Shown in pieces: positions 1 through 64,000 of a DNA stretch of 64,000 nucleotides. Each line of letters starts with the position of its first letter. The first letter of the stretch is position 1. This DNA is from an uncultured delta proteobacterium (lineage in GTDB: Bacteria > Desulfobacterota > Binatia > DP-6). A program made the translations under genes and the position numbers. The notes beneath the pieces were generated by a model. The model saw only the letters and a program-made list of their open reading frames with translations. It was not told the DNA's origin and searched no databases. The stretch covers positions 288,001 to 352,000 of the forward strand of contig CAWFFN010000009.1 of the NCBI GenBank assembly GCA_963815115.1. The letters run 5' to 3'.

Positions 1-1179
1 CGCCGCCAGCAGGAACGGCGCGCCCGGCAGCTGCCAGTCCGTGCGCTCGCCGATGAACGCGGCGAAGGTGCCGGTGAAGAGCGCCGGCCCGATCATGAAA
101 GCCACGCCCTGCAGGCCCGTGATCGCCCCCTGCAACCGACCCTGCTCCGTCGAGCCCACCTGCCGGGTCATGAGCGCCTGAGCAGCCGGGCCAGCCAGAC
201 CCCACAACGCCAGGAGAGGAATCCCGGCGGAGAACACGGCGCCGGTCGACGCGAGTCCGTACACGGCGAAGCCGCTTGCCCCGAACGCCAGGCCGAGCAG
301 CAGGCTTCGACGTTCGCCCAGGCGATCGACCACGACGCGCACGAGCCCCGCCCCGACGATGGCGCTCGAGACACCGACGGCGGCGAGAACGAGGCCCACG
401 GTGCGGGTGTCCCAGCGGTATCGATAGTCCGTGTACAGCACGAAGATGCTGGGCTGAACCTCGTGGGCCACGGCGGAGACGAAGACGACGGCGGCGAGGC
501 CGAGGACGTGCGCGTGGCCGCGAAGCAGGAGCAGCGCGCCCACGGGGTTCGCGCGTCGCCACTCGAAGGCCGCGCGTCGCTCCGCCGGCAGTGACTCGGG
601 AAGGATGGCGAGGCCGTAGAGTGCGTTCGCCAGGCACAGCCCCGCGGCAATCCAGAACGGCAGGCGCGGATCGACGCTGCCGGCGAGCCCGCCCAGGGCC
701 GGCCCCACCACGAAGCCCAGACCGAAGGCTGCGCTGATGAGGCCGAAGCCCGCCGCGCGTCGCTCGGCCGGGGTCACGTCGGCGATGTAGGCCCCCGCCG
801 TGGTGTAGCTCGCTCCGCAGATGCCCGAGAGGACGCGGCCGACCAGCAGCCAGCTCACCGACGGGGCGAGCGCGATGATGATGTAGTCCAGGCCGAGGCC
901 GAGGTTCGAGAGCAGGATCACCGGCCGGCGCCCGAAGCGATCGGAGAGCCCGCCGAGCAGCGGAGCGCACACGAACTGCATGCCGGAGTACATGGTGCCG
1001 AAGAGGCCGACGATTGCCGCCGCGGAAGCCGTGTTGCCGCCCTCGAACTCCAGCACCAGCTTGGGCAGCACCGGGGCGGTGATGCCCAGGGCGAGCATGT
1101 CGAGCGCGACCGTGACGAAGATGAAGGCCAGCGCGGCCTTGCGGACGGGTACCACGACCCCGGTGGTCGCGCCGTTCAT
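1..1179 (-). CDS. TCR/Tet-family MFS efflux transporter (runs off left edge)
   Basis: Minus-strand reading from ATG 1179: RKAALAFIFVTVALDMLALGITAPVLP..., MFS motif A (GGLSDRFGRRPVILLS), GPALGGL, WRLPFW-like segments; frame open to base 1. Confidence 0.85.
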   Translation of the reverse strand, partial: MNGATTGVVVPVRKAALAFIFVTVALDMLALGITAPVLPKLVLEFEGGNTASAAAIVGLFGTMYSGMQFVCAPLLGGLSDRFGRRPVILLSNLGLGLDYIIIALAPSVSWLLVGRVLSGICGASYTTAGAYIADVTPAERRAAGFGLISAAFGLGFVVGPALGGLAGSVDPRLPFWIAAGLCLANALYGLAILPESLPAERRAAFEWRRANPVGALLLLRGHAHVLGLAAVVFVSAVAHEVQPSIFVLYTDYRYRWDTRTVGLVLAAVGVSSAIVGAGLVRVVVDRLGERRSLLLGLAFGASGFAVYGLASTGAVFSAGIPLLALWGLAGPAAQALMTRQVGSTEQGRLQGAITGLQGVAFMIGPALFTGTFAAFIGERTDWQLPGAPFLLAA

Positions 1180-1227
1180 GGCGGGGTGCCGCGAGCCGTC
1201 AACGATGGCGTCGGGTCGGAGCGTCCC

Positions 1228-1571
1228 TCATGCTGCCGGCGCCTCGATCACGCGCATCGCAGCCGGCGTCGGAACGATCCGCGCGACTCTGGGGCCCGCC
1301 GCCTCGAGGAGCGCGCGGTATTCCGATCCGGTGCGCGTGAGGTCGAACCTGCCGTCGCCGTCCACCGTGCGGAGCTCGATGGCGACGAGCGCGCGCATCA
1401 GCCGGTGCAGCGCACCGGGGTGCGCCCCCACGGCCGTTGCCAGGTCGGGCCGTCAGCCATCGCGAGACCGAGCGCGGCCGCGGTGTAGATCGTCTGCGGA
1501 ACCCACAGGCCCGTGATCATGCGCGCGAGCCGAAAGGGTGCGGGCAGGTCCGCCGGTATCTGCTGGGTCAT
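1228..1571 (-). pseudogene. Internally deleted, frameshifted O-methyltransferase remnant
   Basis: N-terminal dimerisation-like segment (RMITGLWVPQTIYTAAALGLA) shifts frame into GAHPGALHRLMRALV and jumps to a C-terminal-like VARIVPTPAAMRVIEA; SAM-binding core absent. Confidence 0.55.
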
Positions 1572-1656
1572 CGCGGTCCTCCTCTTCGCGCGCGACGATA
1601 GCAGCGGGGCGGACGAGGGTCTTGGAGAAAAGTCAGGCGCGCCAGGAGACGGAACG

Positions 1657-1686
1657 GAGACCGCGGGACTTCGCGCCGCGGTCTCT
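1657..1686 (-). terminator. Hairpin after rplS
   Basis: GAGACCGCGG ... CCGCGGTCTC inverted repeat directly after the rplS stop; no clear U-tract. Confidence 0.45.
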
Positions 1687-2060
1687 CAGCCCTTGTTCGC
1701 TTCTTCGGTGGGCTTCTGGCGCACGTCCTCGGCGACGCGCGCCGCACGGCCCGAGCGCTCACGGAGGTAGTACAGCTTCGCCCGTCGAACCGCGCCGCGC
1801 ATCACGATCTCGACGCGCTCGATGCGTGGGGAGTGCACCGGGAAGATGCGCTCGACCCCGACCCCGTAGGACGTCTTTCGGACGGTGAACATCTCGCGAT
1901 TCGCACCGCCCGAGCGGCCGATCACCGTCCCCTCGAACACCTGGATGCGCTCCTTGTCACCCTCGACGACGCGGACGTGCACCCGGACCGTGTCACCGGG
2001 CCGGAATGCAGGGACGTCCTTGCGCAGCTGCTCGGCCTCGATGCGGTCGATCGGGGTCAT
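1686..2060 (-). CDS. rplS: 50S ribosomal protein L19
   Basis: [26 protein letters not shown]...GVGVERIFP...[10 protein letters not shown]; canonical operon position. Confidence 0.98.
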
Positions 2061-2074
2061 GGAAACGCATACCC

Positions 2075-2635
2075 TTAGCGTTCGCTGCGCAGCCGGTCAA
2101 GCATGATGGCTGCGGCGGCCCGGACGGAGAGGTGGTTGTAGGCGCCGGTGCCCTCGATGGGCTCGAGGACGTCGTGCGCGCGCGCCAGCATGTCGGCGGT
2201 GAGACCCCAGCCGGTGCCGAAGACCAGCAGCTCGGGGGGGCCGTCCGCGGCGAGGCGTGCGCGCAGCGCCCGGTGGTCGAGGCGATTCTCGCCGGGGCGG
2301 GCCGTGGTAGCCACCACGCGGGGCAGATGGCCGGTCTCGCGCTCGATGTCGGCGATCGCGTCGTCGAGCTCCGGCGCCTGGCGCACCAGCGCGAGAGCCT
2401 CCTTCCGGGTGGCGTTGTAGGTCGCGCCCGGACCCACCTCCCAGTGCCGGATGATGCGCGCCACGAGACGCCGGAGCGTGTCGACCGGCGTGCACACGTA
2501 GAAGCCGCGCGCTCCGAAGGTGCGCGCGAGGCGCGCGATGTCGTGCACGTCGAGGTTCGTGACCGCGGTGGTCACGACCTTTCCGGTCTTGTCGTAGACG
2601 GGGTAGTGGAGCAGGGCGAGGTAGAGATCAGCCAT
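2075..2635 (-). CDS. SPOUT-class RNA methyltransferase
   Basis: [10 protein letters not shown]...[41 protein letters not shown]; lies between trmD and rplS. Confidence 0.85.
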
Positions 2636-3368
2636 CGTGGTCCTGCCAGCCCAGCGAGCGCAGGAACGCGCGATCGGCGTCGTCCAGCTGCGCGCCGCGC
2701 AGCAGGTCGGGACGCCGCGTGAACGTCGTGCGGAGCGCTTCCCGTCGACGCCAGCGCCGGATCGCCTCGTGATCGCCGGAGCCGAGGATCTCCGGAACCT
2801 CGATTCCGCGGAACGCCCACGGCCGGGTGTACTGCGGATGCTCGAGCAGTCCCGTGGCGAAGGAGTCGTCCGGTGCCGAGGCCGTGTTGCCGAGGACCCG
2901 TGGCAGGTGGCGTACGATGGCGTCGAGGACGACGGCCGCAGCGAGCTCCCCGCCGCTCAGCACGAAATCCCCGATCGAGAGCTCCTCGTCGACGTACGCC
3001 GCGACGCGCTCGTCGACGCCCTCGTACCGGCCGCACACCAGCAGCAAGCTCGACTCGCGCGCCAGCGCTTCGGCCCGTCGCTGATCGAAGCGCGTACCAC
3101 GGGCCGCGAGCAGGATGCGCCGCGGATGCTCGGCCGCGGCCACGTGCTCGATCGCGCCGACCAGCGGGTCGGGCTTCATCACCATCCCCGGTCCGCCGCC
3201 GTAGGGGACGTCGTCCACCTGGAGGTGGCGGTTGGTGGCATAGTCGCGCAGCTGGTGCAGCGAGACCTCGAGCACGCCGAGCTCCCGAGCGCGCTTGAGC
3301 GGACCGACCGAGAGCACGCCGCCGAACACCTCGGGAAAGATGGTCAGGATGTGGGCGTGCAGCGTCAG
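2628..3368 (-). CDS. trmD: tRNA (guanine37-N1)-methyltransferase; probable CTG start at 3368
   Basis: VDDVPYGGGPGMVMK, LVCGRYEGVDER, SIGDFVLSGGE, LLEHPQYTRP; the conserved ILTIFPE N-terminus lies upstream of the listed GTG at 3329. Confidence 0.95.
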   Translation of the reverse strand: MTLHAHILTIFPEVFGGVLSVGPLKRARELGVLEVSLHQLRDYATNRHLQVDDVPYGGGPGMVMKPDPLVGAIEHVAAAEHPRRILLAARGTRFDQRRAEALARESSLLLVCGRYEGVDERVAAYVDEELSIGDFVLSGGELAAAVVLDAIVRHLPRVLGNTASAPDDSFATGLLEHPQYTRPWAFRGIEVPEILGSGDHEAIRRWRRREALRTTFTRRPDLLRGAQLDDADRAFLRSLGWQDHDG

Positions 3369-3916
3369 TCCAGCAGGCCGGGCAGCGGCTCGATGCGCAC
3401 GCGCCGTCCGGCCCGATCGATGGTGCGCACCACGTCGGCCACGACCGGGATCAGGTGCTCCCGCCCGCCGTCGCGCACCTCCCAGACGTCGTGCAGGCCA
3501 TTCGCCAGCGTCCCCGTGATGGTGCCGACCGTGGTGCCGTCGAGGGTCTCGACGGTGAAGCCGAGCATCTCGTGGTGATAGAACTCGCCGTCGGCGAGTG
3601 CGGGCAGATCGGCCTCGCGCACCAGCACGCGAGCCCCCCGCAGGGCTTCCGCCGCCGTGCGGTCGCTCACGCCGGCCAGGCCGATGAGGATGCCGCCGCG
3701 CCCGTGGGCCTGCGCGTGCGTGACCACGGCCTCACGCCAGGAGCCGCCTCGCTCGAGGAGCACGTGACGGCCCGGCGCGAGGCTCGGGGCGGGAGGCTGA
3801 TAGGGTCGGAGCCGCGCCAGCCCTCGCAGCGCATGGGCACCGACGATCTCGCCAACGGGCACCGCGCTCGGATCGGGGGTCGCGGCCGACCCCGGAAGCA
3901 CGGGACCGTCGAGCAT
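3365..3916 (-). CDS. rimM: 16S rRNA processing protein RimM
   Basis: VGEIVGAHALRG, DRTAAEALRG, EFYHHEMLG, EHLIPVV; operon position. Confidence 0.93.
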   Translation of the reverse strand: MLDGPVLPGSAATPDPSAVPVGEIVGAHALRGLARLRPYQPPAPSLAPGRHVLLERGGSWREAVVTHAQAHGRGGILIGLAGVSDRTAAEALRGARVLVREADLPALADGEFYHHEMLGFTVETLDGTTVGTITGTLANGLHDVWEVRDGGREHLIPVVADVVRTIDRAGRRVRIEPLPGLLD

Positions 3917-3919
3917 GCC

Positions 3920-4156
3920 TCACTTCTCCTCGATGATCTCGAGGACGACCTTGCGGTTGGTGCGGGACGCCACGGCGTTCAGGATGGTTCGGATCGACTT
4001 TGCAGTGCGGCCCTGCTTGCCGATCACGCGACCGATGTCTTCCTTGGCGACCCGCAACTCCAGCACGGACGTGGTGTCCGCCTGGGTTTCCTTCACCTCG
4101 ACCGCGTCGGGATGGTTCACCAGCTGCTTGGCCAGAAACAGGACCAGTTCCTTCAT
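3920..4156 (-). CDS. khpA: KH-domain RNA-binding protein
   Basis: MKELVLFLAKQLVNHPDAV...DIGRVIGKQGRTAKSIRTIL (GxxG KH motif), between rpsP and rimM. Confidence 0.93.
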   Translation of the reverse strand: MKELVLFLAKQLVNHPDAVEVKETQADTTSVLELRVAKEDIGRVIGKQGRTAKSIRTILNAVASRTNRKVVLEIIEEK

Positions 4157-4201
4157 GGGGCGCAGCTCCTCTTCGAGCCCCACGAGCCGGCGCGGCTGAG
4201 G

Positions 4202-4534
4202 TTACGCTGCCGGCACGGGCGGGTTGACGTCGGCCGCTTCCTCGGACGCTTCGTTGGTCGTCGTGTGGGGCGCCTCGGCGACCGCCTCACCGGAGGCTCG
4301 GCGGGTCGCCTTGTCGATCAGCTGCAGCACGGTCAGGCTCGGCTGCGCGCCCTTGGCTCGCCAGGCGGCCACCTTCTCGGTGTCGACCTGGAGCAGCTCG
4401 GGCGTGCGGGTGGGATCGTAGAGCCCGACCTGCTCGATGAACCGACCGTCGCGCGGCGAATGCGAGTCCGCGACGACGATGCGGTAGAACGGACGCTTCT
4501 TGCTGCCATGACGGGCGAGGCGGATCTTCACCAT
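4202..4534 (-). CDS. rpsP: 30S ribosomal protein S16
   Basis: [41 protein letters not shown]. Confidence 0.98.
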
Positions 4535-4550
4535 CGGAGACTTCCCCTGC

Positions 4551-5885
4551 TCAGCGCGCGAGGCCGGGAGGGAGGCCTTGCATCATCGGACCCGAGCCGA
4601 GCTTTTTCAGAACTTTCTTGGTCTGGGCGAACTGCTTGAGCAGTCGATTCACGTCGGCCACCGACGTGCCGCTGCCGAGCGCGATGCGCTTTCTGCGGTT
4701 GGCGTTCAGGATGTGGATGTTGCGCCGTTCCTCTTTCGTCATCGAGTCGATGATCGCCTCGACGCGCTTCAGCTCGTGGTCGGCGTCACCCATGTCGGCA
4801 CCACGCAGCAGCTTCTTCACCCCCGGGATCATGCCGAGCAGCTCGGTGATCGAGCCCATCTTCCGCACGGTGCGGAGCTGGTCCCGGAAGTCCTCGAGGT
4901 CGAACGCATTCTTGCGCAGCTTCTTCTGGAGCGCTTCGGCCTGCGAGCGATCGTACGCTCGCTCGGCTCGCTCGACGAGCGAGAGCACGTCGCCCATCCC
5001 GAGGATGCGCGAAGCGATGCGATCGGGATGGAACGCCTCGAGGGCGTCGAGCTTCTCACCGGTCCCCGCGAACACGATCGGCTTGCCGGTGACGGAGCGC
5101 AGCGAGAGCGCGGCGCCGCCGCGCGCGTCGCCTTCGATCTTCGTCAGCACGATGCCCGAGAGCGGCAGGCGACGGAGGAATCCCTGCGCCGTCGCCACCG
5201 CATCCTGACCCGTCATGGCGTCGGCAACGAGCAGTATCTGGCGAGCATCGACGGCCGTGCGCATGCGCTCGAGCTCGGACATGAGCTCGTCGTCGACGGT
5301 CTGCCGGCCCGCCGTGTCGATGAGCACCGTGTCGGCGCCCTGCGATCGTGCGGCGGCGACGCCGCTGCGGGCCAGGCTCACGGGATCGGCACCGGCCGAG
5401 GCGGCGTGAACCGGGATCTCGATCTGCCTCCCGAGGGTCTCGAGCTGCTGGATCGCGGCGGGCCGGTAGACGTCGGCGGGAACGAGATACGGTCGCCGGC
5501 CACGCTCGTCGCGCAGGTGACGTGCCAGCTTGGCGGCGGTGGTGGTCTTTCCGGCGCCGTTCAGCCCGACCAGCATGACGACGACCGGTGACGGGCCGCC
5601 GAGATCGAGGGTGGCGGGCTTGTCACCGAGCAGCCGCTGGAGCTCGCGGTGGACGAGCTTGATGAAGTGCTGCTCGGGCGTGAGGCTGCGCAGTACGTCG
5701 GAACCGAGCGCGTCCTTCTTGACCGCCTCGACGAAGTCGCGCACGACGCCGACGTTGACGTCGGCCTCGAGGAGCGCCAGGCGGACGTCGCGGAGCGCGT
5801 CCTCGATGTTGCGCTCGGTGATCCGTCCCTGGCCCTGCAGCTTTCGCCACAGGCTCTCGAACTTCTCACCGAGTGATTCGAACAT
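4551..5885 (-). CDS. ffh: Signal recognition particle protein
   Basis: [43 protein letters not shown], Met-rich M domain. Confidence 0.98.
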
Positions 5886-5916
5886 GAGTAGTCAGATCTG
5901 CGCCGGAAAAGAGGGC

Positions 5917-5945
5917 ACGCTACTGGAGGCCGGTCAGGCTGTCAA
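5917..5945 (-). promoter_or_regulatory. Sigma70-type promoter of the ffh operon
   Basis: TTGACA-17 nt-TAGCGT on minus strand ~30 nt upstream of ffh. Confidence 0.6.
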
Positions 5946-5955
5946 GAAACTGCCG

Positions 5956-5992
5956 AAAAAACAGGCACCCGGGCAATCGGCCCGGGTGCCTG
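5956..5992 (-). terminator. Rho-independent terminator of groESL
   Basis: 13-bp stem CAGGCACCCGGGC/GCCCGGGTGCCTG followed by T6 on minus strand. Confidence 0.85.
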
Positions 5993-6022
5993 CACATGCG
6001 ACCGTCGGGAACGAGGCGGGCG

Positions 6023-7977
<1,955 letters not shown>

Positions 7978-8075
7978 TGATGCTCCTTTCCTGGCTAAGT
8001 CGTTGAAAAGTCGAGGCCATCTCCAGCGGGGCATGCCCGGCGAGCCGGCCTGCAGGCAATTTTTTCCGGCGCCGC

Positions 8076-8103
8076 AAACTAACCGAGCATCCTCTCAAGT
8101 CAA
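8076..8103 (-). promoter_or_regulatory. Putative groESL promoter
   Basis: TTGACT-16 nt-TAGTTT on minus strand. Confidence 0.4.
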
Positions 8104-8152
8104 GCGCCGAAGCGTGTCGGTGGGAGGGACGGCGGGACCGATCGGTTGTCGG

Positions 8153-8962
8153 CTAGCGCCTGCCGCAGCCGGCGAACAAGTCGGAGAGGCGGGCGAAGAA
8201 CCCGCGATGAGCGGATTCGTCGGTCAGGCGATAGAGACGGAAAGTCCCTTTGAACGAGATCGGGATCGGGAAGGGCGCCGAGGCGACCATCGCGCTGTCG
8301 AAGTTGCCCGTGTAGTCCTGGCCGGTCTGGTCCATCACCGAGTAGACCATCACCTGGCGGTTGAGCGGACCTGCCTTGGCGTCGAAGTCCCAGCGCTGCC
8401 GGACGACCCACTTGGAGTCCTTGGAGCGGGGCTCGTTCTTGATCGTGTCGTCGAAGGCGTCGAGCCCGGAGATGTCGGTCTTCACATGCGCGACGTGGCT
8501 GTCCGTCGACGGTAAGTTCGCCCAGCCGCTGGCAAGCTTGGCGAGGTCGTCGGCGGACGGCCGCCACAGCGTTGCGTCCGCGTTGCTCTTGTCGAAACCT
8601 TCCCTCATCGGCGAGGGCAGGCTGACGAACCGCTGCGTCAGCACCGGCTTGCCGTCCTTGGTCGTCACCTCCCAGAACATCGGGATGGTGGTCTGGCGGC
8701 CGCCGGGCAGCTCGAGCCACCCGAGGGCGAGCCAGCGACCGGTGAGATCGGGCACGGTGCCCTGGACGATCGTCTCCTGGACGAGCTGCCCGGGAGCGGC
8801 GGCTCCGGACGGTGCCGGCTGGGCGGCGGGCGCGGTCGGCGCTGGCTGTGCGGCGGGCGCGGTGGGCGCCTGCGGCGCCTCGTCGGCGGCCTGGGAGACC
8901 GCACCCGCGACGAGCGCGAGCACCGTCATCAGCGCTGGGAGGGGAGCGCACCGGGGTCGCAT
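8153..8962 (-). CDS. Secreted hypothetical protein
   Basis: Signal peptide, Pro/Ala/Gln repeats (APTAPAAQP), then a beta-rich globular domain; host-like codon use. Confidence 0.7.
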   Translation of the reverse strand: MRPRCAPLPALMTVLALVAGAVSQAADEAPQAPTAPAAQPAPTAPAAQPAPSGAAAPGQLVQETIVQGTVPDLTGRWLALGWLELPGGRQTTIPMFWEVTTKDGKPVLTQRFVSLPSPMREGFDKSNADATLWRPSADDLAKLASGWANLPSTDSHVAHVKTDISGLDAFDDTIKNEPRSKDSKWVVRQRWDFDAKAGPLNRQVMVYSVMDQTGQDYTGNFDSAMVASAPFPIPISFKGTFRLYRLTDESAHRGFFARLSDLFAGCGRR

Positions 8963-9070
8963 GGCGCGAGGGGCTCTAACAGGGGTCCCCGGAAGGGTCA
9001 AGTTTGAAGAAGCCCCCGGCGCGGCAATTTGACGGACATGCGACGCCGTGACGCAGGAGGACGGCCGCGC

Positions 9071-9343
9071 TCAGGACGTCCGGCCGCCCAGCTTCCGCCG
9101 TTCCTCTTCGTAGTACTTTCGGTAGAGGACGTCCCACTCCCGGCTGCCCGGCACCACCCGCTTGGGCATGCGGGCACGCGTGAGCTGGTCGAGGCGGCCG
9201 TCGACCGAGAAGGCGTCCGTCAGACCGCGCTTGGCCTCGTTCAGGAACAGGCGATCATTGCGGACCCGGCCGAGCTTCTCGTCGAGGATGCAGCGCTGCA
9301 GGGCGTGCGCCAGGAAGGAGAGCCTGCCTTCCGAAAGGTTCAC
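9071..9343 (-). CDS. DUF507-like protein
   Basis: MNLSEGRLSFLAH...VVPGSREWDVLYRKYYEEE. Confidence 0.75.
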   Translation of the reverse strand: MNLSEGRLSFLAHALQRCILDEKLGRVRNDRLFLNEAKRGLTDAFSVDGRLDQLTRARMPKRVVPGSREWDVLYRKYYEEERRKLGGRTS

Positions 9344-9636
9344 AGCACGAACCCACGCGCCTTGGCGAGGCGCTGCTTCACGAGCTGCTCCACCCGGCGC
9401 AGGTCGAGGTCCTCGCGGCGCACGCCCGGCGCGCCCTGACGGACGAGCTTCTCGGCCTCGGCCATCGCGTCGCGCTCGATGGCCTCCTCGTCGTCGAAGT
9501 TCTTCGTCAGGAGCGCCACGAAACGCGCCTTCACGCGCTCCTCCGGAACGTCGAGCTCGACGACGTCGGCCTCTACCAGCCGGCGGACCAGAGCCTCGGC
9601 GACGCGGGTGACCTGCGCGGCGGACGGCCGCATCAT
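9340..9636 (-). CDS. DUF507-like protein
   Basis: Ends VKQRLAKARGFVL; 4-nt overlap with its partner gene. Confidence 0.7.
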   Translation of the reverse strand: MMRPSAAQVTRVAEALVRRLVEADVVELDVPEERVKARFVALLTKNFDDEEAIERDAMAEAEKLVRQGAPGVRREDLDLRRVEQLVKQRLAKARGFVL

Positions 9637-9702
9637 TTCCGAACTAGACGGACGCTGGCGTTCTTGCAAGACTTCGTTGACACGCGCGGGGGGTGGCGAT
9701 AA

Positions 9703-10647
9703 GTGGGCGCGAGATTGAGGCCCTCGCCGATCGGAAAGCCGGCGCGCATCCGGAGCGGGGACGTCGTCGGAGTGGTGGCTCCGTCCGGTGTGGTGGCGGA
9801 GGAGCGGCTCGGAGCTGGCGTTCGCGTGCTCGAGAGCCTGGGGCTGCGGGTGGTCGCCGGCGAGTCGGTGCTCGCACGCCGGGCGTACCTCGCCGGCTCC
9901 GATGCGGAGCGTGGCGCGGACCTGCAACGCATGCTGGACGACCCTGCGATCCGCGCCGTGTTCTGCGCTCGCGGCGGGTTCGGCGCGCAGCGAATCATCC
10001 CGGCGCTCGATCTCGACACGGTCCGCCGTCAGCCCAAGCCCGTCATCGGCTACAGCGACGCCACGGCGCTGCTGGCCGCGCTGGTGCGCGCCGGCGTCGT
10101 CGGAATCCACGGTCCGATGGTGGCCGTCGACCTCGCCCGCGGTCTGTCGGCGCGCTCGCTGTCGCACCTCGAGCACGTGCTCGCCGATCCGGCGTATCTG
10201 TGGGAGGTGGAGGTGCCCGTCTCCGTCCGTCCGGGACGTGCCAGGGGGAGGCTGCTCGGTGGAACGCTCTCGGTCCTCGCCACCACGTTCGGCACGCCCT
10301 ACGCGCCCGACCTCGACGATGCCGTCCTCTTCCTCGAGGACGTCCACGAGTGGCCCTACCGGCTCGATCGGCTGCTCACGCAGCTCCGGCAGTCGGGCAA
10401 GCTCGAGCGGGTCGCCGGTGTCGTGTTCGGCACCATGGCGGCGTGTCGCATCCTCGACGGGATGAGCGCCATCGAGGTGATACGCGACGCGTTCGATGGA
10501 GCGCCTTATCCCGTCGGCTTCGGCCTCCCCGCCGGCCACGATCCGGCAGCCACCGGCGTGGAGAACGTCGCGCTGCCCTTCGGGGTCGAGGTCGAGCTCG
10601 ACGTCGACCGCGGACGACTGCTGGCGCTGGAGCCGGCCGTCGTCTGA
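9703..10647 (+). CDS. ldcA: LD-carboxypeptidase (peptidase S66)
   Basis: VVAPSG, CARGGFG, IGYSDAT (catalytic Ser), GGTLS, LFLEDV, AGH. Confidence 0.88.
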   Translation: MGARLRPSPIGKPARIRSGDVVGVVAPSGVVAEERLGAGVRVLESLGLRVVAGESVLARRAYLAGSDAERGADLQRMLDDPAIRAVFCARGGFGAQRIIPALDLDTVRRQPKPVIGYSDATALLAALVRAGVVGIHGPMVAVDLARGLSARSLSHLEHVLADPAYLWEVEVPVSVRPGRARGRLLGGTLSVLATTFGTPYAPDLDDAVLFLEDVHEWPYRLDRLLTQLRQSGKLERVAGVVFGTMAACRILDGMSAIEVIRDAFDGAPYPVGFGLPAGHDPAATGVENVALPFGVEVELDVDRGRLLALEPAVV

Positions 10648-10654
10648 GCCGTCC

Positions 10655-11836
10655 ATGACGCTCCCCAGCCCGGCGCGAGGTGGCTTCGAGCAGGTCACGG
10701 CCATCATCAACGAGGCCGTCGCGGCCGGCGCGTTCCCCGGCGCCGTCCTGCTGGTCGCCCAGCGCGGCGAGGTGCTCCATCACGCCGCCTTCGGGTCGCG
10801 CAGCGTCGATCCCCAGCGCACCCCCATGGAGCGGCACACGGTGTTCGATCTGTCGTCGCTCACCAAGCCGCTCGCGACCACCACCGCCGTGATGCTGCTG
10901 GTGCGCGAAGGCAAGCTGCGCGTCGAGGACCGGGTCACCCGTTTCATCCCGAACTTCGGCGTGTACGGCAAGGCCGGCATCAGCGTGCACCATCTGCTCG
11001 CCCACTGCTCGGGGCTGGCGGCATGGCGCCCATTTCACACCGAGGTCGCGGAGGCGGCACGCAGCCGGCGGTCTCCCAGTCTCGCGACCCGCAGCCGGCG
11101 GTCTCCCAGTCTCGCGACCCGCAGCGCGCGCGAGTTCATCTACGAGCAGATCCACCGGGCGCGCCTCGAGTACCCGCCAGCCTCGCGCAGCCTCTACAGC
11201 GATCTCGGCTTCCTGGTGCTGGGAGAGCTGGTGGAGCTGGTTGCCGGCGCGACGCTCGATCGCGTCTGCCACGAGCGCATCTTCCGGCCACTCGGGCTGC
11301 GATCGACCGGCTTCGTCGACCTCGAGCGCCTGCGCCTGGAGCGCCTCGCGCCGGTGGCGTCCACGATCGCGCCCACCGAGCGCTGCCCGAGGCGAGGGAA
11401 GGTGCTGTGCGGCGAGGTGCACGACGACAACGCCTGGGCGGCGGGCGGCGTCGCCGGCCACGCCGGCCTGTTCGCGAGTGCGGCCGACGTGCATGCGCTC
11501 GTGTGCCGGCTGCGCGCCTGCGCCCTCGGCGAGGATCCGTTCCTGCCCGCCGATGTGGTGCGGCGCTTCTGGACCCGCGACGCCCTGGTGCACGATTCGA
11601 CGTGGGCGCTCGGCTGGGACACGCCCTCGGCCACGGGCTCGAGCGCGGGAGCGAAGGTGAGCCGGCACGCCGTGGGCCACCTCGGCTTCACCGGGACCTC
11701 GATCTGGATCGATCTCGAGCGCGACGCGCACGTGATCTTCTTGACCAACCGCGTGCACCCCAGTCGCCAGGACGAGCGCATCCGCGAGGTGCGTCCGCGC
11801 GTGCACGACGCGGTGTGGGAAGCGCTCGACGGATGA
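10655..11836 (+). CDS. Beta-lactamase-fold serine hydrolase (AmiE-like muropeptide amidase candidate)
   Basis: FDLSSLTK (SxxK), YSDLGF, GEVHDDNA, AGHAGLF, GHLGFTGTS, LTNRVHP. Confidence 0.85.
   Translation: MTLPSPARGGFEQVTAIINEAVAAGAFPGAVLLVAQRGEVLHHAAFGSRSVDPQRTPMERHTVFDLSSLTKPLATTTAVMLLVREGKLRVEDRVTRFIPNFGVYGKAGISVHHLLAHCSGLAAWRPFHTEVAEAARSRRSPSLATRSRRSPSLATRSAREFIYEQIHRARLEYPPASRSLYSDLGFLVLGELVELVAGATLDRVCHERIFRPLGLRSTGFVDLERLRLERLAPVASTIAPTERCPRRGKVLCGEVHDDNAWAAGGVAGHAGLFASAADVHALVCRLRACALGEDPFLPADVVRRFWTRDALVHDSTWALGWDTPSATGSSAGAKVSRHAVGHLGFTGTSIWIDLERDAHVIFLTNRVHPSRQDERIREVRPRVHDAVWEALDG
11060..11125 (+). repeat. Perfect in-frame 30-bp tandem duplication
   Basis: CGCAGCCGGCGGTCTCCCAGTCTCGCGACC x2, encoding RSRRSPSLAT twice. 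Confidence 0.95.
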
Positions 11837-13224
11837 AGGTTCATCTGATCGCCGCCTGCGGCGTCGGCATGAGCGCGCTCGCGGTGTTGCTGCGTGAGGC
11901 GGGGCACACGGTGAGCGGCTCGGACGAGCAGGCCTATCCCCCCGCGAGCACCGTGCTGCGCGCGATCGGCGTCACCCTGTCCGCGGGCTGGGAGCCGCGG
12001 CGGCTGGCCGGCGTCGACCTCGTCATCTGCGGAAACGCGGTGACGCGCCACAACCCGGAGGCGGCGGCGGCCCGCGAGCAGGGCATGCGCACCATGTCGT
12101 TCCCGCAGGCCCTCGAGGAGCTCTTCCTGGTCGAGCGCCGGCCGCTGGTGGTGGCCGGAACGCACGGCAAGACCACCTCGGCTTCCATGCTGGCGTTCGT
12201 GCTCCAGCGCTGCGGCCGCGATCCCGGCTGGCTGATCGGCGGCGCGCCTCGCGATCTTCCGTCCAGCGCCGCACTCGGCGGCAGCCCCTGGTTCGTCGTC
12301 GAGGGCGACGAGTACGACAGCGCGTACTTCGACAAGGAGCCGAAGTTCCTCCACTACCGGCCCCACGCGTTGCTGCTCACGGCGGTCGAGTTCGACCACG
12401 CCGACATCTACCGCGACCTGGACGCGGTGAAGGCGGCCTTCCGGAAGCTCCTCGGCCTGCTGCGCCCCGGCGCGCCGCTGGTGGCGTGCGGCGACTTCCC
12501 GCACCTGCTGGACGTGCTCGCGGGGACCTCGGCGGACGTCGGGCGCTTCGGGCTCGGCGAGGCGAACAGGTGGCGAGTGACCGATCTGGTCGACGACGGT
12601 CTGACCCACTTCCGCATCCGGGACGGTGACGAGGCGGTCTGCGAGGTGACCCTGCAGGCGCCGGGGCCGATCAACGCGCGCAACGCGCTCGGCGTGCTCC
12701 TCGTGGCGCGCGAGCTCGGCGTGTCCTGGAACGCCGGGGCGGCAGCCCTGCGCCAGTTCCGGGGCGTGAGTCGCCGTCAGGAGATCGTCGGCGAGTCCCG
12801 TGGCGTCACCGTGATCGACGACTTCGCCCACCATCCGACGGCGGTCGCGGGCACGCTGGCGGCGCTGCGCCTGCGCTATCCGGGCCGCCGGCTGCGCGCC
12901 GTGTTCGAACCGCGCTCCAACACGAGCCGGCGCCGGGTCTTCGAGCACGAGTTCGGGGACGCGCTGGCCCGTGCCGACGAGGTCGTGCTCGCTGCAGTGT
13001 TCGTGAAGGCGAACGACCCGATTCCAGAGGCCGAGCGGCTCTCGCCCGATACGATCGTCGAGCAGGTCGCCCGGCGCGGCATCCCGGCGCGGACCATCGA
13101 CGGCGTGGGGCCGATCCGCGACTACCTGGTCTCCTCCGTCCGATCCGGTGACGTCATCGTCATCATGTCGAACGGCTCCTTCGGAGGACTGCCGAGGCTC
13201 GTCTCCGACGCGCTCGGTGCATAG
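11833..13224 (+). CDS. mpl: Murein peptide ligase (Mpl/MurC family)
   Basis: HLIAACGVGMSALA, AGTHGKTTS, EGDEYDSAYFDKEPKFLHY, EFDHADIY, DDFAHHPTA, FEPRSNT, MSNGSFGG. Confidence 0.9.
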   Translation: MKVHLIAACGVGMSALAVLLREAGHTVSGSDEQAYPPASTVLRAIGVTLSAGWEPRRLAGVDLVICGNAVTRHNPEAAAAREQGMRTMSFPQALEELFLVERRPLVVAGTHGKTTSASMLAFVLQRCGRDPGWLIGGAPRDLPSSAALGGSPWFVVEGDEYDSAYFDKEPKFLHYRPHALLLTAVEFDHADIYRDLDAVKAAFRKLLGLLRPGAPLVACGDFPHLLDVLAGTSADVGRFGLGEANRWRVTDLVDDGLTHFRIRDGDEAVCEVTLQAPGPINARNALGVLLVARELGVSWNAGAAALRQFRGVSRRQEIVGESRGVTVIDDFAHHPTAVAGTLAALRLRYPGRRLRAVFEPRSNTSRRRVFEHEFGDALARADEVVLAAVFVKANDPIPEAERLSPDTIVEQVARRGIPARTIDGVGPIRDYLVSSVRSGDVIVIMSNGSFGGLPRLVSDALGA

Positions 13225-15218
13225 AGCTGGCGGTAGATCTCGTAGTGCTGGATGACCGCTTTCACGTAGTCGCGCGTCTCCCGGTAGCTGATCAGCTCGA
13301 CGAACTCGTCCTCCGGACGTCCGCCGTACCGCCGCTCCCATCGGCCGACGGCGTCCTCGCCGGCGTTGTACGCGGCGAGCGCCTTCACGCGGGATCCGCC
13401 ATAGCGATCGAGAAGCCGCCGGAGCAGCGACGTGCCGAGGTCGACGTTGGTCGCCACCCGGTGCAACGCCTCTCGATCGGGGGGCGGCAGCCCCGAGGCC
13501 GCCGCCAGGTCACGCGCGGTGCTCGGAAGCAGCTGCATGAGCCCGTGCGCGTCGGCCGGCGAGACCGCGTCCGGGAAGAAGAGGCTTTCCTGCCTGATGA
13601 GGGCCGCCACCAGCAGGGGATCGAGGCCACGGGCCTCGGCCATGGGCCGGACCACTTCCCAGTAGCCGAGGGGGTAGAGGTAGCGTCGCTCCGTGTTCGT
13701 GACGGAGGAGCGTGCGAGACGGAGTGCCGGCCCCGGCGCGTCGACGGCGGCGTAGGCCTGGAGCAGCGAAGCCGTCGAGGCCGAGGGCGCGAGGGCTTCC
13801 AGCTCGCGCTGAGCCAGGCGATGCAGGCCGAGCTCGGCGTAGCGCCGCGCCCGGTCGGCGTGCGGACCGGCGAGCGACTCGGGAAACGGCGGCAGCCGGG
13901 CCTCCAGGTCCCGCGTCGGCCCGGAAGCGGTCGCGATGCCCAGCCGGGCAGTCGCGAGCACGCCGTAGAACGTCTCGCCATGCTGCTGCGCGACGTGTGT
14001 GAGCTTCGCCTTCGCCTCCGGCGCGCCGGCATACTCGAGCGCCCGCGCCTCCCAGTATTCGGCGGCCACGCGGGTATCGTGCTCGCTCTCGCCGGCGAGC
14101 CGCGCGAATATCCTGGCCGCGTCGGGGAAGTCGCCCCCCATGTAGCGAACCCAGCCTGCCCGCCAGCGCGCTTCCTGAGCGGAGCGGGCGGAGGGATAGC
14201 GTTCCGCGAGCGAGGTGTAGGAGGCGTAGGCGGCGTCGAAGTCGCCGACTTCCTGCTGGATGCGTCCCATGGCGTAGAGCGCTTCCGGTGCCTCGCTGCT
14301 GCTGGGGAAGCGCCGGGCCAGATCCCGGAAGAGCTTGAGCGCGGTGGCGTCGTCGTCTGCGTTCCAGCGCCAGTGCGCGGCCTGACCGAGCGCCCGCGCG
14401 CTGTAGGCGCCGAGGTCGCTGGTGGCAAGCGCCAGGCAGAGCGCCTCGGCCGCTTCCGGGTGGCCGAGTGCCCGCTCGGCCCGGGCCTGGATCCAGAGCG
14501 CGCGGTCTCGTGCCTCGCGGCCGGGTCCGGAAGCCAGGACGACGAGCGCCTCGCGCTGCGCTCCCCGGGCATCACCCTCCGCCAGGCGAAGGTCGCCCTC
14601 GTCGAGACGCTCCTCCGGGCTCTCCTCCTCTCCGGCGCTCTGCCGGATGCGTTCGGCGAGACGCTGGACGCGGCGCATCGCCAGCCCACGCGGCTTGGAA
14701 TCGCGCAGATCGTCGACCACGGCCTGCGCCTCGCCGTCGTCACCCAGCTCGTGGGCCACCTCGGCCCGGCTCAGGCTCGCGATCGCGGCCTCGGGCTCGC
14801 CCGCTGGCAGCTTCGCCGCAGCGGCCTCGAACGCGTCACGCGCCCCGTTCAAATCCCCGGTTCGACGCCGAACGCGCCCCACATCGAGCTGCGCGTGCCC
14901 GGCCCAGATCGAGCCGGGAAAGCCGTCGACGAGGGTCCGGGCGATCGCCGTGGCCTCTCGGGCGTCGCCGGCTGCGACCGCCGTGCGGAGCTGCAGATAC
15001 AGGATGAGATCCCCGAGCTCGGCGTGGGTGGCGGCCTCGGCCAGCTTCGCCGGGAAGGCCGGGCCGACGTGCTTCCCGCCCGTTTCCGGGGTCCCGGGCT
15101 GATCGCCCGTGGCGACCGGCTGGTGGGTGTCGCGTGCGGAGTCGATGGTCGACTCTGGCCTGAGGCAGCCCGCGGCCATCACCAGCCCGGCAACCCAGCG
15201 CGCCGATCGGTGCCGCAT
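13122..15218 (-). CDS. TPR-repeat soluble lytic transglycosylase (Slt70-like), probable lipoprotein
   Basis: ALIRQES, GLMQL, AYNAGE, ETRDYVK motifs; N-terminal AAGC lipobox-like signal. Confidence 0.88.
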   Translation of the reverse strand: MRHRSARWVAGLVMAAGCLRPESTIDSARDTHQPVATGDQPGTPETGGKHVGPAFPAKLAEAATHAELGDLILYLQLRTAVAAGDAREATAIARTLVDGFPGSIWAGHAQLDVGRVRRRTGDLNGARDAFEAAAAKLPAGEPEAAIASLSRAEVAHELGDDGEAQAVVDDLRDSKPRGLAMRRVQRLAERIRQSAGEEESPEERLDEGDLRLAEGDARGAQREALVVLASGPGREARDRALWIQARAERALGHPEAAEALCLALATSDLGAYSARALGQAAHWRWNADDDATALKLFRDLARRFPSSSEAPEALYAMGRIQQEVGDFDAAYASYTSLAERYPSARSAQEARWRAGWVRYMGGDFPDAARIFARLAGESEHDTRVAAEYWEARALEYAGAPEAKAKLTHVAQQHGETFYGVLATARLGIATASGPTRDLEARLPPFPESLAGPHADRARRYAELGLHRLAQRELEALAPSASTASLLQAYAAVDAPGPALRLARSSVTNTERRYLYPLGYWEVVRPMAEARGLDPLLVAALIRQESLFFPDAVSPADAHGLMQLLPSTARDLAAASGLPPPDREALHRVATNVDLGTSLLRRLLDRYGGSRVKALAAYNAGEDAVGRWERRYGGRPEDEFVELISYRETRDYVKAVIQHYEIYRQLYAPSASETSLGSPPKEPFDMMTMTSPDRTEETR

Positions 15219-15287
15219 GACGGCATCTCCCGGCTACCATGCGCTCGGAACGCCGGCAACTTGACTCGTGCGCCGGTCGCCCGGACC

Positions 15288-16016
15288 ATGCCCGGCGTGC
15301 TGGCCGCCGCCGACGACACGACGACGTACATTGCCGCCGCACGGGCGGAGATTGCCGCCGCCGCACGCCGTGCGGGTCGCGACCCGGCGGCGGTACGGAT
15401 CATCGCCGTCACCAAGACGCTGCCGCCGGCCGCCGCCGTCGCGGCGCTCGCCGGCGGCATCGCCGATATCGGGGAAAATTACGTACAGGAGGCGACCCGC
15501 AAGCGCGCTGCCGTCAGCGGGCCCGCCACGTGGCATCTGATCGGCGGACTGCAACGGAACAAGGTGCGCGCCGCCCTTCGGGTCTTCGACTGGGTGCACA
15601 CCGTCGACTCGACCGAGCTGGCGGTCGCACTCCAGGCCGAGGCGCAGTCGCTCGGCCGGCGTCTCGCGAGTCTGATCCAGGTGAATCTGAGTGGTGCGGT
15701 GGGGCAGCGGGGCGCGGAGCCGGAACGGGTCGAGGCGCTCGCTCGATCCGTCCTCGGCCAGCCGTCGCTCGTTCTGCAGGGCTTGATGACGATCGCGCCC
15801 GCCGATGCGGCCCCGGAGACTCTCCGGAGCCACTTCCGGAGCGCGCGGGAGCTGCGCGACGAGGTCGGCCGGCGTCTCGGGGTTGAATTGCCCCACCTCT
15901 CTATGGGAATGAGCGATGATTTCTCGCTCGCCGTCGAAGAGGGCGCGACGTTCGTGCGGCTGGGGCGTGCGCTCTTCGGGCCTCGTCGATCTCGCTCCTG
16001 GCGGGAGGGTGCATGA
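15288..16016 (+). CDS. yggS: PLP homeostasis protein
   Basis: IIAVTKT, GENYVQE, WHLIGGLQRNK, LSMGMSDDF, GATFVRLGRALFG. Confidence 0.93.
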   Translation: MPGVLAAADDTTTYIAAARAEIAAAARRAGRDPAAVRIIAVTKTLPPAAAVAALAGGIADIGENYVQEATRKRAAVSGPATWHLIGGLQRNKVRAALRVFDWVHTVDSTELAVALQAEAQSLGRRLASLIQVNLSGAVGQRGAEPERVEALARSVLGQPSLVLQGLMTIAPADAAPETLRSHFRSARELRDEVGRRLGVELPHLSMGMSDDFSLAVEEGATFVRLGRALFGPRRSRSWREGA

Positions 16017-16822
16017 AGAAGATTGGCTTCATCGGAGCGGGCAACATGGCAGGAGCGCTCATCCGGGGTCTCCTCGCCTCTCAGCGTTTCAAGCCGGATG
16101 ACATCTGGGTGTCGGACCCAGTCGATTCCCAGGTCCGGCGGCTCAAGCGCGCGCACAAGGTGGATGGGACGCGCGACAATCGGCTTCTCGTCAAGCAGTC
16201 CCAGAGCGTCATCCTCGCCGTGAAGCCACAGATCATGGCCGCGGTGCTGGAGGAGATCCGCGTGGAGGCCACCCCGAAGAAGCTGTTCGTCTCGATCGCG
16301 GCAGGTTTCCCCCTGCGCCGTCTCGAGACCGGGCTCGGCGGCCAGGCGCGCGTGGTTCGGGTCATGCCGAACACACCCGTCCTCGTCGGTCGGGGCGTTT
16401 CCGTGGCCGTCGCGGGGAGCAAGGCCACGCCGGCTGATCTCAAGCAGACGCTCAAGCTGTTCAAGGCGGTCGGAGAGGCGGTGTCGATCACGGGTGAGGA
16501 CCTGCTGGATGCCGTCACGGCCCTCTCGGGCAGCGGGCCCGCCTTCGTTTACCTGTTCGCGGAGAGCCTCATCGAGGGCGGTGTCCGGGGCGGCCTACCG
16601 CAGAACCTGGCGACCCAGCTCGCCTACGCCACCATCGGCGGCGCCGCCTCGATGCTGGGCGAGAGCGGGCTCTCCGCTCGCGAGCTGCGCGACATGGTCA
16701 TCTCCCCGGGAGGGACCACGCTCGCGGGCCTGGGTGCGCTGGAGCAGCATCACTTCCGCGAGGCGGTGATCACCGCGGTGGAGACCGCGACGCGGCGGGC
16801 CCGAGAGCTCGCCGCCGCCTGA
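16013..16822 (+). CDS. proC: Pyrroline-5-carboxylate reductase
   Basis: GFIGAGNMA, VRVMPNTP, SGSGPAF, SPGGTT. Confidence 0.96.
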   Translation: MKKIGFIGAGNMAGALIRGLLASQRFKPDDIWVSDPVDSQVRRLKRAHKVDGTRDNRLLVKQSQSVILAVKPQIMAAVLEEIRVEATPKKLFVSIAAGFPLRRLETGLGGQARVVRVMPNTPVLVGRGVSVAVAGSKATPADLKQTLKLFKAVGEAVSITGEDLLDAVTALSGSGPAFVYLFAESLIEGGVRGGLPQNLATQLAYATIGGAASMLGESGLSARELRDMVISPGGTTLAGLGALEQHHFREAVITAVETATRRARELAAA

Positions 16823-16833
16823 GGTCCTCGGAC

Positions 16834-17169
16834 GTGGGAATCGTGCTCCGGCAGGTGATCCTCGCGATCGCGACGATTCTCAACAGCCTCCTCACGCTCT
16901 ACTTCTGGATACTTCTCGCGGCGGCGGTGATCTCGTGGGTGAGCCCGGATCCGAACAACCCGATCGTGCGCTTCCTGCGCGCGGTCACCGACCCGGTGCT
17001 CTACCGGGTCCGCCGGGCGTTGCCCTTCGTCTACGCGGCGGGCATCGACTTCTCGCCCCTCGTGGTGATGCTGGCCATCCAGTTCGTGAAGATGGTCGTC
17101 GTGCAGAGTCTCTACGAGCTGGCGGTGCAGATCGCCGCGTCCGCGCTCGACGGTCGCCGCCTTGGTTGA
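16834..17169 (+). CDS. yggT: YggT family membrane protein
   Basis: SWVSPDPNNPIVRFL...TDPVL...GIDFSP. Confidence 0.92.
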   Translation: MGIVLRQVILAIATILNSLLTLYFWILLAAAVISWVSPDPNNPIVRFLRAVTDPVLYRVRRALPFVYAAGIDFSPLVVMLAIQFVKMVVVQSLYELAVQIAASALDGRRLG

Positions 17170-17491
17170 ACCCGGCTGGGTGCTCCCGATCGCCGGGGGC
17201 AGCGTGCTGCGGCTCCACGTGCGCCCGGGGGCGTCGAGACCTGGTCTGGACGGCCTCCACGGCGGTGCCCTTGCGCTCCGCGTCGGCGCGCGTCCGGTCG
17301 GCGGAGCGGCCAACCGCGAGGTACTCCAGGTCCTGGCCGGCGCCCTCGGCGTCGCCATCTCGAGCCTGGAGATCGCCGGGGGACACCGCGGCCGGGAGAA
17401 GCGGATCCGGGTGCGCGGCCTCGATCCGCCCCGGGTGCGGGAGAGACTCGCCCCGCTCCTCCAGTTTGACAGGGCGGAGACCCGTGATTAA
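17162..17491 (+). CDS. DUF167/YggU family protein
   Basis: LHVRPGASR...PVGGAANRE...GHRGREK; follows yggT. Confidence 0.85.
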   Translation: MVEPGWVLPIAGGSVLRLHVRPGASRPGLDGLHGGALALRVGARPVGGAANREVLQVLAGALGVAISSLEIAGGHRGREKRIRVRGLDPPRVRERLAPLLQFDRAETRD

Positions 17492-17500
17492 GCCCGCCTC

Positions 17501-17845
17501 ATGCCGATCTACGAGTACCGGTGCGAGAAATGCGGGGTTTTCGAGGAGACGCAGCGTATCACCGACCCCGCCCTCGAGCGGTGCCCGACCTGTCGGCGCA
17601 AGGTACGGCGCCTCATCTCGAACACCAGCTTCCAGCTGAAGGGTGGCGGGTGGTACGTGACCGACTACGGGCGGGCCGGTCAACAGGGCCAGAAGACAGG
17701 CGAAAAGTCCGGCGAAAGCTCGTCCAGCGGGAGCGAGTCCAGCAAGGACACCGGCGGGTCGAGCGTGGACTCGTCCAGCACCAGCGACCGCAAGAGCACG
17801 GGCAAGAAGAAGGCAGAGGCCAAGGCCGCATCGGCCGACGCCTGA
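17501..17845 (+). CDS. FmdB-family zinc-ribbon protein
   Basis: [12 protein letters not shown]...CPTC...[13 protein letters not shown] plus Ser/Lys-rich tail. Confidence 0.9.
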
Positions 17846-19800
17846 CCCCGCCGACCGTCGTCGTCGGGACGGATACCGGCGGCACCTTCACGGATTTTGT
17901 CGCGCTGGTCGGGCGGCGCCTGCTCGTGTTGAAGGTGCGCTCGACGCCCGCCGACCCGGCGCGCGCCGTCAGCGAGGGACTCCGCCAGCTCGTCCCCGGG
18001 ACCGCGCCACGCTTGCACTACGGCTCGACCGTGGCGACGAACGCGCTGCTCGAACGGCGCGGCGCGCGGGTCGTCCTGCTCACCACCCGGGGTTTCGAGG
18101 ATCTCCTCGAGATCGGCCGCCAGACGCGTCCCGAGCTGTACGATCTCGAGCCTCGACGACCCGAGCCGCCCGTGCCGGCATCCCGTCGCATCGGGCTGCC
18201 CGAGCGCGTGCTGGTCGACGGCCGCATCGAACAGTCCCTCGACCGGCGCGCGGTCGCGCGGGCCGTCGCCGACGTCCGCCGCCACCACGCCGAAGCGGTG
18301 GCGATCTGTCTCCTCCACAGCTACCAGAACCCGGCGCACGAGGCCCGTCTGGTTGGTGCCCTGCGCGGCTCCGGGTTGCACGTGACGGCATCGCACCGGT
18401 TGCTGCGCGAGTACCGCGAGTACGAGCGCCTGGCGACCACGGTGGTGAATGCGTACGTCGGTCCTCTGATGGCGGCGCATCTCCGTCGCCTCGGGATCGG
18501 CGCGCGCGGCGGGCTGCGCGTCATGCAATCGAACGGCGGGCTGGTCGGCGGGGCGACGGCGGTCGCCGAGCCGGTGCGGACGGTGCTCTCCGGTCCGGCG
18601 GGTGGCGTGGCGGGTGCTTCCGATCGTGCCCGCCGGGCGGGATTCGATCGCGTCGTCACGCTCGACATGGGTGGCACGTCGACCGACGTCAGCCTGGTCG
18701 ACGGCACCGCCGCGTACCGCAGCGAGACGACCGTCGCCGGCATGCCGGTGCGGGTGCCGGCGATCGACATCCATACCGTGGGCGCGGGCGGCGGCTCCCT
18801 TGCACGCATCGACGCGGGCGGCGCCCTGCGCGTCGGGCCCGAGAGCGCGGGAGCCGATCCGGGGCCGGCCTGCTACGGCAGTGGAACGCGGCCGACCGTG
18901 ACCGACGCGAATCTCGTCCTCGGCAGGCTGGTCGAGACGGAGTTCCTCGGCGGCGGCATGCGCCTCGACGCCGAGCGCGCCCGGCAGGCGCTCACCGCGA
19001 TCGCCCGTCGGCTCGGCCGCCCGGTCGAGGCCGCCGCGGCCGGCGTGCTGGCAGTGGTGACGGCCGCCATGGAGCGGGCACTGCGCGTGATCACGGTCGA
19101 GCGCGGACACGACCCGCGGGACTTCGTGCTCGTCGCCTTCGGCGGTGCCGGCGGCCTGCACGCCGCAGACCTCGCGCGCTCGCTCGGCATGCGGCGCGTG
19201 TACGTACCGCGCCATCCCGGATTGCTCTCGGCCTGGGGCGTACTGTCCGCCGAGGTCATGCGCGACGCGAGTCGCACGCTGCGCCGCGTGTCACCGCCGC
19301 AGGCCGTGCTCGATCGTGGCTTTCGCGACCTCGAGGCGCCGCTGCGGCGGGCGCTCGCGCGCGACGGCGTCGAGCGGCCGCACCTCGATCGCCTCCTCGA
19401 CGTGCGCTACGCCGGACAGTCCTACGAGGTGACGGTTCCCTGTGCGGCGGGGTGGCCGGCGGACTTCCACGCGCGCCACCGGCGGCTCTTCGGCCATGCG
19501 GCACCCGATCGGCCACTCGAGGTGGTGACGCTCCGCCTGCGCGCCCGCGGCGAGCGGCTTCGGCTGCCCCGGGAGCGCGCGCCGCGCGGCACCGCGGCGC
19601 CCCCCACCACGAGGAGGGTGTACTTCGACGGCCGTGCGACGTCGGCGAGGGTCTACCGCCGCGACCACCTGAGCGCAGGCCGGCGGCTGCGCGGTCCGGC
19701 CGTGATCTGCGAGTACAGCGCCACGACACTGGTGCCGCCCGGCTGGCGGCTGCTGGTCGAGCCGCTCGGCGGCCTGGTTCTGGAGGACCGCGATGCGTGA
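17842..19800 (+). CDS. Hydantoinase/oxoprolinase subunit A; probable CTG start
   Basis: [64 protein letters not shown]. Confidence 0.9.
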
Positions 19801-21397
19801 GCTGGATGCGGTCGAGCTCGAGATCGCGAACCACCGCCTGGGCGCGATCGCCGAGGAGATGGGTGTCGTGCTCGGGCGCACGGCGCTCTCGCCCAACGTG
19901 AAGGAGCGCCGTGACTACTCCTGCGCCGTGTTCGACGCCCGCGGCTCGCTGGTCGCGCAGGCGGCGCACATCCCGGTGCATCTCGGCGCCATGCCGCTCT
20001 CGGTGCGCGCGGCCATCACCCGCGTTCCGATGGGGCCGGAGGACGTCGCGGTCCTGAACGATCCCTTCGCGGGCGGTACCCACCTGCCCGACGTGACGGT
20101 CGTGGCCCCGGTCTTCGCCCGCGGCGCCCGTCGCCCGTTCGCCTACGTCGCGAATCGCGCCCACCACGCCGACATCGGCGGCATGTCGCCGGGCTCGATG
20201 CCGCTCGCCAGCGACATCTTCCAGGAGGGGCTGCGCCTGCCGCCGGTGAAGCTGGTCGCGAACGGCCGGCTGGCCGCCGACGTGATCGCCATCTTCCTCG
20301 CCAACACCCGCGTGCCCGAGGAGCGCGCCGGCGACCTCGAGGCGCAGTGGGCGGCCCTGCGGGTGGGCGCCGGGCGGCTGCGGAGCCTGGCCGCGCGTCG
20401 GGGTGGGGTCGCGGTGCTGGCGCGCGAGATGGCCGCGCTCCAGGACTACTCGGCCGCGCTCATGCGTGCGACCCTGCGCGCCCTTCCCCGCGGCACCTAC
20501 CGCGGGCACGACGTGCTCGACGACGACGGCTTCGGGACCGACCGGCTCGCGCTCGCGGTGGCCGTGACCCTCGCCGGCGGTCGTGCGCGCGTCGACTTCA
20601 CCGGCACCGCGCCGCAGACGCGGGGGCCGCTGAACGCCAACCTCGCGGTCACGCGCTCGGCGGTGCTGTACGTCTTCACGGCGCTGGCGCGGGAGGCCAT
20701 CCCGCCGAACGAGGGGCTGTCGCGGCCGCTCACCGTCGTGGCCCCCGAGGGCTCGCTGGTGAACGCCCGGGCGCCGGCGGCGGTGGCCGGAGGAAACGTC
20801 GAGACGTCGCAACGCATCGTCGACGTGCTGCTGCGGGCGCTCGCCCGTGCCGCGCCGGACCGCGTGCCGGCGGCGAGCTGTGGCTCGATGAACAACGTCG
20901 CGCTCGGCAGCACTGCCGGCGCGCGGTCCTTCGCCTACTACGAGACGATCGCCGGCGGCGCAGGCGGCGGTCCCTCGCGGCCGGGGGCGTCCGCCGTCCA
21001 CACCCACATGACGAACACCATGAACACGCCGATCGAGGCGCTGGAGGCGTACTACCCGCTCCAGGTCCGGCGCTATTCCCTGCGACCGCACTCGGGAGGC
21101 CGCGGGCGCCATCCGGGTGGTGCGGGCGTGGTCCGCGAGCTGGCGTTTCTCACCGCGGCCGAGGTGACGCTGCTCGGAGAGCGGCGCCGCGTGCGGCCAT
21201 ACGGTCTTGCGGGTGGTGCGCCGGGCATGGCGGGACGCGACTGGCTATTTCATCGCGGCCGCCGCGTGCGGCTGCCCGGCAAGGCGACGCTGCGCGTGGA
21301 AAGCGGAGACCGCTTGCGTATCGAGACACCGGGCGGGGGCGGGTTCGGCCCCGCCCGGCGTCCCACACGTCGGATCAGGCGGCCTGGTGCTTCGTGA
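19793..21397 (+). CDS. Hydantoinase/oxoprolinase subunit B
   Basis: SPNVKERRDYSCA, HIPVHLG, NDPFAGGTHLPD, HHADIGG, HMTNTMNTPIE, TPGGGG. Confidence 0.92.
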   Translation: MRELDAVELEIANHRLGAIAEEMGVVLGRTALSPNVKERRDYSCAVFDARGSLVAQAAHIPVHLGAMPLSVRAAITRVPMGPEDVAVLNDPFAGGTHLPDVTVVAPVFARGARRPFAYVANRAHHADIGGMSPGSMPLASDIFQEGLRLPPVKLVANGRLAADVIAIFLANTRVPEERAGDLEAQWAALRVGAGRLRSLAARRGGVAVLAREMAALQDYSAALMRATLRALPRGTYRGHDVLDDDGFGTDRLALAVAVTLAGGRARVDFTGTAPQTRGPLNANLAVTRSAVLYVFTALAREAIPPNEGLSRPLTVVAPEGSLVNARAPAAVAGGNVETSQRIVDVLLRALARAAPDRVPAASCGSMNNVALGSTAGARSFAYYETIAGGAGGGPSRPGASAVHTHMTNTMNTPIEALEAYYPLQVRRYSLRPHSGGRGRHPGGAGVVRELAFLTAAEVTLLGERRRVRPYGLAGGAPGMAGRDWLFHRGRRVRLPGKATLRVESGDRLRIETPGGGGFGPARRPTRRIRRPGAS

Positions 21398-21734
21398 CGC
21401 GCTCGAGCCGGCGCTCGAGATCGCCGAGCCGGCGCTTCAGATCGGCGACGTCCTGCGCGCTGGCGAGCCCGACGCGAGACGCGGCCTCACCGGCCAGGCC
21501 CGTGAGGCGGTCGAAGACGAGGGTCCGCAGCCGTTGCCGCTGGGCGTCGAACTGCCCGACAGCCTTGTTGGCGCGCTTGCGAGCATCGCTCAGGACGTCG
21601 AGCGGCCCGCGGTTCACCATCGCGACCGCGTCCTTCCGAAGCCGGGTGACGAACTTCCGGCCCTCGGTCTGGGCGCGCTTCATCGAAGCCCGGACGTCGT
21701 CGAGCGAGAGACGAGCGGTGAGAGATTCAGCCAT
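21375..21734 (-). CDS. Phasin-like helical protein
   Basis: Amphipathic helical sequence ending VGLASAQDVADLKRRLGDLERRL; AGGAGG RBS. Confidence 0.55.
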   Translation of the reverse strand: MAESLTARLSLDDVRASMKRAQTEGRKFVTRLRKDAVAMVNRGPLDVLSDARKRANKAVGQFDAQRQRLRTLVFDRLTGLAGEAASRVGLASAQDVADLKRRLGDLERRLERVTKHQAA

Positions 21735-21897
21735 TGAGACACATCCTCCTGACAGACGATTGGCCCCGCTGAGGGGGCGACCCGGAAGCTACTACGCGCT
21801 GCGTCAATGTCAAGGGGTGGGTCGGCCAGCGGCCGCGCTCCGTTGACGGCTCTCGTGTATTCGAGTACTTGGCTTCCCTTTCCCGGGGTCCCGCGGC

Positions 21898-21971
21898 GGT
21901 CGCATAGCTCAGTTGGTTAGAGCGCCTGCTTCACACGCAGGAGGCCCGTGGTTCGAGTCCACGTGCGACCA
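21898..21971 (+). tRNA. tRNA-Val(CAC), CCA not encoded
   Basis: Acceptor GGTCGCA/TGCGACC, D arm AGCTCAGTTGGTTAGAGC, anticodon arm CCTGC-TTCACAC-GCAGG, T loop GGTTCGAGTCC. Confidence 0.96.
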
Positions 21972-21979
21972 TTCCCGAC

Positions 21980-22660
21980 ATGATCTCCCTGCGCGGCGTA
22001 CGGAAGGTCTTCGGGCATGGTGAGACCGCGGTCTGTGCGCTCGGCGGCGTGACGCTCGACATCCCGGCCGGACAGCTCGTGGCCGTGGTCGGTCCCAGCG
22101 GCTCGGGCAAGAGCACGCTCCTGCATCTGCTGGGCGGCCTCGACCAGGCCACCGAGGGAGAGATCGTCATCGGTGGCACCCCGATCTCCAGGATGAGCGA
22201 CGACGAGATCACCATCTTCCGGCGCCGGAAGATCGGCTTCGTGTTCCAGTTCTTCAATCTGCTCCCCACGCTGACGGCCGCGGAGAACGTCGCCCTGCCC
22301 CTCATGCTCGACGGCCGCAGCTGGCGCGAGGTGCGCTCGAAGGTCGACGCGGTGCTCGACCGGGTCGGGCTGGCGGGCCGGCGGCAGCATCGGCCCGACG
22401 AGCTCTCGGGCGGCGAGATGCAACGGGTGGCGATCGCGCGGGCGCTGGTCATCGACCCGGTGCTGATCCTCGCCGACGAGCCCACCGGAAACCTCGACTC
22501 CCGCACCGGCGAGCAGGTACTCGCCCTGGTCCGCGAGGCCAACCGCGGCGGCGCGACCGTCGTGCTCGTGACCCACGACGCGCGGGCCGCGAGCTACGGC
22601 AGGCGGACGGTCACCATGCAGGACGGCGGGATCGTGAGCGACACGACCAGCCCGTCGTGA
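21980..22660 (+). CDS. ABC transporter ATP-binding protein (LolD/MacB-like)
   Basis: [37 protein letters not shown]. Confidence 0.92.
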
Positions 22661-22681
22661 AACGCGGGGCCTGGGCGCCGC

Positions 22682-23770
22682 TCACCAGCCGGCCAGAACG
22701 GCCGCGCGCGCCCGGTGGTACTCTGCCGTCCCGAGATACGCGCGGTCGAACACCGCGCGCCGGAACCACAGATGGAGATCGTACTCCCACGTGAAGCCGA
22801 TCCCCCCGTGCAGCTCGGTGCAGATGCGAGCGGCGCGGTCGAAGAGATCCGTCAGGTGCGCCTTGGCGAGCGCCGCGTGCCGCTCGGCGCGGTCGGGGAT
22901 GTGATCCCAGGCATGCGCCGCGTACCACCAGAGCGAGAGCGCAGGCTCGACGTCGGTGACGACGTCGGCCAGCTGGTGCTTCACGGCCTGGAAGGCGCCA
23001 ATGGGCTGCCCGAACTGCTCGCGGGTCAGCACGTAGCGCGCAGTCATGTCGATGCAGCGGCGGGCGCCGCCGTAGGCGTCGGCCGCGAGCAGCACCAGGC
23101 CGGCATCGCGGGTGCGGTCGACGACCGCGCGGCCGGCGGCGATCTTCACCCCCGGCGTGCCGTCCAGCTTGACCGCCGCCACGCGGCGAGTCTCGTCCGT
23201 GCCCTGGAGGGCGCTGACCTCGAGGCCCGGGGCGCCGCGCTCCACCAGCCACAGGCCGGGTCCGCCCGCGTCCCGTGCTGCCACGACGAGGACGTCGGCG
23301 ACGTTCGCTGCCGGGGCGAGCGACTTCTGGCCGTGCAGCGTGCGGCCGTCGGCCCGTGTCGCCAGCTTCTCGGCGTCCCACTCGTCCTGCTCCTCGCCGA
23401 TCGCCACCGTGGCGATGACCTCACCGGAGGCGATGCCCGGCAGCCAGCGCCGATGCACCTCCGAATCGTCCGACGCGAGTAGCGCGACCGTCGCCATCGC
23501 GTTGCCGAGAAATGGCCCGGGGGTGCAGCCCCAGCCCAGCTCCTCCGCCGCCAGCGCCACGTCGAGCAGCTCGAGACCGGAGCCTCCGTGCGCCGGCGGA
23601 ACCTGCAGTCCGGCCACGCCGAGATCCGCGAGCCCGCGCCAGAGCGTCGCATCGTGACCGGTGTCGCTCTCCATCACGAGCCGGACCCGGCTCGTCGGGC
23701 ATTCGGCCTCGAGCCAGCGGCGGATCGTGTCCTTCAGCAGGACCTGATCCTGCGACAATCCGAAATCCAT
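22682..23770 (-). CDS. Acyl-CoA dehydrogenase (short partner subunit)
   Basis: REQFGQPIGAFQAVKH, LHGGIGFTWEYDLHL. Confidence 0.9.
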   Translation of the reverse strand: MDFGLSQDQVLLKDTIRRWLEAECPTSRVRLVMESDTGHDATLWRGLADLGVAGLQVPPAHGGSGLELLDVALAAEELGWGCTPGPFLGNAMATVALLASDDSEVHRRWLPGIASGEVIATVAIGEEQDEWDAEKLATRADGRTLHGQKSLAPAANVADVLVVAARDAGGPGLWLVERGAPGLEVSALQGTDETRRVAAVKLDGTPGVKIAAGRAVVDRTRDAGLVLLAADAYGGARRCIDMTARYVLTREQFGQPIGAFQAVKHQLADVVTDVEPALSLWWYAAHAWDHIPDRAERHAALAKAHLTDLFDRAARICTELHGGIGFTWEYDLHLWFRRAVFDRAYLGTAEYHRARAAVLAGW

Positions 23771-23776
23771 GACGAC

Positions 23777-24997
23777 CTACTTGCGCGCTTCGCGCGGCAG
23801 CCCGAGGCCGCGCTCGGCGATGATGTTGCGCTGGATGTTGGCGGCGCCGCCGGCGATCAGCACGCCCAGGGACCACATGTACGCCATGCCGAACATACCC
23901 ATCGCGGGAGCGTTCGGCTCGCCGGGGGCGAGCAGTGCGCGGTCGCCCACGACGTCCATGGCGAGCTTCGCGATGTCGTACCCGAGCTGCGTGCTGTAGA
24001 GCTTGGTCACCATGCCCGCGAGGCCCGCGTCCTCGCCGCGCGCGCTGGCGGTGAGAAGCCGGTAGCCGTTGAGCTCGAGGGCGACCAGCCGGGCCTCGAC
24101 CTGCACGAGGCGGTCGCGGATGACCGGGTCCTTCGCGGCCGGCTGGCCGCGCCGGTCCACCGCCTGCGCCAGCATGGCGAGGCCGTCGAACGTCCGGCGC
24201 TGCAGCGACGCGTTGCCGATCAGCGCGCGCTCGTGCTTCAGCGTGGAGCGGCTCACCACCCAGCCCTGTCCGCGCCGGCCCACGATGTTCTGCGCGGGCA
24301 CGCGCACGGCATCGAAGAACACCTCGCTGAAGTCCGCGTCGCCCGTCATCTGACGCAGCGGCCGCACGTCGATGCCGGGAGTCCGCATGTCGATCAGGAG
24401 GTAGCTGATCCCGTCGTGCTTCGGAGCGTCGGGCTCGGTTCGCACGAGCGCGAACATCCAGTCGGCCTCGCGCGCGTTCGACGTCCAGATCTTCTGCCCG
24501 TTCACCACCCAGGTGTCGCCGTCGAGAACCGCTTTCGTGCGCAGCGACGCGAGGTCGCTGCCGGCCCCCGGCTCGCTGTAGCCCTGGCACCACTTGATCT
24601 TGCCGAGCAGCGTGGCCTCGATGAAGAATTGCTTCTGCGCCTCGGTGCCGTGCTCGATCAGGGTGGGCACGAGCATGCTGGGACCCTGTCCCATGATCTC
24701 GAAGGGTGCCCGCGCTCTCCTGAACTCCTCGCCGACGATGGTGGCCTTCAGCGGGTCGGCCGGCTGCTCCGCGCCGCCGTACTGTCGCGGCACGTGACGG
24801 TAGAGGTAGCCTCGCTCGATGGCCGCTCGGCGGAATGCCGTCGCGCGCTCGTCGGTGCGGACCTGCGCGCCGGTCATGGCGGCGACGCTGTCGAGGTCCG
24901 TGCTGGATGCGGCGTCGTCCGCCGTCCAGTGGGCGGCGAGGAAGGCGCGGACCTCCTCGCGGAACCGCTCGTATTCGGCGCTGTAGCTGAGATTCAC
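23777..24997 (-). CDS. Acyl-CoA dehydrogenase
   Basis: WCQGYSEPGAGSDLASL, NGQKIWTS, IAGGAANIQRNIIAERGLGLP. Confidence 0.92.
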   Translation of the reverse strand: MNLSYSAEYERFREEVRAFLAAHWTADDAASSTDLDSVAAMTGAQVRTDERATAFRRAAIERGYLYRHVPRQYGGAEQPADPLKATIVGEEFRRARAPFEIMGQGPSMLVPTLIEHGTEAQKQFFIEATLLGKIKWCQGYSEPGAGSDLASLRTKAVLDGDTWVVNGQKIWTSNAREADWMFALVRTEPDAPKHDGISYLLIDMRTPGIDVRPLRQMTGDADFSEVFFDAVRVPAQNIVGRRGQGWVVSRSTLKHERALIGNASLQRRTFDGLAMLAQAVDRRGQPAAKDPVIRDRLVQVEARLVALELNGYRLLTASARGEDAGLAGMVTKLYSTQLGYDIAKLAMDVVGDRALLAPGEPNAPAMGMFGMAYMWSLGVLIAGGAANIQRNIIAERGLGLPREARK

Positions 24998-25234
24998 GGG
25001 TCGCTCCTTGGCGGGTTCGCGATCGAATCGAAATGATTAGCAGGGCCGCAGCGCCGATCACAAGTCACGCGCTTGACGCGGGAGCGGACCGCCGCATAAG
25101 CCAGGTGCGGCATGCGCCTCCACTGCTTCGACCTCGCGCATCTCCGGTTCCGGAAACCCCCGCGACTGGCCAGGGCACCCATCAGCGTGCACGCGGCACA
25201 GGGTTGCTCGGTCGAGCTCGGCGGGTCGTGACGC

Positions 25235-25552
25235 GTGCAGGTCGGCCGGCTCGGAACGCTCGCCCTCGTGCTGCTGCTGACGAGCTGCGGCCTCTTTCGT
25301 CACGGTCAGAGCCCGTTGGTCGGGGGGCCGATCAACCTGAACACCGCATCGCTACAGGAGATCGAGACGCTTCCGGGCGTCACGCCGTCCATGGCGAAGC
25401 GCATCCTCGACGGGCGGCCGTACGGCGACATCGACGACCTGGTCGATCGGAAGATCCTGAGCCACCGCGAGCTCGAGCGCATCAAGAAGAAGGTGACGGT
25501 GGGGGAAGCCGCCCGGAAGAAGGCCGGCGAGCAGCCCGGATCCGGCCGCTGA
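25235..25552 (+). CDS. ComEA-like helix-hairpin-helix lipoprotein
   Basis: LLLTSC lipobox; INLNTAS...LPGVTPSMAKRI. Confidence 0.8.
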   Translation: MQVGRLGTLALVLLLTSCGLFRHGQSPLVGGPINLNTASLQEIETLPGVTPSMAKRILDGRPYGDIDDLVDRKILSHRELERIKKKVTVGEAARKKAGEQPGSGR

Positions 25553-25568
25553 CCGAGCGAGGGCCCCG

Positions 25569-26936
25569 ATGCCTGACAACCCAGCCGTCGATCTCGGTAT
25601 GCTCCTCCCGATGTGGAGCGCGCTCCCGTTCGCCGGGATGCTGCTCTCGATCGCGACCCTCCCGCTGCTCGCACCCGAGTTCTGGCATCACCATTACCCC
25701 AAGGTGTCGGCAGCGTGGGCGCTCGCCTTCGCGCTGCCGTTCGTGCTCCGCTTCGGCGGCGCCGCATGGCACGAGCTGCTGCACGTCGCCGTCATCGACT
25801 ACATTCCCTTCGTGATCCTCATCGCCAGCCTGTTCACGATCGGGGGCGGTATCCACGTGGGCGGATCACTGCGCGGCTCGCCGGGGGTCAACGCCCTGAT
25901 CATGCTCGCGGGCGTCTTCCTCGCGTCGTGGGTCGGCACCACCGGCGCAGCCATGGTGACGATCCGGCCACTGCTGCGGGCCAACCGCGCCCGGCGCTAT
26001 CGCGCACATACCGTCGTGTTCTTCATCTTCCTGGTGGCCAACATCGGCGGCGCCCTGACGCCGCTGGGCGATCCCCCGCTCTTCCTGGGATTCCTCCACG
26101 GCGTGCCGTTCTTCTGGACGTTCTCGCTCTGGGAGGAGATGGTCTTCGTCGCCGGCATCGTGCTCGCGATCTACCTGCTCGTCGACGTGACGTGCTGGCG
26201 CCGCGAGGACCCCGGCGTGCGCGCGCCGCTCACGAGCCCGCGCGATCCCTTGCGTGTCGAGGGTGCGCACAACCTCCTGCTGCTCGCGGGCGTACTCGCC
26301 GGTGTCATCGCCTCGGGCATCTGGCCGGGGCCCGAGATCGACCTGCTGGGCATCCACCAGCGCGTCGGCAATCTCGTCCGCGACGCCATGCTGCTCGCGA
26401 TGCTCGCCCTGTCGTGGCGCACGACGTCCGCCGGCGTGCGCGAGGCGAACGAGTACTCGTGGAGTCCAATCCGCGAGGTCGCCATCCTGTTCGCGGGCAT
26501 CTTCGTCACCATCATCCCCGCGCTGGCGATGCTGCGGGTCGGGGAGCAGGGTGCCATGGCCGGAGTCGTCGGGGCGGTCCAGAAGCCGGTGCACTTCTTC
26601 TGGGCGAGCGGGGCGCTGTCGTCCTTCCTGGACAACGCCCCGACGTATCTCGCCTTTCTCTCGACGGCGCTCGGGCGCCTCTTCCCCGGCGTGCCCGAGC
26701 ACGTGGCGGTGGCCCGGCTCATCGCGGAGCATCCGGCGTACCTGAGCGGCGTCTCCACCGGATCGGTCTTCATGGGAGCGAACACCTACATCGGCAACGC
26801 CCCCAACTTCATGGTGAAGTCGATCGCCGAGGAGAGCGGGGTGCCGATGCCGTCGTTCTTCGGCTACATTCTCCGCTACAGCCTGCCGGTCCTGATCCCG
26901 ACCTTCGCCCTTGCCGGCTGGCTGTTCCTCACCTGA
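25569..26936 (+). CDS. Sodium:proton antiporter (IT superfamily)
   Basis: GTTGAAM, ANIGGALTPLGDPPLFLGF, SSFLDNAPTY, GANTYIGNAPNFMVK. Confidence 0.85.
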   Translation: MPDNPAVDLGMLLPMWSALPFAGMLLSIATLPLLAPEFWHHHYPKVSAAWALAFALPFVLRFGGAAWHELLHVAVIDYIPFVILIASLFTIGGGIHVGGSLRGSPGVNALIMLAGVFLASWVGTTGAAMVTIRPLLRANRARRYRAHTVVFFIFLVANIGGALTPLGDPPLFLGFLHGVPFFWTFSLWEEMVFVAGIVLAIYLLVDVTCWRREDPGVRAPLTSPRDPLRVEGAHNLLLLAGVLAGVIASGIWPGPEIDLLGIHQRVGNLVRDAMLLAMLALSWRTTSAGVREANEYSWSPIREVAILFAGIFVTIIPALAMLRVGEQGAMAGVVGAVQKPVHFFWASGALSSFLDNAPTYLAFLSTALGRLFPGVPEHVAVARLIAEHPAYLSGVSTGSVFMGANTYIGNAPNFMVKSIAEESGVPMPSFFGYILRYSLPVLIPTFALAGWLFLT

Positions 26937-26956
26937 GGAATCCGAGGAGCAGGAAC

Positions 26957-27544
26957 ATGGCCGACCGGCATGCCATCGTCGTCGACGGTCCGGATACCGC
27001 CTTGCGCGCCTTCGCGGCGGGCTTTCTCGCCGGGCGCGGCGAGCCGCGCGAGGCAGTGCTCCACGGTCCGGACCTGCCCCTGGAGCCAGGCTCGTTCGGC
27101 GACCGCCTCAGCGCGCTCCTGCGCGGCGGCCGGCACGAGATTCTCCTGGTCGACGCGCGCCTCGGCGAGGCCCTCACCTCGGCGCTCGCGCGACACGCGG
27201 ACGAGCTCGGCATCCGGGTGACCGAGCACGTTGCCGTCGCCGCGGTGTCGTTCGAGTTCAGCGCCGAGACCCCGTCACGCGAAGCTGCTGCGCGCATCGA
27301 CGCGGAGCTCGCGAATCTTCCCGCAGGCGTCACCCTGATCGACCAGGAGCGTGAGGAGATCGATCCCGGCGCCCGCGGCGTCGAGCTGTACGCTCCCGCG
27401 CACGACTACCAGTTCCGCGCCGAGGGTCGGGCCAGCGGCGCGCTCGATGGCGTGCTCGCGCTGCACCGCCGGCTGACGGAGACGGACTTCGTCACCGTGG
27501 AGCCGCTGCATCTCGTCGAAACGCCCATCAGCTCCGGAAGGTGA
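26957..27544 (+). CDS. Hypothetical protein
   Basis: RBS + ATG 26957, host-like codon use, follows the antiporter. Confidence 0.65.
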   Translation: MADRHAIVVDGPDTALRAFAAGFLAGRGEPREAVLHGPDLPLEPGSFGDRLSALLRGGRHEILLVDARLGEALTSALARHADELGIRVTEHVAVAAVSFEFSAETPSREAAARIDAELANLPAGVTLIDQEREEIDPGARGVELYAPAHDYQFRAEGRASGALDGVLALHRRLTETDFVTVEPLHLVETPISSGR

Positions 27545-27620
27545 GTCGGCGCCGTCCAACCTTGCCTCTTGTGCCCCTCTGGAGTAGGGCACGAGCAGCC
27601 CCGCACAACGGAGGTCCCGC

Positions 27621-27842
27621 ATGCCGCGTCAGAAGAGCATCATCACGATCATCCGCGACCTGGTGCGAACGGAGATCCGCAAGGCGCTCTCCGGTCTCTT
27701 CGGGGGCCTCGGCGTCACTTCCGGCGCGAAGCCGCAGCGCCGCCGTCGCCGTCGCAAGCGCAAGGCTGCACCGGCTGGAGCGAAGCGCCGTGGGCGGCCG
27801 CCTGGCCGGAAGCGCAGGGTCGGCGCGCAGTCCGCGACCTGA
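27621..27842 (+). CDS. Small highly basic protein with AT-hook-like RGRP motif
   Basis: GGAGG RBS; N-terminal amphipathic helix, RRRRRRKRK, KRRGRPPGRK. Confidence 0.7.
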   Translation: MPRQKSIITIIRDLVRTEIRKALSGLFGGLGVTSGAKPQRRRRRRKRKAAPAGAKRRGRPPGRKRRVGAQSAT

Positions 27843-27889
27843 CCGCTCCGATTCCCGGCGCGGCCCGCGGCCGCCGCGCCGGTCCCCGC

Positions 27890-28948
27890 ATGCGTGTGGC
27901 GCTCGGCCTCGGCGCCGTCCAGCTCGCCGTCACCCTCGGCTGGATGGCGTATGCGTACTTCCAGCGCCGCATCCTCGATGACAACGGGCTGGCGCGGTTC
28001 GACACGCTCCTCGCCGCCTACATCGCGGCCGCTGGAGGGATGCTGGGACCGCTCGCCGGTGGGCTCGCCGATCTCACCCTGCGGCGGGTAGGCAGTCGTT
28101 TTCCGGTGATCGTCGCGGGCGGTCTCCTGGCAGGCGTTCTGTTCGTCGCCGTCGCGCTCGCGATCGGGCCGGAGGCCCCCGGCCCGCTGCGCTCGGCGAT
28201 CCCGCTCCTGATCGCGTTGTGGGTCGCCGCCATGACGGTGCTGCAGGCGCCCTCGCTGGCGCTGGTCGACGACGTCGCAGAATCCGAGCTGCTGCCCGTC
28301 ACGGTCGCCCCGATGGTCGTCGCGACCACCCTTCCGCTCGCTCTCTGGCCCTGGGTGCGGCGCGTGCTCGACCGCGCGGGCGGACAACTGGCGTTCGTGC
28401 TGGGTGGCGTGACGGTCGTGGCGGCGACGCTGCTCGTGCGGCGATGGGTACCGCGCCCGGCGACGCCCGCGGCTGCGACGGCCGGCAGCGGCTCGCCGGG
28501 CGTCACCTATGCTCGCGCGTTCGCGCTCGGCGTCAGCTCGGCCTTCGTGGCCCTGCTCGCCGTGCGGCTCGTGCCCGTCACGCTCGCGGCGCGTCTGGAA
28601 CGGGTCGATCCGTCGTTGTTCTCCGGCATCGCCTTCGCCGCCAGCGGCGTCCTCGCCCTACCGCTCGGCCGGGCGGCGGTCACCGTGGGCCGCACGCGCG
28701 CGCTGCTCGCGAGCTTCGTGCTCGCGGCCGCCTGCGCCCTGTGGGCGCGCGTCGTGTCGGGCGGCGCCAGCGTCGCCGTGCTGATGCTCGTCCTCGGCGC
28801 CGCCCTCGGACTCCATCTCGACTGCGCGCTGCCGGTCGCTTTCGGCGCCGGCTCCGGCCCGCGTGCCGGCCTGTGCGCCGGGCTCTACCTGGGCGGCGTC
28901 ATGGCGGGGAGCGGGGCCGCCCTGCTCCTGGTGTCCGGGCGGATCTAG
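27890..28948 (+). CDS. MFS-like membrane protein
   Basis: Many hydrophobic segments; PLAGGLAD...SRFP resembles MFS motif A. Confidence 0.65.
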   Translation: MRVALGLGAVQLAVTLGWMAYAYFQRRILDDNGLARFDTLLAAYIAAAGGMLGPLAGGLADLTLRRVGSRFPVIVAGGLLAGVLFVAVALAIGPEAPGPLRSAIPLLIALWVAAMTVLQAPSLALVDDVAESELLPVTVAPMVVATTLPLALWPWVRRVLDRAGGQLAFVLGGVTVVAATLLVRRWVPRPATPAAATAGSGSPGVTYARAFALGVSSAFVALLAVRLVPVTLAARLERVDPSLFSGIAFAASGVLALPLGRAAVTVGRTRALLASFVLAAACALWARVVSGGASVAVLMLVLGAALGLHLDCALPVAFGAGSGPRAGLCAGLYLGGVMAGSGAALLLVSGRI

Positions 28949-29349
28949 CGTCCCGTCTCGATCACCGCGCGGCGCCGGCGCAGCAGCCAGCGCCCGTCGC
29001 GCTTCACGACCTCGTCCTCGTAGCGTCCCGTGATCTGCATCAGCCCCGCTGGGCCGGACCCGGTGAGCGCCAGCACGTAGCAGAACACGTCGGCGCGCTC
29101 GGCCTCGGCACGCTCGACGATGACGTTGGTCACCAGGTGCCGCATGAACAGACCGGTGCCGCCGATCATGCCGCCGAGGCGCCGGACGCCGTCGTGGCCC
29201 TCGTGCGTGCCCATCAGCTCGCCGAAGTCGACGATGCAATCCGGCGTGAAGAGCGAGGGAAACTCGTCCCACAGGCCGTAATCGATCACCCGGCAGTAGC
29301 GGGCGAGCAGCTCGTGGATGGCGAGGCGATCGTCGGCGGAGAGGCTCAT
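28945..29349 (-). CDS. SnoaL/NTF2-like protein
   Basis: DRLAIHELLARYCRVID...LFTPD...GRYEDEVVKRDGRW. Confidence 0.85.
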   Translation of the reverse strand: MSLSADDRLAIHELLARYCRVIDYGLWDEFPSLFTPDCIVDFGELMGTHEGHDGVRRLGGMIGGTGLFMRHLVTNVIVERAEAERADVFCYVLALTGSGPAGLMQITGRYEDEVVKRDGRWLLRRRRAVIETGR

Positions 29350-29468
29350 GGGGCGTTTCCCTACCGCAGCGCGAAACGGCGGCGCAAGCATCGCGCAGCG
29401 TGCGGAGAGGACTTCGCCCCGCGCGCAAAGACCGGCGGAGCTCGGCTGAAGCGTCCAGCTCAGGGTTC

Positions 29469-29492
29469 TGGCGTTTATGGCGTCAATGGCGT
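29469..29492 (+). promoter_or_regulatory. Candidate TA operator
   Basis: TGGCGT x3 with 9-bp period just upstream of the antitoxin ATG. Confidence 0.45.
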
Positions 29493-29503
29493 ATCACCGA
29501 AAA

Positions 29504-29854
29504 ATGAAGCAGGTGAGTCTGGCCCAGGCCCGCGATCGGTTGTCCGTGCTCGTCAACGACGCAGCCCACGGTGGCCAGCGGATCGTGCTGGCCTCCCGGG
29601 GTCGTCCCAAGGCGGCATTGATCGGCATGGAGGACCTGGCACGGCTCGAGCGGGCCGAGACCGGGACGACCACCATCGAGCGCGAGATGCTGCGCTGGAT
29701 CGAGCGGGTCGAGGACGCACAGCGCCGTTGGCCACCGGCGGCGAGGTCTTCGACCCAGGCGCTGCGGGAGGTGCGGGAGGCGAAGCATGCGGGGAGGAAT
29801 GGTGTGCGTCGACGCGAGCCTCGCGCTCAAGCTGCTCGTCGTCGAGGGCGATAG
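29504..29854 (+). CDS. Phd/YefM antitoxin
   Basis: MKQVSLAQARDRLSVLV...IVLASRGRPKAALI. Confidence 0.85.
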   Translation: MKQVSLAQARDRLSVLVNDAAHGGQRIVLASRGRPKAALIGMEDLARLERAETGTTTIEREMLRWIERVEDAQRRWPPAARSSTQALREVREAKHAGRNGVRRREPRAQAARRRGR

Positions 29855-30227
29855 CGCACGAGCGAGATCGCTCTGGCGCTCGTGGATCGGCGAAGGCATC
29901 GAGGTGGTCGCGCCGGGCCTGTTCGTCTTCGAGTGCGCGGCGGCCCTCCGTCGGATGCTCGTTCGACACGATCTCCGAGAGGGCCAGGCCCGAACTGCGC
30001 TCGACCTGCTCCTCGGCATGCCCGTGGCACTTCGAGCGCCGGAAGGACTGGTCGAGCGCGCCTGGGACCTCGCGAAGGACCTTGCCCGCCCGACCGCGTA
30101 CGATTGCTTCTACCTCGCAGTGGCCGAGCTCCTCGAGATCGAGTGCTGGACGGCCGATCGTCGCCTCTTCAATGCTGTTCAGCCGAAGAAGCCTTGGCTG
30201 CGCCATCTCGACGAGCACGGAGCATAG
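29787..30227 (+). CDS. vapC: VapC PIN-domain toxin
   Basis: CVDASLALK, FE, AYDCFYLAVAE, WTADRRL. Confidence 0.88.
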   Translation: MRGGMVCVDASLALKLLVVEGDSARARSLWRSWIGEGIEVVAPGLFVFECAAALRRMLVRHDLREGQARTALDLLLGMPVALRAPEGLVERAWDLAKDLARPTAYDCFYLAVAELLEIECWTADRRLFNAVQPKKPWLRHLDEHGA

Positions 30228-30309
30228 GAACTTCGAACGGGGTATCGTGAAGGTTGACCGAACGCCCCATCCCGGACCTTCGCCGCATTTTCGCCCGCTC
30301 CGTAACAAG
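30220..30309 (-). repeat. Junction element copy 1 (oriIS-like end + 50-bp core)
   Basis: 30260-30309 identical to 54006-54055; minus strand GTTCGAAGTTCCTATGC at 30222-30238. Confidence 0.85.
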
Positions 30310-30551
30310 GCCTCCCGACCCGCCGCATGCTCGACAGTTGCTCGTCAGACAGCTCGGTGGCGGAGGCCCCGCTCCGTCGGCCGCTTGCAAATGCAAGTCG
30401 GGGTCGTGGGGCCTTGAGCTCACCCGCCATCATCGCGGGCAGGGGCGCGGCTTCTCACCGCCATCTCTGTTCACGTTGACATCGCGACCTGGGCCGTGCT
30501 CTAGTTGTACTCCAAGATATCCTAGGTAGGTGTCGAGCCAGGGGGAAAACT

Positions 30552-32513
30552 ATGACCTCATGCGGAAAGTCGATCGTGGGCTCGCAGCGAACGGTGTTCA
30601 TCGCCCTTTCTGCTATCGGTTGGGGCCTGGCATGCTTGGGGGGTTCAGCTGTCGGTGCAGCTACCTTCACCTTCACCAAGATCGCGGACACCTCGACTCG
30701 TGCCCCGGGGTTCGACCCGCCTCTAAACCTCTACGGATTCTCGGAACCCGCTCTGGACGGCGACAACGTGGTTTTCGGGGCGATTCCGAATAGAGGAGGG
30801 TGGTACGGCATCTTCTTGCACGATGGAGCTGACCTGCGTGCTGTCGCCAAGGGGGGAGATTCCGGTCTCCCTGGAGCGGGCGAGATATTGGCATTCTTGC
30901 GTCCCTCGATCTCTGGGGATGCCGTGGCGGTCTCCTATGAGAGGTCCGCCAATGGTGGTGGCGTGCTGCGGTGTGAGAATGGCACTTGCGAAGTGATCGT
31001 CTCGTCGGAGACGCCCGCTGTTGGGTTCTTCATCTACCCGCCGAGTCTGAGCGGCCACAAGGTCGCGTTCTACTCCCAACCAGCCGGCGTGCCGGGCCCC
31101 AGTACCCGGCTGCTCGTCGCCGGGCCGGGCGGGGTTGTCAAGGTCGCCGATCAGGACACGGATCTCCCCGGGGTCATCGGCAAGTTCAGGGGTTACTTCG
31201 ACGGGGTCGATAGCTGGCCAATGCTGGTCGGGGATGACGTTTGCTTCACCTCCGCGACGTCCTTGGACTACATGGGCGTCTTCCTGTTCCAAGGCGGCGT
31301 GTTTCGCACGATCGTGGACAATCGCCCCCCCGCCCTACTACCCGACGGCTACACCTTGAACTTTGTGGAGAACATCGCGTTCGACGGCACAGCCGTGCTG
31401 ATCAACACCAGTCTCAGCGGCATCTACATTGATCGCGGCAGCGGCCTGGTGACCGAGCAGTCGGTGGCCGAGCCAGTCTCCGGTGTCCCGAGTTCGCAAT
31501 GGTTCGCCTTCAGTGGTGCCGCATTCTCGGGTGGGCACGTTGCCTTCGTAGGGGTGTTCTACGATACGAACACTGGACAGTTTCACACGGGCCTCTTCTC
31601 GAACATCGATGGCAGCTATCGTCCCCTGCTCTTGGATGGCGACACGCTCGACGGCAAGACACTGCTGTCCACTAGCGAGCTTCATCCAGTAACTTTCGGG
31701 ATCGGGCGACAGGGGGTGCGAGGCAACGACATCGCGTTCGTTGCGTACTTCGATGATGGCTCCGGGGGTTACACTGAAGGTGTCTATGTTGCGCACGCAT
31801 TGACGACAACAACGACCACGACGACAACCAGCACATCGACCTCGACGACGTCTTCTACCTCCAGTACAACGTCGACCACGACGACGACGGTCCCTGAGAG
31901 AGCCCCCCAGGCCAAGTGTCTGGTTGGCAAGAACAAGTGCATGGCGACGAAGGCTAACGCCCTCCTCAAGTGCGAGCAGAAGGCCGAGTCACCTGGAAGG
32001 CCAGCGGATCCGAACAGTGATGGGTGCGTCGACGGGGCGAAGGCAAAGTTCGCGGGCGACGGCGATCCGTCGAAGGGTTGTTTCAGGAAGCTCGAAGCCA
32101 AGAAGAACAACGACTGCATCACGTTCGGTGACACCGCGCCCGCCGAGCTGCTCGTTGATGATTGTATTGGTGCGCTGGTCGCCGCCATCGATCCGCCTCC
32201 GCTCGAACAGACGAAGTGTGGCGTCGGCAAGAAGCAGTGCGTCGCTGTGAAGCTGAAGAGCCTTCTCAGCTGCTACCAGAAGGCACAGACACCGGGGAAG
32301 GTGGTTGAGCCGGAGCTGAGCCAATGCCTCGCGAAGGCGATGGCCAAGTTCGATGGTGGCCCCGATCCTGCGCGGGGCTGCTTTGCCAAGCTCGAAGCCA
32401 AGCGCCGGAAGGACTGTCGGCCTCCTCTCGGGAACACGATGGCTGTCGAGACCATTGTCGACTCGTGCGCGAGCACGTTCATGGCGCTGCTTCAGGACAC
32501 GATGGTGCCCTGA
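30552..32513 (+). CDS. Secreted protein: beta-propeller-like repeats, Thr/Ser linker, duplicated Cys-rich C-terminal domain
   Basis: Signal peptide, FTKIADT, repeated PS(I/L)SGxxVAF units, poly-Thr, two KC..GK..C..K...LL.C.QKA...GCF.KLEAK units; lower GC than core. Confidence 0.8.
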   Translation: MTSCGKSIVGSQRTVFIALSAIGWGLACLGGSAVGAATFTFTKIADTSTRAPGFDPPLNLYGFSEPALDGDNVVFGAIPNRGGWYGIFLHDGADLRAVAKGGDSGLPGAGEILAFLRPSISGDAVAVSYERSANGGGVLRCENGTCEVIVSSETPAVGFFIYPPSLSGHKVAFYSQPAGVPGPSTRLLVAGPGGVVKVADQDTDLPGVIGKFRGYFDGVDSWPMLVGDDVCFTSATSLDYMGVFLFQGGVFRTIVDNRPPALLPDGYTLNFVENIAFDGTAVLINTSLSGIYIDRGSGLVTEQSVAEPVSGVPSSQWFAFSGAAFSGGHVAFVGVFYDTNTGQFHTGLFSNIDGSYRPLLLDGDTLDGKTLLSTSELHPVTFGIGRQGVRGNDIAFVAYFDDGSGGYTEGVYVAHALTTTTTTTTTSTSTSTTSSTSSTTSTTTTTVPERAPQAKCLVGKNKCMATKANALLKCEQKAESPGRPADPNSDGCVDGAKAKFAGDGDPSKGCFRKLEAKKNNDCITFGDTAPAELLVDDCIGALVAAIDPPPLEQTKCGVGKKQCVAVKLKSLLSCYQKAQTPGKVVEPELSQCLAKAMAKFDGGPDPARGCFAKLEAKRRKDCRPPLGNTMAVETIVDSCASTFMALLQDTMVP

Positions 32514-32842
32514 CATGGGTCACGCTGCCCAGCGAGAAATCGCCGTTGGGGACCAGGTTCGCGGCCTGAGCGACCCCGGCCAGAGAGTGCCCACCGTGGT
32601 GAACATCTTCCGACTGAATCCACGGCGGACGATACGACCGAGCCGCGAGAAGCTCAGCAGAGGGTATCGATCCCATTGTTCATCTGGAACCTCCTTGCTT
32701 CACCGCTGTGCCCAAAGATGAGCTGACCAATGCCAGCTGTAGATAGGGGAGGGGCACTCATGGCGCGTGCCGTGCCGGCACCTCCACGCCCCCGTTCATA
32801 GCATTGAACGGGGAGACCGGGGTGGTACGGCACGAGCTCTCT

Positions 32843-32966
32843 CTACCAAGTAACTCGCACCGCCGATGACCTCAGGCGGCGGGGCGGAGGGTGACCTCGT
32901 AGCCCAGATGGTGCAGGCGGCGCGTGAGCCCGGCGACGAGGCGGGCGTGGTCGCCGCGTTGGAAGG
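32843..32966 (-). mobile_element. IS110 3' remnant with right end
   Basis: [30 protein letters not shown]-stop and GCGAGTTACTTGGTAG, nearly the same as the end of the element at 54089-55534. Confidence 0.85.
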
Positions 32967-34800
32967 TGGTCCGGGCATCCCAGGCGGTGTCCGGCGAGAT
33001 CATCCTCGAGAAGCTCGTCGACACGCTCATGATGGTCGCGCTCGAGCACGCGGGAGCAGAGCGCGGCCTCCTGATCCTCCCGCGGAACGACGAGGAGTGG
33101 ATCGAGGCCGAAGCCACGACGTCCGGGGGCACGGTCGCCGTCCGGCTGCGCGAGGCCCGGGTGACCCCGGCCGACCTCCCCGAGTCGGTCCTGCGCTACG
33201 TCATCCGGACGAAGGAGTGCGTGATCCTGGACGACGCCACGACCGAGGAGCTTTTCGCGTCCGATCCGTACATCCGTCGCAGCCAGGCTCGTTCGGTCCT
33301 TTGCCTGCCCCTGCTGAAGCACGCGGAGCTGGCCGCCGTCCTCTATCTCGAGAACAACCTTGCGCCCCACGTGTTCACGGCGGCGCGGACCGAGCTGCTC
33401 AAGCGGGTCGCCGCGCAGGCGGCGATCTCGCTGGAGAACCCCACCTCTATGCAGAGCTTCGCCACGCGGAACGGACGGTTCGCCGGCACGAGCAGGATCT
33501 GCGCCTGACGATCGACGCGATTCCCGAGATCGTCTGGACCGCGCGGCCCGACGGTGTCGTCGACTCGCTCAATCGGCGCTTCCTCGATTTCGTCGGATTC
33601 TCTTCGCCGGAGGAAGCGGGCGAATTGCGCTGGGACGCCGTGGTGCATCCCGAGGACTACGCGACGGCCCTGCAACGGTGGTGGGCGTGCGTTCGCTCCG
33701 GTGAGCCCTACCAGGCCGAGCTCCGAGCTCGCCGGCACGACGGGGAGTATCGCTGGACCATGATCCGTGCCCTGCCGCTGCGCGACGAGGCGGGAACCAT
33801 CGTCCGCTGGTACGGCACCGGCGTCGACGTCCAGGACCGGAAGCAAGCGGAGGAGACGATCCGGGAGCAGGAAGGCGAGCTGCGGCTGCTCGTCGATCTC
33901 GTCCCGCACCATATCCTGGTGGCGGACGCGGAGTGGCGGCTTCTCCGCGCAAACCGGTCGGGTCTGGACTACTTGGGCCTCACGTTCGAGGAGCTCTCTC
34001 GAAACGAGAGCTTCGCCTACTATCACCCCGACGATCTCGACAGCCTGCGGACGGCGATCGAGTCGATCTCGCAGGGCATCCCGAAGGACTTCGAGGCGCG
34101 CGCGCGCCGGCGCGACGGCCAGTTTCGATGGCACCTGTTCCGTTTCGTCCCCCTGCGCGACGAGCACGGACGCGTGCTTCGATGGTACGTGACGGGCACC
34201 GACATCGAGGATCGGAAGCGCGCCGAGGAGCGCGTGCACGAGGAGAACCTCGCGCTCCGCGAGGAAATCGACAACGCCTCGATGTTCGAGGAGATCGTCG
34301 GGACCTCCCCGCGCCTTCGAGCCGTCCTCTCCAGCGTGTCGAGGGTGGCGCCGACGGATTCGACCGTGCTCATCACCGGTGAGACCGGAACGGGCAAGGA
34401 GCTCGTCGCCCGAGCCATCCACAAGCGATCGCGGCGATCGGCGCGAGCGTTCGTGAGCGTCAACTGTGCCGCGATCCCCCCCTCGTTGATCGCCTCGGAG
34501 CTGTTCGGTCACGAGAAGGGGGCGTTCACCGGGGCGCTGCAACGCCGCCTCGGCCGCTTCGAGCTCGCGGACGGCGGGACGATCTTCCTCGACGAGATCG
34601 GCGATCTCCCCGCCGACACCCAGCTCGCCCTCTTGCGGGTTCTCCAGGAACGCCAGTTCGAGCGTGTGGGGGGGACGCGATCGATCAGGGCGGACGTGCG
34701 CGTGATTGCCGCCACGAATCGGGACCTCGAAGCAGCCATGGCCGGGGGCGAGTTCCGGAGCGACCTCTTCTATCGGCTGAACGTGTTCCCGATCGAGGTG
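32967..34800 (+). pseudogene. Truncated GAF-PAS-PAS-sigma54 activator
   Basis: [16 protein letters not shown] start, frameshift near 33440, two PAS domains, [33 protein letters not shown] then cut off; no HTH. Confidence 0.85.
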
Positions 34801-34887
34801 GCTGATAGGCACGACGAAGGGCCTTTTGCCGCGGAGGCTTACAGAACGCCCCATCCCGGACCTTCGCCGCATTTTCGCACGCTCCGT
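34801..34887 (-). repeat. Junction element copy 2
   Basis: 86/87 identical to 53963-54049; begins exactly where the sigma54 gene breaks. Confidence 0.9.
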
Positions 34888-35628
34888 CAACACAGACCCC
34901 ACCTGTAGCTTGCTAGACCCAGCTCTGGCGAGGGCTTACGCGCGGCCGACCGGCTGCGGTAGGCCCTCGTCGGCTGGGGTTCCATGTACGCACCATGTAC
35001 GCAGGCATCCGCGGCGTCAGGGGCTCCGCCACGAGCGAGGCGACGTCGATACCCGCTTGATGACCCGCGCGGAGAACCTGGCCTCGACGGATCTTTCGGG
35101 CTGGCTGGACTCCGTGCAGACGTGGCGGCTCACGCACTCATAGGATGCCGCATCCTGTGCGCCTGCCGCGCTGGCCGCCCTGAAGTATGTCGGGCGCTCG
35201 CCACCCGTGACGGTACTGTCCCTGACCTTCCAGGCGTTCGGGCGCCTGCAGGCGTCGCGTCCCTCGGTCCGTTGGCGGTCGTCGCGTCCGGCCTCCTCGT
35301 CCTCGGGCTGCTTCGCTACCGGTGACGATCGACGATACGCGGCGGCGCGTGGCTGGATCGCAGGGACGATCGCAGCGATCAGTCTGGGAAGGGCGCATGA
35401 AGGGGGTATTCGCCCTTCGTCCCTACCAGCCATCTCCCCGGCGCGTCTACCAGCCCGCCGCCCTTCCGTAACGGAGGTACAGGGTCTCGTCCTCAAGGAC
35501 ACAAGTCGAGGATCAGAACCTCGGCCTCGACGGGGGCTCGTACGCGGGGCTCGTGTGACGGGCAGGTATGTGATTCCTTGGCTGCCTGCAGGAACCGCAG
35601 AACGCGCGCGTGAATGGTATCTCCCCGC

Positions 35629-36792
35629 TCACGGTCGAGCGGGCGGAACGCGCCCGTCCCGGAGCCAAGTGGTCACCACCCGGCACGCGAGGTCGAGGTT
35701 GCCCATCTGGCAATGACTGTCGGCGTGCTCGGCAGCGGTGAACATCCGCACCTGCACCGAGCGTGCCGAGGTGAGGGCTGCGGCCTGGCGCCGAGTCAGG
35801 ACCGGCGGCTGGAACGCGTCGTGCTCACCGCAACACAGCAGCACGTCCTGCGTGACGCGGGCGCTGCCGATGTGCTCGGCGTTCATTCCCAGGAACCAGT
35901 CGGCCACATCCATCGGCTCGTGGCCGTCGACGAGGTAGAGCGTCTGGTTCACGACGTACCGGAGCACCGGGAAGAGGCGCGCCCGCACCCGGATGCTCCA
36001 GTTCATGACTCCCCGGAGCCGGAGCATCCGCCGGGCGACGGCGCGCACCGGCCCCGGCAGCTGGTACAACCAGTCGTACACCGGGGGCCAGCTCACGACC
36101 CGGTCGATGCGCGGTTCGCGACCCGCGGCGCGCAGTGCCCAGTATCCGCCCATCGAGATTCCGACGATCGCAGCGCGGTCGACTGAGAAGTGGTCAAGGA
36201 CCGCGGCCACGGGCTTCTCCCAGTCGTGATCGAAGGTCAGCCGACCGAGGGCGCGCGCGCCGCCCTGCCCGGGGCCTTCGTAGGCGATCACGTCGAAGCC
36301 GCTCGCGGCGATGCGCTCCCAGATCGCGTAGAATTCCTCGATCAACGAGTCGAAGCCGCCGTGAAGCAACACGGTGCCGCACGACGCCGACCCGACGACG
36401 CGAAGTCGATAGGCGGGAAGCGTCGCGCCGCCGTAGGGGATCTCGTGGCGGACCGCGCCCCCGTCGCGGAACGCGCGGTCGAACAGGTCGCGGTAGCGCC
36501 GGTAGATCGGGACTCCGGCGCCGAACCTCTTCGGAGTGAAGAACTCGGCGACGCGCAGATAGCTCGTCGCGTTGCGGAGCCGGCCCTCGGCCTCGACGCG
36601 CTCGGCCAAAGCGGTGAACACCTCGGCGCAGTCGTCGAGCGAGCTGATCGCTCGCGCAGCAGTTCTCAGCTCCTGGCCATCGGCGAAACCGAGGGCGTGC
36701 GCACGGTTGAGCTGGTAGTTGAGAAAAGGAATGCGGTGGAAGGCCTCGAACCCGACTGGCAGCTCCGCCATCTTTACGTCGAGATCGCCCAT
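35629..36792 (-). CDS. Alpha/beta hydrolase (S9/FrsA-like)
   Basis: HGGFDSLIEE, EGPGQG, GISMGG, HCQMGN. Confidence 0.85.
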   Translation of the reverse strand: MGDLDVKMAELPVGFEAFHRIPFLNYQLNRAHALGFADGQELRTAARAISSLDDCAEVFTALAERVEAEGRLRNATSYLRVAEFFTPKRFGAGVPIYRRYRDLFDRAFRDGGAVRHEIPYGGATLPAYRLRVVGSASCGTVLLHGGFDSLIEEFYAIWERIAASGFDVIAYEGPGQGGARALGRLTFDHDWEKPVAAVLDHFSVDRAAIVGISMGGYWALRAAGREPRIDRVVSWPPVYDWLYQLPGPVRAVARRMLRLRGVMNWSIRVRARLFPVLRYVVNQTLYLVDGHEPMDVADWFLGMNAEHIGSARVTQDVLLCCGEHDAFQPPVLTRRQAAALTSARSVQVRMFTAAEHADSHCQMGNLDLACRVVTTWLRDGRVPPARP

Positions 36793-36930
36793 CGATCGCA
36801 GCCTATCTGGTCAGTCCCGCAAATCGAACCGGCACCGCCACCGGCACGAGCCGCCGCGCGCCGCCGCCGGCACCCGCAAGGTGCGCTCACGACTGCGTGC
36901 GATCTGCGGAAGAGAGAGGCCCCCCTCGGC

Positions 36931-37617
36931 TCAGCCGATCCACGCGAGCGCCTGTTCCAGCACCCGGAAGCCGTCGGCAGGTACGCACGCGCCGTGAGCG
37001 ATCATCACCCGCTCGGGGTTCCAGCCGAGCACCTCGGCCTTCGCTCGACGCGCCGCCCGACGGTCGACGAACGTCAGGCGCAGTTCGCGCGGCGTGCTGC
37101 CGCCCGGACCGACAAGGCCGTCGAGCCGCATGATCCAGCCCCGCCACCCGCGGGCCACGGACGGGTCGAACCGCTGGACCAGATCCGCGAAGATGGCCGT
37201 CCGCGAGGCGCGATGAAAGAACACGACCTCCTCCAGCGCGAAGCTGCCGTGGAAGATCACCTGATCGATGTCGCGTGCCCAGGCAGGGTCGGGCGCATCC
37301 CCGAGCTCGTCGTCGAAGCGCAGCTCCCGCCGCCGGCGCGCGAGGCCGGGCGAGGCGTGCAGTCGTGCCGCGGGCCAGCGCGCCTTCCAGGCGCCGAGGA
37401 AGAGGTGGTGAAGCTTGTTGGGCGAGACAACGTCGCCGACGGGTCCGAGCCGGTCGATCTCCTGCGCGAGCGCGTCATCGAGTGCGATCGGCGACCAGGC
37501 CCACAGCGTGCCGTTGCGGAGCCGAACGAGTACCATCCGCGTCGGATATGGGAACCCGAGGAAGGAGACGGTCGGACCATCGGCGATCCAGATGTCCCGA
37601 TCGACCGTCGTGAGCAT
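36931..37617 (-). CDS. DUF4336-like metallo-hydrolase-fold protein
   Basis: TRMVLVRL, WSP, SPNKLHHLFL, EVVFFHRASRT, MIAHG. Confidence 0.85.
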   Translation of the reverse strand: MLTTVDRDIWIADGPTVSFLGFPYPTRMVLVRLRNGTLWAWSPIALDDALAQEIDRLGPVGDVVSPNKLHHLFLGAWKARWPAARLHASPGLARRRRELRFDDELGDAPDPAWARDIDQVIFHGSFALEEVVFFHRASRTAIFADLVQRFDPSVARGWRGWIMRLDGLVGPGGSTPRELRLTFVDRRAARRAKAEVLGWNPERVMIAHGACVPADGFRVLEQALAWIG

Positions 37618-37654
37618 GGCGGGATGGTCAGTGGCTATCAATGACGGTCGGCGA

Positions 37655-38062
37655 GTGAAAGCGACCGCCGCATTCCTTGCGTTGACGCTCGTCGCGCTCG
37701 GCTCCTGTGGATCCCGACCCGACCCCTCGACGCCGGGCGGCGCCGCCGCCCGCTTCCTCGATGCCTACTTCGGCCTCGACCTCGACGCGGCGCTGGCGGC
37801 GAGCGTTCACCGTGCACGCGAGCGGGTCGAGGCGGAGCGACGGCTCACGGCCGGGCAGCGGGTCGACGCGGAGACACGGGTGCCGATCATCCGCTATCGC
37901 CTTCTGCGCGAGGAGCCGGGGGAGGGTACCATGGTTCATCTCGTCTACGAGGTTCGCGCCACCGTGCCGGACGCCGGGACGAGCGAGCAGCGATGGCTCG
38001 TCACCGTCGATCGGATCGGAGAGAGGTGGATCGTCGCGGACTTCGATCGCCTTCCCGGCTGA
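37655..38062 (+). CDS. Hypothetical lipoprotein (NTF2-like)
   Basis: LVALGSC lipobox; PGGAAARFLDAYF...WIVADF. Confidence 0.6.
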   Translation: MKATAAFLALTLVALGSCGSRPDPSTPGGAAARFLDAYFGLDLDAALAASVHRARERVEAERRLTAGQRVDAETRVPIIRYRLLREEPGEGTMVHLVYEVRATVPDAGTSEQRWLVTVDRIGERWIVADFDRLPG

Positions 38063-38423
38063 AGAGCGGAGGCGGTCGGTCGCGGGACGAACGGAGGCCT
38101 GACGGCGCAAGACGCAGTGTTCTGGACGATCGTCTCGGAAAAGTCGTGCTGCGCTACGTGGACGCGACGCGGCACGTCGACACGGCACGCCATCGACCTG
38201 ATCGCTCTATCGGCGCTGCTGTGGACAATCGTGGAGTCGGTCCAATTCCTGGCATGACGCCGGGTGAAGTGGAAGTGTCGAGCGGCGATGAAGCTGAGAT
38301 GTCGAGAATCAGCGGCAATCGTCGTTGGCCGACCCGATGCCGTAGCGGTTCCCATCGGGTGTGCGGACGTCGTCCCTCTCCGCACGCCTTGCTCAACTGG
38401 AGGGATACTCAGCGGAGTAGATT

Positions 38424-38534
38424 GTGAGCGACATCGATGAGACGAGGCGCCGTGAGGAGAGAGGCAAGCGCATCGCGATCGTCATGGCCCTGATCGCTTT
38501 GGTCGTCTTCGGCTTCGTTTGGTTCTTCCGGTAG
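38424..38534 (+). CDS. 36-aa single-TM small protein
   Basis: GGAG RBS, GTG start, SDIDETRRREERGKRIAIVMALIALVVFGFVWFFR-stop. Confidence 0.45.
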   Translation: MSDIDETRRREERGKRIAIVMALIALVVFGFVWFFR

Positions 38535-38847
38535 TAGTTCGACCGCCTCGGTGCCGACGACCCGACGGTAGGCGACGTGCCTGCGCCGTCTTCGGCCGCC
38601 GCGCCCACTGTTCGGGCACCTCGTGCTCCGTCGCTGTCACCACCAACTCAGCCTTCGGTCGCCCCCAACGCCATCCGCCTCCTCCTCATAGCAGAGACGA
38701 CTGGGCGACTTATTCCGTGAACTTCGGGCTCAGGACACTAGAGAGAGGTACGCGCTGTGGATGTGCACCCAGTCCCTGGCGTGGAACCACATGCGGGATA
38801 CCTGGTGCGAGAGTGGCCACGGTGCACGATGGCGGGGGGTCCGACCT

Positions 38848-41001
38848 TCATGACGGCGTCGAGTGTGCACCCTCCAGGAACGCTCGCACCGCTGCCTCGT
38901 TTGACCGGTGGGTCGTGATCATGAGGACGTCACCGGCATCGATCCGGGTGTTTGCCCGGGGGAAGAGGGTCTCGCCGTCGCGCGTGATCGAGACCACCAG
39001 CGCATCGCGAGTAAGTCGCGCCTCCGCGAGCGTCCTTCCCGTGAGCGGTGACGACGCGGCGATGTGCGCCTCGAACAGCGACGTATCCTGTGGAAGCGTG
39101 GCGGCCCGGCGCACGCTGCGTCTCAGCGTAGCCTTGTAGGTCTGGAGGATGTCGCGCACCGTCACCCGGCCGACGACGTGACCGCTGTCCAGGACGGGAA
39201 GCCAGCTCATCCCGGAGTCCACCAGCCGGCCGAGCGCCGCCTCCAGCGTGTCGTTCGGCCCCAGCTTGTCCGGAAGTTGCGACATCGCCGCTTCCGCCAG
39301 GACGGAGGGATCGTCCGATCGCATCACCTCGTCGATGCGCGCCTGCGTGATGACGCCGACGACCTCGGCATTGCCGTTCACGACGACGACACCCGTCTCG
39401 CGCGCCCCCTCCGGCGCGGTGCTCACGGGCGTCGTGGCGACGAGAACGGGACCGGGAGCCGCCATCGCGTCGCGAACCAGCAACGCCGACAGCATCGGAA
39501 AGCTCAGGCGGACACGATGGAAGGGCGAGCTCGACCGATCTCGAAGCTGGGAGCGATAGATGGTCTTGTCGCCGACGAGGGCGGTCGACACCGCGACCGC
39601 GATCATCGCCGGCGCCAGCAGCGAGAGGTTGCCGGTCATCTCCGCAACCATCAGCATGACCGCGAGGGGCGCATGCGCGATACCGCCGAAGAGCGCCATC
39701 ATGCCGATGATCACGAACGCGGTCGGCTGCGTCGGCATGTGTGGCAGCACCCCGTAGCCGAGCCGCCACAGTGACGCGCCGAGCATCCCGCCGACCACCA
39801 TGCCGGGCGCGAAGATGCCGCCCGATCCGCCGGAGCCGATCGACAGCGACGTGGCGACGATCTTCGCGAACGGCAGGACGAGGACGATCCACAACGGAAG
39901 CGCGAGCAGCGTGTCGCTCCGCATCCCGAGCTGCACCCAGCCGTATCCCATGTGCAGGATCTGGGGCATCACGATGCCGATCAGTCCGACGATCAGGCCG
40001 CCCAGCGCCGGCTTCACCCACGCGGGCAGTCGCAGGTGGTGAAAGATGCTGGTGATGCCGTAGAAGGCGCGCGCATACAGCAGACCACCGAGCCCGCTCG
40101 CCACCCCGAGCACCGCGTAGTAGACGAGCTCGACGGGCGAGCCAAGCGCCAGCTCCGGGTGATTGCCGAACATCGGCGCGAAGCCGCAGTACGAGCCAAA
40201 CACCGTGTATCCGACGATCGATGCGATGAGCGCCGGGATGATGGCCTCGACCTCGAAGTCGTGGATGTAGAGGATCTCGCTCGCCAGCAACGCGCCCCCG
40301 AGGGGGGCGCGGAAGATCGCGCCAATGCCAGACCCGATCCCCGCGGCGACCGCGATCCGCCGGTCGGCGAGATCGAGACCGAGCCAGCCCGCGAGCAGGG
40401 AACCGAACCCGGCCGATATCTGCGCCGTGGGCCCTTCCCGGCCGGCCGAGCCGCCCGAGCCGATCGTAATCGCCGACGCGACCAGCTTGATCGGCGGGAT
40501 GCGCGCGCGGACGCGCCCCTCGTGGTGATGGATGGCCGCGATCGCGGCATCGGTCCCGTGACCCTCGGCCTCGGGAGCGAGCTTGAACACGATGAGGCCG
40601 GAGAGGAGTCCGCCGAGGGTCGTCACAAAGGGCAGCCGCCAGGGATGCTCCATGGCCATGACCACGGTGAGCCCCTCGCCGGCCGGTGCGGGCGGCATGT
40701 AGCCGACAACGGCACCGAGAAAGAACTCGGTCACGAAGCGAATGGCGGCGTCGAAGACGATGGCGGCAACCCCCGCGACCACGCCGATCGCCGAGCTCAC
40801 GAGAAGCCACTTGGTGAGGCTCCGGGTGCTCTCGAATCCAGCGCCTCCGGAGAACATCGAGCGCAGACGACCCGTGTTCTCGATCGGGCGCGGCGGTGTC
40901 CCCTGTTGGCCCGGGAAGCGGGAGTCTTCGACAGGAACGAGCGGCATGTCGGGAATGAGATCATCGCAGACCCCATCGATCCAGCCTATCAATTCGGGCA
41001 T
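38848..41001 (-). CDS. CLC chloride channel/antiporter with CBS pair and TrkA-C domain
   Basis: GHGTD, GREGP, GGIFAP, CBS-like region, C-terminal RDGETLFPRANTRIDAGDVL. Confidence 0.88.
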   Translation of the reverse strand: MPELIGWIDGVCDDLIPDMPLVPVEDSRFPGQQGTPPRPIENTGRLRSMFSGGAGFESTRSLTKWLLVSSAIGVVAGVAAIVFDAAIRFVTEFFLGAVVGYMPPAPAGEGLTVVMAMEHPWRLPFVTTLGGLLSGLIVFKLAPEAEGHGTDAAIAAIHHHEGRVRARIPPIKLVASAITIGSGGSAGREGPTAQISAGFGSLLAGWLGLDLADRRIAVAAGIGSGIGAIFRAPLGGALLASEILYIHDFEVEAIIPALIASIVGYTVFGSYCGFAPMFGNHPELALGSPVELVYYAVLGVASGLGGLLYARAFYGITSIFHHLRLPAWVKPALGGLIVGLIGIVMPQILHMGYGWVQLGMRSDTLLALPLWIVLVLPFAKIVATSLSIGSGGSGGIFAPGMVVGGMLGASLWRLGYGVLPHMPTQPTAFVIIGMMALFGGIAHAPLAVMLMVAEMTGNLSLLAPAMIAVAVSTALVGDKTIYRSQLRDRSSSPFHRVRLSFPMLSALLVRDAMAAPGPVLVATTPVSTAPEGARETGVVVVNGNAEVVGVITQARIDEVMRSDDPSVLAEAAMSQLPDKLGPNDTLEAALGRLVDSGMSWLPVLDSGHVVGRVTVRDILQTYKATLRRSVRRAATLPQDTSLFEAHIAASSPLTGRTLAEARLTRDALVVSITRDGETLFPRANTRIDAGDVLMITTHRSNEAAVRAFLEGAHSTPS

Positions 41002-41424
41002 CGTGCGCCCGGCTTGCAGGCAGAGCACCCCACTATCGGTTGGCGCGACGAGTACACGAAGCGAAATCGCCGACGTCGGCGAGGCGCCGGCTGCGAAGAC
41101 GCGGCGTGGGATGGCGCCGTGCCGCCCCTCTGTGCGAGATGCTTAGCGTGCGCGGGCGCGCATCGATGGTCGGTAGCGGCCCATCGCGTAGGCGCGGCCG
41201 AGACGGGGAGAGATCGTGTGGCCGCACGATGGATCCACCGGTCGGTGCCGTCAGGACGGGCGGTCGGCTCGGGCGCGGGGGGCGACTCGCGGTCCTCGTC
41301 CCGGCCGGACTCGAGATCGACGAGCCGGGTGTGCCTCGCGAGTTGGGTCTCCTGCAGCGTTGCTTCCGCATCGCGGATGCGCGTCTCGTACTCGTCGCGC
41401 ACGATATCGAGCACGTCGCGCGGA

Positions 41425-41485
41425 TGGTCAGGTCTCTCGCCTCCTGAAACGCCTGCACCTGCGCAGTCTCGTAGGCAAGGTCCCG
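41425..41485 (+). mobile_element. Possible ISKra4-type transposase fragment
   Basis: QVSRLLKRLHLRSLVGKV recalled as resembling an ISKra4 N-terminal segment; adjoins a broken minus-strand gene tail. Confidence 0.3.
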
Positions 41486-41921
41486 CACGCACGACGCTGG
41501 CGGGGCACGCACCTCGGCCACGCCGTGACGGGCGCCGTCGTCCACCTCAGCGAGGACCGTTCCCCTGCCGCGTTTCTGACGGAGGCCGGCTGACCAGATC
41601 TCGGCTCCTTGCAGAGAAGTCGGACACGGAGACTCTTCCAGCGCGTACGACCGGTGCTCGCGGGTCGCTACAAGCTCATGTCGCGACGAGCTCCTCAAGA
41701 ATCCGGATGGCCGGCGCCCGTTTCGTGAGCAGCGAGGCAGGTGCTGCCTCGGCTCTGTGCACCGCTCCGGATGTCGGCGACGGAAAGCGGACCTCCGCGG
41801 CGGCCCGAACGTTGCATGCACGGAACCAGGACCGTCTCGGTCTCTACGCAAGGGGAAGGATAGGGGGAGCGCGTCTGGAGATGGCCGTCTTGGTGTTTCC
41901 TGGTGCCAGGCGTCCGGGTGA

Positions 41922-42416
<495 letters not shown>

Positions 42417-42472
42417 AGGAATCCGGCTCCCCACCAAGGTCGCACATGGGGAGCCGACTGGGGGGACCTGAC

Positions 42473-43936
42473 ATGCGGAAGATCGGACGGCGTGCTTGGC
42501 TTTGGTTGGTTACTGGACTTCTAGCGCTCGCCTGCGTGAGCGTTCTCACATCTCCCGCCGGCGCGGAGCCGCCCGAAGCCGCTCCGCTCTTCACCAAGGA
42601 GATGGCTGATGCGATCGTGAACTCCAAGGTCGCCCTCGATACGGTCTGGACACTCATCACGGCGTTCCTCGTGTTCTTCATGAACCTCGGCTTTGCATTG
42701 GTGGAGTCCGGCTTCTGCCGGGCCAAGAACACGACGAACATCCTCGCGAAGAACTACATCGTGTTCGCCGTCTCCTCGGTGGCGTTTCTCCTGACTGGAT
42801 TTGGCTTGATGTTCAGCGATGGCAACGGTCTCTTCGGAACGAGCGGCATCTGGTTCCTGACAGGGGCCGACAACAGCCCGGCCACGGGAGACACGTACCA
42901 AGGCGTCTATAGCGCGCTCAACTGGACTGGGACCCCCTTGTTGGCGAAGTTCTTCTTTCAGCTCGTCTTCGCCGGGACCGCGGCGACCATCGTTTCCGGA
43001 GCGGTCGCCGAGCGGATCAAGTTCGCTTCCTTCTTCCTGTTCTCGTTCATCATGGTGGGCTTCGTGTATCCCGTCGCCGGCCATTGGATCTGGGGGGGCG
43101 GTTGGCTCGCCAAGCTCGGCATGCTCGACTTCGCCGGCTCGACCGTCGTGCATTCGATCGGCGGCTGGGCGGCGTTCGCGGGCATCGTCATGCTCGGACC
43201 GCGCATTGGCAAGTACACCAAAGAGGGAAAGCCGGTCGCCATCCCAGGTCACAGTATGACATCGGCGACCATCGGGGTGTTCGTCCTGTGGTTCGGCTGG
43301 TTCGGGTTCAATCCGGGTTCGACCATGGCCGCCGACTGGGCTTCGATCGCGCACATCGCCACCACCACGAACACCGCAGCTGCGACGGCGTCGATCAGCG
43401 CGCTGCTGACCGCCTGGTGGCTGCTCGGGAAGCCGGACCTTGGCATGACCCTGAACGGGGGTCTCGCAGGGCTCGTCGCGATCACTGCCCCGTGCGCCTT
43501 CGTCAGCGTGGCGAGCTCCTTCGCGATCGGCATCATGGCCGGAGCGCTCGTGGTAGGATCGGTGCTGTTCTTCGACCGGGTGGGCGTCGACGATCCGGTG
43601 GGTGCGCTCTCGGTTCACATGGTGAACGGCGTCTTCGGTACCCTGGCGCTCGGCTTGTTCGCGGATCCGACCGTCTGCCCGGCCGCCTCCGTCGCCAAGC
43701 CGGGCCTCCTCTTGGGAGGCGGGCTCGCTCAGCTGCTCCCGCAGGCCATGGGTGTGGTCGCGGTGGGTGCCTTCGTGTTCCTCGTGGGGCTCATCGGCTG
43801 GGCGATCATCAAAGTCGTCGTGGGGCTTCGGGTGAGCGCGGACGAGGAGCTGGAAGGCCTCGACATCGGAGAGCATGGGAACTACGCATACCCCGACTTC
43901 CAGATGGCTACGATCGCGGAGCACGGCGCCCGGTAG
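42473..43936 (+). CDS. amtB: Ammonium transporter
   Basis: GFALVESG, SGAVAER, DFAGSTVVH, LWFGWFGFNPGS, DDPVGALSVH, GLDIGEHG. Confidence 0.96.
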   Translation: MRKIGRRAWLWLVTGLLALACVSVLTSPAGAEPPEAAPLFTKEMADAIVNSKVALDTVWTLITAFLVFFMNLGFALVESGFCRAKNTTNILAKNYIVFAVSSVAFLLTGFGLMFSDGNGLFGTSGIWFLTGADNSPATGDTYQGVYSALNWTGTPLLAKFFFQLVFAGTAATIVSGAVAERIKFASFFLFSFIMVGFVYPVAGHWIWGGGWLAKLGMLDFAGSTVVHSIGGWAAFAGIVMLGPRIGKYTKEGKPVAIPGHSMTSATIGVFVLWFGWFGFNPGSTMAADWASIAHIATTTNTAAATASISALLTAWWLLGKPDLGMTLNGGLAGLVAITAPCAFVSVASSFAIGIMAGALVVGSVLFFDRVGVDDPVGALSVHMVNGVFGTLALGLFADPTVCPAASVAKPGLLLGGGLAQLLPQAMGVVAVGAFVFLVGLIGWAIIKVVVGLRVSADEELEGLDIGEHGNYAYPDFQMATIAEHGAR

Positions 43937-44085
43937 GTCGACATCCCGTCACCATGGTGCCGCTGCTCACCACCCGACGCGGCCCGGCTTCGGAGTTTCG
44001 TTCAAGTGCGTCGAGGTCCGGCTACGCGCCGCGCACCCCGCCACCGTCTGGTCCTCGATGCCGCCAGCACGCCGGCACGTCGACG

Positions 44086-44750
44086 ATCAGCCGCGCGACT
44101 GCTCCGATCGGACGGCGCGGTCCTGCTGCAGCTGCGCCCGCGTGCGGAGGAAGAAGCCTTGCAGCACGGGATCGGCGCTGCCCCGGCTGAAGTCAAGGAG
44201 CAGCGCGTCCGCTTTCCACGGCGTTCAGGAAGGTGCGACGCGCCTCCGCACGCACGCCCGCATCGGCCTGCTGCAGCGCGGCCAGGAACAGCCGTGTGAG
44301 GCTCGCCGTGTTCGTGTGGAGCGCGTCGCGTAGTGCGGGCGTCAGGGTGACCGCCGGTGCCGTGCCGAGGAGCTGGAGCACGTTGGCGGGGGATGCGGTC
44401 GGGCGTGTCTTCGGGGTCTGCCGCGGTTGCGGGAGCCCGCAGAGCTCGACGGACGCCGGCTGCCCGTCGGCATCGTAGCGCAGAATGAAGTTCTGACGCC
44501 CCAGGATCCGGTCGAGCGCCTCGGCGAGCGGCACCGCATCGAAGCGCTTGGTCACCTCGCGCCAGTCGAGCAGCTCGCCGTGGAACCGAACCCCGGTCTC
44601 CTGCTCGAGCCGCTCGACGACGAGGTCGAGCGGCACATGCTCGAGCCGCACAGTCAGCAGGCCGTCCTCGTAGCGCATCACGCCGGCGGGATCGGTCGCG
44701 AGGGCACAGGTCGCCAGCACCGCGAGCATCACCAGGGCGCCAAGCCGCAC
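44086..44750 (-). pseudogene. Secreted hypothetical protein, probably frameshifted near 44200
   Basis: Signal peptide, LTVRLEHVPLDLVV...ALDRILGRQNF (secretin-N-like); protein-like tail continues in another frame. Confidence 0.5.
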
Positions 44751-44851
44751 GTCGAGAGCGTACCGCTCACAGGTCGACGCGGCAATGCTTCCACTCGCGG
44801 GCTGGCCCGTTCTTGATCTTGGGACGGGCACGAACGAGATTAGAGGTGGGT

Positions 44852-45335
44852 GTGAATCGCTCTCTCCTCCTCGCAGCGACCGTGCTGCTCCTCGCAGGTG
44901 TGGGCGCCGCGGAGCCGGATGTGCCAGCCCTCGAGGGAGTCGTCACGCCCGACACGCGCCTATTCGTGGTCGCTCCCCATCCGGACGACGAGGCGCTCGG
45001 GACCGGGGGGTTGATCCAGCGCGTCCTCCGCCACCGCGGCGCCGTCCGGGTCATCGTCATCACGAGCGGGGACGGTTTTCCGCCCGGCGTCGTCCTAGAG
45101 ATGCACAACGCCCATCCACGACCAGACGACTATCGCGCCTATGCGCGCCTCCGGGACCGGGAGACCATTCGCAGTCTGGGCGTCCTTGGCGTCACCCGAA
45201 ACGACATTGACTTCCTCGGCTTCCCGGACCGGGGCCTCTGCCCGATGCTGGAGCAGTACCGGTTCGACCGCCCTCCCTACTACCGCTCGCCATTCACGGC
45301 CGCCGACCGGCCCCCGGTCGCCGAGGCGACGCTGC
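44852..45335 (+). pseudogene. Truncated PIG-L family deacetylase
   Basis: VAPHPDDEALG, TSGDG, FLGFPD; C-terminal half replaced by IS-derived DNA. Confidence 0.75.
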
Positions 45336-45479
45336 CGGGGTTGTCGAAGCTGGGCGCGCCCTGTCCGCACTGTGGGAGCGCACCCGGAAGCTGGTGATGT
45401 TCGACCGGAACTGCCGCGAGGTGACCGGGGATCACTCCCACCGGCATTGTCTCGGCTCCGCCGCGACGTGGGCTGAGCG

Positions 45480-45678
45480 CTGCGCCCCCAGTCTCCGACG
45501 CCAGCGCCAACGCGTCGGCGCGCTTGTCCTCGGGCGCGTGGAAGCTCGACGCGCGGTGCGGCGATGGATCGACTGGTACAACGATCAGCGACCGCATCAG
45601 GCACTCGGCTATCTCAGTCCACGCCAATATCGGGCGCTACAACTTCACCGTGTGGCTTGACGGCGGTGGAGCTCTACA
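45480..45678 (+). mobile_element. IS3-family transposase 3' remnant with right end
   Basis: EARRAVRRWIDWYNDQRPHQALGYLSP-stop, ending ...GGAGCTCTACA. Confidence 0.75.
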
Positions 45679-45693
45679 AGCTCATGTCCCAGC

Positions 45694-46347
45694 ATGGCTG
45701 ATTCTGCTCGTGACATCCTGGAGTTCTTCCGCAAGAGAGCCGGGCGCTACGACTTCACCACCGGTCTCGCCTACGCCATCGGCTTCCGTGACTGGGCCTA
45801 CCGACAGAGGGCGGTCGATGCTCTCGCACTCATCCAGGGCGACGCGGTGGTGGATCTCGGATGCGGCACCGGGCGGAACTTCGAGATGCTCGAACGTGCG
45901 GTGGGGCCGGGCGGTAGGGTCACAGGGGTGGACTTCTCCGACGCGATGCTGAGCCGTGCCCGCCGAAGGGTCGGTCGACACGGGTGGTCGAACGTGGAGT
46001 TGGTGCAGAGCGATGCTGCTTCTTACGACTTTCGGCCGCCGGTCGATGGGATCCTGTCCACGTACGCGCTGGTACTGGTCCCCGAATACGATCGGGTGAT
46101 CGAGAGGGGCTTCACGGCGCTACGCGAGGGAAGACGCTGGGTGGTCCTGGACCAGAAGCTGCCATCGGGGCGCGCATCGCTGCTCGTTCCATTGGTCGAC
46201 CGCATGTCGCGCCCCTTCGACTACTCGGGCATCGTGGGCGAACGCCGCCTGTGGGAATCGATCCGGAAACACGCGGGGAACGTCCGTGTCGAGGAGATCT
46301 ACTTCGGATTCGTGTACCTCGCAGTCGGGGAACGGCCCCCAGCATGA
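45694..46347 (+). CDS. Class I SAM methyltransferase
   Basis: VVDLGCGTG, GVDFSDAML. Confidence 0.85.
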   Translation: MADSARDILEFFRKRAGRYDFTTGLAYAIGFRDWAYRQRAVDALALIQGDAVVDLGCGTGRNFEMLERAVGPGGRVTGVDFSDAMLSRARRRVGRHGWSNVELVQSDAASYDFRPPVDGILSTYALVLVPEYDRVIERGFTALREGRRWVVLDQKLPSGRASLLVPLVDRMSRPFDYSGIVGERRLWESIRKHAGNVRVEEIYFGFVYLAVGERPPA

Positions 46348-46387
46348 CCGGGCATCAATAGCTGCACGCCCGAGGACAGGGAGGACC

Positions 46388-47143
46388 GTGCCGCGAACGA
46401 CGGCTGAGGTCGAGTTTCCGCAGGCGGCTACCGTATCCTTCTTTGTTCGCCGCCAAGGCGTCCACCTGCTCTACCTGGCGGCACTGCTGCCGGTCACGCG
46501 CGGATTGGCGGCACCCGCGCTCGGGGATGGCGCGTGGCTCGGCCTGACCGACACCTCGTGGTTCGCCCTGTGCCTCGGGATCGCCGTCGTCCATCAGGTC
46601 TACATCTGGATCGCGTGGCGCTCCCAACTCGGCTGGAAGGTGTTCACCCGTGTGTTCGGCGGGGGTGACTTCGCCGTGTACAACGCGATCTTCTTCCCCT
46701 TGCTGATCCTTCGCCCGCTGCTCGTTGCCGCGACCTCGGTGGCCGACGCCGGGAGCTTGCGGCTGCCGACAGGGCTCACCCTCAGTCTCGGGGCATTCCT
46801 CTCGGTGCCTGCCTTGTATACGGGCTGGTCGGTGGGCCGGTATTTCGGATTCGCGCGAGCGGCGGGCGGCGATCACTTTCGGCGGCGCTTTCGGGAGATG
46901 CCGCTCGTCCATCAGGGGGCGTTCGCCTGGACGCCGAATGCTATGTACACGCTCGCGTTCCTCGGGCTGTGGTCCATCGCGCTCGTTGCCAGGTCGCATG
47001 CCGCCCTGGTCGCGGCGCTCTTTCAGCACGGCTACATATGGGTCCACTACCTCTGCACCGAAGAACCAGACATGGAGATGCTGTACGGGTCGAGCAGCTC
47101 CTCGCCATACGAGGGTGGTGCCCCAGCACACCATGACCCATGA
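46388..47143 (+). CDS. PEMT/ICMT-like membrane methyltransferase
   Basis: Multiple TM segments, GGDHF, PLVHQGAFAWTPNAMY, TEEPDM. Confidence 0.7.
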   Translation: MPRTTAEVEFPQAATVSFFVRRQGVHLLYLAALLPVTRGLAAPALGDGAWLGLTDTSWFALCLGIAVVHQVYIWIAWRSQLGWKVFTRVFGGGDFAVYNAIFFPLLILRPLLVAATSVADAGSLRLPTGLTLSLGAFLSVPALYTGWSVGRYFGFARAAGGDHFRRRFREMPLVHQGAFAWTPNAMYTLAFLGLWSIALVARSHAALVAALFQHGYIWVHYLCTEEPDMEMLYGSSSSSPYEGGAPAHHDP

Positions 47144-47841
47144 CGATGAGTGATCCGCACGGATCGCGCCGCCCATACAGCCGCACGCTCACGACCGTCG
47201 AGGCGAAGGCATTCTACGACCGCTTCGGCGCCAAGCAGGACGCGCAGGCGTTCTACGAAGATCGCGCCGTCGACCCGCTGATCACCCACGCCGACTTCCA
47301 GCACGCGCACGCGGTCTTCGAGTTCGGGTGTGGCACGGGACGGCTCGCGGCACGGCTGCTCGGGACCACTCTGCCCGAGGACTGTCGCTACTTCGGGGTG
47401 GACATCTCCGAGACGATGGTCGCCCTGGCACGCGAGCGGTTACGACCGTGGGCGAACCGAGCAGAGGTGGTTCGCTCCGAAGGCGCGATCTCTCGGCAGT
47501 GCGGGGCCGGTGCCTATGACCGCTTCGTCTCGACCTACGTTCTCGACCTGATGAGCGAGGAGGCCATCCAGGCCGTGCTTGCCGACGCCTATCGGCTCCT
47601 TGGCCGGGAGGGACTGCTCTGTCTCGTGAGCCTCACCCACGGCCACGGCGTCATAACGAAGCTCATCTCATCCGCCTGGACCATGCTCCATCGTCTCAAC
47701 CCCACGGTGGTGGGTGGCTGCCGCCCGATTGAACTACGCGACTACCTCGCCGGAGACCGCTGGCGGCTTCGGCATCACGAAGTCGTCTCCGCGTGGGGCA
47801 TTTCGTCCGAAGTGCTCGTCGCCTCACGGCTCGCTTCGTGA
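47140..47841 (+). CDS. Class I SAM methyltransferase
   Basis: FEFGCGTG, GVDISETM, YVLDL. Confidence 0.85.
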   Translation: MTMSDPHGSRRPYSRTLTTVEAKAFYDRFGAKQDAQAFYEDRAVDPLITHADFQHAHAVFEFGCGTGRLAARLLGTTLPEDCRYFGVDISETMVALARERLRPWANRAEVVRSEGAISRQCGAGAYDRFVSTYVLDLMSEEAIQAVLADAYRLLGREGLLCLVSLTHGHGVITKLISSAWTMLHRLNPTVVGGCRPIELRDYLAGDRWRLRHHEVVSAWGISSEVLVASRLAS

Positions 47842-48486
47842 CGGCTCAACAGACGGGCGCTTCGTCGCGACGTAGAGATGCACACTTCCCCAGCCGCCAA
47901 TCTCCTGATCGACGTGCTCCAGGGGGAACTCGCGGAAGAGGCTGCGCATATCGCGAATGAGATCACCCGCGTACTTCCACACCTCGGTCAGCCACGTCCC
48001 GAGCCGGTTCCCATCGGCTGGGTAGTTGATGTCGATGAGCACGAGGCGCCCGGCGGGCTTGAGGACGCGGAGTAGTTCGCCCAGCGCCTTCCGGCCATCG
48101 GGGTATCCCGAGAACGCCATCGTGTTGAGCACGCAATCGAACGAGTCGCTCCGGTAGGGCAATGCTTCCACCGTTCCGCGACAGAGCGCCGCCCCCACAC
48201 CCGCCCGCTGGAGGTTCGCGCGAGCGATGGCGATCATCCTCGCGTTGAGGTCGAGCCCGTGGACCTCGAAGCGGCGGGAGCACTCGGTCATGAGATAGCC
48301 GGTGCCGAAGGAGACTTCGAGGACTCGCGGCCCCTTCAGGTGCTGGAGCGCGGGACGGAGCCACGCCTTCCAGACGGGAAGCGCCTTGACGGCGGCGTCG
48401 TAGACACGTGCGAGCCGCGTGTAGGCTTGATCAAACGACTTGGTGAACGCGCTCTGGTCATGTGGTTCCTGAGAGTACCTCGCCAT
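47824..48486 (-). CDS. Class I SAM methyltransferase
   Basis: VLEVSFGTG, GLDLNARM, LRVLKPAGRL. Confidence 0.82.
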   Translation of the reverse strand: MARYSQEPHDQSAFTKSFDQAYTRLARVYDAAVKALPVWKAWLRPALQHLKGPRVLEVSFGTGYLMTECSRRFEVHGLDLNARMIAIARANLQRAGVGAALCRGTVEALPYRSDSFDCVLNTMAFSGYPDGRKALGELLRVLKPAGRLVLIDINYPADGNRLGTWLTEVWKYAGDLIRDMRSLFREFPLEHVDQEIGGWGSVHLYVATKRPSVEPSRSEP

Positions 48487-48569
48487 CCTGTCGCCCCGAT
48501 GACACCGCGCTCGTGAGCGAACCGTCTGGCACAAGCTACTCCTGAACGGATTCCGACCAAACGGGGCGC

Positions 48570-48601
48570 TTGACCCTGGACCTAGGTACAGGGTGTAGAA
48601 G
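48570..48601 (+). promoter_or_regulatory. MerR-type promoter/operator
   Basis: TTGACC, long (19-20 nt) spacer containing the dyad ACCCTGGACC-TA-GGTACAGGGT, then TAGAAG. Confidence 0.8.
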
Positions 48602-49024
48602 ATGGCCACTCCGATGGAGGCACTCACCCGAGGCGAGGTGGCGCAGCAGGGCCGCGTGAACTCCGAAACGATCCGCTACTACGAGCGGCGCGGTCTGCTC
48701 CTGAAACCACCTCGCACGCCCTCCGGGTATCGCGCCTTTTCCTCGGACGCCGTGCGTCGGGTCCGCTTCATCAAGCGGGCGCAGGGGCTTGGCTTCTCGC
48801 TCAAGGAGATCAAGGCGCTGCTCACCTTGCGCATCGATCCACGCCGCTCCTGCGGCGACGTGCGGACGCGGGCCGAGGCGAAGATCGAGGAGATCGAGGC
48901 CAAGGTTCGCGTGCTACGGGGAATGAAGAATGCGCTCGTGCGGCTGACAGCCGCCTGCGCGGGGCGCGGGCGCGTTAGCCAGTGCCCGATCTTGGAGAGC
49001 CTCGATACCGAGGGAAAGTCATGA
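48602..49024 (+). CDS. MerR-family heavy-metal regulator
   Basis: ETIRYYERRGLL, SGYR, FIKRAQGLGFSLKEI, Cys at SCGDV and C-x7-CPIL. Confidence 0.93.
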   Translation: MATPMEALTRGEVAQQGRVNSETIRYYERRGLLLKPPRTPSGYRAFSSDAVRRVRFIKRAQGLGFSLKEIKALLTLRIDPRRSCGDVRTRAEAKIEEIEAKVRVLRGMKNALVRLTAACAGRGRVSQCPILESLDTEGKS

Positions 49025-49389
49025 CCTTCACGGTCGAACTCGTCTACGACAAGGACTGCCCGCACGTCGCCGCGACGCGGGCGAACCTGCTCCGGGCTTT
49101 TGAGGAGGCGGGGCTGCCTGCCAACTGGACGGAGTGGGAGCACTCGTCCTCAGCCACGCCGGCACGCCTCCGAGGGTTCGGCTCACCAACGGTGCTGGTC
49201 GAGGGACACGACGTGGCCGGAGCCCAGCCGGTCGAGGGGCTCGCGTGCTGCCGGCTGTACGAGACAGAAGATGGCCGAAGCGGTGTACCGCCGGTCGGGC
49301 TGCTCGCAGGCGCGCTCTCGCACGCGAAGGAGCGGACCATCTCGAACCTCGGTGTTGCCTCGGATGGCGGCGGGCCAGCTTCGCCCTGA
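49021..49389 (+). CDS. Thioredoxin-like protein of mer-type clusters
   Basis: VELVYDKDCPH, FGSPTVLVEG, ACCRLY. Confidence 0.7.
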   Translation: MTFTVELVYDKDCPHVAATRANLLRAFEEAGLPANWTEWEHSSSATPARLRGFGSPTVLVEGHDVAGAQPVEGLACCRLYETEDGRSGVPPVGLLAGALSHAKERTISNLGVASDGGGPASP

Positions 49390-49404
49390 CGGTGGACGGT
49401 GCTC

Positions 49405-49619
49405 ATGCCCCACGGCTGCACGGAGAAGGACTTCACGCGACGCAGCATCTCCTGGCTCCTGTGGGGAGTCCCGGCGGCAGTCGTGATTCTTGGGAGCCTG
49501 GTGGCGCCCGTGCCGCGAATGTTGTTGTGGACCCCTGCGTTCCTCATCGGTGGGGTCGGCTGCGTCATGAACGCTGCACGCTGCGGGCGCGTTCACTGCT
49601 ACATCACAGGGCCGCTCTA
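49405..49619 (+). pseudogene. Cys-containing membrane protein interrupted by IS3
   Basis: Two TM segments then CVMNAARCGRVHCYITGPLY, cut by the IS terminal repeat. Confidence 0.65.
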
Positions 49620-50219
49620 TGAACCGGCCCGGCTTCGCCGGAGGCTCGATTAGTTGAGTGCGGCCTCCGTGGCGGGAGTTGCGTGACGTTCGTAGTAGGC
49701 GCGCTCGTACTCGATCGGCGGCACGTGGCCAAGGGGCGCGAGGAGCCGCCGGGTGTTGAACCAGTCGACCCACGAGAGCGTCGCGAATTCGACGGCCTCG
49801 ACGTGGCGCCACGGACCTTGGCGTCGGATCACCTCCGTCTTATAGAGGCCGATCACAGATTCGGCGAGGGCGTTGTCATAGGAGTCACCGACCGTGCCGA
49901 CGGACGGCGCGATGCCCGCCGTCGCCAGGCGTTCGGTGTACCGCAGCGCGAGATATTGCTTGGGTTCAACCGGTCGTCAGCCCCGGGCGCCGGCCGCGAT
50001 CACGCTCCGCTTGGCGCACCCACTTCCGCAGCGCCTCGGCCGAGCACCCGATCTTCCCGGCGATCGACTGGATCGTCGCCCACTGCGAGTCGTGCGCTTC
50101 CTCGTTCGCCAGCACCAGCCCCACCGCACGCTCTCGCACCTCCGCTGAGAACCTGCTCGCTCGTCCCATGGCTCCATCCTCTCAAGGTTGGGAGCCTCCG
50201 GGAAACTCGGGCCGGTTCA
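49620..50219 (-). mobile_element. Internally deleted IS3-family element with both inverted repeats
   Basis: TGAACCGGCCCGGCTTCGCCGGAGGCT / AGCCTCCGGGAAACTCGGGCCGGTTCA; orfA start (FSAEVRERAV...) fused to orfB end (SYDNALAESVIGLYKTE...WVDWFNTRR). Confidence 0.9.
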
Positions 50220-50349
50220 CTCTGCACAGGTGGCCGTGCAGAGGCTGATGATTGGCTGAGTCATGAATCTGAGCGTGCCGGGAGGAGGATCGGTCTCGCC
50301 GTCGCGGCCCGCGAGCGGCGCGGCACCGTGGCAGATCGGGCGGCGGCAC

Positions 50350-50570
50350 TCACAGGACGCACCTCACCTGCGGCGGGAGCAGCTGGCGGCGCACCAGGTA
50401 GAGGTTCGCCAGCGCGAAGAGGCTGAAGGCCCGCGCGAGGTTCTTGGCGAGGCCGCGATACCGGACCTTGGCAAATCCCCACAGGCGCTTCACCACGTGG
50501 AACGGATGCTCGCCGCGGGCCCGGGTCCGCGACCGGGCCCGATTAATCGCCCGCCACCGCGGGGTGAGCG
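50350..50570 (-). mobile_element. IS5-family transposase 3' remnant
   Basis: EHPFHVVKRLWGFAKVRYRGLAKN...LFALANLY. Confidence 0.8.
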
Positions 50571-50591
50571 GCCGGTGCGGACCGGCGGCCT

Positions 50592-50624
50592 AGAGGTCGG
50601 AGGTTCGGCTCCCCTCCGCTCCAC
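50592..50624 (+). other. Degenerate tRNA 3'-half (possible att scar)
   Basis: AGAGGTCGGAGGTTCGGCTCCCCTCCGCTCCAC resembles the variable loop/T arm/acceptor of tRNA-Ala; no 5' half. Confidence 0.4.
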
Positions 50625-50839
50625 TCCAGATTCCGCACGCTGAGCGTGCTCCCAGCTCAGCCGCGACCGTGGAGGTTGCGGCGGGGGCGTGACCGATGCG
50701 TGTGCTCGACCGACGAATGCTTGGCACACGCTCCGTGCGTACCCTCCCTCGGCGCAGCAACGAGGAGCCGACGAGCCTCCTCGGAGGGCTCGGCGAGATC
50801 GCCGCCTCGCGACGCATGGACGTCCGCCGATGCCCGCTC

Positions 50840-51280
50840 TCAAGACAGCCGAGTCGTCGGCAGTCCGGCGCGTCGGGCGGCCTGGCTCTGACGGCGATCT
50901 GCCGTGACGAAGCGCTGGCTGCCAGAGAGCACGGCAGCCGCCACGTGAAGAAGGTCCAGGGACCGGCACCCCAGACGCGCCGTGTGCTGGTTCGCCAGTT
51001 CGATGGCCTTGGCCATCGTGAGCGGCCAATCGATCGCTGCGCGGTGGAGCGTGCCCTCGTGGAGGTCCTCCTGGAGCCGCGCAACGGTGGCGTCGACCAG
51101 CTTGCGCACTCCCTCACGCCGGAAGAGGCGGAGGCGAAGCGCATTGACGACCTCCAGCTCGTGGAGCTGGGAGAAGAGGACGGGCTCCCCCCATCGTCGA
51201 ACCAGACGGGCGACGCGTTCGGATCGTGGCTCGGGTACGTAGAGCGAGACGAGGACGCTCGTGTCCAGCCAGAGGCTCAC
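50840..51280 (-). CDS. vapC: VapC PIN-domain toxin
   Basis: LDTSVLV, ELE, RSLDLLHVAAA, FVTADRRQ. Confidence 0.88.
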   Translation of the reverse strand: MSLWLDTSVLVSLYVPEPRSERVARLVRRWGEPVLFSQLHELEVVNALRLRLFRREGVRKLVDATVARLQEDLHEGTLHRAAIDWPLTMAKAIELANQHTARLGCRSLDLLHVAAAVLSGSQRFVTADRRQSQAARRAGLPTTRLS

Positions 51281-51522
51281 AGCCGCTCGGCCCGATTCTC
51301 GATCACGATCTCGCTCGTCGCCTGTCCTTCGGGGCCCCTCCCCCAGATGGCACGGGCGCGCGCGACGAAATCGGGCAGCCCGCCCTCCGGGCGGCGCGTT
51401 GCCGGAACGAGCCGCGCCACGGTCCGGTTGCGGCGGGTGATCTCGACGACCTCGCCGCGGGCGACCGCGCGCAGGATTCTTGGCAGGTTGTGCTGGGCCT
51501 CACGAACCGTTGCTGTTCGCAT
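51277..51522 (-). CDS. Phd/YefM antitoxin
   Basis: MRTATVREAQHNL...GEVVEITRRNRTVARLVP. Confidence 0.85.
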   Translation of the reverse strand: MRTATVREAQHNLPRILRAVARGEVVEITRRNRTVARLVPATRRPEGGLPDFVARARAIWGRGPEGQATSEIVIENRAERL

Positions 51523-51541
51523 GTGCGTCAGTATGACGCAC
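51523..51541 (-). promoter_or_regulatory. Candidate TA operator palindrome
   Basis: GTGCGTCA-GTA-TGACGCAC perfect inverted repeat abutting the antitoxin ATG. Confidence 0.65.
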
Positions 51542-51644
51542 GTCATCGGTTCCTCGCAACCGGCGTCCCGTCATGCGACTGCGGGTCGCCCATGCGGTGC
51601 TCGACTTGAGCGGCTCGGACACGGGCGGGACCGTACTGCCGGCG

Positions 51645-52012
51645 GGAATCCAACGCGTGCTCGTCCTGCACCATGGTGTGCTGGCATCGCACAGTCGCTG
51701 GCGCGCCCGGGGGGTCGCCTACGGGCGGCACCCTCGCCCCATCGGTGCGACGCTGCGGTTCGTGTGGGGGTCGCCCGCTTCGCCCGTTCCGTCGAGCGCG
51801 CCGCCGTCCAGCGGCGGGCTGGAGGCGGGCGGCGAGTCCCACCTCGATCCCGTCGGGACGCTCGGCGGACACCAGAGCGAACCGCTGTCGTCTCCGCCGG
51901 TGACGAGTCGGGACCCGGCCACCACCGCCAGCGTGGAGGCGCCCCCACCTCCGGCGGCGCGCAAGTGGTCCTGGCAGGAGCTGATGCGGCACACGTTCGG
52001 GGTGGACGCACT
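51645..52012 (+). mobile_element. IS91-family (Y2) transposase C-terminal remnant
   Basis: LVLHHGVLASHSRWRAR...WSWQELMRHTFGVDAL; continues as GIDVLACAHCG at 53931-53962. Confidence 0.75.
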
Positions 52013-53930
52013 GTAGACGCAACCCGGCAAACGCCTCTGCGCTTCGTCCTGCAACGCCGCGTCTTCCAGGTCGCGCGGCGACCGAATCGCCGGCGCGGGG
52101 CGCCGCGCTTGGCATCCCCTGCTGAAGCTGGTGACGCCCCCTCCGTGGGGAGGGGTGGTGGTGATGCGGCGGGAACGGACGTGGAGGATTGAATGGCGGG
52201 GGCGACCACAAGCGGATGGGTTCGAGCGGCTGGGCCAAGCCATGCGGCTGCTCATCGATCGGGCACAGGGCCAGCCGCCGGAACAGATCGGAAGCGGGGG
52301 AATGGAGCAGGCTGCGCCTGATCGGGCGGAGGGGGAGCGAAGATGACGCAACGGGGAGCACTCTACGCCCGGGTATCCACGGCGCGGCAGGAACAGGAGC
52401 AGACCGTGGCCTCCCAGGTGGCCGCGCTCGAGCAGGCGGCGGATGCCCTGGGCGTCACGGTGGCGGCCGAGCACCGCTACATCGATGATGGCGTCAGCGG
52501 CTCGCGGCTCGACCGGCCTGGGCTCGATGCGTTGCGCGACGCCGCCGCGGATGGGCTGCTCGATGTCGTGCTCATCTACTGCCCGGATCGCCTGGCACGC
52601 AGCTACGTGCACCAGCACGTGCTGATCGAGGAATTGACCAAGCACGGGGTGCACGTCCACTTCGTCGAGCGCCCGGTCGGTGACCGCGCCGAGGACCGCC
52701 TCCTCGTTCAGATGCAGGGGGTGATCGCGGAGTATGAGCGGGCCAAGATCGTCGAGCGCACCCGGCGGGGCAAGTTGCACAAGCTCCGCGCCGGGCACCT
52801 GCTCCCGTATAGCAGCGCGGCACCCTATGGGTACGCGATCGTGCGGGTCGGGGACGGACGGCGGCGGCTGGTGGTCGATGAGGTCGAGGCGGCGCAGGTG
52901 CGCGCGATGTACCGCTGGGTGCTCGACGACGGGCTCAGCGCCCGCGCCGTCGCCAAGCGGCTCAATGCCGAGAGGGTCCCGCCGCGGCGGGCGGCGCTGT
53001 GGACGCAAGGGACGATCTTCCGCATCCTGACGAACCCGGCGTACATCGGCCGCGCGACCTACAACCGCCGCGTCGCGATTGAACCCGCGCGGCCTCGCCA
53101 TCCGGGGAGGTATCGCAAGCAGCTCAAGAGCTCGTTGCGCTGGCGCCCGCAGGCGGAGTGGCTGTGGGTGCCGATTCCAGCCATCATTGACGAGGAGGTG
53201 CAGGGGGCGGTGCGGCAGGCGTTGGCCAAGCACAAGGTCTGGTCACCGCGAAACGTGCAGCACGAGTACCTCCTGCGCGGGCTGGTGGTCTGCGGTGCGT
53301 GCGGGTTGCGGATGGACTGTGCGCACCAGGCGCGGCCGGCCCAGCCGTACGAGTACTTCTACTACGCCTGCCGCCATCACGATCCGGTCGAGAGCGGGCG
53401 GGTGCAGCGGTGCACCGGGCGGCGGGTGCGCCGCGACGACCTGGATGCCGTCGTCTGGGACGCGTTGGGCTCCTGGATCCAGAGTCCGCGGCTCCTGGTC
53501 GAGGAGATCGCCGCCTGGCGCACGAGTCGGGACGGCGCCGGTGAGGTGGTGCGGGATCTTGCCCGCCTCGAGCGGGTCCAGCGCCAGACCGGGCTGCAGA
53601 TCGAGCGCTTGATCGACGCGTATCAGCGCGGCGCACTCAGCGTCGAGGAGCTCCAGGCGCGCCGCGAGCGGCTCGACGCCACGAGTGCGGCGGCGCGGGC
53701 CCGCGCAGAGGAACTGGCGGCGCAGGAGATGGATCGCGCGCGGCGCGATCGACTGGGCGAGGATCTCGCCGCCTTCGCCGCCACCCTGCGCTCGGGCCTC
53801 GCCCACCTCGACTTCGCCGGTCGCCAGCGGCTCGTAAGGCTTCTCGTGGAACGCGTCGTCATCACCGGCGACCACGTGGCGATCGAACATGTCATCCCAC
53901 TATCCGGTCGTTTTGCCGGTTTGCGACTAC
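52013..53930 (+). mobile_element. Large serine recombinase mini-element
   Basis: Terminal inverted repeats GTAGACGCAACCCGGCAAA / TTTGCCGGTTTGCGACTAC (17/19) enclosing a small ORF and an LSR. Confidence 0.8.
52164..52346 (+). CDS. 60-aa accessory protein coupled to the LSR
   Basis: MRRERTWRIEWRGRPQADGFERLGQAMRLLI...; ATGA overlap with the recombinase. Confidence 0.6.
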   Translation: MRRERTWRIEWRGRPQADGFERLGQAMRLLIDRAQGQPPEQIGSGGMEQAAPDRAEGERR

Positions 53931-53932
53931 GG
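52343..53932 (+). CDS. Large serine recombinase (no stop codon inside the element)
   Basis: YARVST (catalytic Ser), DDGVSGS, DRLAR, PYGY, LTNPAYIG, CGACG...YYAC...C zinc ribbon, coiled coil. Confidence 0.92.
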
Positions 53933-53962
53933 GATCGACGTGTTGGCGTGTGCCCACTGTGG

Positions 53963-54055
53963 GCTGATAGGCACGACGAAGGGCCTTTTGCCGCGGAGGC
54001 TTACAGAACGCCCCATCCCGGACCTTCGCCGCATTTTCGCCCGCTCCGTAACAAG
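53963..54055 (-). repeat. Junction element copy 3
   Basis: Matches 34801-34887 and 30260-30309; begins where the IS91 remnant breaks. Confidence 0.9.
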
Positions 54056-54090
54056 TTCCCACCGACCCCGGGGGTCGACCCGCGATGGAG

Positions 54091-54272
54091 GAAACTGGTA
54101 CGGCGCCGCTGCCGGCACCGAGGTCGAGCAATGTCTGGTGCGCGAAGCCCGCTAACAAGTTGGACCCGACGTCCCGTGCGCACCCGTGATTGTCGCCACG
54201 GACCGCGCGGTCCGCGAGCACGCTTGGTAGACTGCTGCCCCCAGGGACGTCACGCCGGCAGAACGGGAGGAC
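54091..54272 (+). ncRNA. Candidate IS110 bridge RNA region
   Basis: Non-coding left end containing CTTGGTAG (54223-54230), identical to the element right end plus core (55527-55534). Confidence 0.5.
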
Positions 54273-55505
54273 GTGACGATGGAGGTCATCCATGCCCAGT
54301 GCGCGGGGCTCGACGTACACAAGCAGACCGTGGTGGCCTGCGTGCGGATCACGGGCGCGGGGGGCGTGCGGCGCGAGGTGCGGACGTTTGCGACGACCGC
54401 CGCCGAGCTGCTGGCCTTGCAGGAGTGGCTGGTGGCCGCCGGCTGCACCCATGCCGTGCTGGAGTCGACGGGCGTCTACTGGAAACCCGTGTGGCACGTG
54501 CTCGAGGACCACCTGACCCTCGTGCTGGCCAACGCGACGGCGGTGCGCAATCTGCCCGGGCGCAAGAGCGACGTGAGCGACGCGCAGTGGCTCGCGGATC
54601 TGCTCGCCCATGGGCTGGTGCGCGGCAGCTTCGTGCCGCCCGCGCCGATTCAGGCGTTGCGCGAGCTGACGCGGACGCGCAAGCAGCTCGGGCGGGAGGT
54701 CACCGCCCACAGTCAGCGGATCGAGAAGGTGCTGGAGAGCGCGGACGTGAAGCTCGCCGCGGTGCTCCGCCCGCTGCTCGGCGTCAGCGGGCGGGCGATC
54801 ATCGCGGCCCTGGCGGCGGGCGAAACCGATCCCGAGCGCCTCGTGGCGTTAGCCCACCCGCGGCTGCGGCCGAAGCGGGCCGCGCTGCGGGCCGCGCTGC
54901 CCGGGCACGTCCGGCCGCATCATCGCGTCTTGCTGGGTCAGCACCTGCGGGTGGTCGAGACGCTGCGGGCGACGATCGCGGAGCTGGATGCCGCGATCGG
55001 GGCCGCCGTCGCCCCGTATCGCGCCGCCGTCGACCACCTCGTGACGATGCCCGGCGTGAGCACGACGGCGGCGCAGATCCTGGTCGCGGAGATCGGCACG
55101 GACATGAGCCGCTTCCCCAGCGCGGGGCATCTCGTCTCCTGGGCGGGGCTGTGTCCGCGCCAGGACGCGAGTGCGGGCAAGCACCGCTCCACGCGCCTCC
55201 GCAAGGGGGCGCCGTGGCTCAAGCCCGTGCTCATTCAGGGCGCGTGGGCAGCGGTGCGAGGCCGCGAGGGCTACCTCCGCACCCAGTTCCTGCGCCTCAA
55301 GCATCGCCGCGGTCCGATGAAGGCCATCGTCGCGGTGGCCGCCTCCATGCTCACCGCCGCCTATTACATGCTGCGCGACGACCAAGACTATCACGACCTC
55401 GGGGCCGCCCACTTCCAGCGCGGCGACCACAACCACCTCGTCGCCGGACTCACCCGCCGCCTCCACCACCTCGGTTACGAGGTCACGCTCCGCCCCGCCG
55501 CCTGA
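54273..55505 (+). CDS. IS110 DEDD recombinase/transposase
   Basis: GLDVHK, LESTGVYW, GRKSDVSDA, SWAGLCP...SAGK. Confidence 0.95.
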   Translation: MTMEVIHAQCAGLDVHKQTVVACVRITGAGGVRREVRTFATTAAELLALQEWLVAAGCTHAVLESTGVYWKPVWHVLEDHLTLVLANATAVRNLPGRKSDVSDAQWLADLLAHGLVRGSFVPPAPIQALRELTRTRKQLGREVTAHSQRIEKVLESADVKLAAVLRPLLGVSGRAIIAALAAGETDPERLVALAHPRLRPKRAALRAALPGHVRPHHRVLLGQHLRVVETLRATIAELDAAIGAAVAPYRAAVDHLVTMPGVSTTAAQILVAEIGTDMSRFPSAGHLVSWAGLCPRQDASAGKHRSTRLRKGAPWLKPVLIQGAWAAVRGREGYLRTQFLRLKHRRGPMKAIVAVAASMLTAAYYMLRDDQDYHDLGAAHFQRGDHNHLVAGLTRRLHHLGYEVTLRPAA

Positions 55506-55523
55506 CGCCGCGTACCGAGCGAG

Positions 55524-55910
55524 TTACTTGGTAGGCGGCGCAGTCTGCGCTTCGCTCCGCGTGCTCCGCGACGAGCCGGTGAGAGCGGCGATGCGTTCCT
55601 GGCACTGCCGTAGGAGGCAGTGACCATCCGCACCGCACGCAGCGTTGCGTTGCGATATCCATGCGCGCTGACTCGCTCGAACGGTCTTGAAGTCCTCGAA
55701 GGCGAGGATCCGCCGAAGGTCCTCGTAGACCTTGGACATGGCTTCATCGCAGTTGCGCACTTCAGGGCTAGTGCAGATGGTTAGCTCGGCGGGCTTGCGG
55801 GCCTTCGTACAGTCGATCGCGAGCGCCGTCTCGACCACGACGGCGAGCATACCGATGAGCGCCGCAATGACCGTCACGGACTGTGCGCGCCGGACAGGAT
55901 CGAGGGCCAT
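55524..55910 (-). pseudogene. LprI-like secreted protein interrupted by IS110
   Basis: Signal peptide, IDCTKARKPAELTIC...SQRAWISQRNAACGADGHCL. Confidence 0.8.
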
Positions 55911-56571
55911 GCGGTCTCCTCTCTCCGCCAGATGTAGCGGCGGCCCCGCAGCCGCACCCGCGTGGGGAATGCGCCGACAACAACGATGCGTCAAGCCCGC
56001 AGCCCCCGCCCACGCGGCACTGTACCAAGCCAACGGAGCTATGCGGACGGTGCAGCTTCAGGCCGCAGCGTTCGCCCGTCACCGGATCGGTGGCCTCGTA
56101 CGGATTCGCCACGAGCCCGGACCGGGCGCGGTCGTGAAGCGCGGAATGAACTCCAAGGGGTGCCTCGCGAGGAAGGCGCCAAACACAACAGCCCCGAGCA
56201 CTACGATCTCCATGAGGCGGCCCGGTGCAGCCTCCGAGCCTCGCTCAGCCGCGGGTAGCACGCGCACGTGGTTTCGCGGCTGGTTGGTCGGGCGTCATAG
56301 TCCGTCGGACGCGACTGCTGCCGCGCCGCTGAACAAGTCGTGGCTTGTCGGTCCATCCGCAGCTTTCGCACACCGAACGGTATGGATGACCGACCGCGAT
56401 CTCCGGCATGTACACTGACGCGATTCGGTAGGACGAACACCCTGGGCACCGATCGGGCGACGAGCGGAACCGGGATCACCACGGGCGGTGCCCACATCAA
56501 CAACCAACAGCTCTCGACCCAAGGGATATAGAGAAGAGGCGACGACCTTCTCGCGCAACGCTTCGCCGGGG

Positions 56572-56990
56572 CAAGCTCGACCGCCTGACGCGGTCGCTGA
56601 GCGACTTCGCGCACCTGATGGACCGCGCGCACCGCGAGGGTTGGGCACTCGTGGCGCTCGATCTCAACGTGGACACCACAACACCAGCGGGTGAGTTGCT
56701 CGCGAATGTGATGGCGACCGTCAATCAGTTCGAGCGGCGTGTAATCGCACAGCGAACGCGGGACGCGCTCGCTGTGTTGAAGCAGCGGGGCGTTCGACTT
56801 GGCAGCCCCCGACTGCGGGCTGGTCGCACGAGCGAGCGGGTGCGCAGGCGAATCCTCCGGCTGCGCGCGAGGGGGATGAGCTACCCGAAAATCGCGGCTC
56901 TGCTAAACCGTCAGGACAGCGTTCGGCGTTCGGCGGCCGGTGCTGGTATCCGGCGTCCGTCCGCGCCGTCGCGTTGCGCGTGGCGTAGCC
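56572..56990 (+). pseudogene. Small serine resolvase remnant
   Basis: KLDRLTRS...DTTTPAGEL...FERRVIAQRTRDAL...GVRLG, HTH frameshifted; catalytic N-terminus missing. Confidence 0.8.
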
Positions 56991-57069
56991 GACTCCGGAG
57001 AACACCGGAAGGAGATTCCATCGGCCAAGGTCCTGCGTCGGCTCCGCTGGGGCGGGCACTCCGCTAGGT

Positions 57070-57186
57070 GCAGAGCGGCACGTCGCTGAACGCGATCCAG
57101 CAGCTCCTCGGGCACCGCTCGCTGCACACGACCAGCGTCTACCTCCAGCACATCGCGCCGGCGGCGGCCGTCGCCCAGGGCGTTGA
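57070..57186 (+). pseudogene. Tyrosine recombinase C-terminal remnant
   Basis: SLNAIQQLLGHRSLHTTSVYL (LGH...T..Y box II). Confidence 0.7.
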
Positions 57187-57230
57187 CGCGCACGGCCCGC
57201 TCGCGCTACCGCGCCCTCTGGGCTCGATCC

Positions 57231-58367
57231 ATGCCGGTTCGCGATGACACCACGCCGCTCGACGTCGTTCGCGTCGCGATCGTCGGCTGCGGGCGCATCG
57301 CCGACTTGCAGGTCCTCGGATACCTCGACCACCCGCACGCGCGCCTCGTCGCGGTCTGTGACACCGACGAGGCGCTCGCCGTACGCCGCGCCGATGAATG
57401 GGGTGCGCGCCCGTACACGCGGCTCGAGCGCCTGCTCGCCGATCCGGACGTCGACGCCGTTGACGTCCTGACGCCGCACCATCTGCACGCCGAGCACGCG
57501 ATCGCGGCCCTCGATGCCGGCAAGCACGTCTCGCTCCAGAAGCCGCCGACGCGAACGCTTCGCGAGCTCGACGCCGTCGCGGTCGCCGCCGCGCGGTCGG
57601 GGCGCACGCTTCGGGTGTTCGATAACTTCGCGCACTACCCGCCGCACCGCAAGGCGAAGGAGCTGGTCGTCGCAGGCGCCGTCGGGGAGCCGCTGTCGGT
57701 GCGCCTCAAGACCGCCGCGGGGCGGCCGGGCGACGGCTGGCCCGTCGAGGAGCGCTCACAGCGCTGGCGCGTCGATCCGGCGCTGTGCGGCGGCGGCCCG
57801 ACGACGTTCGACCACGGCTATCACTGCTACTCGATGGCGCGGTTCTTCATGCCGGTCGACGTCGCCCGCGTGCACGCGTTCGTGCACTGGACTGAGGTCG
57901 GGCCGAATGCGTGGTACGACGGACCGGCGCTCGTCTCGTGGCAGTACGACGGCGATCTCCCGCGCTTCGGCTCGTGGGAGGTGATCGCGTCGCTCGGCAT
58001 GCGCGTGCGCTCGAAGTACTACGTGAGCGACGACCGCATCGAGATCCACGGAAGCGAGGGCGTCGTTTGGGTGAACCGCTGCACGGGACGGCTCCTCGAC
58101 GAGCCGTCGGTCGTCCTCTACCGCGACGGAGAGACCCGCGCGTTCCACGATCTCGAGACCGACTGGGCGGCCTCGTTCCGGGACGGCGCCCACGACTTCG
58201 TCGATGCGCTCCGAGAGCGACGCGCGCCGGCGCAGGAGGTCGCCGACGCCCGCTGCACGCTCGCGATGGCGCTCGCCGTCGCACGGAGCGCACGCGAGCA
58301 CCGCGAGGTCGCGCTGCGCGAGATCACGGACGAGGCCGATCGGATTCCCGACGCCGTGTCGAAATGA
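57231..58367 (+). CDS. Gfo/Idh/MocA oxidoreductase
   Basis: VAIVGCGRIA, LTPHHLH, GKHVSLQKP, DHGYH. Confidence 0.9.
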   Translation: MPVRDDTTPLDVVRVAIVGCGRIADLQVLGYLDHPHARLVAVCDTDEALAVRRADEWGARPYTRLERLLADPDVDAVDVLTPHHLHAEHAIAALDAGKHVSLQKPPTRTLRELDAVAVAAARSGRTLRVFDNFAHYPPHRKAKELVVAGAVGEPLSVRLKTAAGRPGDGWPVEERSQRWRVDPALCGGGPTTFDHGYHCYSMARFFMPVDVARVHAFVHWTEVGPNAWYDGPALVSWQYDGDLPRFGSWEVIASLGMRVRSKYYVSDDRIEIHGSEGVVWVNRCTGRLLDEPSVVLYRDGETRAFHDLETDWAASFRDGAHDFVDALRERRAPAQEVADARCTLAMALAVARSAREHREVALREITDEADRIPDAVSK

Positions 58368-58790
58368 ACGGCGGCGGCGATCCGCGCGGCGTCGGCCAAC
58401 GGCTGATGGAATCGGCGCCGGTGGTCGCCCTGTACGAAAGCCGTCTCTGGCGCCGCAACCCGCTCGTCGAGGCGGCGCTGGGCATTGCGTTCGACGACGA
58501 GCTCGCGCGCATCGGGAGGGCCGCACGCGTCGACGAGGCGTCGCGTTCGGGATCTCGCCTGCGGACCGGGTATCTCTGCGCGACCGTTCGCCCGGCGTCT
58601 TCCGAGCGGCCGCGTCGTCGGTCTCGACGTCTCGGAGGCCGATGCTCGCCTACGCCGAGCGACGCCGCCAAGCCGAGGGGCTCACGAACCTCCACCTCGT
58701 CCGCGGCTCGGCCTCGACCTGTCTTTTGCCGCCGCGACGTTCGATGTCGTCAACTGCTGTGTTGCACTGCACTTGTTCCCTCCTTACGGA
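58364..58790 (+). pseudogene. Frameshifted SAM methyltransferase
   Basis: DLACGPG, GLDVSEA and FDVVNCCVALHLFP split over several frames, then truncated. Confidence 0.7.
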
Positions 58791-58891
58791 ACAGCAGCGG
58801 GCTGGTAGACGCGCCGGGCAGACGGCTGGTAGCCCGAGGGGCGAATTGCCCCTTCGTGCGCCGTTCCCTCAGTTGCGCACGGCTCGACGGA

Positions 58892-59075
58892 CTACTGCTT
58901 CGCTGGTCGCCATCCGGCAGCTTGCGCCTCCGCCTCGGAACAGAACCACCGCTCGCCGCGCGCGGGATCGATCACCGTGTTCGCGTAGGACCGGCCGCCG
59001 GGCACGTGGTAGCTGCGCTCGCCCTTCGAATTGATGTTGCCCTTGATGTCGCATCCGCTGCGATGGGATTCAGGC
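58892..59075 (-). pseudogene. C-terminal fragment of a thermonuclease-associated domain
   Basis: CDIKGNINSKGERSYHVPGGRSY...ERWFCSEAEAQAAGWR. Confidence 0.7.
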
Positions 59076-59178
59076 AGCAGCCCGAGCGTGCTCGTCCCTC
59101 GTGCGAGCGCGCGCGCACCTTGCCGACCGTGGACCTCACGGGTACGCTCAGCGAGAGCGACAGCGCCGAGGTACAAAC

Positions 59179-60138
59179 GTGGACCTGCTGGAAAACGCCG
59201 TAGAGTCGATCAAGGTCGGTGTCGAGGACTACCAGATGGGAAAGCACCCGCGTCTGCTCTCCGCCGTCCGGAACATCCACGCCGGCATCCTTCTCCTCTA
59301 CAAGGAGGTGCTGCGGCGCCACTCCCCTCCGGGCACCAACGACGTCTTCGTCAAGGCTCGAATCCACCCCCTCATCGCTTCTGACGGCAGCGTTGCGTCC
59401 CTTGTGGGGAAGGGCAGGAAGACGGCGACCTCGCAGCAGATCAAGGAACGCTTCGGGTGGCTCGGTCTGACGACGGACTGGACACGTCTGGAGCAGATCA
59501 AGGACGTCCGCAACGATATCGAGCACTACTTCGCGACAGCGACGCAAGCTGCACTTGAGGGCGTCATCTCGGACGCGTGCCTCATCACGCGCGACTTCGT
59601 TGTCCGACATCTCAACAGCGATCCTCGCCTGCTGCTGGGCGACGCGACCTGGGAGACGATGCTCGACGTGGCGGCGGTCCATGAGGCGGAACGTGAAGCC
59701 TGCGAGAAGGCACTGGACGAGGTCGGGTGGCAGTCCGATGCTCTCGATGCCGGCGTGCATCATCTCTCGTGCACCAAGTGCGGCTCCGACCTTCTCCGAC
59801 CGGAGGGCGCCTCCGATGTGAACTACGGGGTGGATGTGGACCTCGTCTGTAGCGCGTGCGGCGCGCGCGAGGCTCCGGAGGACTACGTGTCGAAGGCCGT
59901 ATCCGAGGCGCTTGAGGGCGCGCGTTACATCGCGATGACGGACGGAGGGGATACCCCCTACGTCGAATGCCCGGAGTGCTTCAATGAGGCGTACATCATC
60001 GAGGAGGAACGGTGCGCCCTGTGCGGGCATGAGGCAGAGCATTCGTGTGCTTCCTGCGGGAGCCGCATCCCGCCCGAAGAACTGGAGTCGTCGCCGCTCT
60101 GCGGCTGGTGCCACCACATGGTGTCGAAGGACGACTAG
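59179..60138 (+). CDS. HEPN-motif protein with C-terminal zinc ribbons
   Basis: GAGG RBS + GTG; RNDIEH (Rx4H); CTKC, CSAC, CPEC, CALC, CASC, CGWC. Confidence 0.75.
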   Translation: MDLLENAVESIKVGVEDYQMGKHPRLLSAVRNIHAGILLLYKEVLRRHSPPGTNDVFVKARIHPLIASDGSVASLVGKGRKTATSQQIKERFGWLGLTTDWTRLEQIKDVRNDIEHYFATATQAALEGVISDACLITRDFVVRHLNSDPRLLLGDATWETMLDVAAVHEAEREACEKALDEVGWQSDALDAGVHHLSCTKCGSDLLRPEGASDVNYGVDVDLVCSACGAREAPEDYVSKAVSEALEGARYIAMTDGGDTPYVECPECFNEAYIIEEERCALCGHEAEHSCASCGSRIPPEELESSPLCGWCHHMVSKDD

Positions 60139-60505
60139 CAGTCGGCGGTCCGCGCTTCCTCACGGACGGGGGATGAATCACCGGAAGAGCCGTCCGCCAA
60201 GCTCGCGGCCCGACAGGGATGCTCAAGGCTGCCTGTAGGCACGAAGATCAGATCGCGTTGATTGCGCGACGTGATCGCCGCCTCACAGTGGCAGGCAGTC
60301 GAGTTCCATCCGTAGTCGCGTCACTGAAGACGTCCCAGTCGGACTGGGCTCTTGCGGCCGAATGGCGCCCAGAAGCAGTAGGCGGCCGAGACGCCGTTAT
60401 CTGAGTTGCGCATACCCGACACCGCGCTACGACAGATCCGGACGCCCGTCCCGCCCATCATCCCGGCGGCCCACGCGTCCCGGCCGCCGCGAAGGAGTTC
60501 GCAGC

Positions 60506-60868
60506 ATGATCGAGCGCATCCCGGGTCTCCCCGAGAACGTCCTTGGCTTCGCGGCCAGCGGCAGGGTCACTGCAGACGACTACGAGTCGGTCCTCATTCC
60601 CGCGGTCGAGTCGGTGCTCGCGCACCGGGAGAAGGTCCGCTTCCTCTACCACATTGGCAAGGGCTGCTCGGGCTTCGAGGCCGGCGCCATGTGGGACGAC
60701 GCCAAGGTCGGGCTGCGACACCTCGCGAGCTGGGAGCGGGTGGCGGTCGTCACGGACATCGAGTGGATCCGCGCCGCCGTGAAGGTCTTCGGCATCCTCA
60801 TGCCGGGCCATGTGCGCGTGTTCCATAACAGCGAGCTAGACCAGGCCATGCGCTGGGTTAGTGAGTGA
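60506..60868 (+). CDS. SpoIIAA-like (STAS/SEC14) protein
   Basis: GRVTADDY...AMWDDAKVG...ERVAVVTDIEWI. Confidence 0.88.
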   Translation: MIERIPGLPENVLGFAASGRVTADDYESVLIPAVESVLAHREKVRFLYHIGKGCSGFEAGAMWDDAKVGLRHLASWERVAVVTDIEWIRAAVKVFGILMPGHVRVFHNSELDQAMRWVSE

Positions 60869-61047
60869 CCAGTTGCGGAGCTGTGTGACAAGTCGCAAGC
60901 GACTTCGGCGCCGACTCGTACATCTTCGACCAGCGATTGGAGGCACCTTCTCGGTCGCTGACGAACCTGCGGCGCAGGAAGTGCTTGCGGCTTGGGGCTA
61001 GAGTTGTCGCGATCAAGCTGTCCCTGTAGTTTCCCGCCTGAGGGGAC

Positions 61048-62325
61048 ATGCGCCCGCTCAACCAGACCGCACATCCATGGGGGCTCAACCGGCTGGCGCT
61101 CGCGCGGCGGATCTTGACCTTGCTGCTCGCCGTGGCGATTGAGCCACTCGCCTCCGCGACCGAGGTGCCGCTCGTCAAAACCGGGGGCGGCGTGTACGCC
61201 GTGCCCGTGCAGATCAACGGGGCGATCACGCTCAACTTCATCGTCGACTCGGGGGCTGCGGAGGTGAACATTCCAGGGGATGTGGTGATGACCCTTATCC
61301 GGGCGAACACCATCGCACCGTCGGACTTCTTGCCGGGGGCGACGTTGGTCCTTGCCGACGGGACGCGCGTGCAGAGTGCGCGATTTACGATCCGCAAGGT
61401 ACGTATCGGCGACCGTGTCATTCAGAACGTCGCGGCCACCATCGGGGACGTCACAGGTTCGCTCTTGCTGGGGCAGAGCGTGCTGGAGCGCTTGGGTCGA
61501 TGGAGCTTCGATTCGGGCCGTGGTGTGATGGTCCTCGGTGAACCAGGAAGTGCCGCCGAGTCGACTAGTCCCGTGCCGGTCTCACCAACGCCGGCGACTC
61601 AGGGCTGCGAAGACTGGCGCTCGGCACCCCCCACATGCGCCGTGGGGTTTGTGCGTCAGTACTACGAGAATCTCTCGGGCGGGAACTGCGAGGCCGCCGG
61701 GATGCAGTGGGGCGTTCGCGGCGAGCAGCGGCGAGTGCAGTGCGCGAAGGCGTCCTCCGCCTTCCACGTGCAGAGCATCGCCCTGACGCGGGCAGACCCG
61801 AGCGGAGTTGACGTGGCAGTCCACGCCTACGAGGTAGCCAAATCCGGCGGTGGACTCCTGACGTCCTGGTCCCTGGGGCTTCGGCTCGTACCCGGCAACC
61901 CGTGGTCGATCGTCGACCTCAAAGGAACTAAAGTCGCCTCGGTGGCGGCCGCGGCGCCGGTGGCTCCCGCACCGGCCGCGGAATGCGCCGACTGGCGCTC
62001 GGCACCACCGAGCTGTGCGGTGGGATTCGTGCGCACCTACTTCGAGGACCTTTCCCGCGGGGATTGCGATGCGGCCATGGCGAAGTGGAGCAGTCCCCCT
62101 CGCCAGACGCGGGAGCTGTGCCGACGGGCGTCGTCGGCGTTTCAGCTCGCAGATGTCTCCGTTGCACGGGTGGATGGCAGTGCGGTCAGCGTGGCAGTCC
62201 GAGCGATGGAGGTCGACAAAGACCGCGGGGGCATGGTCGCCTGCTGGCAGCTCACCGTTCGCCTTATGCGCGGCGCACCTTGGTCGATCAGCGGCCTGAA
62301 CGGCACCCGGTGCCACGATCGCTGA
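61048..62325 (+). CDS. Secreted retropepsin-like aspartic protease with two tandem C-terminal domains
   Basis: FIVDSGA, LLGQSVL; repeated C.DWRSAPP.CAVGFVR.Y.E.LS.G.C units. Confidence 0.82.
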   Translation: MRPLNQTAHPWGLNRLALARRILTLLLAVAIEPLASATEVPLVKTGGGVYAVPVQINGAITLNFIVDSGAAEVNIPGDVVMTLIRANTIAPSDFLPGATLVLADGTRVQSARFTIRKVRIGDRVIQNVAATIGDVTGSLLLGQSVLERLGRWSFDSGRGVMVLGEPGSAAESTSPVPVSPTPATQGCEDWRSAPPTCAVGFVRQYYENLSGGNCEAAGMQWGVRGEQRRVQCAKASSAFHVQSIALTRADPSGVDVAVHAYEVAKSGGGLLTSWSLGLRLVPGNPWSIVDLKGTKVASVAAAAPVAPAPAAECADWRSAPPSCAVGFVRTYFEDLSRGDCDAAMAKWSSPPRQTRELCRRASSAFQLADVSVARVDGSAVSVAVRAMEVDKDRGGMVACWQLTVRLMRGAPWSISGLNGTRCHDR

Positions 62326-63470
62326 GCATCATCCGCAGCGCGCCTCTTCGGGCGCTCTTTGCTGCATGCCTGTGCGCCAGTTCCTGCCTCTGCCCGGCGA
62401 TCATTGGAGCGGAAGACCCTCACGGCCCCGGCGCATCGTCAGTGCGCGGCGTCTCTCGTGATCCGAGCCCGATGCACTCCGGCTCGCAGCTCGTGCTCGA
62501 CCGCCTCTGGAGCCCGGAGGCCCTGCGGGGCACCGAGGCCGACGCGCGCATCCGACGCCTCGCGAGTCCTGACACCACCCCGCCACATGCGCCGGGTGTG
62601 CAGATATTCCCGTCGCTCCTTGGCGCGGGAGCACGCACCACCATTCGCCGTGCGCACCTACGCGGCGACGAGAAGCTTCTCGCGCTCACGTTCGACTTGT
62701 GCGAAACCGAGGATGAGGTCACGGGCTACCAGGCGGCTGTCGTGAACTACCTGCGTGACGCTCATGTGCGCGCGACCTTCTTTGCCGGCGGGAAATGGAT
62801 GCGGTCCCATCCGGAGAAGACAATGCAGCTCATGGCTGATCCACTCTTCGAGGTGGGCAACCATAGCTGGAGCCATCGCAACCTCCGGCAGGCGACCGAT
62901 GAGGTCGTGGAGCACGAGATACTGTGGCCTCAATGGGAGTACGGGCTCCTCTGGGAGGAACTCGCGCATCGCGCGACCCAGGCTGGGCTGCCAGCGGCCG
63001 AAATGGGCAAGATTCCGTCGGTGCCCCGGTTGTTTCGCTTCCCATTCGGCGCTTGCAACGACGCGGCGCTGGCAGCCGTTGCGGACGCGGGCCTCCGCGC
63101 GATCCAGTGGAGCATCGTGACGGGCGACCCGGCTCCTGAGCAAACCGCATCGGCGATCGTGCGCACGGTACTCGGCGAGGCGACACCGGGCTCGATCGTC
63201 ATATTCCATGCCAACGGACGGGGGCATGGAACGGCCGAGGCGCTACGGGAAATCGTTCCCGTACTGCGTGACAAGGGCTACACCTTTGTGACCGTGAGCG
63301 AGTTGCTGGAGCGCTCGGACAATCTTGTGACAACCCCCGAGTGCTATGAACTGCGGCCGGGTGACAATCTACGATACGACCATCCCCTCCGGGCCGGTCG
63401 CGCGGCCTCGGGCGGGCCGCCCCGAGGAAAGGGGCGGGGTGCTCCCGAGGTTGTTCCGGCCCCCGACTAG
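62322..63470 (+). CDS. Secreted polysaccharide deacetylase; probable CTG start
   Basis: ALTFD, ATFF, GNHSWSH, FRFPFG, IVIFHAN, FVTVSELL; signal peptide follows 62322. Confidence 0.85.
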   Translation: MSIIRSAPLRALFAACLCASSCLCPAIIGAEDPHGPGASSVRGVSRDPSPMHSGSQLVLDRLWSPEALRGTEADARIRRLASPDTTPPHAPGVQIFPSLLGAGARTTIRRAHLRGDEKLLALTFDLCETEDEVTGYQAAVVNYLRDAHVRATFFAGGKWMRSHPEKTMQLMADPLFEVGNHSWSHRNLRQATDEVVEHEILWPQWEYGLLWEELAHRATQAGLPAAEMGKIPSVPRLFRFPFGACNDAALAAVADAGLRAIQWSIVTGDPAPEQTASAIVRTVLGEATPGSIVIFHANGRGHGTAEALREIVPVLRDKGYTFVTVSELLERSDNLVTTPECYELRPGDNLRYDHPLRAGRAASGGPPRGKGRGAPEVVPAPD

Positions 63471-63595
63471 GTCGGTCCTCATCTCCCGGCTTACGTCGAT
63501 CAGTAACGCATCCTCAGGTCGGGACCGATCGTCGCTTAGCTCCCCGCGGCGGGCTCTCCGCGTTCCCGAACCTGTGTTGTCACAGGAGGACCGCC

Positions 63596-64000
63596 CGTGC
63601 CTGCACGGGCGCCCTCTGACGACCGCAATCCCGCTGCTGGCCGCAGTCGCCACCGGTGTGGCATGCGGCAGCCCGTCCCCGTCGCCGGAGGTGTCGTTCC
63701 CAACGGCGGACGGTGGCACGGTGGTGGCCGACTTCTACGCCGCCAGCGGCTCCGACGGCGTCGTGCTCGCCCACGGCGCTGCCTTCGACAAGGCGAGCTG
63801 GATGCACCTGGCTCGTGGGCCGCGGGCATCAGGTGCTGGCCATCGATTTCCGGCGGCTACGGACGCTCCACGGCGGGCACGGACTCCCACGCGCTGTTCG
63901 AGGACGTGCTCGCGGCGGTGCGCTACCTCCACGGCCGCCGCGCGACGCGCGTCGCGGTGCTCGGTGCGAGCATGGGCGGTGGCGCTGGCGTGCTCGACCC
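63596..64000 (+). pseudogene. Frameshifted alpha/beta hydrolase (runs off right edge)
   Basis: VVLAHG, VLAIDF/RGYG and GASMGG lie in different frames. Confidence 0.65.

What the first reader, a model, noticed from the sequence alone, without database searches (positions are those of the whole stretch)
30220..54055. Three copies of a ~90-bp oriIS-like element, each joining unrelated DNA: candidate non-autonomous rolling-circle gene-capture unit
Seen: 34801-34887 and 53963-54049 are 86/87 identical, and 30260-30309 equals 54006-54055. All three share orientation and have ATAGG near the left end (minus strand GTTCGAAGTTCCTAT or CTTCGTCGTGCCTAT). Copy 2 cuts a sigma54 activator at FPIEV, copy 3 cuts an IS91 transposase remnant at CAHCG, and copy 1 supplies the vapC stop codon. 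The two flanks never rejoin into one gene, and there are no terminal inverted repeats or target duplications. Known: IS91/ISCR elements end in a TTCCTAT-type oriIS, make no duplication and mobilise neighbouring DNA by one-ended rolling-circle transposition. Inference: a transposase-free mini-element, mobilised in trans, that carries different cargo and assembles this island.
Basis: partly seen in the sequence, partly recalled or inferred. Interest (0 to 1): 0.8.

Follow-up and report, generated by a model that had tools for sequence, protein, structure and literature searches.

The report
Solo ISCR-type rolling-circle transposon ends
The three ~90-bp repeats are stand-alone "origin" ends of an ISCR/IS91-type rolling-circle transposon, one of which has been hit by an RNA-guided IS110 insertion sequence; this is a known kind of mobile-DNA remnant, seen here in unusually tidy arrays.

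Summary
Three same-strand copies of a 90-93-nt repeat lie at 30220-30309, 34801-34893 and 53963-54055. They belong to 18 close copies in two clusters of this genome.

The repeat is the right (oriIS-side) end of an ISCR-like IS91-family element. In this genome and in relatives from other genera it sits, reverse-complemented, 150-400 nt downstream of Y2-transposase genes, at the element boundary. Its outer about 27 nt share the terminal motif seen at the expected oriIS position in ISCR1 and ISVsa3 (ISCR2, by recall) plasmid records.

The inner end is CAAG in 11 of 18 copies. That matches the IS801 "miniature right-end fragments" made by one-ended rolling-circle transposition.

Copy 3 is followed by a 1479-bp IS110-family element (54056-55534). 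Its left end holds guide-like patches matching the repeat's inner end and its own right end.

Capture of neighbouring DNA has partial support. Two segments in the sister array on contig C5 are copies of other loci and sit flush against repeat ends. Nothing comparable was shown inside the window.

No intact Y2 transposase gene was found, so the copies are probably fossils. I rate it a new member of a known kind, of moderate interest.

The parts
30220..30309 (+). Copy 1. A 90-nt oriIS-type mini ('type III'; its left half diverges). It ends ...CCGTAACAAG, and its CATAGG supplies the vapC stop codon.
   Evidence: A 90%-identical copy exists in a congener (G003:C8:234204-234283).
34801..34893 (+). 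Copy 2. An oriIS-type mini ('type I', with A at position 79). Its inner end is altered to ...CCGTCAACAC. It abuts the truncated sigma54 activator.
   Evidence: A 134-nt metagenome contig in run X3 covers 34801-34923 with no mismatches and 2 gaps.
53963..54055 (+). Copy 3. An oriIS-type mini ('type I', with C at position 79). It ends ...CCGTAACAAG and abuts the ISCR-like transposase remnant ...CAHCG.
54056..55534 (+). 'ISa', a 1479-bp IS110-family insertion sequence. It starts TTCCCACC and ends TTACTTGGTAG. It sits exactly at the inner end of copy 3, and AG is the shared core.
   Evidence: The 1572-bp unit (mini + ISa) occurs 4 times at 99.4-100% identity. A 93%-identical left-end fragment on contig C8 is joined at the same point to an R2-type repeat.
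54279..55505 (+). ISa transposase gene (408 aa).
   Evidence: Pfam DEDD_Tnp_IS110 plus Transposase_20. NCBIfam NF033542 'IS110 family RNA-guided transposase', 257.8 bits against a cut-off of 140.
54153..54230 (+). Candidate bridge-RNA guide patches in the ISa left end. TAACAAGTT (54153-54161) equals the left junction (target left arm + core + first 2 nt of the IS). CTTGGTAG (54223-54230) equals the right end + core.
   Evidence: In 5000 shuffles of the left end, the 9-mer appeared in 10, the 8-mer in 30, and both together in 0. Guide logic is as described in PMC11208160 (passages).
51660..52008 (+). ISCR/IS91-like transposase remnant, 3' part. It ends ...WSWQELMRHTFGVD.
   Evidence: 86% nucleotide identity to the contig C5 copy. 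tblastn and translation.
53925..53962 (+). Second piece of the same transposase remnant (YGIDVLACAHCG), cut by copy 3.
   Evidence: Eight relatives read ...DVLACPRCGGRM... at this place.
52343..53900 (+). Large serine recombinase gene, lying between the two transposase-remnant pieces.
   Evidence: Pfam Resolvase + Recombinase + Zn_ribbon_recom. NCBIfam hits are all below cut-off.
32866..34800 (+). Sigma54-dependent activator (PAS domains + AAA+), truncated at the left edge of copy 2.
   Evidence: The last 94 nt are 99% identical to C7:687570-687663, where the gene goes on.
29787..30227 (+). PIN-domain (VapC-like) gene, with a Phd/YefM antitoxin gene upstream (29477-29854). Its stop codon lies inside copy 1.
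35384..35478 (+). R2-type repeat, an older diverged relative of the minis. It ends ...TTCCGTAAC.
   Evidence: (I2).
58776..58872 (-). A second R2-type repeat.
   Evidence: (I2).
32843..32965 (-). Solo right-end fragment of an ISa-like IS110 element.
   Evidence: 84% match to 55412-55534 (I1). tblastn to ISa residues 379-408.

Best explanation
[quoted passage not shown] It exists as a miniature unit with no transposase gene.

How it most likely arose (inferred). Rolling-circle transposition starts at the outer edge, G-C-N-GATAGG. This is the strand opposite to the transposase sense strand. It normally runs through the transposase gene to the far end. Here it stopped about 90 nt in, at a target-like tetranucleotide: CAAG, which is CTTG on the other strand. 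That gives a unit that a transposase supplied in trans could move again. When termination is missed, the unit can take the DNA on its inner side with it. New units tend to land against the nick site of a resident unit, which builds head-to-tail arrays.

What is shown:
- homology of the repeat to transposon right ends;
- the shared inner boundary;
- the arrays;
- two flush captured segments in the sister array on contig C5.

What is inferred: the termination mechanism, mobilisation in trans, and accretion at nick sites.

In today's assembly the copies are probably fossils, because no intact Y2 transposase gene was found.

Separately, a 1479-bp IS110-family element (ISa) has inserted exactly at the inner end of copy 3. 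It was most likely guided there by a bridge RNA encoded in its left end. That explains the DNA to the right of copy 3.
For: (1) A Y2 transposase is present. The genome has an IS91-family gene at C5:~1419231-1420912 with Pfam Zn_Tnp_IS91 + Y2_Tnp. Its best NCBIfam match is 'ISCR element clade Ia' (283 bits, below that model's cut-off). A relative's intact ORF is 37-39% identical over >=96% of its length to plasmid genes annotated as ISCR1 and ISVsa3 transposases. A repeat copy lies about 150 nt downstream of the gene's stop, reverse-complemented, with the ...CCTATCGGC end outermost.

(2) The same layout recurs elsewhere.
- Of 16 transposase-oriented loci from 25 genomes of the family, a repeat-like sequence lies downstream on the opposite strand in 4 at E<1e-3 (L028 from this genome, L040, L034, L036). 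Three more are weaker: L052 at 0.075, L051 at 0.26, L037 at 1.9.
- Of 29 loci from named MAGs, 7 have hits at E<=0.05, and all 9 hits are on the opposite strand. Some of these loci are the same genomes as in the first set.
- Two copies in one genome (L037, L051) stop being alike within about 15 nt of the repeat's outer end.
- In G012 the sequence is single-copy and sits next to the transposase gene.

(3) Records annotated ISCR1 and ISVsa3 end about 225 nt after the transposase stop with AAAAGGnnGTTTATnnTTCCTATAC. The outer ends of the repeats carry the same motif. ISCR1's oriIS region is given as 232 bp (PMC6218425, passages).

(4) Inner boundary, over the 18 copies: AACAAG in 11, AACAAC in 2, AACAGG in 2, AACAGA in 1, other in 2. 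CTTG/CAAG is a canonical IS91/IS801 target and termination tetranucleotide. In IS801, right-end fragments of 229, 360 and 679 nt ending in such a tetranucleotide were caught transposing. The last 82 bp of IS91 suffice for oriIS function (PMC3189936 and PMC13181058, passages).

(5) Solo copies exist in three other species of the genus. Eight hits fall in 7 loci. Four hits, in four of those loci, end ...CTCCGTAACA+2 nt. None of the 7 loci has a transposase hit within the fetched stretch of about 3 kb.

(6) Arrays. 8 of 9 copies on C9 and 7 of 9 on C5 share an orientation. The binomial p is 0.0075 for 15 of 18, but the direction was chosen after looking.

(7) Flush cargo.
- C5:1400815-1402430 is a 94% copy of C7:228686-230300, bounded exactly by two repeats.
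- C5:1376418-1377484 is a 96% copy of C12:573442-574507. It starts at a repeat's inner end and stops against a CCGATAG motif.
- These are 2 of 17 right flanks and 2 of 17 left flanks examined.

(8) ISa. Domains and NCBIfam are above cut-off. There are four copies at 99.4-100% identity with identical ends and unrelated flanks. A related left-end fragment is joined at the same point to an R2 repeat. The guide-like patches appear together in 0 of 5000 shuffles.
Against: - No intact Y2 transposase. The one near-full-length gene aligns in four pieces that switch reading frame at least three times, and the four other hits are fragments. Mobilisation in trans is therefore unshown. The frame changes could also be assembly errors.
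- The DNA just outside the outer end shows no canonical target tetranucleotide. Among 17 left flanks there are 0 CAAG or GAAC and 1 CGAG. The only pattern is a purine at -1 in 16 of 17.
- The predicted single-strand hairpins are no more stable than shuffles. Z-scores were +0.2 to +2.0 for seven of eight folds and -1.4 for one R2 copy. A consensus fold of 11 sequences gave no pairs.
- No empty site was found. The four congeners are too diverged or not syntenic at the loci tried. For copy 2 and for copy 3 plus ISa the two flanks do not rejoin. A simple insertion is therefore not shown for any window copy.
- The IS110 insertion point coincides with the repeat's inner boundary, so an IS110-driven origin of that boundary cannot be excluded.
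- The authors of the IS801 study concluded that most IS801 fragments in genomes come from rearrangement, not from one-ended transposition.
- The repeat-like end was not detected in 9 of 16 and 22 of 29 transposase loci. Those are either too diverged or truncated.
Confidence: 0.6

Rival explanations
1. The solo copies are rearrangement debris, not products of rolling-circle termination. Under this reading, full-length ISCR-like elements were hit by IS110-family elements at the AACA-AG site 92 nt from their right end. Recombination between the identical IS110 copies, or imprecise deletions, then swapped what lay beyond. Precise IS110 excision left the 90-mer next to unrelated DNA.
For: - ISa sits exactly at the inner boundary in 4 of 18 copies, and an ISa-like fragment sits at the same point of an R2 repeat.
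- To the right of copy D (C9:428602), 256 nt beyond ISa, lies a Y2 transposase fragment in the native orientation. This suggests insertion into a once-longer element.
- IS110 loci are reported to expand, rearrange and recombine at half-matches (10.64898/2026.08.14.744561, Results parts 1-2).
- The IS801 authors favoured reorganisation for most fragments found in genomes.
Against: - It needs one full-length insertion plus several further steps for each of 18 copies, and for the R2 copies as well.
- The seven type II copies show no ISa-like element at their inner end.
- It does not explain captured segments that stop flush against the OUTER edge of the next repeat.
- It does not explain the shared orientation within each array.
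- The CAAG inner end matches what rolling-circle termination predicts.
Confidence: 0.22
2. The 90-mer is a host repeat (REP-like, or a small structured RNA gene) that several unrelated insertion sequences merely use as a landing site. On this reading ISCR-like, ISa and ISc elements all target it, and it is not itself part of any transposon.
For: - Three different elements abut it: the ISCR-like gene on one side, ISa at its inner end, and the IS1111-like ISc 9 nt from its outer end.
- IS110-family elements are known to target REP sequences (10.1101/2025.01.17.633520, Introduction and Discussion).
- The R2 relatives are dispersed over 7 contigs, and R2-like matches occur in all four congeners searched.
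Against: - The sequence diverges in step with the transposase across genera and stays at the same place and strand relative to it.
- It is single-copy, and adjacent to the transposase, in G012.
- Its outer motif is shared with plasmid records annotated ISCR1 and ISVsa3, from unrelated bacteria.
- It cuts genes rather than lying in intergenic spacers.
- No Rfam family matches it, and the folds are not better than shuffles.
Confidence: 0.08
3. The 90-mer is the true left end of the IS110 element, so that the mobile unit is the 1572 bp from 53963 to 55534, or it is a miniature IS110 derivative. The solo copies would then be left-end relics.
For: - Four copies at 99.4-100% identity share the whole 1572 bp.
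- These four, plus the copy just downstream of copy C, carry C at repeat position 79. The four other type I solos carry A.
- ISPpu9 shows modular IS110 units with separately mobile small modules.
Against: - The guide-like 9-mer matches the junction in which the IS starts at TT(CCCACC), not at CTGATAGG. No match to the reverse complement of the 53963 start was found in the left end.
- The C8 fragment joins the same IS left end to a different repeat.
- The related ISb shows the same logic with a different, short target.
- The dinucleotide before 53963-type starts varies (AG or GG), whereas AG is constant at 54054-54055 and 55533-55534.
- The 90-mer is homologous to ISCR-type ends in genomes where no IS110 element adjoins it.
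Confidence: 0.04
4. The junctions are assembly chimeras, collapsed or mis-joined at a repeat.
For: - The source is a 12-contig assembly.
- Copy C of ISa differs from the others by several 1-nt deletions, at least two of them shortening a CC doublet.
- The Y2 gene shows several frame changes, which may point to indel errors.
- Short metagenome contigs break at 34894-34895.
Against: - The repeats are only about 90 nt, and the contigs are 0.85-1.9 Mb.
- 18 copies have unique flanks on both sides.
- A 134-nt contig in run X3 spans the right junction of copy 2 with no mismatches. A 709-nt contig in X1 reproduces the ISa-right-end/repeat junction. These runs may be the source sample, so they are not independent.
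- Homologous solo copies occur in three other genomes.
Confidence: 0.03

Closest known systems
IS801 miniature right-end fragments (229, 360, 679 nt) from one-ended transposition in Pseudomonas syringae pv. phaseolicola (PMC3189936; passages read)
   Same: - They are continuous pieces of the right (origin) end of an IS91-family element.
- The other side is bounded by a target-like tetranucleotide. CAAG is on their list.
- They carry no transposase and are moved in trans.
- The same element also carried neighbouring DNA of variable length.
   Different: - The units here are only 90-93 nt, close to the 82-bp minimum reported for IS91.
- They are amplified to 18 copies, plus an older family.
- They are arranged head-to-tail in two arrays.
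- They derive from an ISCR-like rather than an IS801-like transposase.
- Mobility here is inferred, not observed.
ISCR1 and ISVsa3 (ISCR2, by recall) and their oriIS ends (PMC6218425, passages; plasmid records L108 and L109)
   Same: - The transposase of a relative is 37-39% identical over >=96% of its length.
- The best NCBIfam model is an ISCR clade.
- The terminal motif AAAAGGnnGTTyATnnnnCCTAT is shared, and it sits a comparable distance after the stop codon.
- Variable DNA abuts the oriIS side.
   Different: - The host is a high-GC environmental lineage. Related loci come from MAGs labelled Candidatus Binatia and 'delta proteobacterium'.
- No resistance genes are involved.
- In this case the origin end occurs alone and repeatedly.
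IS91 minimal ends and target rule (PMC13181058; passages read)
   Same: - No target duplication.
- The last ~82 bp of the right end are sufficient.
- The strand opposite to the transposase sense strand is the active circle.
- CTTG/GTTC tetranucleotides mark the cleavage sites.
   Different: - The flanks next to the outer end here show no CTTG/GTTC-type consensus (0 of 17).
- The two subterminal palindromes described for IS91 and IS801 could not be demonstrated.
IS110-family bridge-RNA elements that target repeats: IS621 and ISPpu9/ISPpu10 (PMC11208160, passages; 10.1101/2025.01.17.633520, two sections). IS4321/IS5075 and IS1111-attC, which target ends of other mobile elements, are recalled from memory and come from no call.
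   Same: - ISa has a DEDD transposase and no inverted repeats or duplications.
- It has an AG core, as in ISPpu9.
- It has a long non-coding left end with patches identical to the target left arm + core and to the donor left arm + core.
- It inserts at one precise position of a repeated sequence.
   Different: - The target is the inner end of a rolling-circle transposon's origin fragment, not a REP element.
- The right target arm is not conserved among the four copies. That fits the 'half-match' tolerance reported in 2026 preprints.
- The bridge RNA itself was not modelled or shown to be expressed.

Membership tests
IS91/ISCR family: origin-side (oriIS) right end | Lies downstream of a Y2 (HUH) transposase gene, at the element's right boundary, in a fixed orientation. 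| tested here: met
   - In this genome.
- 4 of 16 related loci at E<1e-3, plus 3 weaker.
- 7 of 29 MAG loci, with all 9 hits on the opposite strand.
- The boundary coincides in L037/L051.
IS91/ISCR family: origin-side (oriIS) right end | Terminal sequence motif shared with described members (...TTCCTATAC-type end). | tested here: met
   Records annotated ISCR1 (L108) and ISVsa3 (L109) end with AAAAGGnnGTTTATnnTTCCTATAC about 225 nt after the stop. The repeats and the relatives' ends carry the same motif. The nhmmer scores on these two records are not significant by themselves (E 0.58 and 0.94).
IS91/ISCR family: origin-side (oriIS) right end | No terminal inverted repeats and no target-site duplication. 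| tested here: met
   The aligned flanks of 18 copies show neither.
IS91/ISCR family: origin-side (oriIS) right end | Conserved target tetranucleotide (CTTG/GTTC type) immediately outside the origin end. | tested here: not met
   Among 17 left flanks there are 0 CAAG or GAAC and 1 CGAG. The only pattern is a purine at -1 in 16 of 17. The target rule of this ISCR-like clade is unknown.
IS91/ISCR family: origin-side (oriIS) right end | Subterminal imperfect palindromes in the origin region. | tested here: inconclusive
   A GCGRAGG / CCTTCGC pairing recurs in types I-III by inspection. However, the folds are not better than shuffles, and the consensus fold gave no pairs.
Miniature one-ended-transposition product (IS801 type) | Intact right end, with the other end at a target-like tetranucleotide. 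| tested here: met
   CAAG in 11 of 18 copies. In 5 others the last two letters differ (AACAAC, AACAGG, AACAGA). In 2 the end is altered. The definition is from PMC3189936.
Miniature one-ended-transposition product (IS801 type) | A functional transposase available in trans, and observed movement or circular intermediates. | tested here: not met
   No intact Y2 gene: 1 near-full-length copy split over at least three reading frames, plus 4 fragments. Movement and circles cannot be tested with these tools.
IS110 family (ISa, 54056-55534) | DEDD (RuvC-like) transposase with the IS110-type C-terminal domain. | tested here: met
   Pfam PF01548 + PF02371. NCBIfam NF033542 at 257.8 bits against a cut-off of 140.
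IS110 family (ISa, 54056-55534) | No inverted repeats or duplication, a shared core dinucleotide at both junctions, and site-specific insertion. | tested here: met
   AG is present at both junctions in all 4 copies, which share one insertion point in the repeat. A fifth, fragmentary case lies in an R2 repeat.
IS110 family (ISa, 54056-55534) | Non-coding end encoding a bridge RNA with guides for target and donor. | tested here: inconclusive
   Guide-like patches for the left target arm and left donor arm were found, together in 0 of 5000 shuffles. Right-arm guides were not identified. No Rfam match. Structure and expression were not tested.

The most novel reading that the evidence does not exclude
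The 90-nt origin units are, or recently were, an active non-autonomous rolling-circle system. Each unit can start replication, run into neighbouring DNA, and re-insert against the nick site of a resident unit. Head-to-tail arrays of unit + captured segment then grow much as an integron grows, but without an integrase. IS110-family elements have evolved bridge-RNA guides for the unit's two ends, using it as a safe harbour. The composite mini + IS110 unit may itself be moved by rolling circle from one origin to the next tandem origin.
Probability: 0.2. Interest if true: 0.7.

Novelty: new member of a known kind. Interest (0 to 1): 0.45.

Why it matters
ISCR elements are blamed for assembling resistance regions, yet a 2018 paper states that transposition of no ISCR element had been shown experimentally (PMC6218425).

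This environmental genome preserves a natural record of what such elements leave behind:
- minimal 90-nt origin units with a uniform, tetranucleotide-marked inner end;
- arrays of units in one orientation;
- at least two captured segments whose limits coincide with unit ends.

That gives concrete substrates for testing how rolling-circle capture starts and stops: a 90-nt unit, and an intact relative's transposase gene.

It also shows an RNA-guided IS110 element whose predicted guide matches another transposon's origin fragment. This is a tidy natural example of one mobile element homing into another.

None of this is a new principle, and no function for the host is implied.

Tried and rejected
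Readings I held and dropped.
- For a while I read the 90-mer as an internal-deletion derivative of an IS110-family element (ISc on contig C5), because ISc seemed to begin and end with the repeat's two ends. I dropped this after finding ISc's subterminal inverted repeats just inside those ends and the Y2 transposase link. ISc is inserted in a repeat.
One search reversed that.
- Integron attC sites, tRNA-type attachment repeats and Tn3-type inverted repeats were considered by eye and dropped: no matching motifs, no integrase context. No tool test was run for these.

Searches that gave nothing useful.
- Rfam found only a tRNA at gathering threshold and only chance-level hits over 53900-55600.
- Empty sites were sought in four congeners with the window's 28000-38000 and with two R2 loci. 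Synteny breaks at or near the repeats, so there is no verdict.
- The sigma54 3' part was sought near the window by motif: none in C9:300000-440000.
- The right flank of copy 3 + ISa was compared with the transposase 3' region: score 24, against a shuffle mean of 23.5.
- The consensus fold of 11 ends gave no pairs. One row (L037) was probably mis-placed.
- Public runs: no run held more than 0.25 of the sampled words of 33900-35400. Laid contigs did not bridge the left junction of copy 2.

- Supplementary files of papers were not opened. The supplementary tables of PMC13181058 and PMC3189936 on target tetranucleotides, and those of the ISPpu9 preprint on box sequences, may bear on the target-site comparison.
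- Structure prediction, complex prediction and the large protein searches were not used.

Papers known only from the search listing and abstract start: 10.64898/2026.08.31.748434, 10.1101/2025.10.25.684509, 10.64898/2026.03.19.712850.

Full report
1. THE OBSERVATION

The three repeats are real.
- Family D1 of the repeat finder gives 34800-34887 and 53962-54049 at 99% over 88 nt, and 30216-30303 at 68%.
- 30260-30309 is identical to 54006-54055.
- A 35-nt core occurs three times on the + strand, against none in 100 shuffles.
- Read from the sequence and from a profile search, the copies are 30220-30309, 34801-~34893 and 53963-54055.

- The PIN/VapC ORF ends in the TAG of copy 1.
- The sigma54 activator stops exactly at the end of its AAA+ Pfam domain, at copy 2.
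- The 12 codons left of copy 3 read YGIDVLACAHCG. Eight related Y2 transposases read ...DVLACPRCGGRM... at that place.

2. HOW MANY COPIES, AND WHERE

The window is G000:C9:288001-352000.

A profile of the repeat finds 24 places in the genome at E<=1e-3. Eighteen of these are close copies in two clusters, C9:318224-428693 (9 copies) and C5:1376333-1419079 (9 copies).
- There are three subtypes that differ mainly in the outer half.
- All start G-C-N-GATAGG (type III: GAGCATAGG).
- Most end ...CTCCGTAACAAG.
- Flanks are unrelated on both sides.
- Eight of 9 copies on C9 and 7 of 9 on C5 point the same way.

An older, more diverged family, R2, has the same start and end motifs. It has 19 BLAST hits on seven contigs. 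Two are in the window.

With the 91-nt query, the close family was found only in the same genus. Besides G000 itself, it was found in 3 of 4 congeners and in 0 of 36 other relatives searched.

3. COPY 3 CARRIES AN IS110 ELEMENT

The stretch 53963-55534 (1572 bp) occurs four times on C9 at 99.4-100% identity, with unrelated flanks.

Its ORF (54279-55505) is an IS110-family transposase. It has Pfam DEDD_Tnp_IS110 and Transposase_20. It scores 257.8 bits on NCBIfam NF033542, whose cut-off is 140.

Several results place the true left end of this element, 'ISa', at 54056, after the repeat.
- A 93%-identical left-end fragment on contig C8 is joined at the same nucleotide to an R2 repeat instead.
- AG stands at both junctions of all four copies, whereas the dinucleotide before 53964 varies.
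- A related element, ISb, has a short and different target at the equivalent point.
- The non-coding left end holds TAACAAGTT at 54153. That is identical to the left junction: the last bases of the repeat, then AG, then the first two bases of the IS.
- It also holds CTTGGTAG at 54223, identical to the IS right end with AG.
- In 5000 shuffles the first patch arose 10 times, the second 30 times, and both together never.

In the IS621 model, the left target guide and the left donor guide are RNA copies of exactly these top-strand sequences, core included (PMC11208160, passages). I therefore read ISa as having been guided to the inner end of the repeat.

I could not identify right-arm guides. The four right flanks are not alike. 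That fits the half-match tolerance reported in 2026 preprints (abstract only for 10.64898/2026.08.31.748434).

4. WHAT THE REPEAT IS

My first idea, a deletion derivative of an IS110 element, was wrong (see Tried and rejected).

The genome has an IS91-family Y2 transposase gene at C5:~1419231-1420912. About 150 nt after its stop, on the other strand, lies a repeat copy, with the ...CCTATCGGC end outermost.

The same layout recurs in relatives.
- Homologues of the gene occur in 20 of 25 genomes of the family.
- I oriented sixteen of the 30 loci fetched by the gene. In four of them the repeat profile hits downstream on the opposite strand at E<1e-3, and in three more weakly.
- Among 29 loci from named MAGs, seven have hits at E<=0.05, and all nine hits are on the opposite strand. 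Some overlap the first set.
- In G009 two copies of the element cease to be alike within about 15 nt of the outer end.
- In G012 the sequence is single-copy and sits beside the gene.

The transposase is ISCR-like.
- Its best NCBIfam model is 'ISCR element clade Ia' (below that model's high cut-off).
- A relative's ORF is 37-39% identical over >=96% of its length to plasmid genes annotated as ISCR1 and ISVsa3 transposases.
- In two such plasmid records, the sequence about 225 nt after the stop ends with AAAAGGnnGTTTATnnTTCCTATAC. That is where ISCR1's 232-bp oriIS region should end (PMC6218425). The outer ends of the repeats and of the relatives' elements carry the same motif.

5. WHY THE REPEAT STANDS ALONE

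In the full-length C5 copy, the repeat-homologous stretch runs on into the element's interior. The solo copies break off at AACAAG (11 of 18) or within two letters of it.

CAAG/CTTG is one of the tetranucleotides at which IS91-family transposases cut (PMC13181058). In IS801, right-end pieces of 229, 360 and 679 nt that begin with such a tetranucleotide made up 26% of trapped IS801 insertions. They were attributed to one-ended transposition (PMC3189936). The last 82 bp of IS91 suffice as origin.

The simplest reading is that these 90-nt units are the same kind of product, at nearly the minimal size. Solo copies in three other species of the genus fit this. Four of the eight hits end ...CTCCGTAACA+2 nt, and none of the 7 loci has a transposase hit within the fetched stretch of about 3 kb.

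6. CARGO

I compared 1.5 kb on each side of 17 elements with the whole genome. Two right flanks and two left flanks turned out to be copies of other loci whose homology begins or ends flush with a repeat.
- C5:1400815-1402430, the whole segment between two repeats, is a 94% copy of C7:228686-230300. C7 continues differently on both sides.
- C5:1376418-1377484 is a 96% copy of C12:573442-574507. It starts at a repeat's inner end and stops against a CCGATAG motif.
- The last 94 nt left of window copy 2 are 99% identical to C7:687570-687663. That case is odd and remains unexplained (see Noticed in passing).

Flush limits at the outer edge of the next repeat are what rolling-circle read-through followed by insertion at a resident nick site would give. 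IS110 activity at the inner end would not give them.

For the window's own three copies no donor locus was found. The DNA between copies 2 and 3 holds ordinary accessory genes: a hydrolase, a ClC channel, GlnK-AmtB, methyltransferases and a MerR regulator.

7. WHAT SPEAKS AGAINST THIS READING
- No intact Y2 gene is present. The C5 gene aligns to a relative's protein in four pieces that switch reading frame at least three times, and the other four hits are fragments.
- The flanks outside the outer end show no CTTG/GTTC-type consensus (0 of 17), only a purine at -1 in 16 of 17.
- Hairpins could not be supported.
- No empty site was found.
- For copy 2 and for copy 3 + ISa the flanks do not rejoin.
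- The IS110 insertion point equals the inner boundary. A route through IS110 insertion, recombination between IS copies and excision therefore remains possible. I give it 0.22.
- The four ISa-linked repeats, and the one just after copy C, share a base (C at position 79) that the other four type I solos lack. Either ISa needs that base, or the 1572-bp composite moved as one piece.

8. COMPARISON AND VERDICT

The thing works like, and by sequence belongs with, the origin ends of IS91/ISCR elements. As a stand-alone unit it matches the IS801 miniatures.

It fails one textbook feature, the target tetranucleotide outside the origin. Two more features could not be tested: hairpins, and movement.

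ISa is an ordinary IS110-family member with an unusual target.

I rate the finding a new member of a known kind, with interest 0.45. What is worth keeping is the neat natural record of ISCR-type origin units and their arrays, and the IS110 guide aimed at them.

Assembly artefact is unlikely but not excluded. The only read-level support is a 134-nt contig across the right junction of copy 2 and a 709-nt contig with the ISa-end/repeat junction. Both come from runs that may be the source sample.

Noticed in passing
window 34707-34800 and G000:C7:687570-687663: The 5' part of a sigma54-activator gene (window, cut by copy 2) and a 5'-truncated 3' part on contig C7 overlap by 94 nt at 99% identity. 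Upstream of the overlap the two loci are unrelated. One gene seems to have been split over two contigs with a 94-nt duplication. No mechanism was tested.
   Followed up: partly
window ~52009-53924: A segment carrying only a large serine recombinase gene (52343-~53900) lies inside the ISCR-like transposase remnant. It sits between ...HTFGVD (ends at 52008) and YGIDVLAC... (starts at 53925), with GVD/GID repeated at the two edges. It may be a small serine-recombinase mobile element.
   Followed up: partly
L023 ~846-2336 (G000:C5:~1374846-1376336): 'ISc' is an IS110-family element laid out like the IS1111 group: a short left end, a ~280-nt right end, and subterminal inverted repeats at L023 853-866 and 2321-2334. 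It is inserted inside a type II repeat, 9 nt from the repeat's outer end. Its transposase is split over two frames. A second IS110 lineage therefore targets the other end of the same repeat.
   Followed up: partly
G000:C9:366037-367690: ISa copy C is followed directly by another repeat copy, giving repeat-ISa-repeat. This implies two repeats once stood in tandem, sharing one G, or that the composite unit can be released between two origin nick sites. A 709-nt contig in run X1 shows the same ISa-end/repeat junction.
   Followed up: partly
window 35384-35478 (+) and 58776-58872 (-); 19 places genome-wide: The R2 repeats (~95 nt) start (G)ATAGG, contain a 9-bp perfect hairpin, and end TTCCGTAAC. 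One lies about 400 nt downstream of a Y2 transposase fragment, on the opposite strand (C5:1774852-1775073 and 1775465-1775551). They look like an older generation of the same origin units. R2-like matches occur in all four congeners.
   Followed up: partly
window 30552-32513: A 653-aa ORF between copies 1 and 2 has no Pfam or NCBIfam match. It has an internal direct repeat spaced 300 nt apart (32025-32102 and 32325-32402, 71% identical). GC content drops to 0.61-0.64 over 30-33 kb.
   Followed up: no
window 32843-32965 (-): A solo 123-nt right-end fragment of an ISa-like IS110 element overlaps the start of the sigma54-activator ORF. Similar solo right ends lie at C8:757103-757173 and C8:808611-808854.
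   Followed up: no
G000:C5:1402730-1404200, with copies on C8 and C7: Between two repeats of opposite orientation lies a further multi-copy element. It has 100% identical copies at C8:386824-388114 and C8:737190-738480, and copies at 93-97% on C7. It was not identified.
   Followed up: no
window 21898-21971: A tRNA gene lies about 8 kb left of the point where similarity to congeners ends. The last conserved ORF is 28945-29391, and the vapBC pair after it had no match in relatives. The mosaic region may therefore start near 29.4 kb.
   Followed up: no

Follow-up and report, generated by a model that had tools for sequence, protein, structure and literature searches.

Serine integrases are major genome-engineering tools, and both their choice of site and the control of their direction are still live questions. 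One of them, that of phiRv1, integrates into the repeated REP13E12 element. The large serine recombinases (LSR) of Tn4451 and Tn5397 (TnpX and TndX) reportedly transpose these elements by way of a circle, with GA as the crossover dinucleotide, and the joint of the Tn4451 circle is said to create the tnpX promoter, in work by Lyras and Rood and by Wang and Mullany. The enzymes of the IS607 family are small, have an N-terminal DNA-binding domain and show little target specificity. According to excerpts of PMC3783163, serine integrases of phages and ICEs use a pseudo-palindromic attP with a central dinucleotide, leave hybrid attL and attR sites and insert in a conserved gene. An excerpt of Durrant et al. 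links a multi-targeting LSR clade to DUF4368 (PMC10083194). In the SSV-type ('suicidal') integrases of archaeal viruses and plasmids, as excerpted from PMC7253208, the recombination site lies within the integrase ORF and the gene is split on integration.

Here we analyse a window of 64,000 nt (contig CAWFFN010000009.1 of assembly GCA_963815115.1, positions 288,001-352,000, forward strand) from an uncultured delta proteobacterium (GTDB Desulfobacterota; Binatia; DP-6). It contains an IS-like integrative element of 1,932 bp (window 52007-53938), whose only conserved genes are a small ORF and an LSR. One round of attP x attB recombination by an LSR, with GA as its core, probably brought this element to its site. 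It belongs to a widespread, often multi-copy family in which each sub-lineage homes to a conserved motif in another element's transposition gene. We give this explanation as a whole a probability of about 0.8. A split LSR frame and a conserved small ORF are two features that we regard as new. A literature search retrieved no description of such elements; it did not extend to the target-gene supplement of Durrant et al. 2022, where some may be listed.

Insertion in an IS91-type gene at a GA core

The sequence-only reading had placed an LSR mini-element within the conserved FGxDxLxCxxCG motif of an IS91-type transposase. The translated flanks and an uninterrupted paralogue support this, with the motif near the C-terminus of the gene. 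The 1.9-kb unit that it described (a 60-aa ORF plus LSR, between inverted repeats matching at 17 of 19 positions) is present in the sequence, as are the left flank ..HTFGVDAL-stop and the right flank GIDVLACAHCG. The features of the locus outside the element's genes, with the evidence for each in brackets, are:

51660..52004, plus strand: what remains, left of the insertion, of the C-terminal part of an IS91-family (Y2) transposase gene (DNA identity to the C5 paralogue); the final 9 nt serve as the inner B arm of attL
52005..52006, plus strand: attL crossover dinucleotide GA (symmetry centre of the reconstructed attP; homologue comparison)
52007..52031, plus strand: P' half-site of attP, with the left inverted-repeat arm 52013-52031 (inverted-repeat listing; homologue geometry)
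53912..53936, plus strand: P half-site of attP, with the right inverted-repeat arm 53912-53930; it doubles as coding sequence for the conserved LSR C-terminal GRFxxLR
53937..53938, plus strand: attR crossover dinucleotide GA (symmetry and homologue comparison, as for attL)
53939..53962, plus strand: surviving 24 nt of the IS91-type gene, the B' arm, reading ..VLACAHCG (C5 paralogue match from GACGTGTTGGC)
53963..54053, plus strand: 91-bp repeat truncating the IS91 remnant, outside the LSR element (19 genome copies in two clusters)
54054..55505, plus strand: IS110-family element after the 91-bp repeat (transposase 54273-55505; DEDD_Tnp_IS110 and Transposase_20)

Over window 51660-52009, the DNA has 86% identity to the uninterrupted paralogue C5:1419383-1419738, the homology beginning at 51660. 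The paralogue reads through the site: its sequence agrees with the left flank as far as ..GGGGTGGACG and picks up the right flank at GACGTGTTGGC. Pfam finds Y2_Tnp and Zn_Tnp_IS91 in its upstream part, and Y2_Tnp also in the target genes of two homologous loci (L016 and L018); the 147-aa fragment of the gene in the window gave no Pfam match. Contigs from three metagenome runs hold an uninterrupted IS91 variant that matches window 53930-53962. Soil and sediment contigs with 93-99% identity bridge attL, and one metagenome attR continues into a different IS91-type sequence. Together with the IS91-matching tails of database homologues described below, these contigs speak for independent insertions. 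A search of contigs from four metagenome runs against the locus returned neither circle junction nor joined form, an absence that means little in contigs.

In the right-hand neighbourhood, the same 91-bp repeat precedes four copies of the IS110-family element, and the copy beside the locus has a fixed place within the repeat. Given an adjacent toxin-antitoxin cassette, we considered whether these repeats form an integron attC array. The two integron integrases above cut-off in the genome are 190 kb and 850 kb away from the repeat clusters, and the spacing of the repeats is irregular (1.7-14 kb).

The 19-nt inverted repeats of the element (52013-52031 and 53912-53930, 17/19 complementary) are by themselves not beyond chance, since 61 inverted pairs of at least 14 nt were listed in the surrounding G+C-rich 2.2 kb. 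They become meaningful because they are placed at both ends of the element and are kept in homologues. The element is an insertion sequence in the ISfinder sense: short, limited to mobility functions, bounded by terminal inverted repeats and found in multiple copies. Its relatives are 1.9-2.0 kb long, with three near-identical copies in So ce726, four in each of two MAGs and five loci from one MAG. Only one copy is present in the source genome, and a search of 40 related genomes at E<=1e-60 did not recover the LSR; activity in the source host is thus putative.

The two 14-mers that flank the element are identical at 9 of 14 positions and the dinucleotides abutting the repeats are CT on the left and GG on the right, exactly as first noted. 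What does not hold is the premise that the core dinucleotides touch the visible repeats. What is visible as a repeat is just the outer portion of each attP arm; the crossover is found another 6 nt outward on either side, at a GA common to attL and attR. This GA is the exact midpoint of the 14 nt between the repeats in the reconstructed attP (6 + 2 + 6 nt) and, in attL, provides bases 1-2 of the Asp codon of the target motif. Around the core, attL and attR share GACG in the window, TCGA in L002, GATCGAC in L001 and GA only in L012; in these three homologues the shared bases lie at equal distance from the repeats. Homologues have the attP geometry of the window (TTGCGnC, 9 nt, core, 9 nt, GnCGCAA). 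The site in the window is a pseudo-palindrome, attL and attR carry one and the same central dinucleotide, and the target duplication does not extend beyond it. PMC3783163 likewise describes LSR attP sites as pseudo-palindromic, with 25-bp half-sites flanking a central dinucleotide.

With the crossover at GA, midway between the repeats, the apparent paradox of the flanks disappears: a single insertion that leaves an identical core in attL and attR accounts for everything seen there. The left 14-mer reads B arm, core, P' arm, and the right one P arm, core, B' arm. Their partial likeness reflects the resemblance of the inner attP arms to the target, a usual feature of serine integrases. The inner P arm (53930-53936) is identical to the natural IS91 variant of the metagenome contigs, so that relative to this variant the crossover is placed by symmetry and family comparison rather than by sequence alone. 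An automatic search for the best pair of inverted repeat and core recovered the myxobacterial and alpha clades, placed the window core 6 nt away from GA and produced mere noise in the actinobacterial clade, for which we report target classes only.

Two other accounts of the flanks had been proposed from the sequence. The crossover could have occurred at the GG by the right repeat, the element then carrying a 12-bp target-like piece outside its left repeat and the gene being restored as HTFGIDVL... The trinucleotide GGG is indeed common to both 14-mers, and the uninterrupted variant, which reads ..TTCGGGATCGACGTG.., makes the right flank target-like from 53930. However, a crossover at this point leaves about 3 nt between the core and one attP arm and about 15 nt between the core and the other, whereas GA gives 6 + 6, a spacing kept in every homologue. 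Copies in unrelated targets (L009, L011 and L012) share GA alone or a few bases around it, centrally, and a paralogue with GGGGTG goes on as GACGTGTTGGC. This account is contradicted by the asymmetry of its attP and by such homologues, above all L012 with its GA alone; the reconstructed frame is HTFGV-D-VLACAHCG instead, and we give a GG crossover very little credence. The other proposal starts from separate insertions into two copies of the transposase, with recombination between them afterwards, which would leave flanks from different IS91 copies. As the right side keeps only 24 nt of IS91, the two flanks may in principle stem from different genes, and mixed flanks do occur in the family: in L004 the left flank is IS66 TnpA and the right one TnpC, and the IstB pieces at L068 face opposite ways. 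Yet two events become unnecessary once the GA core is used, which joins the flanks in frame into the conserved motif, while the same attL junction is found in contigs of other samples and the genome has but one copy of the element. We find this history highly improbable and retain the single exchange at GA.

Homologues and their targets

That the element family targets a conserved motif of other mobile elements, as suggested from the window, is supported by the flanks of its homologues. The IS91 motif was the site in 9 of the 18 myxobacterial-clade copies with both junctions. The other copies lie in IS66 TnpA (four), across IS66 TnpA/TnpC (one) and in Transposase_31, RAYT-like, SpvB-like and unknown sequence (one each), the IS66 TnpA and RAYT matches, like those to tyrosine-recombinase targets, being below curated cut-offs. 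In short, YhgA-like, IS66 and RAYT-like genes are among the non-IS91 targets of this clade. The alpha-proteobacterial clade targets an IS4/5 DDE transposase (IS5) and the actinobacterial clade IstB_IS21, with three loci in which the match to the profile stops at position 222-223. A further, distant group targets a transposase with rve and Mu-transpos_C. For L045 and L047, a DUF3987-type helicase was considered as the target and rejected, being without Pfam support. Within each sub-lineage, insertions are at one codon of one motif. Among 58 database homologues with readable C-terminal tails, 11 match out-of-frame IS91, in a comparison that assigned only 12 of the 58 to any class.

A split recombinase frame and a small candidate partner

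Three coding features lie within the element:

52007..52192, plus strand: 61 codons and TGA that extend the LSR frame once the ends are joined (phase, codon comparison, differences by codon position)
52164..52346, plus strand: small ORF of 60 aa from ATG, or 71 aa from GTG 52131 (tblastn, alignment A1, complex model)
52343..53938, plus strand: LSR ORF, 532 codons to the end of the attR core (Pfam; no stop inside the element)

The enzyme has the domains of an LSR: a resolvase catalytic domain with its serine nucleophile (Resolvase, PF00239, 6-151, E 2.9e-34), Recombinase (PF07508, 181-296) and a zinc ribbon (Zn_ribbon_recom, PF13408, 310-375). It carries ..YARVSTARQ.., and S12 is nearly invariant in alignment A2. 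Its frame leaves the element without a stop and stays open to 55534, i.e. 531 codons into unrelated DNA, a run-on that may make the product of the window copy defective. The length of this run-on varies among near-identical copies.

At the other end of the element, codons 10-20 encode a conserved peptide, PLRFVLQRRVF, which is in phase with the LSR in 13 of 14 myxobacterial-clade loci; the left-end peptide is in LSR phase in all six alpha-clade loci too. In L011 a +1 shift at the right end is offset by -1 at the left end, so that the phase is kept. Pairwise differences by codon position number 120/67/192 in the left-end block, versus 187/198/206 in a control block. Over 11 codons, the window and L011 differ by seven synonymous changes and one replacement, with Arg written as CGC, CGG or AGG. 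In the window, this block is without its own start codon, and its frame differs from that of the target gene. Past about 20-45 codons the tail is unconstrained. The alpha clade has the same split design with an unrelated 45-aa tail.

Since the LSR has no stop in the element and is in phase, across the reconstructed attP, with the left-end peptide, full-length LSR would be encodable only by the excised circle, a form through which the element probably moves. While the element is integrated, the frame runs past the element's end into the flanking sequence; in the circle it would instead pick up about 20-60 conserved codons from the opposite end. With attP inside the LSR gene, integration would swap the C-terminal tail of the enzyme, and the two resulting isoforms presumably differ in activity.

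The insertion may be as we describe it and the split frame still without function, its length owed to G+C-rich DNA with no nearby stop and the left-end conservation to a separate peptide or to a DNA signal, e.g. extra recombinase binding sites or a promoter. Long open frames do arise by chance at this G+C, the tail is unconstrained past its first 20-45 codons, and database searches found no contiguous LSR-plus-tail protein: none of 81 database homologues has the conserved tail contiguous with the LSR, and no longer protein containing the window tail or the alpha-clade tail was found. However, third-position and synonymous changes prevail in the block, and the phase is kept despite differing element lengths, even through the compensated shift of L011. 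The alpha clade shows the same design with an unrelated tail, and the block lacks its own start and lies off the frame of the target gene. We judge a non-functional frame rather unlikely.

The stop of the small ORF overlaps the LSR start (ATGA). Its N-terminal ~35 aa are conserved (alignment A1), tblastn recovers it at the same position in myxobacterial-clade loci (E 1e-7 to 1e-10), and it has no Pfam or NCBIfam family. A model of its product in complex with the LSR scored 0.63, versus 0.00 for the best of three controls, a mark attained by 58 of 80 solved complexes and by 2 of 110 mismatched pairs. The partner had a pLDDT of 61-62 and runs agreed in at least 79% of contacts, which fall on LSR residues 366-379 and 481-520. 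The small protein is thus modelled as binding the base of the LSR coiled coil, and this predicted contact, together with its conservation, makes it a candidate directionality factor.

The circle would then produce full-length LSR of about 593 aa with the conserved tail, as the integration form. The integrated copy would yield a tail-less or mis-tailed LSR, which with the small coiled-coil-base-binding protein would favour excision. We suggest, tentatively, that these elements are obligate 'parasites of parasites' in transposition genes, whose built-in sensor of state may act as a directionality switch without phage-style regulation.

Significance and comparison with known systems

An att site in the enzyme's own frame, a circle-only tail and a 35-aa partner suggest a minimal directionality mechanism that is testable on plasmids. 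Close relatives retargeted to distinct, well-defined protein-coding motifs of 40-50 bp would provide a natural series for studies of att-site retargeting. By specifically interrupting transposase genes (IS91, IS5, IS21, IS66 and others), such elements could curb other insertion sequences or ride along with them, and would be routinely mis-annotated as a 'recombinase family protein' next to 'transposase pseudogenes'.

The LSR of the element has the three-domain architecture of the large serine integrases of phages and ICEs (A118, Bxb1, phiC31, phiRv1). Unlike these 10-50 kb elements, it belongs to a 1.9-kb, multi-copy element with no cargo, has the transposition genes of other elements as targets and carries attP inside the recombinase ORF. 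Tn4451 and Tn5397 differ in their relaxed targets and their resistance or conjugation cargo, and while the Tn4451 circle makes a promoter, that of our element would complete a coding sequence. Membership of their multi-targeting clade was rejected: Pfam reports no DUF4368 in the LSR, and each sub-lineage uses one codon of one motif. SSV-type integrases also have an att site in their ORF, but they are tyrosine recombinases split in two large fragments, whereas the enzyme described here is a serine recombinase that keeps all catalytic and DNA-binding domains and swaps a short tail; this is an analogy, not membership. The IS607 family resembles the element in being minimal, with a serine recombinase as transposase, and was rejected as its family (NCBIfam transpos_IS607, 32.3 bits versus a cut-off of 110, in the catalytic domain only). 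Finally, the Tn5053/Tn402 'res hunters' (the term 'res site hunter' is used in an excerpt of PMC7765201) and IS110/IS1111 elements in repeats or attC are similarly specialised to enter parts of other mobile elements, but they do so with DDE or DEDD enzymes and their targets are DNA sites, not the protein-coding motifs of transposases.

Anatomy of the element and position of the crossover

The compact unit spans 52005-53938 of the window and contains the following features:
52164-52346, + strand: small ORF, whose stop overlaps the start of the recombinase (ATGA)
52343 (start), + strand: large serine recombinase (LSR) ORF, with Resolvase (6-151), Recombinase (181-296) and Zn_ribbon_recom (310-375)
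52013-52031 and 53912-53930: inverted repeats, 17/19 complementary

These ORFs, Pfam domains and repeat coordinates confirm the unit of a 60-aa ORF and an LSR with 17/19 inverted repeats described in the sequence-only reading. As the same G+C-rich 2.2 kb yields 61 inverted pairs of 14 nt or longer, the repeat is meaningful by its position and conservation in homologues, not by its score. The frame left of the unit reads ..WSWQELMRHTFGVDAL-stop, and the right-hand frame reads GIDVLACAHCG. The target fragment in the window has no Pfam match. A paralogue on contig C5 of the same genome, 86% identical in DNA to window 51660-52009, carries Zn_Tnp_IS91 and Y2_Tnp in its upstream part. Hence, the interrupted target appears to be a remnant of an IS91-family transposase. 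It is truncated in 5' near 51660, beside a PIN/Phd pair, and in 3' at 53962, where a 91-bp repeat and then an IS110 element follow.

The C5 paralogue is uninterrupted at the insertion site. Its match to the left flank extends to the end of ..TTCGGGGTGGACG, and that to the right flank begins with GACGTGTTGGC; therefore, the target sequence stops on the left and restarts on the right inside a common GACG, not at the repeat edges. The reconstructed attP has 14 nt between the repeat arms (6 + GA + 6) and is symmetric about the GA (52005-52006; 53937-53938), as an LSR attP should be. In published examples, 25-bp half-sites flank a central dinucleotide in a pseudo-palindromic attP (available part of PMC3783163). 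The same geometry (TTGCGnC, 9 nt, core, 9 nt, GnCGCAA) is present in all compared homologues. The bases common to attL and attR are GACG in the window, TCGA in L002 and GATCGAC in L001 (L numbers denote homologous LSR loci in other genomes), and only GA, with mismatches on either side, in L012, which has an unrelated target. The homologues fix the position of the core. We read the left 14-mer as target arm, GA, element arm, and the right one as element arm, GA, target arm. With 52006 joined to 53939 the frame is restored as HTFGV-D-VLACAHCG, and GA supplies bases 1-2 of the Asp codon.

The sequence-only reading had placed differing cores at the repeats (CT vs GG). This is not borne out, since the common GA core sits 6 nt outside them. 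To account for the flanks it had proposed either a crossover at GG beside the right repeat, with a 12-bp target-like piece carried by the element, or two independent insertions in two transposase copies that later recombined. The former misplaces the core, as symmetry and homologues centre the crossover on GA. The latter is unneeded, because a single insertion with identical cores suffices to explain the flanks. The puzzling flank asymmetry arises from the misplaced core.

Metagenome contigs (three runs) contain an uninterrupted IS91 variant identical to window 53930-53962, where ..GCGTT precedes this stretch; it reads FGIDVLACAHCGG. This identity means that, in the P arm of the element, the 7 innermost nt equal a natural target arm. 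As a consequence, sequence alone cannot place the crossover relative to this variant, and the placement rests on symmetry and family comparison. In Archangium elements the P' arm, rather than the P arm, resembles the target. Such likeness fits integrases that read similar inner sequences in attP and attB, as described in the available part of PMC3783163.

Targets across the family

We scanned one genome per species for homologues. Among 239 pattern matches, 103 encode relatives, and we kept the best 80 loci of these 103. Twenty of the 80, at 58-67% identity, come from Myxococcota genomes or MAGs. Both junctions are readable in 18 copies, window included, leaving out L013, whose right end is missing, L015, which lacks flanks, and L020, which has just a right flank, resembling that of L009. 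When the flanks were tabulated for Y2-transposase targeting, the same IS91 motif was the target in 9 of these 18 copies (loci from the best 80 of 103), with Y2_Tnp confirmed in the flanks of L016 and L018. In seven IS91 copies (window, L001, L017, L002, L006, L018 and L069), GA is the core and falls in the Asp codon; in L014 and L016 the core is TT and lies one codon upstream, with attR of L014 now reading CT. IS66 TnpA is the target in 4/18 (NCBIfam match below cut-off; the pieces match profile positions 3-30 and 33-79). Other targets are a YhgA-like Transposase_31 gene (L009), a RAYT-like gene (L011; E 6e-7, below cut-off) and an SpvB-like gene (L010); L012 lies in an unrelated target. The LSR mini-element is confirmed, and the claim that it targets a conserved motif of another mobile element is upheld and extends to other transposition genes across the family.

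Two Sorangium copies deserve mention. L004 (3664 / 5598) is flanked by IS66 TnpA to the left and by the N-terminal region of IS66 TnpC to the right, which suggests that IS66 offers a second target site or that a deletion took place between two copies. L010 (3664 / 5598), from the IS66-targeting sub-lineage, sits in a large SpvB/FG-GAP/TcdB-like gene; it is an off-target insertion, since its site has only CAAG in common with the usual one. The 58 readable C-terminal tails of database homologues match out-of-frame IS91 in 11 cases and IS66 TnpC in one, while 46 have no assignment. Contigs of two metagenome sets bridge the same attL at 93-99% identity (X1, 51904-52283; X4, 51961-52052). The X1 attR contig (53812-53947) continues into a different IS91-type sequence, which indicates that an independent insertion occurred at the same nucleotide.

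Distant clades behave like the myxobacterial one in targeting. Alpha-proteobacterial copies (36-40% identity; best 80 of 103) have near-perfect terminal repeats, and seven loci of that set are inserted between ..RW(I/V)V and ERT(I/F)AWL, and L071 is inserted there in the opposite orientation; the L063 flank has DUF4096 and DDE_Tnp_1. L071 and L073 sit in the IS5 motif in opposite orientations, with near-identical arms and complementary central dinucleotides (AC vs GT); they seem to be a natural example in which the core determines polarity. Actinobacterial elements measure ~2.7 kb. Among the 36 loci with at least one end located (best 80 of 103), flanks read DRLxHH..| and |..SYR in 14 and ..THKAHII in 4. 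IstB_IS21 (Pfam) ends at profile position 222-223 of 238 in L024, L046 and L078, the L031 and L037 group is inserted just after the rve domain of a transposase with a Mu-transposase C-terminal domain, and three loci fall between positions 135 and 140 of the Phage_integrase profile (below cut-off). The actinobacterial L068 (2940 / 5631) has IstB C-terminal pieces on both flanks in opposite orientations, as would be expected for an inversion between two inserted copies. Within single genomes, copies often reach 98-100% identity, and several contigs consist of the element and nothing else; both point to recent multiplication.

The recombinase frame and its putative partner

No copy from a G+C-rich host has a stop codon inside the element. 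The run-on past the match varies among near-identical copies (e.g. 138, 332, 147, 147 codons), and the window LSR frame is open to 55534. When the LSR phase is carried on across the core, translation of the left end yields a conserved peptide: the myxobacterial clade has PLRFVLxRRVF, and the alpha clade a 45-aa DRLY..FEW..ELR.LG..LHRVPP block. This peptide is in phase in 13/14 myxobacterial-clade and 6/6 alpha-clade loci. L017, 1 nt shorter than its twin L001, is the exception; L011 keeps continuity because a +1 shift at its right end is offset by -1 at the left. Over 11 codons, window and L011 differ by 7 synonymous changes and 1 replacement. Counted by codon position over 28 pairs, the differences number 120/67/192, compared with 187/198/206 for a control block lying further inward. 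Alpha-clade third positions have about twice the changes of the others in the first 45 codons, with equal shares thereafter. Left-end substitutions follow a coding pattern, in a block that lies outside the frame of the target gene and lacks its own start codon in the window. Most simply, the excised circle would encode a full-length LSR (532 + 61 codons in the window), whose tail integration would swap for whatever the flank encodes. Metagenome contigs matched to the locus (four runs) gave no circle joint, and neither the 81 database homologues nor searches for longer tail-containing proteins gave a contiguous LSR and tail. In L001, L002, L003 and L009, the LSR-continuing frame is open for 112-120 codons past the joint and ends at a TGA overlapping the LSR ATG; on the circle it would close on itself, which may be chance in G+C-rich DNA.

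The first ~35 residues of the small ORF are conserved in the myxobacterial clade (W7, G19 and R22 invariant), with no match in Pfam or NCBIfam families. Modelled in complex with the LSR, residues 1-48 of the small ORF reach a score of 0.63, against 0.00 for the highest-scoring of 3 controls; the 0.63 mark is reached by 58/80 solved complexes and 2/110 mismatched pairs, counts that are rough because our own alignments were used for the complex model. The partner pLDDT is 61-62 and at least 79% of contacts agree between runs. Modelled contacts involve LSR 366-379 and 481-520, where the zinc-ribbon match (310-375) ends and beyond it. We take these segments to flank a putative coiled-coil insertion, the place where directionality factors act. 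The model supports a possible binding of the small protein to the LSR.

Neighbourhood, spread and known systems

The window neighbourhood is a mobile-element graveyard. A PIN-domain toxin and Phd/YefM antitoxin (50840-51546, - strand) lie directly upstream of the IS91 remnant, and the junction removing its 5' part falls between 51546 and 51660. By eye, translations of 49650-50500 (- strand) resemble IS3-family OrfA and OrfB fragments and the C-terminal end of another transposase. The 91-bp repeat (53963-54053) has 19 irregularly spaced copies in two clusters (contigs C9, 318-429 kb, and C5, 1376-1419 kb, of this genome). Four of them are followed at a fixed position by an IS110-family element, suggesting that IS110 targets the repeat site-specifically. 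About 150 bp beyond the stop codon of the IS91 paralogue on C5 there is an inverted copy, and hence the repeat may be an IS91-related end. Far from the window, two integron-integrase genes (C9:616301-617218 and C5:519851-520699; 432 and 389 bits) score above the curated cut-off.

The host genome has a single copy of the element, and all its IS91 copies are decayed. At E<=1e-60 the LSR was not found in 40 related genomes (4 of the same genus, 20 of the same family, 16 of the same class), and the closest relatives among the matches listed are from Myxococcota and soil metagenomes. The element probably arrived horizontally.

In the parts of the literature available to us, we found no account of an attP inside an LSR gene, nor of LSR mini-elements homing to transposase genes, which the supplementary tables of Durrant et al. 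2022 might list. The available part of that study (PMC10083194) reports LSR target genes enriched for competence genes. An att site inside the recombinase gene and a conserved partner ORF were both unexpected, and hence the family merits experimental study. Among known systems, TnpX/TndX have a GA core and a promoter at the circle joint, and phiRv1 integrates into the REP13E12 repeat. We know of no serine recombinase with its attachment site inside its own ORF. The nearest precedent is found in SSV-type tyrosine integrases, where the attachment site lies within the integrase's own ORF (available part of PMC7253208).
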